From contig CANKYV010000001.1 of NCBI GenBank assembly GCA_947487955.1, positions 43,644-107,643 on the forward strand: a DNA stretch of 64,000 nucleotides. Direction: 5' to 3'. The notes beneath the pieces were generated by a model. That model ran no database searches and had not been told where the DNA came from. It saw only the letters and a program-made list of their open reading frames with translations. Positions 1-64,000 of the stretch are shown here, one piece after another. The stretch comes from Alphaproteobacteria bacterium. Lineage in GTDB: Bacteria > Pseudomonadota > Alphaproteobacteria > Paracaedibacterales > CAITNM01. Numbering within the stretch: the stretch's first letter is position 1; each line of letters opens with the position of its first letter. The translations under genes and the position numbers were made by a program.

Positions 1-141
1 AAGGGATAGAGTATTTATGAATAGTTGCACTGGATCACCACGACCACTTCGTGGTCTCGTGATGACGGTCGCTGCGTCATTGCGAGCCTTGCAAAGGCGT
101 GGCAATCTAGTGAATAATTTCGTAACCAAGAAGTAGGTACT

Positions 142-1140
142 ATGACAACGCGTATTCTTTCAGGCATCAGACCAACTGGGCATATTCATTTAGGAAATTA
201 TTTAGGGGCGATTCGCAGTTGGGTTAGCATGCTAGACCAAGTGGATGAACGTCTGTTTTGCATAGTAGATCAGCACGCTTTAACAACTGCCGAAGACGCC
301 AAAGATTTACGCAAAAACACGCTCACTATTGCTGCCGCTTATATTGCAAGTGGAATTGATCCTGTAAAAAATCATATTTTTGTGCAAAGTCACGTGCCTG
401 CTCACACTGAACTTGCATGGTATTTCAATTGTATTACGCCCATGGGTTGGCTTTCACGCATGACGCAGTTTAAAGATAAAGCGGGAAAAAACAAAGACCA
501 GACAATGACAGGTTTGTTTGTGTATCCAGCGCTTATGGCAGCAGATATCTTAATTTACAAAGCAACCCATGTGCCAGTTGGGGAAGATCAAAAACAACAT
601 GTAGAATTAACTCGGGACATTGCCCAAGCGTTTAACAATTACGTGGAAAATAATTTTTTTCCTTTGCCTGAACCAATTATAAAAAGCGAAACAGCACGTA
701 TTATGAGCTTACGTGATGGTTTGAAAAAAATGAGCAAATCAGATCCATCAGATTATTCACGCATTCATTTGCTTGATGATAATGAGACAATTGAGCTTAA
801 AATTCGCAAGGCAAAAACAGATACAGATCCTATTCCTGGATTAGTAAATAATCTAGAGCAACGACCAGAAGCTAAAAATTTGCTGAGTTTGTATGCATTA
901 TTTACTAATAGTTCTCTTGCAAAAGTTATACAAGAATTTGAAGGTAAGCAGTTTTCAGAATTTAAACCAAAATTGGCAGAAGCAACAATTAGTCACTTGG
1001 CACCTATACGAGATGCGATGATTAAGCTTTTGGCAGATGAAGCAATGCTATTGCAACACCTTAAAAAAGGCGCTGATGCAGCAAATACTATTGCAAAAAA
1101 AACCATTAAAGATGTGCGTTCTGCGTTGAATATGGTCTAA
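142..1140 (+). CDS. trpS: tryptophan--tRNA ligase
   Basis: 332-aa ORF with a class-I aaRS HIGH-type motif (TGHIHLGNY) near the N-terminus and a KMSKS loop (KKMSKSD). Size is typical of bacterial TrpRS. Confidence 0.95.
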   Translation: MTTRILSGIRPTGHIHLGNYLGAIRSWVSMLDQVDERLFCIVDQHALTTAEDAKDLRKNTLTIAAAYIASGIDPVKNHIFVQSHVPAHTELAWYFNCITPMGWLSRMTQFKDKAGKNKDQTMTGLFVYPALMAADILIYKATHVPVGEDQKQHVELTRDIAQAFNNYVENNFFPLPEPIIKSETARIMSLRDGLKKMSKSDPSDYSRIHLLDDNETIELKIRKAKTDTDPIPGLVNNLEQRPEAKNLLSLYALFTNSSLAKVIQEFEGKQFSEFKPKLAEATISHLAPIRDAMIKLLADEAMLLQHLKKGADAANTIAKKTIKDVRSALNMV

Positions 1141-1238
1141 CCAAATTAAATTGTTTTAGCCATTTCATGGTGGAACATTGACGCCATTAATTTTACTTGC
1201 CAGACTTTTAAGAGTTGCCAATTAAAATTTAAAGTATA

Positions 1239-1985
1239 GTGAGTATGTTTTTTAAAAGATGTCTTTTCATTTTTGCTTTATTAAGCGCAAGCTTAATGGC
1301 TGATTCCCAACCTGATGGTCCTGACAGAGATACTCGGCAGATTTACACTGGAGTAAGTGGCCGAGATAAAGCATGGTATGCATACTTAGGATCTGTAGGA
1401 GCTATAAATGGAATATTAGATCGCTCAGGATTTCGGTATGATCTTTTCTTAGGCTATGGAAAATATAAATACAGCGATTCAAGTGCTGCTAGTCACAACG
1501 GCATAATATCAAACGTTAATGTGGGAGCAGGATACGAAGTAGTAAATGAGAATAATAGATTTTTCTTAAGTTTTGGTCCTTATTATAGAAATAACAAAGT
1601 TTCACCAGCTGATTCTGCAAATCATTCCACAGGTTCAAAAATTGGCTATTACCTCGCCTCCGATAGCAATATCTGGATATCAAAAGAATACACCTTTGAA
1701 TTTAATCTTTCCTATGGATCCATTGTTGATGAAATTTGGACTCGCATTAGACCTGGGTACACTTTTGATCTTGCACGTACAAAAGTTGGTCCGGAATGTA
1801 CCTTTGAAAAACAACGTAATTTTAAAGAATTACGTTTGGGTGGTTTCGTAGCATTTGGGCATTTTAGAAACGCAGAAATTTGTTTGAATGCAGGTCATGC
1901 AAATTATAAATTTAAATCAAATACTCTTTCTTCTCCAAGGAAAAAAGGAGCGTATGCAGGACTGAATTATTCTTATCGTTTTTAG
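1239..1985 (+). CDS. secreted outer-membrane beta-barrel-like protein (possibly a BcsS-like partner of the adjacent synthase)
   Basis: 248 aa with an N-terminal signal peptide (FIFALLSASLMA/DS), a Gly/aromatic-rich alternating strand pattern and a C-terminal YSYRF ending in Phe, as in OM barrels. It lies about 50 nt upstream of a BcsA-like gene. The BcsS idea is contextual only. Confidence 0.5.
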   Translation: MSMFFKRCLFIFALLSASLMADSQPDGPDRDTRQIYTGVSGRDKAWYAYLGSVGAINGILDRSGFRYDLFLGYGKYKYSDSSAASHNGIISNVNVGAGYEVVNENNRFFLSFGPYYRNNKVSPADSANHSTGSKIGYYLASDSNIWISKEYTFEFNLSYGSIVDEIWTRIRPGYTFDLARTKVGPECTFEKQRNFKELRLGGFVAFGHFRNAEICLNAGHANYKFKSNTLSSPRKKGAYAGLNYSYRF

Positions 1986-2036
1986 CGCATTAGTAAATAT
2001 CAAAAGCTGCTTCACAAATAAGCTTTAGGATTTTTA

Positions 2037-4256
2037 ATGAAAAAAACTTCAAGACAGCAAATATTTAGACATGCATGCGCCATTAGCTTGCTATTAGTTT
2101 TGTTGGGGTATGTTGCGTGGCGATTTACAATCATTAATGAAAAATACCTATTGCTATCTTATTTATTTTTTTTCACATCATTAATCACTCTTATTAGTTC
2201 TATTTTTATTATTGTAACCACGTGGAATAGTGCAACACTTCCTTTAGGATCTTTTTTATATTCTAAAAAAATTGATGTTCTTATTCCTACGTACAAAGAG
2301 CCAATTAATATTATTGAGAAAACGCTAAAAGCAGCTTCAAAACTAGATTACCCGTGCCAGGTAATAGTTCTTGATGATGCAGACAGAAAAGATGTTGAAA
2401 ATCTTACCAAAGAGCTAGGATTTAAATACCTGTGTAGAGGCAATAATACTCATGCAAAAGCTGGAAATTTAAATTTTGGATTAAGCCATTCAACAGCAGA
2501 ATATGTTGCTGTATTTGATGCCGATCATATCCCACAAAAACAAGCACTTACTTTGCTGATGCAGTATTTTACAAGCAATGATGTTGCTTTTGTGCAATCC
2601 CCACAAGATCATTTTAATACTGATGCCCTACAATTTTTAAACACAGAACATGAAAAAAAAATTTGGCATGACCAATCGGTATTTTATGATTTAAACCTTC
2701 CAGCGGCAAACACACATAATGTTGCTTCGTGCGTTGGAACGGGAGTTGTTTACAGAAGAAAAGCCATTAATGACATAGGCGGCATTCCTTGCGAAACACT
2801 AACGGAAGACACTCATACATCATTAAAATTACACATGAATAAGTGGAAAAGCGTTTATTTGCCAAAGCCAATTGCCTATGGTGTGTCACCTTCTGATAAT
2901 CGTGAATACTTCAAAACACGGCATAGGTGGGCACAAGGAAATTTTCAAATGATAAAAAATGAAAAAATTTTCACGAACAAAAAACTTAGCCCTGCAAGTA
3001 AGATTTTTTATCTAAATTTTTTAATGCAATCTATTAATGAATTTCAGCTATTAATATTAATTTTTTTACCTATTTTATCACTGTTTTTTGGGTGGCAATC
3101 ATTTGTTGTAACGCCTTTAAATATTTTATTTTTACTTGGGTGCCCGGTTATTTTTCATTTTTTGCTAAAAGAAATCACCCATGGTTATACCCAATTTTGG
3201 AAGAATGAAGTTCTTTCCATTATGCGTTTTCCTACTCACATCAAGGCAGCATTTGGTTTATTGAAACTCAATATACCTTGGCATTCATCAAACAAGAATA
3301 TAAAAGGAAAAATTGATTGGAGCTTGCTAATACCTCAAATATCTATCTTATTTTTTTGTGCATTATCTGTTTTGTATGGCGCTATAAAGCTATACCCTGA
3401 CTTTAAAGCAGGACCAATTATAGGTGCTTTGCAGGCTTATTTTATTCAACCAAGCAATCAATCGATTGGATCACTTAAAAAATTTTTTAATACACCACTT
3501 GATGATGGCTATTCATTAGAGCTTTTAATCATGTGCGGATTTTGGTCATTTTTCAGTATTTTTAGGGTTATTTCTTATCTCAGAATTTTGCTTAAAAAAG
3601 TAAAAAATAGTTCAGAGAATTTTCGATTTAAGATGCATCTTCCAGTGTCTTGCAATGACTGTGCACCCAATTCTGAAATGCTTACGAATAGAATATCGGA
3701 AGACACAATTACGATATCTACTAAAAATGTAAAGCTAGACAAATTGATTATTGATCAAACATATCTTTTGAAACTTCTTCTTCCAAGTGGGTATTTAGAC
3801 ATAGAAATGAGGTACGCGGGTATTGATGGGAGAGAGCATATTTTTGGCATTGCAGCTAAAGATAAAAAATCTAAACTTATTGATGCATTATATTCGGTTG
3901 CGTGGCATCGGTATTTGTATTTTGATGCAGCACCTTTTAACACTTTGTACTTATCTTTAAAGCGCCTATTTGCAGAACACAAAAATTCAAGAAAAGTAGA
4001 AACGGTTATTTTTAAAGAGAAGCTTAAAAAAAATTCAGACTATTTAGGCTTTATAGAAAGTTATGGAGAACATTTGCATATATTTAGCTTTTCTTCACTT
4101 AATGATGGCTCATTAATTACTGTTAAATATGCTGAAAATGGCAAAATAAGAACATATAAAATAATTGGCAAAAATGAAATTAATAAGATACTTCATTTAA
4201 CAAAAAATTTAGATGACACAGAATGTTATTATTATCGAGTTAGCTGTGCGGATTAG
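2037..4256 (+). CDS. family-2 processive glycosyltransferase, cellulose-synthase (BcsA)-like, with a degenerate PilZ-like tail
   Basis: 739 aa. N-terminal TM helices are followed by GT2 signatures DVLIPTYKEP, VLDDADR, VFDADH, TEDTHTS (TED) and RHRWAQG (QxxRW type). More TM helices and a ~230-aa soluble C-terminal region follow. Confidence 0.8.
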   Translation: MKKTSRQQIFRHACAISLLLVLLGYVAWRFTIINEKYLLLSYLFFFTSLITLISSIFIIVTTWNSATLPLGSFLYSKKIDVLIPTYKEPINIIEKTLKAASKLDYPCQVIVLDDADRKDVENLTKELGFKYLCRGNNTHAKAGNLNFGLSHSTAEYVAVFDADHIPQKQALTLLMQYFTSNDVAFVQSPQDHFNTDALQFLNTEHEKKIWHDQSVFYDLNLPAANTHNVASCVGTGVVYRRKAINDIGGIPCETLTEDTHTSLKLHMNKWKSVYLPKPIAYGVSPSDNREYFKTRHRWAQGNFQMIKNEKIFTNKKLSPASKIFYLNFLMQSINEFQLLILIFLPILSLFFGWQSFVVTPLNILFLLGCPVIFHFLLKEITHGYTQFWKNEVLSIMRFPTHIKAAFGLLKLNIPWHSSNKNIKGKIDWSLLIPQISILFFCALSVLYGAIKLYPDFKAGPIIGALQAYFIQPSNQSIGSLKKFFNTPLDDGYSLELLIMCGFWSFFSIFRVISYLRILLKKVKNSSENFRFKMHLPVSCNDCAPNSEMLTNRISEDTITISTKNVKLDKLIIDQTYLLKLLLPSGYLDIEMRYAGIDGREHIFGIAAKDKKSKLIDALYSVAWHRYLYFDAAPFNTLYLSLKRLFAEHKNSRKVETVIFKEKLKKNSDYLGFIESYGEHLHIFSFSSLNDGSLITVKYAENGKIRTYKIIGKNEINKILHLTKNLDDTECYYYRVSCAD

Positions 4257-4277
4257 TGCTGAATATGGTGCAATAAA

Positions 4278-4308
4278 AAAACCCGATGGGAATTTCCACC
4301 GGGTTTTG
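4278..4308 (+). terminator. rho-independent terminator-like hairpin after the synthase gene
   Basis: AAAACCCGaTGGgaatttCCAcCGGGTTTT: a GC-containing stem flanked by an A-tract and a T-tract, 22 nt after the stop codon. Confidence 0.55.
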
Positions 4309-4528
4309 ATTAGAGTATTTCAGCTGTTTAGTTTTGAGAACCGGAGTATTTTTGCCTTAAAGCCATTATAGATGGAGAGAGATCATCTCCTTTTCCTTCC
4401 CAAAGTTTGGCCATATCTGCTCGCATTGCTTCTAATCGTAGTAGCAATCCATCAGAATGCTGATCTTCTTGAGTTTCAGATTGATAACCGCGTAGCTGTT
4501 CTTGCATTTGGCTTACTTGCAATTGCAA

Positions 4529-5550
4529 GACTTGATTTTCTTAAAGTGCATTATTTTGATTTGGAGGATTATACAGATTTAGCGCGTTTGCAAAATCCAA
4601 AGCTCGCACTTGAACCTCTTGAGGGACTCATTATTATTGATGAAATTCAGCGTATGCCAGATCTTTTTCCGTATTTACGCGTGTTAGCCGATAGGCCCAA
4701 AAAGCCAGCTAAGTTTTTAATTTTAGGAAGTGCTTCTCGTGAGTTACTGCGCCAATCATCTGAATCCCTTGCAGGCCGAATTGCGTATACGGAAGTGAAA
4801 CCTTTTAGCTTATCTGAAGTGGGAGATCAAAAAACTTTATGGGTGCGGGGTGGATTCCCTCTTTCTTATTTGGCTTATTCAGATGAAGCGAGTCAGCGCT
4901 GGCGCCAAATTTACATGCAAACATATTTTGAAAAAGACCTTGTTGATTTGGGTCTAAATTTGCCACCACAGCGTATAATGCGGCTATGGTCTTTACTAAC
5001 ACAGTATCATGGCGCTTGCATTAATTATGCGAACATGGCTCAGTTAATGGAAATTTCTGTGCCTACTCTTAAAAATTATTTGGCGCTTTTAGAGGGGACA
5101 TTCATGCTGCGAGTCCTTTCCCCTTGGTATGAAAATAAAGGTAAGCGTCTGGTAAAAACTCCCAAACTTTATATTCGAGATGCCGGAGTGTACCATCAAT
5201 TGGTGAATATTCGATCTTACGAAGATTTAATCTTGTCTAAGGATTTAGGAACTTCATGGGAAGGCTTTGCGCTAGAGGAAGTTTTAAAGGCGTCCCAAGA
5301 GCAAGAATGTTATTTTTGGTCAACGCATCAGCAGGCAGAATTGGATCTGTTCATAAAGTCAAAAGGTAAACGACTTGGTTTTGAGTTTAAAGCGACAGAT
5401 AAGCCTACTATAACGAAATCGATGCGTAGTGCTATGGAGTATTTAGAGCTTGATAAATTGTATATTATTACTCCCATTGAAGAGAGTTTTGCTTTAGAAG
5501 ACCAAGTAGAAGTGCTTGCACTTAGTGAATGTAGAAAGGTTTTTCAATAA
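4529..5550 (+). pseudogene. 5'-truncated AAA-type ATPase (AAA_14/DUF4143 family), P-loop missing
   Basis: The track ORF is 4372-5550. Family-like sequence starts only at ...VHYFDLED... (about nt 4529). IIIDEIQ (Walker B-like), LILGSASRELL and SLAGRI are present, but there is no GxxGxGK[ST] Walker A. The first ~52 codons are unrelated hydrophobic read-through. Confidence 0.6.
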
Positions 5551-5620
5551 CAATCGCCTTCTTCATGAAAATCACTAAATATTATTATTGATTTTCATGA
5601 AGGGTAATCGATAACTATAT

Positions 5621-6400
5621 TTAGTGTGCCCAAGAGGCTCCCATTAGGTCAAAGACTCCACCTGTAGCGCTTGGCACTTTACCTGAAGCAAGAAAATCAA
5701 CCATATCTACAATTTCTTGTACCTTGACCGTTTGACCTGTTGGCATGGAAGAAAGACACTGTGCTTTGACATCAGGCTTCAAACTTTCAAACATTTTTCC
5801 TTCAACAGGCCCTGGCGCTACAACATATACAAAAATGTTATTTTTTGCATTATCGCGCGCAATGTCATAAGAATATTTAGTTAATGCGGCTTTTGAATCG
5901 GCATAAACATAGTAACCTTTTGGAAGGCCTCGATAGGCTGTGCGACTACCCATGTTAATAATAATTCCCGTCTTTTTTTGTGCATTAAAATGATCAATGG
6001 CATGGTCGCAGACAACGCGTTGAGATAGGTAATTTATATTAAGAATCCGCTGAGTATCAGCTAATGATTGTTCTTCTTGCTCAATTCCTGCTGAATTAAT
6101 CACCACATTAACATGATCGCAACATTTCAAAACTTCTGTCCAAAATGCTTGTATGGTTTCAGGTTGGCTAAAATCGGCTTGTATTAAATGAACTTGCACT
6201 GGAGATGCTTGCTGTAGTTTTTCTAGTTCTTGCTTGTTATTAAAATAATGACAAATCACCGTATCACCCTTGCCAATAAAGTGTTTCGCAATTCCTAAAC
6301 CGATATCACCACTAGCACCGGTAATAAGCACAACTCTTCCTGAAGCACTGAGCGCAAAACCTAAGGTTATTACGATTGCGTAACATAATTTTTTAAACAT
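5621..6400 (-). CDS. short-chain dehydrogenase/reductase (SDR) with an N-terminal hydrophobic extension
   Basis: 259 aa with the Rossmann motif TGASGDIGLG, INSAG, and catalytic YADSKAA (YxxxK). A ~20-aa signal-like leader (ITLGFALSASG) precedes the fold. Confidence 0.85.
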   Translation of the reverse strand: MFKKLCYAIVITLGFALSASGRVVLITGASGDIGLGIAKHFIGKGDTVICHYFNNKQELEKLQQASPVQVHLIQADFSQPETIQAFWTEVLKCCDHVNVVINSAGIEQEEQSLADTQRILNINYLSQRVVCDHAIDHFNAQKKTGIIINMGSRTAYRGLPKGYYVYADSKAALTKYSYDIARDNAKNNIFVYVVAPGPVEGKMFESLKPDVKAQCLSSMPTGQTVKVQEIVDMVDFLASGKVPSATGGVFDLMGASWAH

Positions 6401-6484
6401 TTACTTTTCCCTGAATCATGAAAATTTTCTTTAGTTATCTTCTGCTGTTTTAGTAAAGTCAACATAGTAAAACTTAATGCTTAA

Positions 6485-8611
<2,127 letters not shown>

Positions 8612-8644
8612 GAGTAAAATACCTACTCACTTAAAAGCTAAAAA

Positions 8645-8827
8645 TTAAGCTTCTGGACTTTCAATCCACCGAGATGAAAACGCTGATATTGCCCCATCTA
8701 AATGTTCCCCTTCACTGTCATCATCTTCAAGGTATAAATTTCGATTGTTTGCCGCATCTAAAGTTACGCAAACTTCAGAAAAAAATAGAACTAATGACAA
8801 GATAATCATTTTAAATGATAGTTGCAT
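8645..8827 (-). CDS. small secreted acidic protein (hypothetical)
   Basis: The internal ATG at 8827 is preceded by a strong RBS (GAAAGGAGAATGGAAT-ATG). It has a signal peptide (MQLSFKMIILSLVLFF) and an acidic mature part. No family was recognised. Confidence 0.4.
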   Translation of the reverse strand: MQLSFKMIILSLVLFFSEVCVTLDAANNRNLYLEDDDSEGEHLDGAISAFSSRWIESPEA

Positions 8828-8963
8828 ATTCCATTCTCCTTTCGGAAAAGTACCAAATTCCCTAACCAATTAGGATTGTAATTAAAATTGGTTAACAAAA
8901 AGTTAATGAAATATATTTTATTTATTAACTAAGTAATAAAAATTAACACATAATAAAAAAATA

Positions 8964-11564
8964 TTAAGAAGATAAGAATTTCTCGATTGCTAGTTGAATT
9001 TGTCCTATAGCACTTGGATTTGTGCCACCTGCTTGAGCCATGTCTGGTCGGCCTCCACCGCCTTGGCCGCCTACTACTTGGGCAGCAACTTTTACTAAAT
9101 CAACGGCACTAATTTTTGATGTAAGATCATCTGTGACACCTATTACTAAGGATACTTTTTCATCATAAGTACTAGTTACAACAATAATTCCGGAGGTTAA
9201 TTTTTTCTTCAGCTCATCAACGATGCTCTTAAGATCTTTTGCGGGAATATCTTGCAGATGCTTAAAAATAGCTTGGATTCCTGCTACTGAATCAATTTTT
9301 TCTGCAGTGCTTTTTCCACCTACTGCCGCATTACGCTTAGTTTCAGCAAGCTGTTTTTGCAAATATTGTATGGTTTTACGAGAACTTTCTTGTTCTTGAG
9401 TAAGTGTTGTTTGTAGCTCATAAAGTTTATCAATAATGCTTGCGCCAGTAATTGCTTCGATGCGACGCACCCCTGCTGAAACGCTTGATTCATTCACAAT
9501 TTTTATAAGACCAATATCGCCAGTACGTTGCACATGTGTGCCACCGCAAAGCTCAACAGAAAAATCACCAAGACGAAGCACACGCACTACATCACCATAT
9601 TTTTCACCAAACAACGCCATGGCTCCTTCTGCTATAGCTTCATCGGGTGTCATTAATTTTGTATGCGCTTCATGGTTGCCGAGAATTTCCTGATTCACGA
9701 GCACCTCGATTTTGCGCAATTGCTCAGACGTTACCGCAACTGAATGAGTAAAATCAAAACGCAAGCGATTAGGACCAACCAATGATCCTTTTTGAGTTAC
9801 ATGATCACCTAAAACGTTGCGCAAGGCTGCGTGAAGTAAATGGGTTGCCGAATGGTTTGCTGCTGTTTTAGAGCGAGCTTGTGCATTAACAGTTAGTCGA
9901 ACATTATCACCAACTTTTAGAGATGAGCCCTCACGCTCACTTTGTGAGCTCAGGGAGACGGAAGAGCTGATTTTGTGTGCATGAAGGCTTCCAACCATTT
10001 TTTGGCAATCAAGTACATCGAACGTACCTTGATCCGTTTCCATGGCGCCTATATCACCAACTTGACCACCGGATTCTGCATAGAAAGGCGTTTGATTGCA
10101 TAATATCCAAGCATCTTGCGTACTTTCAGATAGCAATTTTCCATCTTTAACAATGGCGAGTACTTTAGCTTCAGAAATTAATGAGGTGTAGCCCAAAAAT
10201 TCAGTGGCTCCATGCTCTTCTTTTAGATCAAACCAGATTTTTTCAAAGCCTGCTTCGCCTGAACCTGCCCACGAGGCACGTGCTAACTTTTTTTGTTTTT
10301 CCATGGCTACGTTAAAGCCATCGGTGTCAACGCTTTGGCCTTCTGTTCGCAGTACATCTTGTGTGAGATCCAACGGAAAACCATACGTATCATACAGACG
10401 AAACGCAACATCACCCGAGAGAGCTTGTCCGCTTTTTAAATGGCTAGCCTCTTCTTTTAAGAGTTTTAATCCGCGATCAAGAGTTTGACGGAATTTTTCT
10501 TCTTCATGAAATAAGGTTTGGGTGATTAATGATTGCGCACGCAACAACTGCGGATAGGTATCAGCCATTAGATTGACGAGTGTTGCAACAAGTCGATGCA
10601 TCAACGGATCTTTAGCCCCTAACATATGGGCATGACGCATTGCACGACGCATAATGCGGCGCAGCACATATCCACGGCCTTCGTTTGAAGGCAAAACACC
10701 ATCAGCGATTAAAAAGCTGCAAGCACGTAAATGATCAGCGATTACATTATGAGACTGTCTCATGCCTGCATTGCCGGTTTCGCTTTTTGAAGCTTCAATT
10801 AAACTTTTAAACAGGTCGATGTCGTAGTTGTTGTGCGCGCCTTGTAAAAGTGCTGCGATGCGCTCTAGCCCCATACCGGTATCGACAGAAGGTTTTGGTA
10901 GGTTGATGCGCGTACCATCAGCAAGTTGTTCATATTGCATGAAAACCAAATTCCATATTTCAATGAAACGATCACCATCCTCATCAGCAGAACCGGGAGG
11001 GCCACCTGGGATTTTATCGCCATAGTCATAAAATATTTCGGTACATGGCCCACAAGGCCCTGTGTCGCCCATGCTCCAAAAATTATCAGATGTAGCAATT
11101 CGAATAATTTTATCGTCAGAAAAACCTGTGAGCTTTTTCCAAATGCTTGCTGCTTCATCATCATCGGCATATACGGTTACGAGCAAACGAGTTGGATCAA
11201 TATTGAAATGCTTAGTAACCAATTCCCAAGCCAACACAATTGCACGTTCTTTAAAATAATCTCCAAATGAAAAATTTCCCAACATTTCAAAGAAGGTATG
11301 ATGGCGCGCTGTATAACCCACGTTATCAAGGTCATTATGTTTACCACCCGCACGTAAGCATTTTTGTGAAGATGCTGCAGTCTTATACTCTCTTGTTTCT
11401 TTACCAGTAAATACATCTTTAAATTGCACCATGCCAGCTGCTGTAAACATCAATGTTGGGTCATTTTGAGGAACAAGCGGACTGGATGCTACAATTTCAT
11501 GACCATTAGCTTTGTAATAATCAAGAAAAGTTGAACGGATAGACTGCAGAGATTTAAGAGACAT
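8964..11564 (-). CDS. alaS: alanine--tRNA ligase
   Basis: 866 aa with the canonical N-terminus (FLDYYKANGHEIVASSPLVPQNDPTLMFTAAGMVQFK), editing-domain HxxxH/CGGTH motifs and a C-terminal GGGGRPDMAQAGG. Confidence 0.97.
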   Translation of the reverse strand: MSLKSLQSIRSTFLDYYKANGHEIVASSPLVPQNDPTLMFTAAGMVQFKDVFTGKETREYKTAASSQKCLRAGGKHNDLDNVGYTARHHTFFEMLGNFSFGDYFKERAIVLAWELVTKHFNIDPTRLLVTVYADDDEAASIWKKLTGFSDDKIIRIATSDNFWSMGDTGPCGPCTEIFYDYGDKIPGGPPGSADEDGDRFIEIWNLVFMQYEQLADGTRINLPKPSVDTGMGLERIAALLQGAHNNYDIDLFKSLIEASKSETGNAGMRQSHNVIADHLRACSFLIADGVLPSNEGRGYVLRRIMRRAMRHAHMLGAKDPLMHRLVATLVNLMADTYPQLLRAQSLITQTLFHEEEKFRQTLDRGLKLLKEEASHLKSGQALSGDVAFRLYDTYGFPLDLTQDVLRTEGQSVDTDGFNVAMEKQKKLARASWAGSGEAGFEKIWFDLKEEHGATEFLGYTSLISEAKVLAIVKDGKLLSESTQDAWILCNQTPFYAESGGQVGDIGAMETDQGTFDVLDCQKMVGSLHAHKISSSVSLSSQSEREGSSLKVGDNVRLTVNAQARSKTAANHSATHLLHAALRNVLGDHVTQKGSLVGPNRLRFDFTHSVAVTSEQLRKIEVLVNQEILGNHEAHTKLMTPDEAIAEGAMALFGEKYGDVVRVLRLGDFSVELCGGTHVQRTGDIGLIKIVNESSVSAGVRRIEAITGASIIDKLYELQTTLTQEQESSRKTIQYLQKQLAETKRNAAVGGKSTAEKIDSVAGIQAIFKHLQDIPAKDLKSIVDELKKKLTSGIIVVTSTYDEKVSLVIGVTDDLTSKISAVDLVKVAAQVVGGQGGGGRPDMAQAGGTNPSAIGQIQLAIEKFLSS

Positions 11565-11720
11565 GGCTCAAGTGTTTAGATCTTATGTGGCTAGAGTACC
11601 ATACTCAAAAGAGAATTTAAATAATGACAGGGGTGAACTGGTATCTCCTTAAAAACATCATTGTGCTTAAGAAAATACTTGGGCAAAATTTACACCTTAG
11701 CAATAAAGAGGATAAAGTTT

Positions 11721-12554
11721 ATGTCAAAAGTTTGGTTTATCACAGGTTGCTCAAAAGGTTTTGGCCGGGTTTTGTCAGAAGAACTTCTTACTAAAACAGA
11801 TTCTTTAGTTGTAGCTACTGCACGTGATGCATCTACGCTAGATGAACTTAAAGAAAAATATGATGATCGTGTGCTCACATTAACGTTGGATGTAAAAAAC
11901 GCTGATCATATTAAGGATGCGGTCGAGAAAACGCTGCAAAAATTTTCACGCATTGATGTTCTTGTTAATAACGCTGGGTATGGACTTGGTGGGGCTCTTG
12001 AAGAATGTTCTATGCCGTCAATTCGTAATATCTTTGATGTCAATGTATTTGGCCTTATAGAAATGACCAAAGCAGTTTTACCAAGCATGCGTTCCCAAAA
12101 TTATGAACATCTTTTTAATATGTCGTCTATTGCGGGCTTAACCGCAACGGCGGGCATGGGAATTTATAACAGCACAAAGTACGCAGTAGAAGGCCTTTCA
12201 GAAGCGCTCGCACATGATGTAAAAACATTTGGAATTAAAGTGACGATTATTGAACCTGGGCCTTTTCGTACTGATTTCTTGGGCGCATCTTTGGAATTAG
12301 CGCCGTCCCTTCCCGCTTATGAAGGTACAGCCATTGATCAAACGCGCAATTATTGCAAGCAGTCTAATCATCAACAAAATGGCGACCCATTAAAAGCAGC
12401 ACAAATTATGATTCAACTTGCTGCTATGGAAAATCCACCACTGCGTATGCCTTTAGGCAATATTGCAATGGATCGCATTCACGTAAAATTAGAAGCGTTA
12501 AAAGAAGAACTGACGAAATTTGAAGAATTGTCACGTTCAGCAGATTATTGCTAG
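11721..12554 (+). CDS. short-chain dehydrogenase/reductase (SDR)
   Basis: The start at 11721 is preceded by AAGAGGA. Motifs are ITGCSKGFG, VNNAGYG and YNSTKYAVE (YxxxK). The upstream 20 codons of the track ORF look like read-through. Confidence 0.85.
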   Translation: MSKVWFITGCSKGFGRVLSEELLTKTDSLVVATARDASTLDELKEKYDDRVLTLTLDVKNADHIKDAVEKTLQKFSRIDVLVNNAGYGLGGALEECSMPSIRNIFDVNVFGLIEMTKAVLPSMRSQNYEHLFNMSSIAGLTATAGMGIYNSTKYAVEGLSEALAHDVKTFGIKVTIIEPGPFRTDFLGASLELAPSLPAYEGTAIDQTRNYCKQSNHQQNGDPLKAAQIMIQLAAMENPPLRMPLGNIAMDRIHVKLEALKEELTKFEELSRSADYC

Positions 12555-12576
12555 ATTTAGTAGCTGGTAATAGTTA

Positions 12577-12651
12577 TGGCTGGGGTACTAGGATTCGAAC
12601 CTAGGAATGCCGGTACCAAAAACCGGTGCCTTACCGCTTGGCTATACCCCA
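12577..12651 (-). tRNA. tRNA-Gln (anticodon UUG)
   Basis: The reverse complement reads TGGGGTATAGCCAAGCGGTAAGGCACCGGTTTTTGGTACCGGCATTCCTAGGTTCGAATCCTAGTACCCCAGCCA. It folds as a cloverleaf with anticodon stem CCGGT/ACCGG, loop TTTTGGT, T-loop GGTTCGAATCC and an encoded CCA. Confidence 0.9.
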
Positions 12652-12841
12652 ATAGATTAGGTAAACATATCAGAAATCATTAAAAAATCAAGATGTTTGG
12701 ATCGAAACATTTAAACACAGTGTATTGTTACAGGAACAGAAGCAAATCAAACGGCAAAAGCAAAGGTTTATAATTTTAAATAATTTGATTTTTTCGTTAT
12801 ATTAGTATATATGTAGACTATATATCTTGTAAAAATATTAC

Positions 12842-14107
12842 ATGTTTTACGCATTTTTTATTTCATTATTATTTAATTTACTTAATGCTTGTGAAATAGT
12901 TGAGACTCTTTATGTTGAAGACTCAGTACTTCAACGTAAAATGACAGGTAAGCAAGTACAAGCATATAATACAGCTACTCTTACAGAAATTTCTTCTTTT
13001 TTAGAAAATAGAGACCAGACAACATTAACAACACTTATTGAGTCAGCTACCTTAGAAGACAGAGATCAAGCAATAGCAACAGCAGCGATTATTAATCTTG
13101 CTATTTTAGAAAATAGAGATCAAGTAACCTTAGCAACACTCATTCAGTTCCTAGCAGAGAGAGATTCGTCGACAACATACCAGGTAGCTCTAGGAAAACT
13201 TATTAACCTTGCTATTTTAAAAAATAAAGATTCGTCAACTCCAGTAAAACTTATTAATTTTTCGACTTTAGATGACGGAGATCAGATAACTTTAGAAGTG
13301 CTTACAGGTAAACATTTGGTGTGGTGCGATATTCACATGGCAAGAACACACGGAAATATAGCGCTAGAAAATCTGATAAAGAAAGCACAAAAAGAAAAGT
13401 TTAGACTACCTCCTTTTATAGCAGTGACAACTGAAAATTTATACTATCAGCGATCATATGCTGAAAAAAGAGGCTTTATACTAGGACGCGACAAAATTAA
13501 GACTCAAGCCCACATAAAAAGTGTATTACAGTTTTGTGAAACGACTTTAGGAGCTAATTGGATAGAAATTCATACAGGAATGCCCCTTCCAGTGCCAAGT
13601 TCACCTAGAATCCCGCTCAGCATCAAATCTGAAAAAAGAAATAGTTATGGTTTATCAAGCTCTAAAGTTATACCTATTGACACACAAGACAGTACGGGAT
13701 TAGATATTCCCGTTGCAGTTGCTGTAAAAAAGACAGTGCCTGTGCAAAAAGCTGAAGCTACACCTATACAAGGAAATGAAGTTGTTGATTTTATCGCACC
13801 AGCCCAAAGTCCTCGCGAAGGCCAAATTTCCTCGTCCTCAAAACATTTTAAGAGTCCTCGGGCTGCTACCGTTAATGACAAAAATCTAAGTGAAACTACT
13901 TATGATGAAACATTTTTCGCGCAACAAGACGCTAATCCTTTGACACAAAGTCCTCGCTTAGTCACTAATGACAACACATCTGCAGGAAATCAGCTTTCCT
14001 CAACTCAAGCACAATTACCGAAGGAACAATCTTCTGTTCAAGATTACTTCGATCAATTTTGTGAATATATGGCAAAGCTTGGAAGTTGTTTAGCCAGACT
14101 GGCGTAG
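12842..14107 (+). CDS. lineage-specific protein with ~17-18-aa tandem repeats and a disordered Ser/Pro/Gln-rich tail
   Basis: 421 aa with a hydrophobic N-terminus. It has about six degenerate repeats (LENRDQxTLxTLI... / LEDRDQ... / LKNKDSS... / LDDGDQ...). The C-terminal half is low-complexity with a recurring SPR. Confidence 0.5.
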   Translation: MFYAFFISLLFNLLNACEIVETLYVEDSVLQRKMTGKQVQAYNTATLTEISSFLENRDQTTLTTLIESATLEDRDQAIATAAIINLAILENRDQVTLATLIQFLAERDSSTTYQVALGKLINLAILKNKDSSTPVKLINFSTLDDGDQITLEVLTGKHLVWCDIHMARTHGNIALENLIKKAQKEKFRLPPFIAVTTENLYYQRSYAEKRGFILGRDKIKTQAHIKSVLQFCETTLGANWIEIHTGMPLPVPSSPRIPLSIKSEKRNSYGLSSSKVIPIDTQDSTGLDIPVAVAVKKTVPVQKAEATPIQGNEVVDFIAPAQSPREGQISSSSKHFKSPRAATVNDKNLSETTYDETFFAQQDANPLTQSPRLVTNDNTSAGNQLSSTQAQLPKEQSSVQDYFDQFCEYMAKLGSCLARLA

Positions 14108-14109
14108 AC

Positions 14110-14700
14110 TTAACCAAAAGACTCCCCTTTTGCCATTGCTTCTGTTCTGCCCAAAAGGTTGTCTTTTACGCCTGCGTAGTAGGTGCGCGCTGAAATGGCG
14201 GCATCTTTGGTAGCAACACTGAGTTTCTCAACTGTAGGAATTGGCAAATGACTTCCTATTAGCATTTCTTTCATGCCATCAAAAGTTTGTGCGAAATGAG
14301 TATTCATTTCATGTCTTTTTTCTTCATCCGCGGCACTAGCTTGCAGCGCAAGAATTTCAAGCGTTAATACTACTTCCGCTACAAACAAATTATTTCTAAC
14401 CCCTAAATAATAAACTCGAGCAGCTTCAGCCTCTTCTTTTGTAGCTATACCTCGAAGCACGATCAGTGAGCTTTCTCCCTGATTTTGCCTCATCTCTTCA
14501 AACTGTTGTGTTAATGAATCATTTGATTCTGAGGCTTTGCTTTCATTTTCAATTACAAATTTTGCAAGCTGTGCAAATTTTCCTGCAGCAGAAGTTCGTT
14601 CGTGAATTTGAGCTAGCTGTTGCTCTAACTGCTCTTTGTTTTCAGCTGCAAAAAAACTACTAGTTACCATGATTCCTAGAAAAGCCAATACTTTAAACAT
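14110..14700 (-). CDS. secreted hypothetical protein with an internal duplication
   Basis: 196 aa with a signal peptide (LAFLGIMVTSSFFA/AE). A motif occurs twice: AEAARVYYLGVRNNL and AAISARTYYAGVKDNL. Confidence 0.5.
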   Translation of the reverse strand: MFKVLAFLGIMVTSSFFAAENKEQLEQQLAQIHERTSAAGKFAQLAKFVIENESKASESNDSLTQQFEEMRQNQGESSLIVLRGIATKEEAEAARVYYLGVRNNLFVAEVVLTLEILALQASAADEEKRHEMNTHFAQTFDGMKEMLIGSHLPIPTVEKLSVATKDAAISARTYYAGVKDNLLGRTEAMAKGESFG

Positions 14701-14870
14701 AAAAATTTACACAAACTTTATTTATCTATTTGTATTTTAGTCATGAGTTGTTAATGAAAAGTGAATAACGCTCTCTCAAAAATTAGAAGTAGAATTTTTT
14801 CTAAAATTTATCTCCATGCTTCAAATTGGGCCTAGACTCCAAAAGAATTTTTAGATATGTTTATTGGAGT

Positions 14871-14946
14871 GCCGGCTTAGCTCAGCTGGTAGAGCAACTG
14901 ATTTGTAATCAGTAGGTCGCGGGTTCGACTCCTGCAGCCGGCACCA
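14871..14946 (+). tRNA. tRNA-Thr (anticodon UGU)
   Basis: GCCGGCTTAGCTCAGCTGGTAGAGCAACTGATTTGTAATCAGTAGGTCGCGGGTTCGACTCCTGCAGCCGGCACCA. Acceptor stem is GCCGGCT/AGCCGGC, anticodon stem ACTGA/TCAGT, loop TTTGTAA, and CCA is encoded. Confidence 0.92.
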
Positions 14947-14947
14947 G
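14901..14947 (+). repeat. attL core (3' 47 nt of the functional tRNA-Thr)
   Basis: atttgtaatcagtaggtcgcgggttcgactcctgcagccggcaccag. It is identical to 39515-39561 except for one base (G at 14923). Confidence 0.85.
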
Positions 14948-14992
14948 TTAAACTGCGAGGTTTAAAGCAATTTCAAATTTATAAAATTCCTT

Positions 14993-15011
14993 GGGGTTAC
15001 ACCGGGGTTAC
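14993..15011 (+). promoter_or_regulatory. tandem GGGGTTAC sites (candidate integrase arm-type binding site, left arm)
   Basis: GGGGTTACaccGGGGTTAC with 11-nt periodicity, 46 nt inside attL. A near-identical copy lies at the other end of the element. Confidence 0.45.
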
Positions 15012-15266
15012 TTTTTCAAGTAATTTTAGTTTCAGTTCAGTGTAAAAGTTTTCTAATTCTTGTTATTAACGAAAAGGGTTGATTTTGCTCTCGCAACAAA
15101 TTGGGCTCGTGGATACCCCCCTAAGGATTGGGATAGTAAGTATTTTCTAGATAAAGTCACTTAATCGAGCCAAGTTAATGGATAAGTCAAATTTAGTGAG
15201 TCGGTTTTGCGATGAAATCAAGCCAAGAGATTTATAAGAGCAGCCCCCACAACTAATAGTTAGAAT

Positions 15267-16193
15267 TTACGGAAGCACAAAAGGATTTATTGTTCTCCAA
15301 TGTTCCGGATATGATTCAGTCTCATGTAGATATTTCATCAGATTACGCTGAATTCCTTCTGGGTGACTCATAAAATGGCCGTCTTTATACCTTGGCAGTG
15401 GAGCCACCACTATAGCTTTTGGATTGCAGCATAAATATGCGGCCCACCAAGAAAACGTGGAATTAGCAATAATCAGGTTTTTACATTGAGTCATTAAGTA
15501 AAATTCTTCAAGATTTGTTGCAGTGCCATCGCCTGGTGAAACGATAACAACATTTTCCAAATTAAAAAAACAATCTTTTACAAAGGCAGGGTCATCTGAA
15601 AATACAAAAAACTTTACATTTTTTTGTTTTGAAAAAAGCTGCATCGCTTGCATATAATAGGTCATCGGCATAATTCTATCTGGATAATTTCTAAAATCTC
15701 CACGACGAATATGAATTGCAACGCTGTTACATGTTCGTATTTGAGGCAAATATTTTCTTATAAAAGGAGTGCTTGTCTTTTTTAACGAGAAGATTTTATT
15801 AATATCCTTTGCGCTCTCTTTAAAAAAGATTTCAGACTCAAAAAAACTGCCAATAAGTATTCTTCCTTTACCTTTTAAGGTATTGAAGTCATTCCCCTCC
15901 CAAACAAATATAAAAGGTTCTTTATTAAATTCTTCTTCAGAGATAACGTCGACCCCATCTAAATGGAAATCTTCCTTATTGATCCTATATTTTCTATCAT
16001 TAGGATCTCTTAAATTGCCTCTTTCATTATTGCTAACAATAATCTTAAGATCTGCATCGATAATTTTAGCCAGATTGTATGCAGCAGCAAATTGAAACAT
16101 CTGATTGCCAATGCCTGAGTCTAATTTTACAAAAACAGTATCCTTCGAAAATAAAGCCGCGGAAAAATAAAGAAATAATAAAAAATATTGCAT
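15267..16193 (-). CDS. glycosyltransferase family 11 (alpha-1,2-fucosyltransferase-like) with an N-terminal hydrophobic anchor
   Basis: 308 aa with GT11 signatures GIGNQMFQFAAAY, AIHIRRGDF, VFSDDPAFV and ANSTFSWWAAYL. A 16-aa hydrophobic leader (MQYFLLFLYFSAALFS) comes before the first motif, and I found no alternative in-frame start. Confidence 0.8.
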   Translation of the reverse strand: MQYFLLFLYFSAALFSKDTVFVKLDSGIGNQMFQFAAAYNLAKIIDADLKIIVSNNERGNLRDPNDRKYRINKEDFHLDGVDVISEEEFNKEPFIFVWEGNDFNTLKGKGRILIGSFFESEIFFKESAKDINKIFSLKKTSTPFIRKYLPQIRTCNSVAIHIRRGDFRNYPDRIMPMTYYMQAMQLFSKQKNVKFFVFSDDPAFVKDCFFNLENVVIVSPGDGTATNLEEFYLMTQCKNLIIANSTFSWWAAYLCCNPKAIVVAPLPRYKDGHFMSHPEGIQRNLMKYLHETESYPEHWRTINPFVLP

Positions 16194-16310
16194 TAGTGGT
16201 AGTTAATTTAATTTGTATAATTGAGCTTTAAGAATAAACATGATTACTCTCAAAATCAAGAAAAATGAGCTTTTACTTTTGCGTAAAAGCCTTTTTATAT
16301 TCCTCACCTA

Positions 16311-16760
16311 TCATTTTTTATTATTATTCCATATTTTTAATTGTTCATCACTTGGCCAAGCATATGGATCCTCTGGAGGGCCCATGTTTGGAATATCACT
16401 TGCTAAGATTTTTCGACAAATATCCTTAAGATCATCCTTATAAAAATCAACCGCTTTTTTTTCTTCATCATCTAAAACCAGTAATTCTTCAGGTGAATAT
16501 TTTAGTCGTTTCTCATCTTTAGGAAATTCTTCTAAATCAGACCACATTGCTTTTAAAGATAAAAAATCTTCTTCACTAATTTCTTTGCAATAAGCTTCAC
16601 AAGCTTGTAATACATTGTATATTACTACGCATGCATTACATATATCTGCCGATTCATCTAAAACTCCCTGAACAGCTTCTAGCATTAGTTTGCGAAGGTT
16701 TTCTTTACGTTCAGACTTTGACATCTTAAATAACTGTTCACTTCTTAATCTATTTAACAT
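16311..16760 (-). CDS. candidate immunity protein of the orphan toxin module
   Basis: 149-aa acidic ORF overlapping the end of the orphan toxin ORF by 11 nt. Its position is equivalent to the 96-aa ORF behind the main toxin. No family was recognised. Confidence 0.4.
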   Translation of the reverse strand: MLNRLRSEQLFKMSKSERKENLRKLMLEAVQGVLDESADICNACVVIYNVLQACEAYCKEISEEDFLSLKAMWSDLEEFPKDEKRLKYSPEELLVLDDEEKKAVDFYKDDLKDICRKILASDIPNMGPPEDPYAWPSDEQLKIWNNNKK

Positions 16761-17058
16761 CTTTCACAAACTCCTTTACTTTTTCAGCTACTCTTTGACC
16801 AGTTTTAATATTTTCCACCCAATGAGTCTGAATTGAGATTTTGTGGTCTACATCAAAGCTCGTGCTGCTTTTTTTGACCCAGTCTTCAGCTTGACCACCA
16901 TATTGCTCCGCAAATTTTTTAGCATCTCGAAAAACTTTTTTTCCTGTTGGAGTTATAACCACTCCGTCTTCCTTCAATTGTTGCTCTTTCGCAAGATATT
17001 CTTTCAATCTTTGCGTTAGCAGAACTTGTTGCAGAATTGCTGGGGTATTCAGCCTCAT
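16750..17058 (-). CDS. orphan toxin C-terminal domain (alternative CT cassette)
   Basis: 102-aa ORF directly downstream of a segment homologous to the pre-toxin region of the 2525-aa gene. PAILQQ aligns with DAILQG of the main protein, and the sequence diverges completely afterwards. Confidence 0.45.
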   Translation of the reverse strand: MRLNTPAILQQVLLTQRLKEYLAKEQQLKEDGVVITPTGKKVFRDAKKFAEQYGGQAEDWVKKSSTSFDVDHKISIQTHWVENIKTGQRVAEKVKEFVKDVK

Positions 17059-17096
17059 GCGCCTTGATCTTCACTCTCGGCTGAACACTCTTAAAT

Positions 17097-17154
17097 CCAA
17101 CTTTTTCTGCTGCAGAGGCAAGTTTGGCATTGGTTGCTCCATAGAGTTCATTAG
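17097..17154 (-). repeat. homology handle shared with the main toxin gene (copy of 17832-17889)
   Basis: My hand alignment gives 7 mismatches in 58 nt. It encodes NELYGATNAKLASAAEKVGFK versus KELYGAANAKLASAAEKVGWK in the main gene. Weaker similarity continues for ~40 nt further downstream. Confidence 0.75.
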
Positions 17155-17441
17155 TTTTTATTTAAGAGGTTTTTTATATGACTAATGTTTTCCTCAATTG
17201 TTATTTGATCTTGTTCTTCCATTGTGCTCTTTTCTAGAGATGATGCATAAGCAATCTCAAGTGGCCACCAGTAATCAAGAATAATCTTTTTAAATACCTC
17301 TTCAGTAATGTTTTCTCCACATTCCTCAATTCTTTTAATTAAGCTTCCTAATGATAATCTTTGATTATCGTAGTCATTGATAGCTTTTGAAATTTCATCA
17401 AGTAAACGCTTATCTGGGTTATTTAATTTTAATGATTTCAT
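17151..17441 (-). CDS. candidate cognate immunity protein
   Basis: 96-aa ORF whose ATG overlaps the toxin stop codon (ATGA at 17438-17441), the typical toxin-immunity coupling. No family was recognised. Confidence 0.5.
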   Translation of the reverse strand: MKSLKLNNPDKRLLDEISKAINDYDNQRLSLGSLIKRIEECGENITEEVFKKIILDYWWPLEIAYASSLEKSTMEEQDQITIEENISHIKNLLNKN

Positions 17442-20400
17442 TTTCCAAACCTCGCAGTAACGACACGTCCATTTTCCGTAATAACAGTAACATTATTTTT
17501 TGCATCATAATGAGAAATTCTTCCAACCACTTTGTTTGGCACTTTTACACCATGAGTTATGGCTTCTTTTACTACAGAAGGAGGTATACCTCTTTCCATC
17601 AACCTATCAAGAGCATGACTAGAAAATTCCATGTCTTCGATTCGCTTTGGTGAATTATGATATTTTTTTAATGGTTGCATTTGGGTTCTACTACTTCCCA
17701 CTGGTAAGCTTGGATATGCATTGCCATCATTGATCGTATACTGCTGTACTACTGTTTTCTTTTCTCCTTGTAATATTGCATCTTCCGCCTCTTTTGCTTT
17801 CGGCATTACTTTTGTTTTGCCACTCTTCCACCCCACTTTTTCTGCTGCTGAGGCAAGTTTAGCATTAGCTGCTCCATAAAGTTCCTTAGCTTTTCCAAGG
17901 GTTTGTGCTGCTTTACTGCCCGTAATCTTGGCAATGATCTGCCCATACTTTGGATAATTGCTCATCAGCGCTGTCCACGCAGCTGCAGCGCTTGGGTAGA
18001 ACACCGTTCCTATTACATAGCCGGCACCTACTGTTGCTAAGGTCACAACCCCCATCACTGCTAACTGCTGTAGTGCCGCTTCTGGCCCTTGAGTACGATA
18101 GGTATCATACACCTCATAGGCACCATATGCTGCCAATCCCAGAGTAATAACCGTACCAATGGTTGGTTCCCAATTGTGGGTGCCCGCAACGCCACCAATG
18201 TGAGAGGCTAATGCCGCATCTTGGCCAAGAAGGGCAGCAATCGCTGCGGAGGATAACTGGGCCGTACGTAATTCAGAAGCGAGATCTTCCTTAACTGCTG
18301 CATTAATTTCTTTGATTTTTTCAGGATTGACTAGGGTACCGTCTTGCTTAGCTTCTTCCATTCTGGCAATGGCTTTTTCTGCTAAATAATCATTACGCGC
18401 TTCTAAAATGGTTTCGGTTACTGCAGCACCAATGGCACCAGAGATAAATCCTTTGGCGGTGCCATCCATAACAAACCCCATCGCACCACCATTGAGGCTG
18501 TGGAGGACTTTATGCAATGTATAGGTGTCTTGATGGTGAGTTCCCTTGTACCAATCTCCAATATGAGCAGCTCCATAGGCACCTGCTGCGCTACCGACAA
18601 ATGACAAACCTCCGCGCTTTAAAATATCGCCCGCTTCTTCGTTAGAAAGAGCTAAATTCATTGTGGTGGATACGCCAGCTTGTAACCCCTCAGTTTTAAG
18701 GTGATCTACCAGTTCTAAAGGTTTTGTATCAAGGGGAATATCCCATGCTTTAGCGAGCTTATTAGTTAATCCAGCACTTGCAATGCTAATTGCTAACCCA
18801 CGCAATGCACGATCAGAAGCTAAGTTTTTTAAAGTTCCCTCTAAATCACCTGTTTGCGCAAAGCTTGTAGCGGCTGAACAGATTAAATACTTTAATCCTG
18901 CAGAGGCCATTGTGGCTCCAATCTCTGACCCCAAGGCACTTGTAAAAAATGAGGTACCAACGCCTTGAGTAGCAAGGCTAACCGCAATAGCAATTACCGA
19001 TATTGCCGCACTAGGAATAACCTGATGGTGATGTGCCCAACTTTCTTGCCATTTCTTTAAGATATAAACGGATTCTTGGTATCTTCCTAAAATCTCGACT
19101 CGTTCACGATCTTGCCAAACACATGAGACAAACTCCATTTCTCCCGGAGAGGTGACATCATCAAAACTTGCTGAGCGCACAATACGGCGCACATTCAACG
19201 ATGTTGGAGCCATTAATTCTTGACCACCTCGAGTACCACAGTTACTGCTAGATAAAGGCGTACGCGAAGACGTACTCATTTCATAGCGCATTTCCCTGAC
19301 AGTAGGGCCAAACTTTGCACCTTTCCGTGAATGGTCTTCTATGGTATCTGCGGTAATTTCAGTGCCTTTTACACTAACCGTATCTTGTCCTTCAAAACGA
19401 ATCGTATGGGCATTTAGCATATTACGTACAAAGGTTGGCATTTCCATGAGACTTTTTGTCGTGCGACTGCTAGAAGTTCCTTTTGTTGTCGAAGTTGTTT
19501 GCGTACGATTAATTCCTACTCCCGCATCAATAGACAAATTCTGAGAAGCATAGGTTAAATCTTGGGCAGCATGTTCTTCAACACCTACTTGAGTGACATT
19601 TTTCCCAACAACTCGGCTACTAATGCCAGCGATAGCTTTATTTACCAAAAAATCTGATGACTCTGCTGTTGTTACAGTTTTTTTGGTGCTTCCAAAAAAT
19701 CCTCTATCCTTTTTTTCTGTAGTAATTGCTCTTTTGTGAAGCTCAAGCGCTTTAAAAAAAGCATCGCCTTCTTCAGATCCACGCAGCATCTTGCCACCAG
19801 CACTGCTGACACTTCCAACTTCTGTATAATCTTGTGTGCTAACGGAAGTAAGGTCTCCTTCCTCACAAATGAATTGCTGTTGAGGTTTAGCTTTTTCAGA
19901 AATAGTTGTCTTATTGCCTTCTTGCAAAATTTCCACATATTTAGCCGTATGACGTTTCATTTTTCCTTTAGCACGTGCTTCAAATGCTTTTCTTGCAACG
20001 ATACGTGAACTTTCATGCTCTTGATCACCAGAGGTAAGCAGATGGACTTCCTTGCCGTATATATCACCTGAAGATTGGTAAGGATTCACAAACTTCGCTG
20101 GTACTAATAAATGAGGAATACTAAGCATTGTCTGTTGTACTTGTCGAGCCACCATAGCAACAAGTGGTTTTGTAGCTTTTGCCACCAACTCATCCAAACT
20201 CATTGTGCTTCCACTGTCACGACCATTACGGAATAAATATTCCTGTAGTGCCATTGAGCTTTGTTCTTCAAAGTTTAAATGTCCAACGCTTTCTGCAAGA
20301 GCTTTTTGTAGCGCAAATTCAAAAGCTGTTTCGCTGATCGCACTTTCTTCTCTTGCGCCAATTGTTGCGATATCTAAGGACTTCCAAGAAAACCTTGATG

Positions 20401-23400
20401 TAATCGGGTACAATGAGTCAACTTGACCAGTATCTTGCAAAGCAAAAAAACCACCTGTTTGAGACTGTGCCACTTCGTATAAATCAACAATCAAGAAGTT
20501 TTCTGATTGAGGTGCTCTAGTATGGCCCACCATCTTTGTCACAATGCTGTTTACATCAATGTGTACCTTTCCACCAGCACTCATACTTCCACTAATAGTA
20601 ATAGCATCTGGTCCTTGGATAAGAATATCTTCACCAACTTTAAGAGAAGCTGGTGTAGTACCAAATATATTAGAAAAACTACCTCCTACCCATGACGGGT
20701 TTGACCCGCATTCCATCTCTTTTCTCGGCACAAGATTAAGCCCAGATACATAGTTTTTACCATAACCAGCTATAAGCTCCTGAAATTTATAAATACCTTT
20801 TCCTGCGCTAATGTTGCTATATTGAATATCTACTTGTGGTACATTAAACCAAATGTCTTCTAACGCTGTTGTTTCACCTGCGTCCGCACACTCTAAAAGA
20901 TATCGTATACCTGTGTACTCGCCACGATTATGGGTACCAAACCACATTTGGTTGGGTCTCGTACATACATATCGATCTCCATAAAAATAGGCGCTATGAC
21001 GAGTGCGTATTAACCCAGAAATATTGCGAATAAGATTGCCGCATATCGTCAGAGCATGATTTGCAAAGACTTCACCGTAATCCAAGCACATCTCGCCAAA
21101 ATATCCTCCTAACTTCATGGAGCTATTACTCGAAACAAAAGCGCCATTAAAAGTTTTTTTAAGATAAGTAGGACTTGTTAGTAAATTAGAACAACCGTTA
21201 TATATCGTTGTCATATTGCCTCGAGGTACGTGAGGCGTAATAACTTCTTTCAGTGACCCTACTAAAATATTTCCCTCTAAGGTTTCAATGGCTGACTCTT
21301 TATCACTAAAAATTCTACCAAACCTATTATCTATTTTTCCTTGAGAATAAACGTTGATCGCTCCTTGAGTTGCCGAAATTTCACCAAGATGATCATTATC
21401 TGTTCCATTGGTAAATTCGTCACAAAGAAGTAGTAAGTCACCCAAGATCTTGCCCTTATTCCAAAACTTCTTCGTTCTTAGAATAAGTGGAGACTCAACA
21501 CTTAACTCTACTGTGTTGGTAAAATCCGCATCGTAATTTACCTGTAAACTCTCCGCCATAATTGCTGATTTTTGCAAGGCATCCATCAAACTTATAGGTG
21601 TATCGACAGCAGAATGCAGAATAAGCTGTGCCGCATTGCTGTCATCCTCTTGATCTCTAAAATACCCAGAACTTATTTGCGTAATTACATTTTTATAGTG
21701 TTTTTGTAAAAGTGGTTTTCCTAAACCTTGATTCTGCATAAAATGCTTGGCAAAAGCATCGTAAGTCTCTTTATAGAGTTGCCTCACAGATTGTTGCTGC
21801 TGATAAAAGCTTTTACCAACACCCGTAGCAATAGTGTCTATTGTTGTGGTGTTCTCAGCAGAAATACCTTTCAGATACTCTAGTCCCCAAGCACCAGTTA
21901 AAATATTGATAATTGCTTTATCCATTGCCACAACAACAGCTGGAATATCTGGGTAAGCTTTAAGATACTTTGCCTCAATGGGTACTTCTTGATGATCCCA
22001 GAGTTGTGCTTTTACTTCGTGTAACAGCTTGATAATTGATATTGGGTCTTGGCTATAGCCTAAGTGTGAGAGGACCCTCGTCCATTGGTTGCGAGTTTCT
22101 TCTAAAGAAAGTTCTGTAAACAGTCGTTTTGGGTGCTCTTCAGAAAGAGCTAGAAAACCTATGAGTCCTGCAACAGGATTACCTCTTACGTTAGCTAAAT
22201 AGGCCTCCTCATCTCCTGTTGAGCTTAGCAAAACAGCATCTTGAATTTCTGCAAAAAATGCAGAGGGCATCGTCGCTGGGTAAGGTTGAGCATGATCGGG
22301 AAGAATATACCAAATTGCCTTATCATCAATAACGAATTGACCCAATCCTTCTGAAGGATTTCCTGTAATTTTTACACTTTGGGTTGCATAAAGTGCTCCA
22401 GCATTTTTATAGCGCACAACTTCTGTACGTTTACCAAGTTTACAAACAGCCTCTTCTGCGTTTGTAAAATCTTCAAAGAACCAATGACCAGCCCCTAGAT
22501 CCGCATACCCCAAATTATGAAAAGATTGCAATCGTAAACCTTTACGTAAAACTTCCAAATGTCCAGTATTTTGAACTTGGTCAACACCTCGCAACACTTT
22601 TGTTATTATTTTTCCTGCATTATTTAGAGTACGATCTGGCTGCATAAGCTCTAAAGCAGAACTCTCCACAATGCCTTCAACCGCATTGGTAAAAACACCA
22701 TCTATAGTGGTTTTTTGTTCTGCAGCAATAGTTCCAATATTGTGTAAATGGTGACCTCTCATCAGGACCGTTTTACCTTGCAAATGCCCCGTATTTTCAA
22801 AGTTTTCTGCTTGGTAGGTTACTCTAAGTTCTTGCTGAGCTACGTATTTGTATAAATCATCAACATCCTCAGCTCTTGACTGCTCTGAACTCTCCTCTTT
22901 TTTGGTAGCTATCAACTGTTGCAGTTGCTCGAGGCGTTGAAGTTTTTGCGCATTTTTAGCAATTTGTCGCTTAATTAAGGTAGATTCTTCGGTAAGATTT
23001 TTTAATTCCTGCTTCTTTCTTGCATGTTCTAATCTAATCGGCTCAACACAAGCACGTAAAAATTTCTCGATAGGAAAGCCTGGTAGTTCTTCTAAAAGAT
23101 TTCTCTCCGCAGCAAAGTGATCATACAGTTCTTGCCAACGGGTACTGACAACACTTAAGCAACTCTCACGAGCTTCTTGATCCTCTAAAACCTGAGTTCG
23201 TGCTTCACCTAAGTTTACTTCTACTTCATCAAACAACGCCATACGTTCTCGAGGTGATAGACCCATGATAGTGTCCAAACATGCAGATACTGATGTATTC
23301 AAAGTGCCCAGTTCATCATCCAAAATGAGCGTATTGAGTTGCATGTGTTTAATAGTATCAACAATGCTTTGTTGTGCCAGATTCAGACCAATAGCGATAA

Positions 23401-25015
23401 AAGTTAAATCTAGCGAACTTGCTTGAATTGATTTACCACCTAAAGTGTGAACCTTAACTATCAAATCTTTAGGAGATTGTATTGCTTGGAGTAGTAATGC
23501 TTTTGCCTTAAGAGTAGCTCTATTTTTAAATTTTACCAATTCAGGAGGCAGCTCTAATCGTTGCTCTGCTTGCCAATCAACCTCACCTAATCCGGGAGTA
23601 ATTCTGCTTATCGCTAAACTTCTAACCTTAAAAACAGAATCTTGAGAAAAATCTAATGTATCGACCCGAAGATCCGTACCAGCTAACTCTAAATGAAGAG
23701 TATCTCCTTGAAGAATGTCTAATGCTAAAAGGCTATTATCTCCATGACTGACAAGCGATAGCCTACCACCTTCAAATCTAGCTTTATCACCCTTAGATAA
23801 AAGCTGCTGAAAAGCAAATTCAAGAGTTGATGCTTTAAAATGCCCTTGACCATCCCATATGTTTGCAAAAGATTTAAGGTTCTCAGCAACAATACGTCCT
23901 TTACCTGTGAGGTTTTGCCCTGCAACATAAGTACGAGAACCTTTTAGGACTCCCTGATTAGAAAGCCCAGCTAAACTAATTACCTGCAAATCAGCCGTAC
24001 CAGTTATACAAGCATCTACATCATTAACAAACTGATTTTGCGCGATAATATGAGTTGACGTTGAAGTAATTGTTTGATGATTTAAAAACTGCAGTGCACC
24101 TACAGCAAAGGTTATTGCGGAAATTTGTCCAAAATTTTCAAAGAGCTTTAAATCAGCAAGGCGTAATTCGCTATCATTTGAAATTGTTCCCCAATTGTAA
24201 ATTTCACTACCCTGCAACCTTAAAAAGGATTTATTAAATCCAGAAACCTTATCGAGGAATAGACTACCCAGGTTCACAAAATTTCCGTGAAATAGTAATT
24301 CTTTTAAACGTAGAGAACCTTTTTCGCCAATGAGTAAACTACCAGCTGCTTGACCTGATTCAATTTCAAAGTTTTCAATATCGACAGCATTGTGCACAAC
24401 AACTTCTGGACTCTGTAGGTGTAGGTGTTTTGCTCTATATGCTCCCAAGTGAACAGCAGGAGCAGCAATACTACAGCTTCTTTGATACCGTGGTGTAACG
24501 GCTTGATCAATAATAACGGCACCGTCTGGGCGTATTTGCAGCGATACCAAACCATAAGCACTTAAGTTCCATGACCACCCCCTTAAAAGGGCATCTGTTC
24601 CAATAATAGGCACAACAAAGCTTGTGTCTTTGTTGTGGTTAAAATCTGTCCCTAGATAAAACCTGCTTATTAACCGATCTTTTTGCTGTAAGGAAACAAA
24701 AAAGTGTTTTTGATTGTCATCTCCAATATCTTTAATGCTGATTCTAAAATCGACTTGGTCTTTTTTGTCTAAAGAAAGGTTTCTCGGTAAATAGAATTGA
24801 GGTTTTAGCAAGGGTTCAGATGGTGACATATGCTCATGATGAGCATGAAACCTGGGCGCTGGAGGAGGAAGAACTTCGGCTGTACTTGCATACACGGGCG
24901 AAATGACAAAACTCAATAAATACGCATACAAAACAACTGAAGAAATGACTTTGCGTATAAACGATGGTGGTACAGCGTTTTCAAGGTCTTTGGTAACAAC
25001 AAATTGTTTAAACAT
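17438..25015 (-). CDS. giant secreted polymorphic toxin (CdiA-like C-terminal architecture, DUF4258-like C-terminal toxin domain)
   Basis: 2525 aa with RBS GGAAGGAAG and a signal-like N-terminus (VVLYAYLLSFVISPVYA/ST). It has beta-helix-like repeats, a coiled coil, and a Gly/Ala-rich DUF637-like region (HKVLHSLNGGAMGFV...GAIGAAVTE). A pre-toxin segment is followed by a ~115-aa tail with an SSHALDRLMERGIPPS motif. Confidence 0.8.
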   Translation of the reverse strand: MFKQFVVTKDLENAVPPSFIRKVISSVVLYAYLLSFVISPVYASTAEVLPPPAPRFHAHHEHMSPSEPLLKPQFYLPRNLSLDKKDQVDFRISIKDIGDDNQKHFFVSLQQKDRLISRFYLGTDFNHNKDTSFVVPIIGTDALLRGWSWNLSAYGLVSLQIRPDGAVIIDQAVTPRYQRSCSIAAPAVHLGAYRAKHLHLQSPEVVVHNAVDIENFEIESGQAAGSLLIGEKGSLRLKELLFHGNFVNLGSLFLDKVSGFNKSFLRLQGSEIYNWGTISNDSELRLADLKLFENFGQISAITFAVGALQFLNHQTITSTSTHIIAQNQFVNDVDACITGTADLQVISLAGLSNQGVLKGSRTYVAGQNLTGKGRIVAENLKSFANIWDGQGHFKASTLEFAFQQLLSKGDKARFEGGRLSLVSHGDNSLLALDILQGDTLHLELAGTDLRVDTLDFSQDSVFKVRSLAISRITPGLGEVDWQAEQRLELPPELVKFKNRATLKAKALLLQAIQSPKDLIVKVHTLGGKSIQASSLDLTFIAIGLNLAQQSIVDTIKHMQLNTLILDDELGTLNTSVSACLDTIMGLSPRERMALFDEVEVNLGEARTQVLEDQEARESCLSVVSTRWQELYDHFAAERNLLEELPGFPIEKFLRACVEPIRLEHARKKQELKNLTEESTLIKRQIAKNAQKLQRLEQLQQLIATKKEESSEQSRAEDVDDLYKYVAQQELRVTYQAENFENTGHLQGKTVLMRGHHLHNIGTIAAEQKTTIDGVFTNAVEGIVESSALELMQPDRTLNNAGKIITKVLRGVDQVQNTGHLEVLRKGLRLQSFHNLGYADLGAGHWFFEDFTNAEEAVCKLGKRTEVVRYKNAGALYATQSVKITGNPSEGLGQFVIDDKAIWYILPDHAQPYPATMPSAFFAEIQDAVLLSSTGDEEAYLANVRGNPVAGLIGFLALSEEHPKRLFTELSLEETRNQWTRVLSHLGYSQDPISIIKLLHEVKAQLWDHQEVPIEAKYLKAYPDIPAVVVAMDKAIINILTGAWGLEYLKGISAENTTTIDTIATGVGKSFYQQQQSVRQLYKETYDAFAKHFMQNQGLGKPLLQKHYKNVITQISSGYFRDQEDDSNAAQLILHSAVDTPISLMDALQKSAIMAESLQVNYDADFTNTVELSVESPLILRTKKFWNKGKILGDLLLLCDEFTNGTDNDHLGEISATQGAINVYSQGKIDNRFGRIFSDKESAIETLEGNILVGSLKEVITPHVPRGNMTTIYNGCSNLLTSPTYLKKTFNGAFVSSNSSMKLGGYFGEMCLDYGEVFANHALTICGNLIRNISGLIRTRHSAYFYGDRYVCTRPNQMWFGTHNRGEYTGIRYLLECADAGETTALEDIWFNVPQVDIQYSNISAGKGIYKFQELIAGYGKNYVSGLNLVPRKEMECGSNPSWVGGSFSNIFGTTPASLKVGEDILIQGPDAITISGSMSAGGKVHIDVNSIVTKMVGHTRAPQSENFLIVDLYEVAQSQTGGFFALQDTGQVDSLYPITSRFSWKSLDIATIGAREESAISETAFEFALQKALAESVGHLNFEEQSSMALQEYLFRNGRDSGSTMSLDELVAKATKPLVAMVARQVQQTMLSIPHLLVPAKFVNPYQSSGDIYGKEVHLLTSGDQEHESSRIVARKAFEARAKGKMKRHTAKYVEILQEGNKTTISEKAKPQQQFICEEGDLTSVSTQDYTEVGSVSSAGGKMLRGSEEGDAFFKALELHKRAITTEKKDRGFFGSTKKTVTTAESSDFLVNKAIAGISSRVVGKNVTQVGVEEHAAQDLTYASQNLSIDAGVGINRTQTTSTTKGTSSSRTTKSLMEMPTFVRNMLNAHTIRFEGQDTVSVKGTEITADTIEDHSRKGAKFGPTVREMRYEMSTSSRTPLSSSNCGTRGGQELMAPTSLNVRRIVRSASFDDVTSPGEMEFVSCVWQDRERVEILGRYQESVYILKKWQESWAHHHQVIPSAAISVIAIAVSLATQGVGTSFFTSALGSEIGATMASAGLKYLICSAATSFAQTGDLEGTLKNLASDRALRGLAISIASAGLTNKLAKAWDIPLDTKPLELVDHLKTEGLQAGVSTTMNLALSNEEAGDILKRGGLSFVGSAAGAYGAAHIGDWYKGTHHQDTYTLHKVLHSLNGGAMGFVMDGTAKGFISGAIGAAVTETILEARNDYLAEKAIARMEEAKQDGTLVNPEKIKEINAAVKEDLASELRTAQLSSAAIAALLGQDAALASHIGGVAGTHNWEPTIGTVITLGLAAYGAYEVYDTYRTQGPEAALQQLAVMGVVTLATVGAGYVIGTVFYPSAAAAWTALMSNYPKYGQIIAKITGSKAAQTLGKAKELYGAANAKLASAAEKVGWKSGKTKVMPKAKEAEDAILQGEKKTVVQQYTINDGNAYPSLPVGSSRTQMQPLKKYHNSPKRIEDMEFSSHALDRLMERGIPPSVVKEAITHGVKVPNKVVGRISHYDAKNNVTVITENGRVVTARFGK

Positions 25016-25465
25016 TTTTATCTTCCTTCCCTGCTTGGGTAGTCATTTTAAAAAAACTTAAATCTACATGTACGATCAAGCCGCAAAACTATAAACTTTT
25101 TGAACATACATGTTCCCGTTAGTTTCTGTGCACGCACAATATCTTTCATGTAGTCATTAAAAAAATAAAACGAGGGGTTTTTGAAAAGTTTTCGTCACCT
25201 CCTATTTTAGGTAGGCAAGCTTTTATTTTGTATAGCCAGTGATGTACTGATCTAAAGACTAAAGCTGATTGCATCATGAGAATCCTCAAGCTTTTTCTTA
25301 GCTGTCTTTTTTTATACCCAAACTTCAAAAAAATAAACCTGGATAATTATACAGGTATCGATAAAATTTTAGGGATTTCCGCTTATAAGAGATGGCGATA
25401 AAAGCTTTTGAAATCCTATCTTCATTCTTTTTAGTCATATTTCAACACCCTCAAGTTTCGTGTCT

Positions 25466-25798
25466 TTATTCATCTAGCTCTTCGGGCTTTTTAATCGTTG
25501 GAATAAAATGCTTTGTGTAGTCTTCAAAGGGACTAAAAAAAGTGAAAATTTCGACTTTTACTTCATGCATTCTCTCAAACGCACGAAGTGAAGCTCGAAG
25601 ATTATCTGAAACACGTTGAATTTGTTCTTCAATCGTATACATACCTGCATACTGTTCATCTTCACGCAATGTCCGAGCAGCATTCTCCATCCTTCCCATA
25701 AAAGCCATGACTTCTTCTAAGCAAATGCCAACTTTAGGCCATGTGGTAATACGAGATTTTTCTTGTTCTGGCTGCACATTATATTTCTCGGACATCAT
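25466..25798 (-). CDS. hypothetical helical protein upstream of the toxin gene
   Basis: 110-aa ORF in the same orientation as the toxin and divergent from an XRE-type regulator. No family was recognised. Confidence 0.4.
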   Translation of the reverse strand: MMSEKYNVQPEQEKSRITTWPKVGICLEEVMAFMGRMENAARTLREDEQYAGMYTIEEQIQRVSDNLRASLRAFERMHEVKVEIFTFFSPFEDYTKHFIPTIKKPEELDE

Positions 25799-25892
25799 TT
25801 ACCTCCAACGACATGTTAGAAGTAAATCACCTTATTCTTTGACTATTGTCAAGTATTTATTTTTATACTCTTGGTTCATAATTCCCCTTGCT

Positions 25893-26126
25893 ATGAAAGA
25901 CCTCACTGAACCTCAAATTGTTGCTCTTGTTCTGGATGCAATCAGCACCAGACGTAAGGAACTTGGTTTGTCTATCCTAAAGCTTGCAGATCAATCACGA
26001 GTCCATTATTCGACGATCAGCCTTCTTGAACACAAAAAACGCAACCCAAGCTTTTTGGTGATCTTAAGGCTGTGTAAAGCACTAGATCTTTCTTTGCTTG
26101 ATCTTCTTAAAAGGAATGAGAAGTAA
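25893..26126 (+). CDS. XRE-family helix-turn-helix transcriptional regulator
   Basis: The 77-aa version starts at the internal ATG 25893 (MKDLTEPQ...). HTH core is LGLSILKLADQSRVHYSTISLLEHKKRNPSFLVILRLCKAL. The upstream part of the track ORF overlaps the divergent gene and looks non-coding. Confidence 0.7.
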   Translation: MKDLTEPQIVALVLDAISTRRKELGLSILKLADQSRVHYSTISLLEHKKRNPSFLVILRLCKALDLSLLDLLKRNEK

Positions 26127-26329
26127 AAAATTGATATTAAATGAACGAGCGAGATTATAGAAGCCGCTAGAAGTTGCTTATTAATTGGCAAAAAGTCAGT
26201 GATTAGCTATATTCAACAATTAAATATAAACACTTAAGAAAAAATATGTCTCTTACATTGCGAAACATTGAAGGCAAGGTCGCTTTCAATGAAATTGAAT
26301 TACATATATACCTTCCCGATTTTAATGAT

Positions 26330-26812
26330 TTAATAAACATGAAAGTTGGTCCTATCAACAGTCATTAAAGGAAACTTTCTAAAAGGGTATGCTAATTTGT
26401 TCCAAGACTGTTTTATTCCATCCCAAGAGCTAAGCCCAGCATACCATTGATTGTCATTTTTTATGTTATTGTTCTTTTTAAAATTAGCTCTTTCTGTTTG
26501 ATACGGGATTACTTGATTTGTTATAAATTTAATTAAAGTCATTCTAGTGTGTTCAAATGCTGCTAAAGACGCTTTAATTTTAGCTTTTCTCTCAGAGCAA
26601 GTCTTCAGCCAAGTTGGCAACAAAGAAAGCACAAAACCAAGAATTACTCCGAAAAGTACTTCATTTTCCCAAAAAGATTTATGGCTTAGGTCTTTTTTAG
26701 CAAAAGACTCCTTTAGTTCACTTAAACCATTTGCAATGCTTTGAAGAGATGATGCAACATGATGAAAATCTTGTGTTTGAATCCAAGAGTAATAACTCGA
26801 AAAGCTATCCAT
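26330..26812 (-). CDS. hypothetical membrane protein
   Basis: 160-aa ORF with one clear hydrophobic helix (VLFGVILGFVLSLLPTWL). No family was recognised. Confidence 0.4.
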   Translation of the reverse strand: MDSFSSYYSWIQTQDFHHVASSLQSIANGLSELKESFAKKDLSHKSFWENEVLFGVILGFVLSLLPTWLKTCSERKAKIKASLAAFEHTRMTLIKFITNQVIPYQTERANFKKNNNIKNDNQWYAGLSSWDGIKQSWNKLAYPFRKFPLMTVDRTNFHVY

Positions 26813-27064
26813 GTATTAGCCTTTTTCCTAGGTTACTTGCGCCTTTCTACTACATTTACTCTAAAAATGATATATATTGTTTAGAATTTTAATCAGCTAA
26901 TTTTTCCCCTATCTTAAATCTCATTTCTCTTAATCTACTTTCACCAAGCAAAACAGCCCTTTATATAATCAAGAGTCATTTAGAAATTTGCTAAATGCGT
27001 ACTTATGCGATGTGTAAAAATGAGTTACATTTTATGCATCGATTGGTGACCTACGGCGTTATTT

Positions 27065-27361
27065 ATGACAGTAAGAATGCAAAAATTTCGTGAGAGGAAA
27101 AGACAAGAGGGATTCGTCCAAGTACGAGTTTGGGTACCTCAGGATCATGAATTATTGATCAAAACTATTGCGAAAGAATGTCGACCTGGCAAACCTCTTA
27201 AACTGCGAGAAAGATACGGAAGACCCGCATCGCCATCACAAATCCGCTTAGCTAAATCATTTGCAACAGCGCATGGTAAAGAACCGCCAGAGCATCTCTA
27301 TGATCACCACATCAGTTTATCTGCTTGGATGTGGGCGCATGGCGGCAGGCCGTTTGAATAA
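27065..27361 (+). CDS. hypothetical protein with an antitoxin-like (DUF3018/RHH-type) N-terminus
   Basis: 98 aa. The N-terminus (RMQKFRERKRQEGFVQVRVWVPQD) resembles the basic-helix-plus-strand start of small DUF3018-type antitoxins. The C-terminal 55 aa are unrecognised. Confidence 0.35.
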   Translation: MTVRMQKFRERKRQEGFVQVRVWVPQDHELLIKTIAKECRPGKPLKLRERYGRPASPSQIRLAKSFATAHGKEPPEHLYDHHISLSAWMWAHGGRPFE

Positions 27362-27459
27362 CCTCTGTACCTATAACATTTTATAGGTAGATTTTTGAAT
27401 CATACTTGAAATACAAAATTAAGTTACTAAATTAGAATATAAAATTCGCACAAGAGTTG

Positions 27460-36002: not shown

Positions 36003-36870
36003 ATGACAAGAGAATATATACAAGAAAATGGGATATTCATCCCCTCTGATTTGACATTGAATGAATGCATTGAAAGGTTAGAAAAGCGAAATATTGATAG
36101 GTCAGAACTTATTCTTAGTTCTTATTCAGATAAGCAAAAATGGAAAACAATGATTAACTTTCACCTTTTGGCGTGGGTGTATCGAATAACAGAGCTTGCA
36201 AGAGATATTAAAACCTTAATAACAAATGAAAGGTTTAATACTGCATGGACATGCACCCGCCCTTTTTTAGAAGCAATTATTATTTTCACAGACTATTTGC
36301 GCAGAGCAAAAAATGCAATAGATCAAGATAATGATAAAGAAATAGCTCTACTGTTTATTACGATATTTTCAAGAACAAAGCATGAAGAATTTTTGGACAC
36401 CCAATGTATGGATGTTTCTGTTGATCCTCACATGGAAGTAATAAAAATTAAATATGGGATAAATGAAGAAGAATACATTAAGGCTCTGAAAGCTCCTAAT
36501 AACCAAAACGTTATAGATTCTTTAAGTGAAAAGACGTTTTTTTGAAGGTTATTTTGGATCGGATGCTAAGAATATGAAAAGTGAATATGACGTTCTTAGT
36601 GAATACACACATGCCTCTGCTTTATCAACAAGTGGCCATTATATAAATTATATCTACGCTAACAATAAGCCAAATACCATCGTTTTGACCCGTACTGGGG
36701 TAGATTCGGAAGGATTAAAAAGCCATATAGAGAAATGCTTACAATATATTTTTGTTTTTGAAAAGGTTTATGAAGATTTTTCCGCTTTAGAATCTTGTAT
36801 TGCTGACAAGCTTTCTCAAATCGTCAGTAAAAATAAATCAACTAACAATGCCGAAACAACTACAGTGTAA
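36003..36870 (+). pseudogene. unknown gene split by a +1 frameshift in a T7 run
   Basis: ORFs 36003-36545 and 36526-36870 overlap. Removing one T from TTTTTTT (36536-36542) gives a continuous ...SEKTFFEGYFGSDAK... protein of ~288 aa. No family was recognised. Confidence 0.5.
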
Positions 36871-36875
36871 GACCA

Positions 36876-37733
36876 TTAGCATTTTCCATTCTGCTTTCTC
36901 CTAGCATGGTACTTCTTGCCTTCTTTTTGCTCGGCAAGACGAATGAATTTAGCAAGATAAGGAATATCAGACGATGAAATATCTAGTTGATGCTTTTTGA
37001 TGTACTCTTCAATAAATACTTGAATACTGTCTTTTGCCACTTCTGCTAATTTATCTTTTCCGTGTTCTTCATAAACAGCATTTAGTACCTGCAACCACGG
37101 GGTTGTATAAGTATTGAGATTAATTAAAGACGATGAATTACAAGGTGCGGAGGATGACTTCGGAGAGGGTGGTGCATTAACGCTACTCCTTACTTCTTCT
37201 TCCTTAAAATAAATACTCCCATAAAATTTACCTATAGAGCGAAGATCGCCACAAGCTGCTCCATCTATTAATAGGCGATACCAATGTATATCATAAGACC
37301 AAAATTCTGCGGGTAGCTCATGGTAAGCATAATCTGATAATACATATGATTTAAACTGATTTCCCGATAGCATACTTCGACATTGATGCATAACCAAGAA
37401 TTCAAGCGTATCTTGCATAAAGGAATTCTGATCAGGGTATGCTTTTTGTACGTTATCTATCTTTAATAATTGATATCTTTCATCATTACGGATTGCGATC
37501 TTTAAATTTAAGAGCTTAAAGTGCAGGGGATATTTCTGCTTTTCAACTAGGTAATCCATGACGTTTGGATGCGCAACATCAAACATTGAATATGCATGAT
37601 AGTCATCGGTGATTTCTTTTCCAAACTCTGCTGGGGTAATTTTTGATATAATTGGCTTGGCGAATCCTTTTCCTACCAAGTAAATAAGTTCATATATATT
37701 TATGTAGCCGGGCGCAGATCTAATACTAACCAT
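36876..37733 (-). CDS. hypothetical protein (285 aa)
   Basis: Long ORF downstream of int on the same strand, with a Ser/Pro-rich linker (NAPPSPKSSSAPCNSSS) between two domains. No family was recognised. Confidence 0.4.
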   Translation of the reverse strand: MVSIRSAPGYINIYELIYLVGKGFAKPIISKITPAEFGKEITDDYHAYSMFDVAHPNVMDYLVEKQKYPLHFKLLNLKIAIRNDERYQLLKIDNVQKAYPDQNSFMQDTLEFLVMHQCRSMLSGNQFKSYVLSDYAYHELPAEFWSYDIHWYRLLIDGAACGDLRSIGKFYGSIYFKEEEVRSSVNAPPSPKSSSAPCNSSSLINLNTYTTPWLQVLNAVYEEHGKDKLAEVAKDSIQVFIEEYIKKHQLDISSSDIPYLAKFIRLAEQKEGKKYHARRKQNGKC

Positions 37734-38138
37734 TATTGTTCCTTTTTAAGTAATGAGATTTCTTTGATGTACGTCAAATCATCACCGTAAAAATATTATA
37801 ATTTATTGGCACATATATCGTTGAAATCAATAAATAAACATCAGATTTGGTAACATAGGACTAATTTTGATTAAGTTTCATAAATGAATCAAGAGCAAAA
37901 ATATGAGCGGGAAGAAGAATAAGTTATGAGGGAATCTTGTTGCTTGTCCTTAACGATTTTTGGAGTACATCATAATGAGTTTAAATATCATTCTTAACAA
38001 AATCCGTCTGATATGGAATTAGCTACCATATTTGCCGAGAAATATTTTGGATCAGCATGCTTACTGGCTTATCATGATAACATAAACAATCGCATGATTA
38101 AGACGTTTAAATTGTATTTTCGATACTGAGTTACGTTT

Positions 38139-39347
38139 CTAATTTTTATGTTTAAATGACTCTAGGCTAACAAGCTGCTTTATTCCTCCTGCAGCTAACA
38201 TGGCACCAGTTGCACGATTAACAGATTCACGTACAGGATCTAAATCTAGCCGTGCATAGATTGCAGTCGTACTTGGTGATTTATGGTTTAATGATTTACC
38301 AACTATCACCAGTGATGCACCTGTCTTTGCTTGCCAACTTCCCAGTGTACGCCGCAAATCATGAATCCTTAGGTTGGCAATTCCAGCGCGTTCTAATAGA
38401 CGTTTCCAGGCCTTTTTTGGCTCAACAAGATGACCGGTAACACCAGATCCAGGAAAAACCCATGGAGAACCCTTATCTTGCCTTGTTCGCAAGATTTCAA
38501 CAACCTCGGGCGTCAGAGTAACTGTTTGAGAATCACCATTTTTAGTAATGGGTATGCGCCATTCTCCACGTTCTAGATGTATTTGAGACCATTGCATTGC
38601 TTGAACATTAGAACGCCTAGCTCCAGTTAATAGCAAAACAAGAAAATAGTCTCGCAACGTGTCATTTGGTTCTTTAGCTAGTGACTTAAAAAAGTCAGGT
38701 AATTCATCGGATTGCAAAAAGCGGTCGCGCTTAGTCTCGGGAAATTTTTTGATGCCTTGTGCTGGGTTACCCCCATTAAATAGGCGATGCTCAGAGGCAT
38801 AGCTGAACAAACTAGATGCCATTGCTATAACACGATTAGCAGTAGTTGGGTGATCAGCACCAATCTCAGTGTGTAGTTTAATAAAATCTGTATCTTTAAA
38901 TTGGGATAATTGTCGTTTATTCCATTTTGCTAGATACGAATTAAAGTCATATTGATACGTACTTTTAGTTTTTTCAGAAAGGTATGCCCCTCTCTTATTA
39001 CGGCGATGTTTAAGAAATTGTTCGAACAACTCCAGTAAAGTTGTTTCAGTTTTTAGTGAACGCACGTCAGAGTTCGGGTTAATCCCTTCAACAATCAATG
39101 CATTAATCCGTGCTGCTTCTTTACGGGCTTGCTCGATAGACATATCGGGATAGCGTCCCAGGGTTACACGCTCAGGGTTACCTTTTTTAAGACGTTTAAA
39201 AACACAAAACGTTTTTACTCCAGTACTGGTGACGCGTATCTGTAGGCCGTTTGTTTTTTTATCATGATAAGATTGACGTTGACCATTAGCTGGCAATGGC
39301 AGGATATCTAAAACAGCCTTAGTAAAATTGATTTTGTTGTCTAACAT
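38139..39347 (-). CDS. int: tyrosine recombinase/integrase (P4-type, DUF4102 arm-binding N-terminus)
   Basis: 402 aa. N-terminal KKTNGLQIRVTSTGVKTFCVFKRL, catalytic residues in LTGARRSNV, HDLRRT and LNHKSPSTTAIYARL (Tyr). Confidence 0.9.
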   Translation of the reverse strand: MLDNKINFTKAVLDILPLPANGQRQSYHDKKTNGLQIRVTSTGVKTFCVFKRLKKGNPERVTLGRYPDMSIEQARKEAARINALIVEGINPNSDVRSLKTETTLLELFEQFLKHRRNKRGAYLSEKTKSTYQYDFNSYLAKWNKRQLSQFKDTDFIKLHTEIGADHPTTANRVIAMASSLFSYASEHRLFNGGNPAQGIKKFPETKRDRFLQSDELPDFFKSLAKEPNDTLRDYFLVLLLTGARRSNVQAMQWSQIHLERGEWRIPITKNGDSQTVTLTPEVVEILRTRQDKGSPWVFPGSGVTGHLVEPKKAWKRLLERAGIANLRIHDLRRTLGSWQAKTGASLVIVGKSLNHKSPSTTAIYARLDLDPVRESVNRATGAMLAAGGIKQLVSLESFKHKN

Positions 39348-39375
39348 ATTTTTCTCTAGCTTATCTGATTCATCT

Positions 39376-39394
39376 GGGGTTACACAGGGGTTAC
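39376..39394 (+). promoter_or_regulatory. tandem GGGGTTAC sites (candidate integrase arm-type binding site, right arm / int promoter region)
   Basis: GGGGTTACacaGGGGTTAC in the same orientation as the left copy. It lies between the int start codon (39347) and attR (39515). Confidence 0.45.
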
Positions 39395-39514
39395 AAATTG
39401 GATGAAATTTAGCTTGTTTTTATGCAACTTCATTAAACTAACAATAAGAAATAATCCTTTGTAGGTAAAGAATTATTAAGTAATATTAATCAAGAAAAAA
39501 TGATAGACCTCCAA

Positions 39515-39561
39515 ATTTGTAATCAGTAGGTCGCGGATTCGACTCCTGCAGCCGGCACCAG
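39515..39561 (+). repeat. attR core (displaced partial tRNA-Thr 3' half)
   Basis: atttgtaatcagtaggtcgcggattcgactcctgcagccggcaccag. There is no 5' half upstream. The A at 39537 replaces the T-stem G53-equivalent. Confidence 0.85.
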
Positions 39562-39800
39562 CTCTTCCGTTATTGATGCCATCTCTCCCTATTTATTTTA
39601 ATACAGCTAAGCAAGTCGCGAATTTTTAACGTAAATCATTCAAAGTACCTTCTTCACCTTCAAGTTTGATAAACTCGCTAAGTTATGACACGAAGTAAAA
39701 TTATTTTTTCCAGAGGAAAAATTTAAAATTTTGACGTAGGCATAACTCACTTAGAAACCACACTATTGCTGTGAGGATGTAACTGAGTAGATAGATAGCC

Positions 39801-40220
39801 ATGAAGAAATTTAAAAATCTTATTCTTGCATGCGCCTTACTTGCAGGATTACACGCTGGAGAATTAAAAATCACAAACAGCACTATAATTCCTGTAACGA
39901 TTACAATAACTACAAAGAAAAATAAGAACTCTACCGATATTCAATCTGAAAACATTGAACATGAAGTGCAGGCCGCTGTTATTTTACCAAATCAAGAAAT
40001 TACTATAAATTTGGATGACAAAAAATTCAACGATAGTACTTTTTTAGTTCAAGGGACTATCATTACGGCCCCTCCTATTGTTCCTGTAGTAAGCAATAAA
40101 TGTATGATAAATGGTTACAGCGGTGACGTTATTTTTACTCAAAAAAATTCACAATTGATCTGTAGCGTAGTTCAGATAAGTGCAAATTATCCTTTACATA
40201 ATCAAGAAGATAAACGCTAG
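39801..40220 (+). CDS. small secreted protein, paralogue of 60853-61233
   Basis: 139 aa with a signal peptide (LILACALLAGLHA/GE). It shares FxVQGTxxTxPxIVPxxxNxCxxxG...VxFxxKNxxxICxVxQI with the 126-aa ORF at 60853-61233. Confidence 0.5.
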   Translation: MKKFKNLILACALLAGLHAGELKITNSTIIPVTITITTKKNKNSTDIQSENIEHEVQAAVILPNQEITINLDDKKFNDSTFLVQGTIITAPPIVPVVSNKCMINGYSGDVIFTQKNSQLICSVVQISANYPLHNQEDKR

Positions 40221-40252
40221 TGGATATGAAACACTAGCGCTCACCTAATTAC

Positions 40253-40810
40253 CTACTCCCCAGAAATACTGTTTTCGGATGAACCTTGAATTCCTACAGG
40301 AGTACTTACTGAAGTATCATCGATTAGCGTAATATCCTCATTCGATACGTCAACTTTTTTTGCATAAGAAAAACCATCAGTCCCTTCATATCTAAGAAAG
40401 ACAATAGGACATGGATTAAAATTAATAAAACTTTCCACGCTATTAGTATTTGCTGTAACCAACTCAGTTTGCTGATAACCAACAGTATCACTCTGCTGTG
40501 TAAACAAGACTATTCTTTCAATTGCATTCAGCGGATTTCTAATTAAGATCAAAATTTGTTCTTTGGCAGAGCTACTGTAAAAATATATAGGCAAACAATC
40601 GTAATCTAGGTGTAGCGCTTGAATTTCGTTGACGCAATTTGCTCTTCTCATGCTCTCCTCTTCAGTTATTTCAACAGCGTAATAACCTATTGCCTTCACT
40701 ACACCAGAAGGAGGAGAATTGTACGCAGAAGATCCACCAGGCCTAGCAGGTGCAAAGCACTCACTCATCATTAAAAATGAAAACATTAAAATAGTAAAAA
40801 ATTTGATCAT
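40253..40810 (-). CDS. secreted hypothetical protein
   Basis: 185 aa with an N-terminal signal-like segment (MIKFFTILMFSFLMMSECFA). No family was recognised. Confidence 0.45.
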   Translation of the reverse strand: MIKFFTILMFSFLMMSECFAPARPGGSSAYNSPPSGVVKAIGYYAVEITEEESMRRANCVNEIQALHLDYDCLPIYFYSSSAKEQILILIRNPLNAIERIVLFTQQSDTVGYQQTELVTANTNSVESFINFNPCPIVFLRYEGTDGFSYAKKVDVSNEDITLIDDTSVSTPVGIQGSSENSISGE

Positions 40811-40866
40811 TTATTCCTCGTGTATAAAAAACTAAGTTCTAAGCGTTTATAAAAGCACTCTTTCCA

Positions 40867-41367
40867 TTACTTTGTTCGCAATTTTGTCTTAGTATACTCG
40901 ACAATTTCTTCTACTACCCCATCAATTGCGCTAGCTAATGAACCACCACATACTCCGCTACCTATTTTACCTTCTACCTGAATTTTTCCGATTTCTTTAC
41001 CATTTTGCGTGTTATCAATAAATTTAACTTCTACAGTTGTAGAGCCTTCACCACAATTGCCTATACCACCTGTCATCCAACGCGCAAATCGGTTTCCTTC
41101 GTTCATCTGCAAAAATCTATATTGCAAGATGATGTCGTCTCCTTCGATAAATTCAGCTTTTTTAAATAGTTGGTCGTGCAAGTATTCTTGAAATGCTTTT
41201 TCCACAGAAGGATCAATCATTATCGTATTTTTTTCTTGCTTTAACGTTATTTTTTTGACTTCTTTTTGATATTCTAAAGGTTCTAAAACCATAGTTTTTG
41301 TTGCTCCACACCCTATAAGAGCAAGATTTGCCATTAGCAATAATCCATATAAAAATACTTTTTTCAT
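40867..41367 (-). CDS. lipoprotein (DUF4410-like)
   Basis: 166 aa with lipobox LALIGC. The motif NEGNRFARWMTGGIGNCGEG resembles DUF4410-type lipoproteins; this is from memory and not searched. Confidence 0.55.
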   Translation of the reverse strand: MKKVFLYGLLLMANLALIGCGATKTMVLEPLEYQKEVKKITLKQEKNTIMIDPSVEKAFQEYLHDQLFKKAEFIEGDDIILQYRFLQMNEGNRFARWMTGGIGNCGEGSTTVEVKFIDNTQNGKEIGKIQVEGKIGSGVCGGSLASAIDGVVEEIVEYTKTKLRTK

Positions 41368-41458
41368 CTTTTTTTCATCTAAAAAAATTAATAAAGTACC
41401 TTTAACAAAAAATATAAAGAAAAAGCTACCTATAAAAAACTATAGGTAGGTGTAAATT

Positions 41459-42613
41459 TTATGGTTTTTCAACTGCTTTCCAGCTTTTGGAATACTCAGC
41501 CCACTCAATAGATGCAACATTTTCACCGGGCTCCAACGCATCACGCGTATCAACCATTACGGCAACTTCATCGGTTTCTTTTCTAGAGAATTGAGTAGCA
41601 GTTGCAAATGCGCCTGGGTGTGGGCCATGAGTGAAACCGCAAGGATGCAGCGTTGTCATGCCTGGGTGAATATTATCACGGCTGAAAAACTGCCCACGAT
41701 GGTAAAAAATGAATTCATCAAAATCATCATTATTATGATAAAAAGGCACCTTTAAGGCACCTGGATCGCTTTCAATAGGGCGTGGTGCAAAAGTACACAC
41801 AACAAATCGATGCGCCACAAAAGTTGTGTGCGCTGACGGAGGCAAGTGATAACGATGACTCATCAATGGGCGTATATCATCTACATTAATGCGTACAGGC
41901 GCTAGGTTACCGTGCCAACCCATTGCATCTAAAGGATTAAATGGATATGTTACCACACTGGATTTTCCAAGTCTTTTTATGTGAACTTCCCATTCATGAT
42001 TTGCATCAACCTGCTGTGCTTTGAATTGATCATTAATTTTCGGCGTATCAAGCATTGCTGGGTCAAAAATTGCATGGGGACCTACAATACCTTTGTCAGG
42101 CAGCATGTAGCTGCTATCAGTAGCCTCTATTAATAATATGTGTAGTGGCTCAATGACATCTAGACGCCACATGGTAGAGCGTGGCAATACAACATAATCA
42201 CCTGTTTTAATATGCAAGTGACCGTAGTCACAAAATAGATCTGCTTTGCCTTGATGGATAAATAATAATTGATCACCATCACCGTTGCGCGCCAAATGCG
42301 TCATTGATTTAGAGAGTTGCCACCACCGCATTTCTGTGTGGCGATTGTGTAAAAAAATATCCGTTTTAAATGGACAATTTTTTTCCTGATTCCATTTGTT
42401 AAGATCATAAGCTCTGGGGCGAAGCGGTCCTTCCCATTTTGTCCAGGCTGTTGGCGCATGACGGTGAATCATATGCGTGCAAGGGCCAAAAAATCCTTCT
42501 TTTCCTAATTCACGCTCATAGGTTTTTGAACCATCTTCTTGAATGGGAAAATCCGCATGAGCTTGACGACTAGAAACACCTTCAACAATAGGAAATTCAA
42601 TCCACTTACGCAT
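41459..42613 (-). CDS. homogentisate 1,2-dioxygenase-family (cupin) protein
   Basis: 384 aa with EGFFGPCTHMIHRHAPTAW, a cupin-like core, and YHNNDDFDEFIFYHRG...LHPCGFTHGPHPG resembling the HgmA C-terminal metal-site region. Confidence 0.5.
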   Translation of the reverse strand: MRKWIEFPIVEGVSSRQAHADFPIQEDGSKTYERELGKEGFFGPCTHMIHRHAPTAWTKWEGPLRPRAYDLNKWNQEKNCPFKTDIFLHNRHTEMRWWQLSKSMTHLARNGDGDQLLFIHQGKADLFCDYGHLHIKTGDYVVLPRSTMWRLDVIEPLHILLIEATDSSYMLPDKGIVGPHAIFDPAMLDTPKINDQFKAQQVDANHEWEVHIKRLGKSSVVTYPFNPLDAMGWHGNLAPVRINVDDIRPLMSHRYHLPPSAHTTFVAHRFVVCTFAPRPIESDPGALKVPFYHNNDDFDEFIFYHRGQFFSRDNIHPGMTTLHPCGFTHGPHPGAFATATQFSRKETDEVAVMVDTRDALEPGENVASIEWAEYSKSWKAVEKP

Positions 42614-42682
42614 ATAATCTTACTTTTGTAATGTTGTCACGATCATAAGGGAAAAAGCCCCAAGAGAAAAGTAGCTGATGGT

Positions 42683-43897
42683 TTAAGGGCTATTGTATTT
42701 TTCTCTATCTAAAAGCCCCTCGGAATGATCCACACATAAGGCAACCGTTGCATCACCTGTAATACTAATTGTCGAACGCATCATATCAACAATACGATCA
42801 ATTCCTGCAATTAATGCAATACCTTCGATAGGGAGGCCAATTGAGCCTAGAACCATGGGCAGCATCACAATAGTTCCTCCAGGAATTCCTGCGCCGCCAA
42901 TCGAACCTAAAGTGCCAGTTAAGATAATGCATCCATAATCAGCTACTCCCAGAACTTTTCCTGTGGCTTGCGCGAAAAACAGCGCACAAAGACTTATGTA
43001 AATTGCAATCCCATCCATGTTAATTGATGCACCAAGAGGCAATACAAATGATGAACTGATAGACGATATTCCAAGGCGTTTTTGACAAACTTTGATTGTG
43101 GTCGGTAAAGCTGCTTTTGTACTGCTTGTAGAAAAGGCAAGCGCTTGGTACTCAAGGCTTTTTTTAAAAAATGGAACGGGTGAAAGCTTTGTCCACACAT
43201 AAATAATCAGTCCAAAAATAAGATACTGCACACCAAATGCCAAATATGCACATCCGACTAGCTTTAGAAGTTTTTCCAAAACCATCATTCCTTGAGTGCC
43301 AACAATCCACGCGGTAAGAGCGCATGCAGCTATCGGTGACAGTTGAATAATCAAATGCACCATTTTAAAAACCATTGAAGCCAGTAAAGTAAATATGCTG
43401 CTTAAACGTTTGGATGCTTCATTTTCCATAGTGTTAAGAGTAATACCTGTAAACAAAGCAAAAAAGACAACCTGTAAAATTGTGCCTTGAGCCATTGCAT
43501 CGATAGCGTTTTCAGGAACGATATTTAAAAGGGTATCAAATATTTTAGCCATACTGGCATCGGCAATCTGAGGTGCTCCCTCTCCAGTAAAGTTCAGAAC
43601 AATCCCACTTCCTGGTTCAAATATTGTCCCAACACTTAAGCCAATAACGATAGCAAATAAGGTTGTTAGTAAATAAGTGATGGAAGCCTTTATACCAACT
43701 CTACCCAAAGATTTAGAATCTTGCACACTAGAAATACCACTAATAATTGCGAAAAAAATCAGTGGCACAATAATCATTTTAATAAGGCGAATAAAGAGAT
43801 CACCAAAAGGTTTTAGATAAACTACGTTCTCTTTTAGAGTTAATCCTAAAATGACACCAAGCACCAAACCAATTAGAACTTTTTTCCATAATTTCAT
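42683..43897 (-). CDS. dicarboxylate/amino acid:cation symporter (DAACS family)
   Basis: Multi-TM protein with PLGASINMDG and DRIVDMMRSTISITGDA motifs. The ATG at 43897 (MKLWKKVLIG, with GAGG upstream) is preferred to the TTG at 43924. Confidence 0.85.
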   Translation of the reverse strand: MKLWKKVLIGLVLGVILGLTLKENVVYLKPFGDLFIRLIKMIIVPLIFFAIISGISSVQDSKSLGRVGIKASITYLLTTLFAIVIGLSVGTIFEPGSGIVLNFTGEGAPQIADASMAKIFDTLLNIVPENAIDAMAQGTILQVVFFALFTGITLNTMENEASKRLSSIFTLLASMVFKMVHLIIQLSPIAACALTAWIVGTQGMMVLEKLLKLVGCAYLAFGVQYLIFGLIIYVWTKLSPVPFFKKSLEYQALAFSTSSTKAALPTTIKVCQKRLGISSISSSFVLPLGASINMDGIAIYISLCALFFAQATGKVLGVADYGCIILTGTLGSIGGAGIPGGTIVMLPMVLGSIGLPIEGIALIAGIDRIVDMMRSTISITGDATVALCVDHSEGLLDREKYNSP

Positions 43898-43999
43898 CGA
43901 CAACAAAACCTCATAAATCTTCAAATTAATTTTTTACATGCATCAAAGCCATCAAACGCGTAATATGGGGGAAGTTTTTAAAGATTCCTATTAAATAAA

Positions 44000-45913
44000 T
44001 TGAACTCTTCTTGGACTCCATCATCTGAAAGCACTGAAAATAGCCTACTCACCGAGTTTGCAAAAAATATTTCTTATTCAAATTACCATGATTTGCATAA
44101 ATGGTCGATCGACCATATACCTGAATTTTGGAATATGGTTTGGGATTTTTGTGAAGTAATTGGCGATAAAGGAAGCAAAATTTTAGAAAACTCTACAAGT
44201 GTTGAAAACGCTGTTTTTTTCCCCAATGCACAATTAAATTTTGCCGAAAACCTATTGAAACAGCGCGATGACCATATTGCCATTACTTTTGTTGGTGAAA
44301 ATGCCACCAAGCGACAACTAACCTACCAAGAACTTCATTGGGTTGTTGCAAAAATTGCTGATCATTTTAAGCAATGGGGAATCACAAAAGGTGATCGCGT
44401 TGCCGGATATTTGCCTAATATTCCAGAAACTGTTGCTGCTATGTTGGCTGCGACTTCTCATGGAGCAGTGTGGACAGCATGCTCTCCTGATTTTGGTATT
44501 CAAGGCATTATCGACCGCTTTAGCCAAATAGAGCCAAAGGTACTTATTACCGTTGATGGCTATCATTACAATGGAAAAACGTTTTCATGTCTTGAGCGCT
44601 TACCTGAGATTTTGACGCATTTACCAAGTGTCGAGCGTGTGGTCGTTGTGTCGTACCTAGGCCTTGAACATAATTATTCGCGCTGGGATCAGCTGCTGAT
44701 GACGAGTGATGCCACTGAGATTACATTTACACCTGTAAATTTCAACGATCCTTTGTATATATTGTATTCATCAGGTACGACTGGTATTCCAAAGTGCATT
44801 GTTCACGGTGTTGGCGGTACACTACTAAAACACCTAACAGAACATCAATTACAGTGCAATATTAAGCCTACTGATAGAGTATTTTACTTTACAACGTGCA
44901 GCTGGATGATGTGGCATTGGCTGGTTTCAGCATTGGCTTCACATGCGCATATAGTACTTTTTGATGGATCCCCAACTTATCCGAACCCTACTTTCTTGTG
45001 GGACATTGCCAAAGAATTAAAAATTAATTTTTTTGGTACATCTGCCAAATACTTAAGCACGCTGCACAAATTAGACGTTGATATCAGCAAAACCCATAAT
45101 TTAGAAGAACTGCGCACGATCGGCTCAACCGGCTCACCTTTGGCCCCAGAAACTTTTGATTACATATGGAATTCTATTAAAAAAGATGTACAAATTAGCA
45201 GCTTATCAGGCGGCACAGACATTGTGTCGTGCTTTGTGATGGGCAACCCTATAAGTCCTGTGCATCGAGGAGAAATTCAAGGTTCTACTCTAGGTTTGGC
45301 AGTTGATATATTTGATGAGAACGGAGAATCTATAAAAGATGGCGCTGGCGAATTAGTTTGTACCAAGCCATTTCCCTGCAGGCCCATTGGTTTTTGGAAA
45401 GACAGAACAGGGGAAAAATACCACAATTCCTATTACGCAAGATTTCCAAATACTTGGCATCATGGGGATTTTTGCGAGTGGACAAAACATCAAGGACTGA
45501 TCATTCACGGACGATCTGATACTACCTTGAACCCAGGCGGAGTACGCATTGGCACCGCAGAAATTTATCGCCAATTAGAGAATATTGATGACATAACAGA
45601 ATGCCTGGCAATTGGGCAAAAATGGTTGGATGACGAACGTATTGTTTTATTTGTAATACTTCAAAAAAACAAAATATTGAGTGACGATTTAATTCATCAA
45701 ATCAAACAACACATTCGCAAAAACACAACGCCGCGCCACGTACCTGCAAAGATTATTGAAGTTGCGGACTTGCCTAGAACTAAAAACAACAAGCTAGCTG
45801 AAGTAGCGGTTCGCGATGTTGTGCACGGCAGAGAAATAAAAAATAAGGAAGCATTGCTGAACCCTGATTGTTTGGGAATTTTTGCTGAAATAGCTGAGTT
45901 GCAGGTGGAGTAG
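44000..45913 (+). CDS. acetoacetate--CoA ligase (acetoacetyl-CoA synthetase)-like acyl-CoA synthetase
   Basis: 637 aa with an N-terminal PEFWNMVWDF block typical of acetoacetyl-CoA synthetases and the AMP-binding motif YSSGTTGIPKCIVH. TTG start. Confidence 0.75.
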   Translation: MNSSWTPSSESTENSLLTEFAKNISYSNYHDLHKWSIDHIPEFWNMVWDFCEVIGDKGSKILENSTSVENAVFFPNAQLNFAENLLKQRDDHIAITFVGENATKRQLTYQELHWVVAKIADHFKQWGITKGDRVAGYLPNIPETVAAMLAATSHGAVWTACSPDFGIQGIIDRFSQIEPKVLITVDGYHYNGKTFSCLERLPEILTHLPSVERVVVVSYLGLEHNYSRWDQLLMTSDATEITFTPVNFNDPLYILYSSGTTGIPKCIVHGVGGTLLKHLTEHQLQCNIKPTDRVFYFTTCSWMMWHWLVSALASHAHIVLFDGSPTYPNPTFLWDIAKELKINFFGTSAKYLSTLHKLDVDISKTHNLEELRTIGSTGSPLAPETFDYIWNSIKKDVQISSLSGGTDIVSCFVMGNPISPVHRGEIQGSTLGLAVDIFDENGESIKDGAGELVCTKPFPCRPIGFWKDRTGEKYHNSYYARFPNTWHHGDFCEWTKHQGLIIHGRSDTTLNPGGVRIGTAEIYRQLENIDDITECLAIGQKWLDDERIVLFVILQKNKILSDDLIHQIKQHIRKNTTPRHVPAKIIEVADLPRTKNNKLAEVAVRDVVHGREIKNKEALLNPDCLGIFAEIAELQVE

Positions 45914-45920
45914 AAGCGCC

Positions 45921-47357
45921 CTACTCTTCACCATGCGCCTTGGTATATCCAGCCTTACCATCGAACACGTGCAGCTTTTCAATGTGAGTCCACGCAGCTT
46001 TTTTAGAAACGGCATGTATAAGTTTTTGAATAGTTTCTTCATTCAAAGGCTCATTACTAACAAAACGTGCACATACGTGATCTGTGAGATCCAGCTCGAT
46101 TCCTTCAGTGGCTGGGTAAATTTTCATGCCTCGGCTTGTGATCAGCTTTAACTTCACAGAAGCTTCACTTGCTGCTACCTCCATTAATTTACCAAATTCT
46201 TTGGCAGGTTGAGTGCTTTCAAAAAAGATATCAACCCCTTCAACAAAACGCTCTTTAACGTGCACAGGTTCAGTCGGAATTTTGGTATGGCTGATACTAA
46301 TTGGTTTATAGGCACGGTCTTGAATACCTTCATAACGTTTACCAAGGTTTTTAATGACGGTTTCGGTAAATAGGGTTGTAGGAGCACCTTTTTCATCACC
46401 CACCACATCACGCGTTAGGATTTTATCGACAACACACGTAATGTATAGTGCGTGTTCAATATCAAGAGCTGCTTTAAATTCACCCAAATGACGAAGCATC
46501 ATGATTGCAGACAAAATAACGGCCATGGGGTTTATAACATTTTTACCCGCATATTTAGGCGCGGAGCCGTGCACGGCTTCAAAAATACACACATTATCTC
46601 CGATATTAGCCCCCGGAGCAAAACCAAGCCCACCTATGAGTGCTGAAGATAAATCACTTAAAATGTCCCCGTTCATATTAGTTGTAACAATGACTTCAAA
46701 TTGCTCGGGCTTTTTAACCAACTGATGCGCGCAGTTATCAACAATAATATGGTTTGCTTGGATATCTGGGTATTCTTTAGCGATATCTTCAAAAGTACGT
46801 TTTAACATACCTTCGCTAAATTTCATGATGTTTGCTTTGGTAGCGCAATGAATGGTTTTGCGGTTTTGACTACGCGCAAACTCAAACCCAAGACGAACAA
46901 TTTTTTCGCAACCCTTCCTGGAAATTAGCTTCAAGCACTGAGCCACCCCAGGCGTTTGCATATGTTCAATACCTGCATAAAGATCTTCAACATTTTCACG
47001 CACGATGACTAAATCAATATCACGACCACTGTAAGGAGTAGCTACGCCTGGAAATTCCTTTACAGGACGAATATTTCCGTATGTTTCAAACATTTTGCGA
47101 AGCGTTACATTGGCGCTTTTTTCACCAAATCCCACGGGCGTTGAAAGAGGTCCCTTAAGAGCGATTTTGTTCCTATTAATAGAGTCCATTGTTTCTTGTG
47201 GAACACCCGTTGCTATACCCTTCTTAAAAACTTCTGCGCCTGCTTCACAAACTTCCCAATCGATTTTTACACCAGTAGCATTAACAATTTGGCAAGCAGA
47301 AACTGTCACTTCAGGGCCAATACCATCACCAGGGATTAAAGTAATTTTATAAGACAT
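45921..47357 (-). CDS. icd: isocitrate dehydrogenase (isocitrate/isopropylmalate dehydrogenase family, long C-terminal extension)
   Basis: 478 aa with N-terminal ITLIPGDGIGPEV and the family core (NMNGDILSD, GSAPKYAGK). The ~140-aa C-terminal extension matches the long Icd type I recall from Rickettsia-like alphaproteobacteria. Confidence 0.75.
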   Translation of the reverse strand: MSYKITLIPGDGIGPEVTVSACQIVNATGVKIDWEVCEAGAEVFKKGIATGVPQETMDSINRNKIALKGPLSTPVGFGEKSANVTLRKMFETYGNIRPVKEFPGVATPYSGRDIDLVIVRENVEDLYAGIEHMQTPGVAQCLKLISRKGCEKIVRLGFEFARSQNRKTIHCATKANIMKFSEGMLKRTFEDIAKEYPDIQANHIIVDNCAHQLVKKPEQFEVIVTTNMNGDILSDLSSALIGGLGFAPGANIGDNVCIFEAVHGSAPKYAGKNVINPMAVILSAIMMLRHLGEFKAALDIEHALYITCVVDKILTRDVVGDEKGAPTTLFTETVIKNLGKRYEGIQDRAYKPISISHTKIPTEPVHVKERFVEGVDIFFESTQPAKEFGKLMEVAASEASVKLKLITSRGMKIYPATEGIELDLTDHVCARFVSNEPLNEETIQKLIHAVSKKAAWTHIEKLHVFDGKAGYTKAHGEE

Positions 47358-47564
47358 ATTGAATTTAATCAGAAATTAACTAGGGAAGCTTAGCACATAG
47401 ATTAGCAAGGAGGAAAAGAGCATTTTTCTAAATTATCATCTATCTAATTGCTGAGAATGTTAATAAAATTTTATTTTATTGAAATATATTGACTTAACAT
47501 TGCTTTTTTGCCATAAAAATATCTTGTATTAACCTAAAAGTTCAACTTTAAGACTGAAATAACC

Positions 47565-48908
47565 ATGAAAAGACTTTTTTTTATTCTATTTGTTTGCACG
47601 TTTGTTTTTCCCATTATTGGAATGGATGCAGCTGAAAACATCGACGCAATTCCCGCACCCGCCACACCGGGCGGCGCTGTTATTCCAAAAGTTTCTGCTG
47701 CAACGCTACACCTTAATGCACCTGCTATATCTAATTTATTAGTGAGGAGTATTGAGCAAATTAATAATGTGCATAGAATCTTTTCTGGAAATTACAAAAA
47801 AGAAGATCAACCCAAAATTATGGTGAAAGCTATTCAGGATCTTCTTGAGGAAGGATTATTGAAAAATATTTTTGTTCCTTACTTTGCAGCACCTAGAAGT
47901 AAACATTTTACTCCTGATTGCAAAAAATCACTAGGAACTCATTTAGATGATATTGATGGCAATTCACCAAAAACATTTTTAAAAAAAGGAAGAGCAGATT
48001 TTATGAAGTCTGTTGATGATGATGCTTTTTATACATTTGATACTCATGAGCAAAATACTTTTTTTATTCAAAAAATGTTATTAGATCCGGAATATGGCTT
48101 TGGACTTTATAGAAGCTGTAATAATACCCTCTTCTTAGGTCTGGAATATGGCGAGTACAACGTAATGAAGCTTTTAGGAGGAAACAATCCAGAAACTCAC
48201 AGTGGTGTGGTAGAGCTCCATCACGTATATCAAAATCCAGAAGTCGTTACTATTGTTCCTTATGGTGAACATAAGGGAAATACGCTTCGATATCACAAAT
48301 CAAAGAAAGACAGCAGGATTGATAGGACAACTTGTGCTTCAGAATTTTACTACCTCAAAAAACTCTTAGGTCTTCTTCAAGTAGCAAAAATGTGCACGCG
48401 TGTGCTTCGTGATTGTGATGGATTATCTGAGGATGTCTTGACTAATATGGCATATGTTGAGAATTATACCGGAAATTTAGGCTTAATTGCTAACCCCAGA
48501 GCTGCACTTAAGCAAAATAAGAAATACACTATAGAAGAAGCTTTTTTAACACATCAGGCTTTAGCAGGACATGATCATGATAGGGATGAAGATAGTACGG
48601 ACTCTCAATTTTCAGGTGATGAAAGAAGCGCTAGTACTGAAGGGCATACTAGTAGTTCAGATCTAGATGACAGTCAAGCACTTATCAACGGTACTACTTC
48701 TTCATCAATGGAAGTACTTACCCCAAGCAGCGGAGATAAAAAAAGAAAAAGAGGAATTTTCACGCAAGCAACAGGAAAAGAGAATGATAATACAGATTCG
48801 GAATCAGAAGATGAATTTACAAATATGTTCTTGAGAGAAAATCCGCTAAAATCCCACAACAGCAGTGAAGGAAGCAATACAGAAGAACAAGGAATACCTA
48901 CAATTTAA
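47565..48908 (+). CDS. secreted protein with an LHH/HNH-EndoVII-type nuclease motif, an acidic Ser-rich tail and a KKRKR motif
   Basis: 447 aa with a signal peptide (ILFVCTFVFPIIG). Motif GVVELHHVYQNPEVVTIVPYGEHKGNTLRYH sits at aa ~214-244. The C-terminal 110 aa are acidic and Ser-rich, with KKRKR at 48738-48752. Confidence 0.55.
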   Translation: MKRLFFILFVCTFVFPIIGMDAAENIDAIPAPATPGGAVIPKVSAATLHLNAPAISNLLVRSIEQINNVHRIFSGNYKKEDQPKIMVKAIQDLLEEGLLKNIFVPYFAAPRSKHFTPDCKKSLGTHLDDIDGNSPKTFLKKGRADFMKSVDDDAFYTFDTHEQNTFFIQKMLLDPEYGFGLYRSCNNTLFLGLEYGEYNVMKLLGGNNPETHSGVVELHHVYQNPEVVTIVPYGEHKGNTLRYHKSKKDSRIDRTTCASEFYYLKKLLGLLQVAKMCTRVLRDCDGLSEDVLTNMAYVENYTGNLGLIANPRAALKQNKKYTIEEAFLTHQALAGHDHDRDEDSTDSQFSGDERSASTEGHTSSSDLDDSQALINGTTSSSMEVLTPSSGDKKRKRGIFTQATGKENDNTDSESEDEFTNMFLRENPLKSHNSSEGSNTEEQGIPTI

Positions 48909-50023
48909 GCAGCGTCTCTCCCTTCACCAAGAGCCGCTAGTATGCGAGCAACAGTGCGAATTTCTTCGCACACCTCGCGGCTTAGCTGTTGGCGTCCTGC
49001 TGTGACATCGTCGTGAATTTTGGCCAACTGTGCGTCTAGGCTTCGCCAATATTTTGTTGTTTCTGCTGACACTTCAGATTGACGACCCAAAAGTTGCTGC
49101 ATATTAAATTGGCTTTGTGCAACATTTTGTAAAGCTGTTAGTTGCTGGTTTTGTTGATCAGCAAGCATGTTAAGTTTTTCCGCAAGCTCGCTAAGGCTAC
49201 GCATATATTGCTGACGACTTTCCTCGCCCCGTTGCAATTGCTGAGCTAGAAGTTGCATACTTTCAGCTGCTTGTTCAAAAACACTTTGCGAATAGGTTTG
49301 GCTACCACCTTGTCCTTCAGCATTACCTGTGCTGAGTTTTCCAAGATGAATCCTTTCTTCAATAAAGTAGAAAAAGCCCTGAATTCCTTTATTATACTGA
49401 ACATCAATAAAACCAATAATTAGCGACCCAAGCAATCCAAATAATGAAGAACTAAACGCAGTTCCCATACCAACCAAAGGTGCACGTAGCCCATCTTTTA
49501 GAGTTTTAAACGCATCTTGAATATCGCCTGCTTGTAAATCAATATTTGAAATAACGGAAGAAATGGCTGTAACCGTGTGAGACAGCCCCCAAAAAGTTCC
49601 CAAGAGCCCTAAAAAAACTAACAATCCTGTTATGTAACGGTTAATATCCCTACTTTCATCAAATCGATTTTGAATACTTCCAAATGTTGCTTGTAACATA
49701 AAGCTTGTTGGGCGAGTTTGCTGAAATAATTGCTGTAAAGGCTTCAAGACTTGTGGTTTTGGCACATTACTTTCATGCTCTCGAGATTTTTCAAAAAACG
49801 AGAACCATATAGCTTCACGTCGTAATGAAAAAAACAGATATGCATTGTAGAAAATACCAAACGCAAACAACGCTAGAATGGTTCCATTTAAAAATACATT
49901 CGTTAAAAACGCCGATTTGGCCTGAGGGAACAATGCAACAAGCAAGCCTAGCATTATACAAATGAACCAAAGGGAAATAAAAGCACTACGGCGTATAGCA
50001 GACATAAAATCAAAAATTCTCAA
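48905..50023 (-). CDS. MotA/TolQ/ExbB-type proton-channel family protein with a coiled-coil C-terminal tail
   Basis: 372 aa with four hydrophobic helices. LVFLGLLGTFWGL and GMGTAFSSSLFGLLGS resemble the MotA_ExbB core. The last ~130 aa are Gln-rich coiled coil. Confidence 0.55.
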   Translation of the reverse strand: MRIFDFMSAIRRSAFISLWFICIMLGLLVALFPQAKSAFLTNVFLNGTILALFAFGIFYNAYLFFSLRREAIWFSFFEKSREHESNVPKPQVLKPLQQLFQQTRPTSFMLQATFGSIQNRFDESRDINRYITGLLVFLGLLGTFWGLSHTVTAISSVISNIDLQAGDIQDAFKTLKDGLRAPLVGMGTAFSSSLFGLLGSLIIGFIDVQYNKGIQGFFYFIEERIHLGKLSTGNAEGQGGSQTYSQSVFEQAAESMQLLAQQLQRGEESRQQYMRSLSELAEKLNMLADQQNQQLTALQNVAQSQFNMQQLLGRQSEVSAETTKYWRSLDAQLAKIHDDVTAGRQQLSREVCEEIRTVARILAALGEGRDAA

Positions 50024-50187
50024 ATAATGCTGTTATTAGATTAAATGATAAAATTTTAACAATAAAGGGGAAAGAAGGAAGATGTTTGGAGGACATTGCA
50101 TTACTGAAAATCGTTGCATCCATTAGTGATCTGTTAATGATTCATAATTACCATTTAAATTGGACATATTAATCGAGTAAATATTTT

Positions 50188-50679
50188 ATGAAAAAATTCA
50201 ATACCCTCATACTAATGGTGAACTTATGCTATATTTTAAGCTCTTATGTATACGCAGGTGATAGTAATCAAGAAATTGAATCATCACAGTCAAGCTATTC
50301 GCCTTCTGTTGCAGTTCAACCAAAAACAATAGAAGATCTGTTAAATGACGTATCTTTTAGTGATTATGATGACGTGGCAAATTATATCACACCACACAAG
50401 GAAGAAGGGGTCTATGCATATTTAATAGGTATGGATTTATATCAGGTAACAAAAAGAGAAAATTGTCTTATAGGCAACATAAAACTTGGACAATTAGTAG
50501 AATTCACCTCAACAATATCTAATAAAATAGGGTATTATTTAACAGCAAGAGCGCCTGGACTCATGGTTGATAATACTTACGTTTTTTCAACAGATGAAAG
50601 GGGAGAATTATCTTTTTCTGCGATAAGTTATCCGGACAATGCTGATGATAAATTCGTATCTAAGCCACTATCAAGTTGA
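50188..50679 (+). CDS. secreted hypothetical protein
   Basis: 163 aa with a signal peptide (LILMVNLCYILSSYVYA/GD). No family was recognised. Confidence 0.45.
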   Translation: MKKFNTLILMVNLCYILSSYVYAGDSNQEIESSQSSYSPSVAVQPKTIEDLLNDVSFSDYDDVANYITPHKEEGVYAYLIGMDLYQVTKRENCLIGNIKLGQLVEFTSTISNKIGYYLTARAPGLMVDNTYVFSTDERGELSFSAISYPDNADDKFVSKPLSS

Positions 50680-50726
50680 TAGTTAATAAGCCGAGTCATT
50701 TTCATGCAGAGACCTTGTATACATCT

Positions 50727-51539
50727 TCATTCAGGTAAAATCATCCAACTAGGCTTATGCACCTCAATCGGATAGTTGTTCATTGAGATTTCTGTTTTCA
50801 GCGCCTCAAGCTTCAATATAGCCAGACCAAAATTATCGTTGATAGCACGTAATTCTCCAACTTCTTGACCATCAGCCCAAAATTTTTCCCCGACTGCGTA
50901 TTTGCCTGGAACTTTGAAAGTAATAGGGAAAACACGTTTGCGAATTTGCCCGACATAACGAGAGCGTGCAGTTAATTCTTGCCCCATATAGCAACCTTTA
51001 TTCCATGAAATTGCATGCAGCTCATCCATTCCCCATTCCAAAGGAATTGATTTATCAATAATCATATCTTGGGCACCATCGGGTATTCCAAGACTTAAGC
51101 GTAAAATTTCGTAATCGTCACTTGGTGTTTTATCAATAATGTTTTGATCGTAAAATCTGTATCCAAGATCTTTCAATCGTGGATCGGAAAAACAATTTTC
51201 CATTTCTAGTTTTGCTGAACTTACCCCGACTTGCCAATTCACATTGATTTGAATAGAAATGTCTGCACGTAACTTAAACAATTGCAGTCGCTGTACAAGT
51301 ACCTGAGCACGTGTGGTATTTACATCAATAAGCCAAGCACCCTCTACTTGTATAATAAAAAAATCAAACTGAAATTTTCCTTGAGGAGATAACATCAAGC
51401 TGTAAAGAATAGATTCACTTTCTAAGTGTTTGACATCCTGGGTAATAATTCCCTGCAAAAAAACTTCTCGATCATTGCCCTTTATTTCAATAATGGTGCG
51501 ATTAGTTAAACGGCAATAAAAATCAGTGGGAATTGTCAT
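50727..51539 (-). CDS. ygfZ: YgfZ/CAF17-family folate-binding protein
   Basis: 270 aa with an aminomethyltransferase-like fold pattern and the family signature NKGCYMGQE. Confidence 0.8.
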   Translation of the reverse strand: MTIPTDFYCRLTNRTIIEIKGNDREVFLQGIITQDVKHLESESILYSLMLSPQGKFQFDFFIIQVEGAWLIDVNTTRAQVLVQRLQLFKLRADISIQINVNWQVGVSSAKLEMENCFSDPRLKDLGYRFYDQNIIDKTPSDDYEILRLSLGIPDGAQDMIIDKSIPLEWGMDELHAISWNKGCYMGQELTARSRYVGQIRKRVFPITFKVPGKYAVGEKFWADGQEVGELRAINDNFGLAILKLEALKTEISMNNYPIEVHKPSWMILPE

Positions 51540-51684
51540 AAATGAACATCTTTCCGCAGTATGGACATTCTACACGTTCATCATTTTGGATATGTAAATA
51601 GATGCGCGGATGACTAGGAGTTTCATTACTGGCTGCTCCGTCACACATTACTTCCTTCTCATATACAACTACAGATTCAGTCAT
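51523..51684 (-). CDS. zf-CHCC-type zinc-finger protein
   Basis: Motif HPRIYLHIQNDERVECPYCGKMFIY. The probable start is MTESVV at 51684, which overlaps the hisS end. Confidence 0.6.
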   Translation of the reverse strand: MTESVVVYEKEVMCDGAASNETPSHPRIYLHIQNDERVECPYCGKMFIYDNSH

Positions 51685-52933
51685 TTTTTTTACACAATAC
51701 CTCAAGCACTTCGCTATCTTTTATAGTACGTTCTTTTTCTGGATGCTCAACCGGCAATGTTAGGTCTTTTATCTTAACTGTATTTGTTTTTGCTTCTTCT
51801 TCACCAATCACTACAGCAAAACGTGAGCCTAGTTTATCTGCTTCTTTGAATGCCTTGCCTGGATTTGTTTTATAGATAATTTCGCAAGCCTTACCTTTTT
51901 CTCTGAGCATTTTAGCCAGCTGAATTGCTTTGGAAAAATATTCACCAATGACGATGAATGCAATTGGAACAGGCTTTGCAAATACTCTATTTTCTAAGAG
52001 CAACGCAATACGATCAACACCCATACCCCAACCCACTGCTGGGATTGCAGGACCGCCCATATGCTGCACAAGCCCATCATAGCGCCCACCACCCAAAACT
52101 GCATCTTGTGCACCAAGATCAGTACTTTTGAATTCAAACGCTGTATGCGTGTAATAATCAAGACCGCGTACCAAGGTAGGGTCTAAGGTGTACTTAATAT
52201 TAAGCATTTCTAAGCCTTGGCAAACTTTTTCAAAAAATTGAGCTGCCGATGCAGTTAAGTGAGCTGAAATTTTTGGCGCATTTTCTGCTATACGTTTATC
52301 ATTATCATCTTTAGAATCCAGAATACGCATAGGATTTTTTGCTAAGCGTTGCTGGCTATCTTCTGATAACTCATTCTTATATTTTGAAAAGTATTCAACT
52401 AGCGCCGTACGATATGCATCTCTACTTTCAACATCACCTATTGTGTTCAAATGTAAGCTTGCGTTAATGTCTAATCGATTAAGAATCTGCTGAGCTAAGT
52501 CAAGAACTTCCACATCTGCGTAAGGATTTTCTACGCCAAAAAACTCAACACCAAATTGATGTAACTGCCTGTATCTGCCACGTTGGGGGCGTTCATACCT
52601 AAACATAGGACCGTAGTAGCAATACTTTAAAGGCAATTGTTGCGTAAGGCTATTTGACAAAAGTGCACGCACTACAGGCGCCGTACCTTCTGGTCGCAGG
52701 GTGATTTCCTCACCACCACGATCTAAAAACGTATACATTTCTTTACCAACAATATCGCTGGTTTCACCTACGGCCCGCTTAAAAACTCCTGTGTATTCAA
52801 AAATAGGCGTATCAATGCGTTCAAATCCAAAACAACGTGCAGTTGAAAAAGTTGTATCTTGGATATATTGAATACATCTTGCTAAATCATCTAAAAAGTC
52901 ACGAGTACCTCTAACGGGCTGTAGTTTAGTCAT
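51677..52933 (-). CDS. hisS: histidine--tRNA ligase
   Basis: 418 aa with N-terminal QPVRGTRDFL, class-II motifs (FRYERPQRGRYRQLHQ, GGGRYDGL) and an anticodon-binding C-terminus. Confidence 0.95.
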   Translation of the reverse strand: MTKLQPVRGTRDFLDDLARCIQYIQDTTFSTARCFGFERIDTPIFEYTGVFKRAVGETSDIVGKEMYTFLDRGGEEITLRPEGTAPVVRALLSNSLTQQLPLKYCYYGPMFRYERPQRGRYRQLHQFGVEFFGVENPYADVEVLDLAQQILNRLDINASLHLNTIGDVESRDAYRTALVEYFSKYKNELSEDSQQRLAKNPMRILDSKDDNDKRIAENAPKISAHLTASAAQFFEKVCQGLEMLNIKYTLDPTLVRGLDYYTHTAFEFKSTDLGAQDAVLGGGRYDGLVQHMGGPAIPAVGWGMGVDRIALLLENRVFAKPVPIAFIVIGEYFSKAIQLAKMLREKGKACEIIYKTNPGKAFKEADKLGSRFAVVIGEEEAKTNTVKIKDLTLPVEHPEKERTIKDSEVLEVLCKKND

Positions 52934-52934
52934 A

Positions 52935-53354
52935 TTATGCCATTGTATCCAAAGCTTTTTGGAAACGTCCTGCGTGAGATTTTTCAGCTTTCGCTAAAGT
53001 TTCAAACCATTGAGCAATCTCATCAAACCCTTCTTCACGGGCAGATTTAGCCATACCAGGATACATGTCAGTATATTCATGTGTTTCACCAGCAATAGCT
53101 GCTTTAAGATTATTCGTTGTTGTACCAATGGCAAGACCAGTAGCAGGATCTCCAACTTCTTCTAAAAATTCTAAGTGCCCATGCGCATGACCTGTTTCAC
53201 CTTCAGCAGTTGAACGAAATACAGCTGCTACATCGTTGTAACCTTCAATATCTGCTTTTTGTGCAAAATATAAATAACGACGATTCGCTTGCGATTCACC
53301 AGCAAATGCCTCTTTAAGATTTTGCTCAGTTTTAGATCCTTTTAATTGTGTCAT
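52935..53354 (-). CDS. rubrerythrin-family (ferritin-like diiron) protein without a rubredoxin domain
   Basis: Motifs TEQNLKEAFAGESQANRRY, EGETGHAHGHLEF and AIAGETHEYTDMYP...AEKSHAGRF (ExxH pairs). Start at MTQLKG. Confidence 0.8.
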   Translation of the reverse strand: MTQLKGSKTEQNLKEAFAGESQANRRYLYFAQKADIEGYNDVAAVFRSTAEGETGHAHGHLEFLEEVGDPATGLAIGTTTNNLKAAIAGETHEYTDMYPGMAKSAREEGFDEIAQWFETLAKAEKSHAGRFQKALDTMA

Positions 53355-53419
53355 ATAAAATACCTTGAACAAATTGAACTCCATAAAATATGAGAGGGAA
53401 GCTCTAAAAGGTCAAGTCG

Positions 53420-53851
53420 TTAATTCTTTAAAAGATTTATTGTATTTTGCAACATTAACAAGATACGTTCATATGCTTTGAGACAACCTTCATGGCTACG
53501 AACAGCTTCTCGCATATCCGCCATTTCAAGAACTGCCCTTACATTTGATTCGTACACAAATCCATCTTTATCTGCCGCAGGGTCTTCGGGTGCAAAGACT
53601 TTTGGAAAAGGAGCCCTATCTTTTTGAATTTTTCCCAAACCCACAAGCTGCGATTTAGATTTTTTATCAAAAAATGTCTGAAACGAAGGAATACGTCGAC
53701 CATAAGGCTTTTGACCGGCAACAGTATTTCTAACACCAGCGTTAGCAAGGTTTTCTGCAATAATGAGCATGCGTTTATTTTGTACAATCATCCCGGAGAT
53801 TGTTGTATACAGTGCACGAGACAGAGTGGATTGCGTCTTATCTAAAGACAT
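53420..53851 (-). CDS. flgC: flagellar basal-body rod protein FlgC
   Basis: 143 aa with AENLANA near the N-terminus and C-terminal ESNVRAVLEMADMREAVRSHEGCLKAYE matching the SNV..EM....A.RsYEAN pattern. Confidence 0.8.
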   Translation of the reverse strand: MSLDKTQSTLSRALYTTISGMIVQNKRMLIIAENLANAGVRNTVAGQKPYGRRIPSFQTFFDKKSKSQLVGLGKIQKDRAPFPKVFAPEDPAADKDGFVYESNVRAVLEMADMREAVRSHEGCLKAYERILLMLQNTINLLKN

Positions 53852-53857
53852 AGAGTC

Positions 53858-54226
53858 TTACCCTCCCCCTTGCGACATACTCAAAATTGTTTTGACCAAT
53901 TGATGAAAATTCTTAACTGTACTTAAAATAGCATCATGCTCAAGAACTGTTCGTGACATTTCTAGAGTTTCCATTTCGCGAGAAATTTCTGTTTTCGTTT
54001 TCACAACATCACCTTTGCCAATTTTTATTAATTTGACTGGAGGAGTATCTTTACTAGGCATAGCGCCATGTCGTTTTAAAACTTGACGGAAATGGCGCAT
54101 TTCTTTACGGGTAGCCCCCCTAACATCAGCCAATGCAATATTTTCTGCCATAAGGTTAGATCTAGCGCCTAACCAAGTAAGCCGATGATTAAGCAGCAAT
54201 GAAATCTTATCATTAAAAAGATTCAT
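53858..54226 (-). CDS. flgB: flagellar basal-body rod protein FlgB
   Basis: 122 aa with the motif RSNLMAENIALADVRG (rod-protein N-terminal motif) and ending in GGG. It lies directly upstream of flgC. Confidence 0.7.
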   Translation of the reverse strand: MNLFNDKISLLLNHRLTWLGARSNLMAENIALADVRGATRKEMRHFRQVLKRHGAMPSKDTPPVKLIKIGKGDVVKTKTEISREMETLEMSRTVLEHDAILSTVKNFHQLVKTILSMSQGGG

Positions 54227-54305
54227 AAAAAAAAATCTTGCATTTCCACTAGGTATAATAAAAAAAATTGTTTAACATTTAATTAAATTTGTAAGTGGAT
54301 TAGAT

Positions 54306-54551
54306 ATGCTAAGTCTCAGTCGTAAAATTGGCGAATCCATCATCATTAATGATGATATTATTTGCACGGTTTTAGATATTAATGGACGCATCGTGAAACT
54401 CGGATTTGAATATCCTCGGACTGCGTCAGTTTTACGTCAAGAACTGTATGAGCGCATTAAGAATGAAAATAAGGAAGCAAGTGATAACGTAGAAGCAGTT
54501 GAGGAAGCAATTACACTTCCTCAGAAAGTTCGTGTTGGGGAAAAAATCTAA
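54306..54551 (+). CDS. csrA: carbon storage regulator CsrA
   Basis: MLSLSRKIGESIIINDDIICTVLDINGRIVKLGFEYPRTASVLRQELYERI follows the CsrA consensus (MLxLxRKxGE...). It has a 25-aa acidic C-terminal tail. Confidence 0.85.
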   Translation: MLSLSRKIGESIIINDDIICTVLDINGRIVKLGFEYPRTASVLRQELYERIKNENKEASDNVEAVEEAITLPQKVRVGEKI

Positions 54552-54572
54552 TAAGCTCACAACATACTGTGC

Positions 54573-55727
54573 CTAACTTATTTCTGCGTCTACCATCATA
54601 TTAATTAATTGTTCTACGGACACTTCCGGTTCCCAACCTAATGCATTTTTTGCTTTAGTAGAGTCTCCGATTAATAAATCAACTTCAGCAGGACGATAAA
54701 ATTTCGGGTTAATTTTTACAACAACTGCTCTTGTGTCTCTATTTAAAGCCCTTTCGTTTTCTGCACTTCCTTCCCAATCAATGAATATTCCAACTCTTTC
54801 AAATGCTTTTTCTACAAAATATCGCACTGTATTTGTTGTACCTGTCGCTATAACATATTCATCGGCAACATCTTGTTGAAGCATTAGATGCATTGCTTTC
54901 ACATAATCTCCAGCGAACCCCCAATCCCTTTTAGCATCAATATTTCCTAGCTCTAAGCATTCTTGTGTTCCTTCTTTTATTTTTACAACTGCCTGAGCAA
55001 TTTTTCGGCTGACAAACTCCTCTCCGCGCAATGGAGACTCATGATTAAATAAAATACCGCAACATGCAAATAAACCATACGACTCTCGGTAATTAACCGT
55101 CATACTATGCGCATACTGTTTTGCAGCACTATAAGGAGATCTAGGGTTAAAGGGAGTTAGTTCAGTTTGAGGGATTGCTTTTACTGCGCCAAAAAGCTCA
55201 GATGTGGACGCTTGGTAGAAGCGAATTGCCTTATTTGTTTGAAAAATAGCATTTAGTAAATTGCAAGGCCCAGCACCGTCAACATCAAGTGTAGCTGTTG
55301 GACTGTTAAAAGATTCTTTGACAAATGATTGCGCCGCAAGGTTGTAAATTTCATTTAAATTAGAATGTTTCCTAATAACATTAAGGCAAGAAATGGAATC
55401 TGTAATATCCATTACCTCAATAGACAGTCTTGGGTGCTCATAGCACCCTAATTCCTTTAATCGCCAAAAATAATAAGAAGCATCAGTAGAAGTCCTACGA
55501 TGTGTTCCTATCACCGTATATCCTAAATCAAGTAAGTGCTTTGCAAGATACGCTGCATCTTGCCCAGCAATCCCTGTAATTAATGCTTTTTTAGAAGTAA
55601 CGCTTTGCGATTCATCATCCTCTATGACAGAAAAAACAAGCATGTTCGCCATCACGCACACGAAACAAATGAATCGCACTATAAGATTTATTCTTCCAAA
55701 GAAAAAACTAAAAAATTTTATAATCAT
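54573..55727 (-). CDS. gmd: GDP-mannose 4,6-dehydratase
   Basis: Motifs KKALITGIAGQDAAYLAKHLL and SPYSAAKQYAHSMTVNYRESYGLFACCGILFNHESPLRGEEFVSRKI. The track ORF adds a 25-28-aa hydrophobic leader; alternative starts are at 55652 or 55643. Confidence 0.9.
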   Translation of the reverse strand: MIIKFFSFFFGRINLIVRFICFVCVMANMLVFSVIEDDESQSVTSKKALITGIAGQDAAYLAKHLLDLGYTVIGTHRRTSTDASYYFWRLKELGCYEHPRLSIEVMDITDSISCLNVIRKHSNLNEIYNLAAQSFVKESFNSPTATLDVDGAGPCNLLNAIFQTNKAIRFYQASTSELFGAVKAIPQTELTPFNPRSPYSAAKQYAHSMTVNYRESYGLFACCGILFNHESPLRGEEFVSRKIAQAVVKIKEGTQECLELGNIDAKRDWGFAGDYVKAMHLMLQQDVADEYVIATGTTNTVRYFVEKAFERVGIFIDWEGSAENERALNRDTRAVVVKINPKFYRPAEVDLLIGDSTKAKNALGWEPEVSVEQLINMMVDAEIS

Positions 55728-55873
55728 AATATGTCAAATTTAAAAAATACATCTTAAATATTTATAAAATAAAAACACTAATAAAAAGTAAATTAAAATA
55801 ATTATTTTAAATTATGTATATATCGCCAACATAGTGATTAAATTTTTATTTTTCAGCAATTATATAAAAAACA

Positions 55874-55946
55874 GACAAGTGAGAGCGCAGAAGCAGTTGA
55901 GGAAGCAATTACACCTCCTCAGAAAATTCGAGTTGGAGAAGGCTAA
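55874..55946 (+). pseudogene. remnant duplicate of the csrA 3' end
   Basis: 55889-55940 matches 54491-54542 with 4 mismatches in 52 nt by hand alignment. It would encode ...SESAEAVEEAITPPQKIRVGEG* versus ...SDNVEAVEEAITLPQKVRVGEKI*. No csrA body lies upstream. Confidence 0.65.
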
Positions 55947-55963
55947 TTCAAAATTACTGCTTT

Positions 55964-56320
55964 TTACCGTAAACAAAACACCGGCTCAAAAAAAGCAGGC
56001 CGATTTATTCGTGATTCGCGATACAAAAAATTCACAATTTTATTAATTTCAAGAGTTTCAAGAATGCCTAATATTTTCACCCTACTTCTTATTTCCTCTT
56101 TTTTCAAAATGCTTAATTCTTTACAGGAAAATGAATAACTAGAGCGCACCCCATTAATCACCGAAGAAAAGCCAAGAGTTTTGTCGGCACACTCATTCTT
56201 TACAGTAGCTCCATAAAATACAGGATTTGGATTAGGCATCCATAATTCATCATCTTGTATACACTCACTCATTAATTGATTAGTTATTAATGTCACAATA
56301 ATTAAAAATAAAAATTTCAC
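55964..56320 (-). CDS. secreted hypothetical protein
   Basis: 118 aa with a signal-like N-terminus (MKFLFLIIVTLITNQLMS) and several Cys. No family was recognised. Confidence 0.4.
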   Translation of the reverse strand: MKFLFLIIVTLITNQLMSECIQDDELWMPNPNPVFYGATVKNECADKTLGFSSVINGVRSSYSFSCKELSILKKEEIRSRVKILGILETLEINKIVNFLYRESRINRPAFFEPVFCLR

Positions 56321-56393
56321 TAAAAACCTCCTGAATGAATTTTTAATATCTATTGCTTACTAAAATGGAATATTAAGGACGTTTTTAAAAAAT

Positions 56394-56933
56394 TCAACTA
56401 ATTTTACCTGTGATTTTTTGTTGTAATAACATAATTCCATAAATTAATGCTTCTGCTGTTGGCGGACAGCCAGGAACATATACATCAACAGGAATGATAC
56501 GATCACATCCACGCGTTACGGAATAAGAATAATGATAATAGCCACCACCATTGGCACAACTACCCATTGAAATCACCCAACGTGGCTCTGGCATTTGATC
56601 ATAAACTCTACGCAACGCAGGAGCCATTTTATTTGTTAGTGTTCCAGCTACAATCATTACATCTGACTGCCTAGGGCTCGGCCGAAAAACAAGCCCAAAC
56701 CGGTCCAGATCATAACGACTAGCAGCGCTGTGCATCATTTCAATAGCACAACAAGCCAGCCCAAAAGTCATTGGCCATAACGAACCACTTTGCGCCCACG
56801 CGGCAACTTGGTCGAGCTTAGTTAAAATGTAACCTTTATTTGAAAGTTCTTGATTCACTGATTGAAACAACTCTTGCTCATTCTGTAATGATTGCGGTAA
56901 ATACGCCTTTAAATCTTCAAGCTTTGTTATCAT
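56394..56933 (-). CDS. nuoB: NADH-quinone oxidoreductase subunit B
   Basis: Motifs [29 protein letters not shown] and [10 protein letters not shown] (Fe-S ligands). The ATG at 56933 lies one base after the nuoA stop. Confidence 0.9.
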
Positions 56934-56934
56934 A

Positions 56935-57303
56935 TTACCGCCAATCGAGCGCCCCTTTTTTCCATTCGTAGACAAAACCAATTGTTAAAATACCAAGGAA
57001 AGTCATCATTGACCAAAAACCAGGCCAACCTATGTATTCTAGCGATATTGCCCATGGAAATAAAAATGCTATTTCTAAATCAAAAATAATAAAAAGGATT
57101 GCCACTAGGTAAAATTGCACATCAAATTGCTGACGCGCATTTTGTAAAGGTGTATCAAACGAATCAAAGCCACATTCGTAAGGAGTATTTTTTTGAGGAT
57201 ACGCATTACGTTTTCCTCTTAGCCAAGAAAGCCCCAACAACAACGCAGCGAAACCAAACGCAACGATTAAAAAAATTAAAATAGAAAAATACTCACCAAG
57301 CAC
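56935..57303 (-). CDS. nuoA: NADH-quinone oxidoreductase subunit A
   Basis: Three TM helices and a PYECGF motif. The in-frame GTG at 57303 ([12 protein letters not shown]) gives a typical ~122-aa NuoA; the longer ATG ORF is probably over-extended. Confidence 0.8.
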
Positions 57304-57368
57304 TATGATGTAAGATTTGAATTCAATTAATATAATCTTACGTGAAATATGGCAGGATACCAAGATAT

Positions 57369-58112
57369 ATGAACTTATTTGTAGAAGTTCTCCTGCAAAA
57401 ATCTTCAGGAAGCTATAAGGATACATTCAATACTTTTAAAAATTTTGCTGAATTATCACGTAGATTTGAGCTTATTCTTCCTAGCTATCCTCATATTCCT
57501 TGTTTAGGCATCAATCCTTGGCAAGAAAAATATGCAGATATTTTTCATGCCCCAAGCATGATTCATATAAGGACTAGAGATTTCAGTTGCACAGAAAAAT
57601 TTGAAGCCTTCCTAGCACAATACACAAAGAAAATTGGAAAAAATATATACGGGCTTCTTATTTTTGGAGATTTATACGGAAATCCCGGTGATTTCGAAAT
57701 TAAACCCTGGGAAGCGATTGCAAGAGCAAAAGAATATTTTTCAAAAGTAGGTATTGTTGTTAATCCAACCCCTGTTCTTCGTAGTGCAAAAGAAGAATTA
57801 GAAAGTTTTGCTCTAAAACTTAAGGAAAATCCAGATTTTATTGTAACTCAATGCGTTTATGATATCGAAACTATGCAAATTTTTTTCAAAATCGCTGGGA
57901 TTAATCTCAATAAAATTTTCATGAATCTTGGTTATTGGAACAAAGAATCACCTTATTTTAAGCTAGGTATTGCCAATCCAAATAGACTAACTACGCCTCC
58001 TCAACAAATTGTAGATCTTGCGATGAATGAATGCCAAGGAATCTATGTTTGTGGCAACATTCCAAGAGTAGACATACTGCTAAAAAAACAAATAGAAAAT
58101 TCCCTTACGTAA
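57369..58112 (+). CDS. hypothetical protein, weakly methylenetetrahydrofolate-reductase-like
   Basis: The only support is a [21 protein letters not shown] block resembling the MetF xxxTQxxFD motif, plus TIM-barrel-like alternation. The match is weak. Confidence 0.3.
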
Positions 58113-58193
58113 TTTGCTAGCATACTCACCATCATTTAGCTTTGCTGACAAAAGAGTTGCAGATTATACTGGACCCAAAGCAATAAACAAAAA

Positions 58194-59129
58194 ATGATGA
58201 CTAAAATTATTTTCATGGGCACACCAGAGTTTGCCCTTGCTCCTTTAAAAGCTCTCGTAGAGTCAGGGTATAAAGTGATAGCTGTTTACACGCAACCTCC
58301 TCGCCCGAAAGGAAGAGGACATGCTGAAACTAAATCACTAGTACATCAATTTGCTTTGGAAAAAAACATTCCGGTGTATACGCCTACAACATTAAAATCT
58401 TTAGAAGAACAAGAAAAATTTAGTCAACTAAATGCAGATTTAGCCGTTGTAGCTGCCTATGGGCTATTACTTCCTAAGCCAATTTTGGAAGCTCCAAGGC
58501 TTGGCTGCATTAATATCCATGCATCCTTATTACCACGTTGGAGGGGCGCTGCACCTATTCATCGCTCTATTGAAGCGGGTGATACAGAAACCGGCATTAC
58601 AATTATGCAGATGGATGAAGGATTAGATACAGGGCCAATTCTCTATACCAAAAAAATCTCTATCAAAGCTGATGATACCAGCCAAACGTTGCACGATAAA
58701 ATAGTATTTCTTGGAACGCAAACTTTAATTGAATGTTTGCCAGATATTTTGGGAAAAAAACTTCAGGCAATTCCTCAGCCAAATGAGGGAATTACTTACG
58801 CTCATAAGTTAAAAAAAGAAGAAAATACTTTAAGTTTTGATTGCGATGCTGAACTAGTTATACGAAAAATTCGAGCCCTAACACCATGGCCTGGCACTGC
58901 AACCATATTAGATGGCGAGCATGTGAAAATTCTTGATGCAGAAGTTCTAAATTATCCTCATCATCGCAAACCTGGCACCTGGTTTAGCACAAAGGATCAT
59001 TTGTTGTTAATTTCTTGCAAAATAGGATCAATACAGCCTAAAATGTTACAAAGACCCGGATCAAAACCCGTATCAAGCGGTGATTTTTTAAATGGTTACC
59101 GGGGAGTAGATATTATCTTTGAAAAATAG
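58194..59129 (+). CDS. fmt: methionyl-tRNA formyltransferase
   Basis: 311 aa with IIFMGTPEFA and HASLLPRWRGAAPI motifs. Confidence 0.92.
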   Translation: MMTKIIFMGTPEFALAPLKALVESGYKVIAVYTQPPRPKGRGHAETKSLVHQFALEKNIPVYTPTTLKSLEEQEKFSQLNADLAVVAAYGLLLPKPILEAPRLGCINIHASLLPRWRGAAPIHRSIEAGDTETGITIMQMDEGLDTGPILYTKKISIKADDTSQTLHDKIVFLGTQTLIECLPDILGKKLQAIPQPNEGITYAHKLKKEENTLSFDCDAELVIRKIRALTPWPGTATILDGEHVKILDAEVLNYPHHRKPGTWFSTKDHLLLISCKIGSIQPKMLQRPGSKPVSSGDFLNGYRGVDIIFEK

Positions 59130-59143
59130 ATTAAGGAATTTTT

Positions 59144-60796
59144 GTGTTAAAGACTCCCAAAGGGAATAATTTTTGGTTTTTGCCACTTGGCGGAGCCGGT
59201 GAAATTGGTATGAATCTCAACCTTTTTGGCCACAATAAGGAATGGATTATTGTTGATTGCGGTATTACTTTTGGTGACCGCTTAGGTATTGATATTATCA
59301 TGCCAGATCCATCAGCAATACTGGAACATGCTGAGGATATTAAAGCATTGGTACTAACACATGCTCATGAAGACCATATTGGTGCGGTGCCATACCTTTG
59401 GCCATATTTGAAATGCCCTGTTTATGCTACGCCATTTACGGCACAGGTATTGCGCCAAAAATTAGAGGAAAAATCTTGGGGAAAGCAAGTCAAAATCATT
59501 GAGGTACCGCTTTCTGGCAGAGTACAAATTGGTTCATTTGATATTGAATACATCACCTTAACTCACTCAATTCCTGAGCCAAATGCTTTGGCAATTCGCA
59601 CGAAACTTGGTTGTGTGCTACACACAGGAGATTGGAAAATTGACCCTCAGCCACTTTTAGGTGAAACGACTGATAAAAATCGCTTAAAAGAAATTGGCAA
59701 GGAAGGAGTTTTAGCGCTTATTTGTGACTCCACCAATGTATTTGACAAAGGCTCAACCGGATCAGAAGGTGAAGTACGAGACGAATTAGAAAAAGTCATT
59801 GCGCAAATTCCAAACGGTCGCATTGTTGCTTGCTGTTTTTCATCAAACGTGGCGCGTGTTGAATCTATTGCATATGCAGCACAAAAAAATGGAAGAAAAG
59901 TTGCGTTGCTTGGCAGATCGCTCGAAAAGATGATTCGTGCTGCAACCCTTTCAGGGTATTTGAAAGGATTACCAGGATTTATCACAGCAGATCAGGCAAT
60001 GGATATGCCAAGAGATAAAGTACTGTTTATAAGCACAGGCTCTCAAGGAGAAGCACGTTCAGCGCTAGCGCGAGTTGCTCAACGTGATCATCAGATCGTT
60101 TCATTGGATGAAAATGATACTGTTATATTTTCTTCGCGAGTAATTCCAGGCAACGAACGCGCTATTGCAAACATGCAAAATCGTTTGGTTCATCAAAGCG
60201 TGCGAATCATTACTGCGCATGAAGAGGATGTGCATGTATCAGGCCATCCTGCGCAAGAAGATTTAAAAGCGATGTATAGTTGGGTAAAACCAAAATCATT
60301 AATTCCTGTGCATGGCGAAGCGCGACATATGCAAGCACAGGCTGAACTAGGAATAGCAAATGGCATTGAGCAAACGCTAGTACCTTCTAATGGTACCCTT
60401 ATTGAGTTAGCGGGTAATGCCCCAGAAATCATTGATAGAGTAGAATCTGGACGCTGGGGAATTGATGGAAAATGCTTAGTTTCTATGCAAAGCCCAATTC
60501 TTAAAGAACGTCAGAAAATTTCTATTCAAGGCATTATCTTTTTAAGCATTCCTGTTGATGATGTTTATCAAATGCAGGGCACACCAACAGTGAGTTCTCA
60601 TGGTCTTGTAGAGCCAGGTGAAGAGGCTCAAGATTTGCAAGAAGATATGCAAAATATTGTTCGTCGCACCATGCGCCAAGGCCTCAGCAAAGAACAAAAC
60701 TACGTTGAAGCGTTGCAGCGTGCTATCAGGCAAGAATGCAATCAACGGTTTGGCAAAAAGCCAGTCATTGATGTGCATTTTGTGAAAGCCGTTTGA
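59144..60796 (+). CDS. rnj: ribonuclease J (metallo-beta-lactamase/beta-CASP RNase)
   Basis: 550 aa with THAHEDHIGA (HxHxDH), beta-CASP-like spacing and a GTG start. Confidence 0.85.
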   Translation: MLKTPKGNNFWFLPLGGAGEIGMNLNLFGHNKEWIIVDCGITFGDRLGIDIIMPDPSAILEHAEDIKALVLTHAHEDHIGAVPYLWPYLKCPVYATPFTAQVLRQKLEEKSWGKQVKIIEVPLSGRVQIGSFDIEYITLTHSIPEPNALAIRTKLGCVLHTGDWKIDPQPLLGETTDKNRLKEIGKEGVLALICDSTNVFDKGSTGSEGEVRDELEKVIAQIPNGRIVACCFSSNVARVESIAYAAQKNGRKVALLGRSLEKMIRAATLSGYLKGLPGFITADQAMDMPRDKVLFISTGSQGEARSALARVAQRDHQIVSLDENDTVIFSSRVIPGNERAIANMQNRLVHQSVRIITAHEEDVHVSGHPAQEDLKAMYSWVKPKSLIPVHGEARHMQAQAELGIANGIEQTLVPSNGTLIELAGNAPEIIDRVESGRWGIDGKCLVSMQSPILKERQKISIQGIIFLSIPVDDVYQMQGTPTVSSHGLVEPGEEAQDLQEDMQNIVRRTMRQGLSKEQNYVEALQRAIRQECNQRFGKKPVIDVHFVKAV

Positions 60797-60808
60797 TCTT
60801 TTAGCAAT

Positions 60809-60845
60809 AAAAGCTAGCCCTATTCATAATAGAGCTAGCTTTTTC
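60809..60845. terminator. bidirectional terminator hairpin between convergent genes
   Basis: AAAAGCTAGCcctattcataatagaGCTAGCTTTTT: a 10-bp stem with an A-tract and a T-tract on either side. Confidence 0.55.
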
Positions 60846-60852
60846 TCACCTT

Positions 60853-61233
60853 CTAATTTGCTATTTGTGTTACACCACAAATCACTGTTCCATCATTCTT
60901 AGGCACAAAAACCACCCTAGCAGCATTACCACTACTAAAGATGCATTCATTAGTTGTTAATGGAACGATACCTGGCCCAGTAACAGTAGTTCCTTGGATA
61001 GAAAAAGTTGCTCCCCTAAAATTTTGCTGATCCAAAGCTACTGTAGCTTCGCCACCAGGATTAACAATACGTGAAATAATTATTGGACTAGCAGTCGTTT
61101 TGTTTTCTTTGGCTCGTACAACAACACTTATTGGAACCATAGTCTCATTTTTTATCTTTACTCCTCTATCTCCAGCACATGAAGTGCAAAGAATTGTAGT
61201 AATAAACAGCCCTAATATTTTTCCGGTGCTCAT
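60853..61233 (-). CDS. small secreted protein or possible lipoprotein, paralogue of 39801-40220
   Basis: 126 aa with a signal-like N-terminus (ILGLFITTILCTSCAG). The conserved block FSIQGTTVTGPGIVPLTTNECIF...VVFVPKNDGTVICGVTQI is shared with the 139-aa ORF. Confidence 0.5.
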   Translation of the reverse strand: MSTGKILGLFITTILCTSCAGDRGVKIKNETMVPISVVVRAKENKTTASPIIISRIVNPGGEATVALDQQNFRGATFSIQGTTVTGPGIVPLTTNECIFSSGNAARVVFVPKNDGTVICGVTQIAN

Positions 61234-61309
61234 AGAAAACCCCTTAGCTAAATAAACTCACAAGCCATAAGTGGACTTCTTAAAAGAAGATTCCTACGTT
61301 AAAAAAATA

Positions 61310-61925
61310 AGCCAATAACTCCCACTAGAAGTGGGAGTTTGTGTATGAACCGCTCAAAGCGGATTGATGTTACCTTTTTACCTGTCAAACAGGTTTAGTT
61401 GGTCTGTTCGTTTATCGTCTGACTCTTGATTTTGGATGTAGTTTCTGATGACTTTCTCATCTGCACCCACTGTACTGACAAAATATCCCCTAGCCCAAAA
61501 TTTTTGACCCACAAAATTCTTTTGTCGATTATTTATAGTTTGTGCCACCCATATCGAACTCTTCCCCTTTAAAAACCCCACTATATGTGAAACTGAATGT
61601 TTGGGCGGAATTGATATGAGCATGTGCACATGATCAACCATCAAATATCCTTCTTCTATCATGCATTCCTTTTGCTTTGCCAATCGGTGGAATACATCTT
61701 TCAGATCTCTTCTGATCACACCAAAAATAGCTTTCTTTCTGTATTTTGGTGTAAAAACTACGTGATATTTACATTCCCACGAACTATGATTTAAATGGTT
61801 TGTGTTTGACATTTTCTAATTCCCTTCTTCTTTGCGCCTTGAGCAGCACATTGAATCTAGGAAATCTTTAGTTTATGTCAAACACTTTGATTCCTCCGCA
61901 AAATGCGGAGGTTTAGCAACTGGGA
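61310..61925 (-). mobile_element. IS200/IS605-family insertion sequence (tnpA only); ends approximate
   Basis: A Y1 (HUH) transposase gene is flanked by subterminal hairpins: ACTCCCACtagaaGTGGGAGT (61318-61338), CCGCtcaaaGCGG (61350-61362) and CCTCCGCAaaaTGCGGAGG (61893-61911). Confidence 0.6.
61378..61812 (-). CDS. tnpA: IS200/IS605-family transposase TnpA (Y1/HUH)
   Basis: 144 aa with motifs CKYHVVFTPKYRKK, DHVHMLISIPPK (HUH) and ARGYFVSTVG (catalytic Tyr region). Confidence 0.9.
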   Translation of the reverse strand: MSNTNHLNHSSWECKYHVVFTPKYRKKAIFGVIRRDLKDVFHRLAKQKECMIEEGYLMVDHVHMLISIPPKHSVSHIVGFLKGKSSIWVAQTINNRQKNFVGQKFWARGYFVSTVGADEKVIRNYIQNQESDDKRTDQLNLFDR

Positions 61926-61992
61926 TAATTATTCACCAAAGTAAGAATTTGATCCAGTAAACTGCGATAAAAAATAGCATTTACTTCTTTAA

Positions 61993-62592
61993 TTAATTCA
62001 TCACTTCAAAATCTGCTTTAAAGCTTTCTTTCAAAGGTAAAGGTAAATTAGATTTAAACGAATAATAAGGATGATTGATTGTAAGATATGCATCTTCACT
62101 CAAAAAGGCCCCGATATTATCTGCTGGCACTAACCATTTCAAAAAGTGCACCGCTGATGTTTTGTGGTCTTCTACGCGGTTTCTCTCATCATAGGGATCA
62201 ATGCCAACGGCTGGAATTGTGGCGTTTTGCAACTCAAACATAATGTGCTGATCAATGCCAAATAATTGATTTAACACCACTTTACGACGTGCTGGATCAT
62301 TGATCTCAATCATCATTGTTGCAGATATTTCATAAGATTTTTCACGCTTTACTGGGATCAACGGATTATAAGCAGAGAGCTCATCAGTGATTTGCTCATC
62401 ACCTCCGTTTTCAATGCGCAGCATTTCTTGAATCTGCCACCAAATTGTTTGGATGTTTTCAAAATAAAAAGTAATGTCTGGCCCAACCGTAACTCGGCGA
62501 TCTTCTTTTAACTGTAAAATTTCCTTTTGTTTTGAAGAGCGAATTTTTTCAAACTCTTGCACAGATAAAATATCAGCACGTGTTAGCATCAC
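61993..62592 (-). CDS. DUF3501-like protein
   Basis: 199 aa. The motif RRVTVGPDITFYFENIQTIWWQIQEMLRIE resembles DUF3501-family proteins; this is from memory and not searched. Confidence 0.45.
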   Translation of the reverse strand: MMLTRADILSVQEFEKIRSSKQKEILQLKEDRRVTVGPDITFYFENIQTIWWQIQEMLRIENGGDEQITDELSAYNPLIPVKREKSYEISATMMIEINDPARRKVVLNQLFGIDQHIMFELQNATIPAVGIDPYDERNRVEDHKTSAVHFLKWLVPADNIGAFLSEDAYLTINHPYYSFKSNLPLPLKESFKADFEVMN

Positions 62593-62606
62593 TAAAAATC
62601 CTAATT

Positions 62607-63689
62607 TTAATTTTCGATCATCACACTAGCAAATTTTGGCGCAGGAATCTTGCGTTCTTTCATCTGTGCAAAAAATCGCTTACGAAACTCTTGTCCAAAA
62701 AGATCATAAGGATCAGGTTTTATACGCATCGCTCCCTTAAAATAGATAGCTGTTTCAGTAATAGAAGAAATTCCCGTAAGCTCAATATCACTAATAATCT
62801 CATTTTTCCATTCAGTACTAGCTCTTAGATCATTAAAGACATCGATATAGATTTCTTCAACTTGTTGAATGTTAGCTTCATGACTCACGGGCACAATAAT
62901 GGTACATACGGAATAATCACGAGATAAATTAATAAGGCTACTAATTTCAGAAAACGAAATTATCTGCATAGTGCCGTTACCATGACGAAACTCAATGGAT
63001 CTAAGAGACATCCCTTCAATCGTTCCTATGCTACCATTAACTTGAACTGTTTCCCCTACAGATACAATTCCTTCGAATAAAGTTAGAATTCCCGAGATAA
63101 TATCTTTTACTAGAGTTTGCGCACCTATGGAGATTGCTAAACCTAAAACGCCAAAGCTATAGATAATCGGCATAATATCTACGCCTATTTCAGCAAGCAC
63201 AATTAGTAAAGTTATGCAGATTAAAACCCAATGAAGGATTGAATTTAATATAGGGCCAGCCGTTTTTGCTAAAGCTTGCGCATGAGCTTGCCTTTGTGGC
63301 GTATAACTACCCTTTATAATTGAACCAACAAACCGACTAGTAAAACGGTTGATTATTTTCCACATCACAGCAAATATCAGGAAAATTACACCAAGACGAC
63401 TAAGCAATAAGCCTATGCTTACAATACTTTCTACCTTCCATAAATTTTGCAGATCTTTAATTTTGTAGTTACTTACAAATTTTTGAGCAACTACGTCATC
63501 AATGTCAGCATCTGTTATTAATTTTTGCCCACTTTTTGTTTTTAGATAGTCGGGGTTGGGAGTAGTAAGTGGAGACTTATTATGAGTAACATTATTTTTT
63601 TGGTAAGAAGCACTTCCCACAACAGGATTACTAATATTTTGAGAGGCGTATAGACAGCCTAATCCAATACAAAGTACAAATTTCCACAT
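62607..63689 (-). CDS. mechanosensitive ion channel (MscS family)
   Basis: 360 aa with a signal/TM N-terminus and three TM helices. The MscS beta-domain pattern is VGETVQVNGSIGTIEGMSLRSIEFRHGNGTMQIISFSEIS. Confidence 0.8.
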   Translation of the reverse strand: MWKFVLCIGLGCLYASQNISNPVVGSASYQKNNVTHNKSPLTTPNPDYLKTKSGQKLITDADIDDVVAQKFVSNYKIKDLQNLWKVESIVSIGLLLSRLGVIFLIFAVMWKIINRFTSRFVGSIIKGSYTPQRQAHAQALAKTAGPILNSILHWVLICITLLIVLAEIGVDIMPIIYSFGVLGLAISIGAQTLVKDIISGILTLFEGIVSVGETVQVNGSIGTIEGMSLRSIEFRHGNGTMQIISFSEISSLINLSRDYSVCTIIVPVSHEANIQQVEEIYIDVFNDLRASTEWKNEIISDIELTGISSITETAIYFKGAMRIKPDPYDLFGQEFRKRFFAQMKERKIPAPKFASVMIEN

Positions 63690-63825
63690 CGCTTATTAAA
63701 CAAAAAACGAAGAACTGGGTAATTGTAACTGATATTCAAGAGTTTACCAATGCTGCTTCAAGAAATCTCTATTTTAGAGCAAAGCTCTTGCATAACGCAG
63801 CTATCTCTTTTTTTCAAGATTTTTC

Positions 63826-64000
63826 CTAGTCTGGAAAAATTCTCATTTTTTCAAGTTGTTCTATAACTCGATCTAGCTCATTCAGAGTTGACGTTCTAGA
63901 AAGCTTTGCTTGAACAGTAAAAGGTTGAGCATAACGTTTCGCAAATAGCTGTTGATAAAATCGCTTAAATTTAGGCTTAGCAATACCCGTTGGATAAATT
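63826..64000 (-). CDS. 3' end of an unidentified gene running off the window
   Basis: An open frame on the minus strand runs from the window edge to TAG at 63826-63828 (...YPTGIAKPKFKRFYQQLFAKRYAQPFTVQAKLSRTSTLNELDRVIEQLEKMRIFPD*). No family was recognised. Confidence 0.3.
   Translation of the reverse strand, partial: IYPTGIAKPKFKRFYQQLFAKRYAQPFTVQAKLSRTSTLNELDRVIEQLEKMRIFPD

Follow-up and report, generated by a model that had tools for sequence, protein, structure and literature searches.

Islander rests on the geometry of a regenerated target and a displaced fragment (PMC4383910), and an attB reaching from the anticodon loop to CCA has been described as one of the sublocation classes of integrases (preprint 10.1101/2020.11.02.365908). 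In P4-type islands (CP4-57/KplE1, IntS-like), the integrase combines PF13356 with a tyrosine recombinase domain, the tRNA target is restored by element-borne sequence, and int follows immediately after the intact tRNA. Excision factors of these islands are HTH proteins of the AlpA/Vis/TorI type and the int promoter is embedded among arm sites. Gram-negative PICIs such as EcCICFT073 carry an integrase, a replication module and an alpA regulator in conserved order, with int at one end, lack phage structural and lytic genes, typically measure 12-15 kb, are induced by phages and packaged into phage-like particles, and reside in an enterobacterium or Pasteurella; Gram-positive PICIs, the SaPIs, place accessory genes between int and regulator or at the far 3' end (PMC6092414). 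PICMIs of Vibrionaceae are elements of ~6 kb beside fis, recognised in the SatelliteFinder model by colocalised int, alpA and primase (DUF3987 or DUF5906), often with one small gene between alpA and primase, and have a direct repeat upstream of int at the target-distal end (PMC10803314). VPI-1 and GIVchS12 represent a cargo-swapping family with shared integrase and att sites, in which the integrase was described as a distal-end marker and the cargo includes interbacterial weapons (PMC5109276).

The window, the whole 64-kb stretch of DNA that was analysed, belongs to a Finniella-like member of the Paracaedibacteraceae, kin of the protist symbiont Candidatus Finniella. It contains a 24,614-bp island (14948-39561, calculated from the repeat spacing) that was very probably placed in tRNA-Thr(UGU) by its own tyrosine integrase, with an estimated probability of about 85%. 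The intact tRNA gene was found at 14871-14946 on the plus strand (ARAGORN call tRNA-Thr(tgt)) and was identical at 77/77 positions to the tRNA-Thr of two related genomes, L003 and L016. Sequence comparison confirmed the 47-nt repeat with a single mismatch of the original prediction. [quoted passage not shown] No match with up to 3 mismatches was expected by chance, and a third tRNA-Thr fragment was not present in the 64-kb window. The edge of the identity block at the anticodon loop was also seen in relatives. The two cores differed in G14923 of the proximal and A39537 of the distal copy. As predicted, this is the G53-equivalent of the T-stem: linear and canonical position 53 of the 76-nt tRNA, which forms the pair G53-C61 closing the T-stem. 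The tRNA genes of the related genomes L003, L004 and L016 and the displaced copy of a sister island (L082) all had G53; the A53 of the distal copy is therefore derived, in support of the predicted displaced and decaying original 3' half.

In the same three related genomes, tRNA-Thr was located 184-1077 bp from the HgmA-like gene found at window position 41459. Since the tRNA is joined almost directly to this gene in related species, the intervening DNA is an insertion. Homologues of the island proteins were absent from 81 flank-related loci. In L082, a near-conspecific metagenome contig, this site is likewise occupied by a related island. The flank in L082 shared 96% identity with the empty L003 and 94.5% with L016, and the homology to the empty genomes broke off precisely where the 47-nt copy has its inner edge, at the anticodon loop. 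The site in L004 carried a deletion scar, and the 1.9 kb between the island and the HgmA-like gene (39562-41458) were themselves variable between species. Of the anticipated empty junction from 14947 to 39562, the empty site as such was recovered across species, but the outer flank of attR was matched over 5 nt only (GCTCT). Exact-protein look-ups yielded no same-species empty site or circular junction, only a 1.2-kb contig that ended inside the tRNA. Measured by the definition used for Islander (PMC4383910), the locus thus has an intact tRNA with a co-oriented displaced 3' fragment downstream, an integrase gene within the interval and, across species only, genomes that lack the interval. Repeats, intact integrase and empty sites together support the predicted integrative element.

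The integrase gene (38139-39347, -) was full length. Its product consisted of an N-terminal Arm-DNA-bind_3 domain (PF13356, E 4.4e-15) and a C-terminal catalytic tyrosine recombinase domain (PF00589, E 2.9e-25), the architecture of P4-type integrases. The start was located 168 nt inside the distal copy, in agreement with the ~170 nt predicted, and the gene reads into the element. The catalytic residues R, H-x-x-R, H and Y were kept, and TGARRSN, HDLRR, NHK and AIYAR were invariant in 15/15 aligned integrase sequences. Identity to the best matches among 50,697 phage records was at most 31%. Each arm of the island held one copy of a tandem 19-mer: GGGGTTACACCGGGGTTAC at 14993-15011 (+) on the P' arm, 46 nt past the tRNA 3' end, and GGGGTTACACAGGGGTTAC at 39376-39394 (+) on the P arm, 28 nt from the int start codon. 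These were the only two copies in 64 kb, with 0 expected by chance. Relatives have a third, inverted copy, GTAACCCC on the plus strand of the window, which was conserved in L082, L083, L084 and L104 and degenerate in the window (GCAACTTC at 39424-39431). In the relatives L093 and L118, the P' arm motif was found at equal position and in equal tandem form. The N-terminal 95 residues of Int were more conserved than the remainder in 4/4 relatives with the motif of the window and less conserved in 10/10 relatives with a different motif, for example 58% versus 75% in L086. Because the motif co-varies with the arm-binding domain of the integrase, the tandem motifs are probably integrase arm sites, as far as sequence comparison can tell.

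The order of inverted tRNA 3' fragment, spacer of ~120-170 nt, tandem motif and int was shared with 19 of the 21 relatives whose upstream sequence could be read (31-83% identity). The tandem motif in this module consisted of 8-9-mers at a period of ~11 nt. The module recurred in 15 metagenome and 4 IMG/VR relatives, which use at least 7 different tRNAs, and L093 represented a whole small element with the same boundaries and the motif on both arms. The original prediction had placed int next to the partial copy, reading inward, and regarded this as the opposite of the common layout. The layout itself was confirmed, but it is no oddity: being the rule in 19/21 relatives, it is neither a rearrangement nor a peculiarity of this island.

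The conserved backbone comprised int, alpA, a small ORF and a primase gene; alpA and primase were expected within the element and were identified there. The AlpA-like HTH_17 protein (32476-32709, -; PF12728, E 1.7e-9) passed the cutoff of the excisionase model TIGR01764 with 30.4 bits (cutoff 28.8) and matched RdfS (8dgl, E 1e-3), which makes it a candidate excisionase, or recombination directionality factor, and activator. It was 43-69% identical in 17 full-length related loci, and two more loci gave partial, weaker matches. The small ORF between alpA and primase (32096-32461, -) was 62% identical to its counterpart in L082. The primase (30133-32205, -) combined a Toprim domain (E 6e-6) with a C-terminal DUF3631 domain (PF12307, E 3.5e-40) and was related to the DNA primase/helicase family phrog_239 (E 4.8e-17).

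The closest known systems include Gram-negative and capsid-forming PICIs. The conserved order of integrase, alpA regulator and replication module is that of PICIs (PMC6092414), and none of the 20 island ORFs had a Pfam or PHROG match to a structural or lytic phage gene. In contrast to PICIs, the island measures 24.6 kb instead of 12-15 kb and resides in an alphaproteobacterium that resembles protist symbionts; no terS, cos-type or capsid gene was detected. It shares with PICMIs (PMC10803314) the colocalised int, alpA and primase, the small gene and the direct repeat upstream of int at the target-distal end, but differs in its Toprim and DUF3631 primase, its target in a tRNA anticodon loop instead of fis and a size four times larger. 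Two of its relatives, L084 and L089, share DUF3987 with PICMIs. Like P4-type islands, it has a PF13356-type tyrosine integrase, a tRNA target restored by element-borne sequence, a candidate excision factor of the AlpA/Vis/TorI type and an int promoter region among arm sites; unlike in these, int is located on the other arm beside the displaced fragment, and psu, sid, delta or ash-type genes were not found by PHROG and Pfam. With VPI-1 and GIVchS12 (PMC5109276) it has in common a family that swaps cargo behind a shared integrase and att sites, although VPI-1 has an unrelated integrase, a different target and no alpA-primase backbone. The backbone is part of a widespread integration module that phage satellites and some phage-like contigs also have. 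Phage satellites belong to the lineage, because module-bearing relatives encode either a small terminase subunit or capsid, portal and large terminase proteins. The island as a whole is a fairly ordinary integrase-driven genomic island.

Under the recombination model, attP of the circular form would contain, in this order, the int promoter region, the P arm with tandem GGGGTTAC sites, the tRNA copy that starts at the anticodon loop and ends one base beyond CCA, and the P' arm, again with these tandem sites. Strands would be exchanged in or beside the anticodon loop. At attL, this would link the 5' half of the host tRNA with a 3' half brought in by the island, so that the tRNA from the anticodon loop onward would be supplied by the island and the gene would stay functional. 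The 3' half of the host's own tRNA would have been displaced by 24.6 kb to attR beside int and would have acquired G53A since. By analogy with relatives, excision would require Int together with the AlpA-like protein as excisionase or activator, after which the circle would be replicated by the primase.

Cargo was located in the alpA-to-int interval and beyond the primase. Close to attL, a family-11 glycosyltransferase resembling fucosyltransferases was encoded at 15267-16193 (-; PF01531, E 6.5e-27). The largest gene (17438-25015, -) encoded a 2525-aa polymorphic-toxin-like protein with a signal-peptide-like N-terminus and DUF637 at residues 2036-2197 (PF04830, E 2.1e-8). Its C-terminal tip was weakly DUF4258-like (E 5e-4, below the curated cutoff). 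Besides these two, no family matched across the 2525 residues even at E up to 1, and the first ~2000 residues had no family match. A 96-aa ORF (17151-17441, -), which overlaps the toxin stop codon by 4 nt, had no family match and is a candidate immunity protein by position. It was followed by an orphan toxin module (16311-17159, -) with a pre-toxin junction stub (17048-17159, 75% identical to 17783-17894), a frameshifted C-terminal domain (16750-17058) resembling the tip of the L082 toxin, and an immunity-like ORF of 149 aa (16311-16760). The small ORFs at the toxin locus are candidate immunity proteins from their position. This organisation, in which a giant protein that looks secreted carries a DUF637 pre-toxin region and ends in a small variable domain, with a small ORF downstream and then an orphan tip that follows a junction stub and has a small ORF of its own, is that of CdiA/MafB-type loci and of polymorphic toxins in the broad sense. 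The cargo is unlike CdiA/MafB loci in that the protein had no detectable TPS domain or FHA repeats and no ORF nearby had the size of a CdiB/TpsB partner. The A53 change, the degenerate third arm-site copy and the frameshifted orphan toxin are signs of ageing.

Further genes encoded an HTH_3 regulator of the Cro/CI type (25707-26126, +; PF01381, E 1.4e-10) and, as cargo, a 777-aa Sel1-repeat protein (27457-29790, +; PF08238, E 1.7e-16). Between alpA and int, an accessory block of six ORFs on both strands (33151-37733) extended the interval to 5.4 kb versus 1.1 kb in L082. It contained a SIR2-like gene (33151-34152, +; SIR2_2, E 1.3e-4, below cutoff; PADLOC SIR2, E 8e-8), hipA (34238-35482, -; HipA_C, E 1.3e-52), a HipB-like HTH gene (35495-35842, -) and three unassigned ORFs (36003-36545 and 36526-36870, both +; 36876-37733, -). 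The cargo includes candidate defence genes. As in SaPIs (PMC6092414), accessory genes occupy both the int-regulator interval and the far end.

The G+C content of the island was 38.2% versus 38.0% for the host, therefore it is either long resident or came from a similar donor. Tetranucleotide usage departed from the flanks (0.228 for the island versus 0.177). A G+C-rich replication module, as originally proposed, was found as a modest excess, with 0.450 and 0.433 at 30-32 kb versus ~0.38 for island and flanks, but it was not unique: 18-19 kb (0.464) and chromosomal 10-11 kb (0.442) were equally high. Along the island, G+C ranged from 0.32 to 0.46 and k-mer distance peaked at 18-24 kb and 29-33 kb.

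This mosaic composition would fit a composite of at least two islands integrated in tandem at the tRNA, with an internal att site lost later. Tandem arrays occur in the family, as in L087 and L114 the displaced copy is bordered on its outer side by a different pair of arm motifs, and the island exceeds its relatives in size. However, with no third tRNA fragment, a single integrase and no second arm motif set, and with the extra length made up of cargo at two places, as Gram-positive PICIs also have it (PMC6092414), a composite origin is improbable. Even less credit can be given to an integrative mobilisable element whose transfer would depend on a conjugative helper acting at an unrecognised oriT. 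Several island ORFs without family assignment would leave room for it, but Pfam searches detected no relaxase, coupling protein or type IV secretion gene on the island, which sets it apart from ICEs and mobilisable elements, and the transfer-related genes of relatives were for phage packaging, not for conjugation. That the repeat arose by chance, as a generic repeat or as a partial tRNA duplication apart from any mobile element found no support and is practically negligible in view of the chance expectation of zero, the arrangement of fragment, motif and int in 19 relatives and the lack of the interval in related genomes.

Two further readings concern the present state of the island placed by its own integrase. 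In the first, it would still act as a phage satellite from the PICI, PICMI or cf-PICI lineage: alpA would be switched on by a helper phage, excision would follow through Int and AlpA, replication would depend on the primase, and packaging would use capsids of the helper. Its integration module and alpA are common to satellite-like elements, and Int, the att sites and the tandem pairs on both arms are intact. Relatives of the integrase, 41-43% identical, were located in two elements: L093, a 6.6-kb element that adds a zinc-ribbon protein, an AAA_25 helicase and a small terminase subunit (E 1.3e-13) to int and alpA, and L116, a 10.2-kb IMG/VR contig where int, alpA and primase are accompanied by a helicase, a major head protein, a portal and a large terminase. 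The DUF3987 primase of L084 and L089 is PICMI-defining, and the order of alpA, small ORF and primase is that of the PICMI early regulon (PMC10803314). Activity as a satellite is nevertheless doubtful. No terminase, capsid or other structural PHROG match and, by Pfam and PHROG, no packaging, transfer or conjugation gene was recognised on the island, its size is well above that of both satellite classes, a close relative was absent from IMG/VR by single-protein queries, and a helper prophage was not seen in the window. Excision would also place A53 into the tRNA if the crossover lies in the anticodon loop. This last point speaks for an immobilised, decaying remnant that no longer excises and is kept for its cargo of toxin and immunity, candidate defence and Sel1 genes. 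After precise excision, the rebuilt tRNA would have an A53.C61 mismatch and a cloverleaf energy of -27.6 versus -30.1 kcal/mol, so that island loss would be selected against under this crossover. The third inverted arm-site copy is degenerate although conserved in four relatives, the orphan toxin is frameshifted, the G+C content is fully host-matched, and L004 shows that islands of this lineage can be lost by a scar-leaving deletion. On the other hand, Int, alpA, primase and four arm-site copies are intact, the 47-nt cores differ by one substitution, which is a poor age gauge, and any further tRNA-Thr(UGU) gene of the genome would lie outside the view of the window. Immobilisation is accordingly a serious possibility, falling somewhat short of even odds.

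Going beyond the integrase-placed island as such, a rather unlikely reading, a shade below satellite activity, sees a still-mobile satellite of a protist-associated intracellular bacterium, ferrying the 2525-aa toxin and candidate defence genes, or a satellite in the course of becoming fixed. If it is still mobile, toxin and candidate defence genes would be carried between symbionts. If it is becoming fixed, G53A would mean that precise excision leaves the host with a damaged tRNA-Thr(UGU).

The 24,614-bp island at 14948–39561 was bounded by two copies of a tRNA 3′ end. ARAGORN called a complete tRNA-Thr(UGU) at 14871–14946 on the plus strand. A 47-nt block of this gene, 14901–14947, extends from A31 at the anticodon-loop edge to one base beyond CCA, and its second copy was located at 39515–39561 with one mismatch. 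At a tolerance of up to three mismatches, the block was present twice in the window and never in 100 shuffles. The mismatch was G14923 versus A39537, exactly the single G/A difference that the original prediction had described. Its linear position is canonical position 53 in the 76-nt tRNA, so that the distal copy lacks the G53–C61 pair. Three related genomes have G53 in their tRNA-Thr genes, as does the displaced copy of the sister island L082, on a near-conspecific metagenome contig. A53 is therefore the derived state, which bears out the view of the distal copy as a displaced and decaying original 3′ half.

The tyrosine integrase (38139–39347, minus strand) was full length, with the PF13356 arm-binding and PF00589 catalytic domains. 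The catalytic Arg, His-x-x-Arg, His and Tyr were all conserved. The gene started 168 nt inward of the distal copy and is transcribed into the island. The P4-type integrase expected about 170 nt inside the distal repeat was thus found, as were alpA and a primase gene within the element. The AlpA-like protein (32476–32709, HTH_17) scored above the NCBIfam excisionase cutoff, and its sole related solved structure was the recombination directionality factor RdfS. No solved structure related to the Toprim-DUF3631 primase (30133–32205, minus strand) was found. Between alpA and the primase lies a conserved 121-aa ORF (32096–32461, minus strand) that shares 110 nt of overlap with the primase ORF. Both matched consecutive parts in the N-terminal region of one NCBIfam model (PRK07078), and a programmed frameshift was considered for this reason. 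It was rejected because L082 shows the same split with a frame offset of −1, versus +1 in the window; the two are probably separate genes.

Further genes were cargo. An accessory block at approximately 33.1–37.7 kb comprised a HipA kinase with its HTH partner, a SIR2-like protein with profile matches under the curated cutoffs and three unknown ORFs. The leftmost 15 kb of the island was cargo throughout and included a Sel1-repeat protein, an HTH regulator and a family-11 glycosyltransferase. Phage structural, lysis, relaxase and secretion genes were not detected on the island with Pfam and PHROG, and a prophage was rejected because structural genes were not found.

A polymorphic-toxin locus occupied 16311–25015 on the minus strand, with a giant protein, small ORFs and an orphan tip module. 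The giant protein of 2525 aa showed a DUF637 pre-toxin region and a weak DUF4258-like tip. Its approximately 2000 N-terminal residues had no match in the family search, a TPS domain was not found in the protein and a CdiB partner was not detected at the locus. A 96-aa immunity-like ORF overlapped the stop codon of the giant gene. The orphan toxin tip lay between a 112-nt stub of the pre-toxin junction, ahead of it, and a small ORF of its own. The L082 island also terminates in a toxin gene (15870–16481 of its contig, minus strand), whose orientation to the backbone is the reverse of that in the window. Its C-terminal domain was 36% identical to the window's orphan tip over 56 residues (E 2e-4), which suggests that toxin tips were exchanged between these related islands.

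Empty sites were identified in related genomes. The HgmA-like gene at 41459–42613 placed the window near Candidatus Finniella inopinata and other, metagenome-assembled Paracaedibacteraceae; its best protein matches showed 92–94% identity. In the three related genomes L004, L016 and L003, this gene was separated from tRNA-Thr by 184, 424 and 1077 bp, respectively, and the gene order carried on into the left flank of the window, including tRNA-Gln. Homologues of the island proteins were not found in 81 flank-related loci. Compared with these genomes, the extra DNA of the window ran from 14948 to about 41420, which is the island plus 1.9 kb. This remainder, at 39562–41458 between attR, the distal junction, and the HgmA-like gene, encoded ORFs of 139 aa, 185 aa and 166 aa (DUF4410). 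A homologue was found for the 185-aa ORF only, in the comparison locus L005. L003, L016 and L082 carried a phnA-like ORF in this place, and the segment is a hypervariable spot adjoining the integration site. The proximity of tRNA-Thr to the HgmA-like gene agreed with the proposed empty site, but the exact join of 14947 to 39562 was matched over 5 nt only, GCTCT, which follows CCA in L003, L016 and L082 and at the window's attR, because the 1.9 kb of the window replaces the phnA-like ORF. A clean empty site of the window's own species would read tRNA followed by CTCTTCCGTTATTG.

L004 was a special case. Approximately 75 nt past its tRNA-Thr (11230–11335) aligned with the island-side left end of the window, including a degenerate arm-motif region, and the phnA-like gene was missing. 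Rather than a clean empty site, L004 probably shows the scar that was left when an island was deleted. Exact look-up of five window proteins returned no same-species empty site or junction, and four of the five had no record at all. The sole match was a 1214-nt Logan contig of SRR21686648 that covered the left flank with 99.7% identity. It ended at window position 14925 within the 47-nt repeat, which may reflect, though not conclusively, a break at the att repeat in the assembly of a different sample. Similar palindromic hairpins were observed at 27368–27396, in the island past a 98-aa ORF, and at 41420–41448, past the chromosomal HgmA-like gene (TACCTATA...TATAGGTA); the latter was also present in L004. 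They are not a multi-copy repeat family, and the window held no more copies.

The cleanest test of insertion was L082. Its integrase was 83% identical to that of the window, and a 47-nt fragment with 100% identity to the tRNA was located 169 nt upstream of int. The chromosomal flank showed 96% identity to the empty L003 and 94.5% to L016, and homology to both broke precisely at the inner edge of the 47-nt fragment, as would be expected for site-specific integration at the anticodon loop. Together with the cross-species empty sites, this break upheld the assignment as an integrative element in tRNA-Thr. In the backbone, AlpA was 69% and the small ORF 62% identical, and the primase differed (DUF927). 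The interval from int to alpA measured 1.1 kb in L082 versus 5.4 kb in the window, which identifies the latter as an expanded cargo site.

The DNA upstream of int was read in every integrase relative with enough sequence. A common order of tRNA 3′ fragment, spacer, tandem motif and int was found in 15 metagenome loci (41–83% identity; L104 is counted among them with 88%, but over just the 125 residues on its contig) and four IMG/VR loci (31–45% identity). The latter came from the search with the Int alignment only; single-protein scans of IMG/VR with Int and with the primase gave no relatives. The tRNA fragments were on the opposite strand and ended at the anticodon loop or stem. They derived from Thr(UGU), Thr(GGU), Lys(CUU), Arg(UCU), Ile(GAU), a CAU-anticodon tRNA and others, and ARAGORN detected no complete tRNA beside them. 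The spacer measured approximately 120–170 nt. The motif consisted of two to three copies of an 8–9-mer with a period of about 11 nt, in most loci 20–40 nt from the int start codon. In L097 alone (40% identity), int came after a full tRNA in the classical manner, and no tRNA fragment was seen upstream of int in L099. The original prediction had regarded a tRNA-distal integrase as the opposite of the common layout. The distal, inward-reading position was confirmed, but it is a trait of this lineage rather than a peculiarity of the island. Similarly, PICMIs, a class of phage satellites, carry a direct repeat upstream of int on the side away from the target gene fis (PMC10803314), and the VPI-1 integrase was described as a marker of that island's distal end in a work among the references of PMC5109276.

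The window motif was found on both island ends. The 19-mer GGGGTTACACNGGGGTTAC had exactly two copies, with none expected by chance, at 14993–15011 (46 nt past the tRNA) and 39376–39394 (28 nt from int). Candidate arm-site pairs of the island were GGGGTTAC. The motif varied by locus and co-varied with the integrase N-terminal domain. Residues 1–95 were more conserved than the remainder in the four relatives with the window motif and less conserved in each of the ten with a different motif (58% versus 75% in L086, for example), among sequences that are phylogenetically non-independent. This is suggestive of integrase arm-type sites rather than excisionase sites, short of proof. L104 (750–1423) shared the GTAACCCC arm motif along with its 88% identical N-terminal residues, and its adjacent fragment was tRNA-Lys(CUU), not Thr. 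It would represent a target switch with the arm module retained; its contig stops ahead of the catalytic domain. In L087 (1–141) and L114 (9672–9800), a second, different tandem motif pair was located just outside the displaced tRNA copy, approximately 50–60 nt from the tRNA 3′ end. This extra pair resembles the left arm of a further island, and tandem arrays are therefore probable at these tRNAs. A tandem composite at tRNA-Thr was considered for the window as well; neither a third, shorter tRNA-Thr fragment nor a second arm-motif set was found there, which argues against it.

Several relatives were smaller or phage-like. L093 (1015–7792, AOMP01000082.1) is a whole 6.6-kb element in tRNA-Thr(UGU), bounded like the window island, with the tandem motif repeated 46–66 nt past the tRNA 3′ end. 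It encoded int, AlpA, a CHC2 zinc-ribbon protein, an AAA_25 helicase and a small terminase subunit. Its att architecture is the same, and the element resembles a minimal satellite. L118, a 63-kb viral contig, ended in the series motif, 46 nt, fragment, motif and int, which is attP-like. L116 (1–10244, IMGVR_UViG_3300037390_000101), a 10.2-kb viral contig, had an integrase 41% and AlpA 66% identical to those of the window. It also encoded primase, helicase, major head protein, portal and large terminase, a gene set resembling that of a capsid-forming PICI. L084 and L089 carried a DUF3987 primase, as in PICMIs, and the cargo of L090 comprised VgrG, a nuclease effector and an immunity set. Relatives with the integration module and alpA are satellite-like.

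The satellite-like character of L093, L116, L084 and L089 favours an active satellite in the window as well, but the island has no packaging genes and a length of 24.6 kb, and on these grounds present activity was considered unlikely. A resident, ageing island is a better, still tentative, description on the same grounds. Both readings are compatible with insertion into tRNA-Thr as the main explanation. The island differs from PICIs in size and packaging and from PICMIs in target and primase, and was therefore filed as neither. It is a tRNA-integrated island with the int–alpA–primase backbone typical of Gram-negative phage satellites.

GC content was 38.2% in the island and 38.0% in the flanks. 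The replication module, which had been described as more G+C-rich, indeed reached 43–45% GC, but the excess is small and not unique in the window. The mean tetranucleotide distance was 0.228 for the island versus 0.177 for the flanks, with peaks at the toxin gene and primase module, in a test that is lenient because the reference profile includes flank windows and there is overlap among the sliding windows.

Altogether, the insertion has a regenerated tRNA at one end and a displaced fragment at the other, with an intact integrase and paired arm motifs, and its conserved backbone comprises int, alpA, a small ORF and primase. The repeats, cross-species empty sites, L082 break, intact integrase inside the repeats, paired arm motifs and conserved backbone show that the original prediction was right in observation and main interpretation, with qualifications on layout, exact junction and GC. 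By what is established for tyrosine integrases that target tRNAs, crossover would occur at the identity block's 5′ edge. The tRNA 3′ part at attL would then originate from the island, and the attR copy would be the host original. By analogy with satellites, AlpA would trigger excision and the primase would copy the circle (PMC6092414, PMC10803314). Precise excision would hand the A53 copy back to the tRNA gene. The cloverleaf energy of the A53 tRNA was −27.6 versus −30.1 kcal/mol, and ARAGORN still called a tRNA. If this is the sole tRNA-Thr(UGU) gene, island loss would carry a penalty. G53A is thus a concrete case of displaced-fragment decay possibly penalising excision.

Taken alone, a textbook tRNA-integrated island carries little weight. 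The integrase-distal geometry, with fixed-spacing tandem arm sites on both arms, is a conserved trait of an integrase lineage found in islands, satellite-like elements and phage-like contigs, with many different tRNAs as targets. It is useful for island-finding software and for the choice of integrases as tools. The int–alpA interval behaves as a cargo hotspot. Mobile elements are poorly described in Paracaedibacteraceae, which are protist symbionts. The island is of modest interest for its host group, for its toxin cargo and the swapping of tips between sister islands, and for the clear view of a conserved attP architecture, and it records mobile-element traffic and interbacterial toxin cargo in this family.
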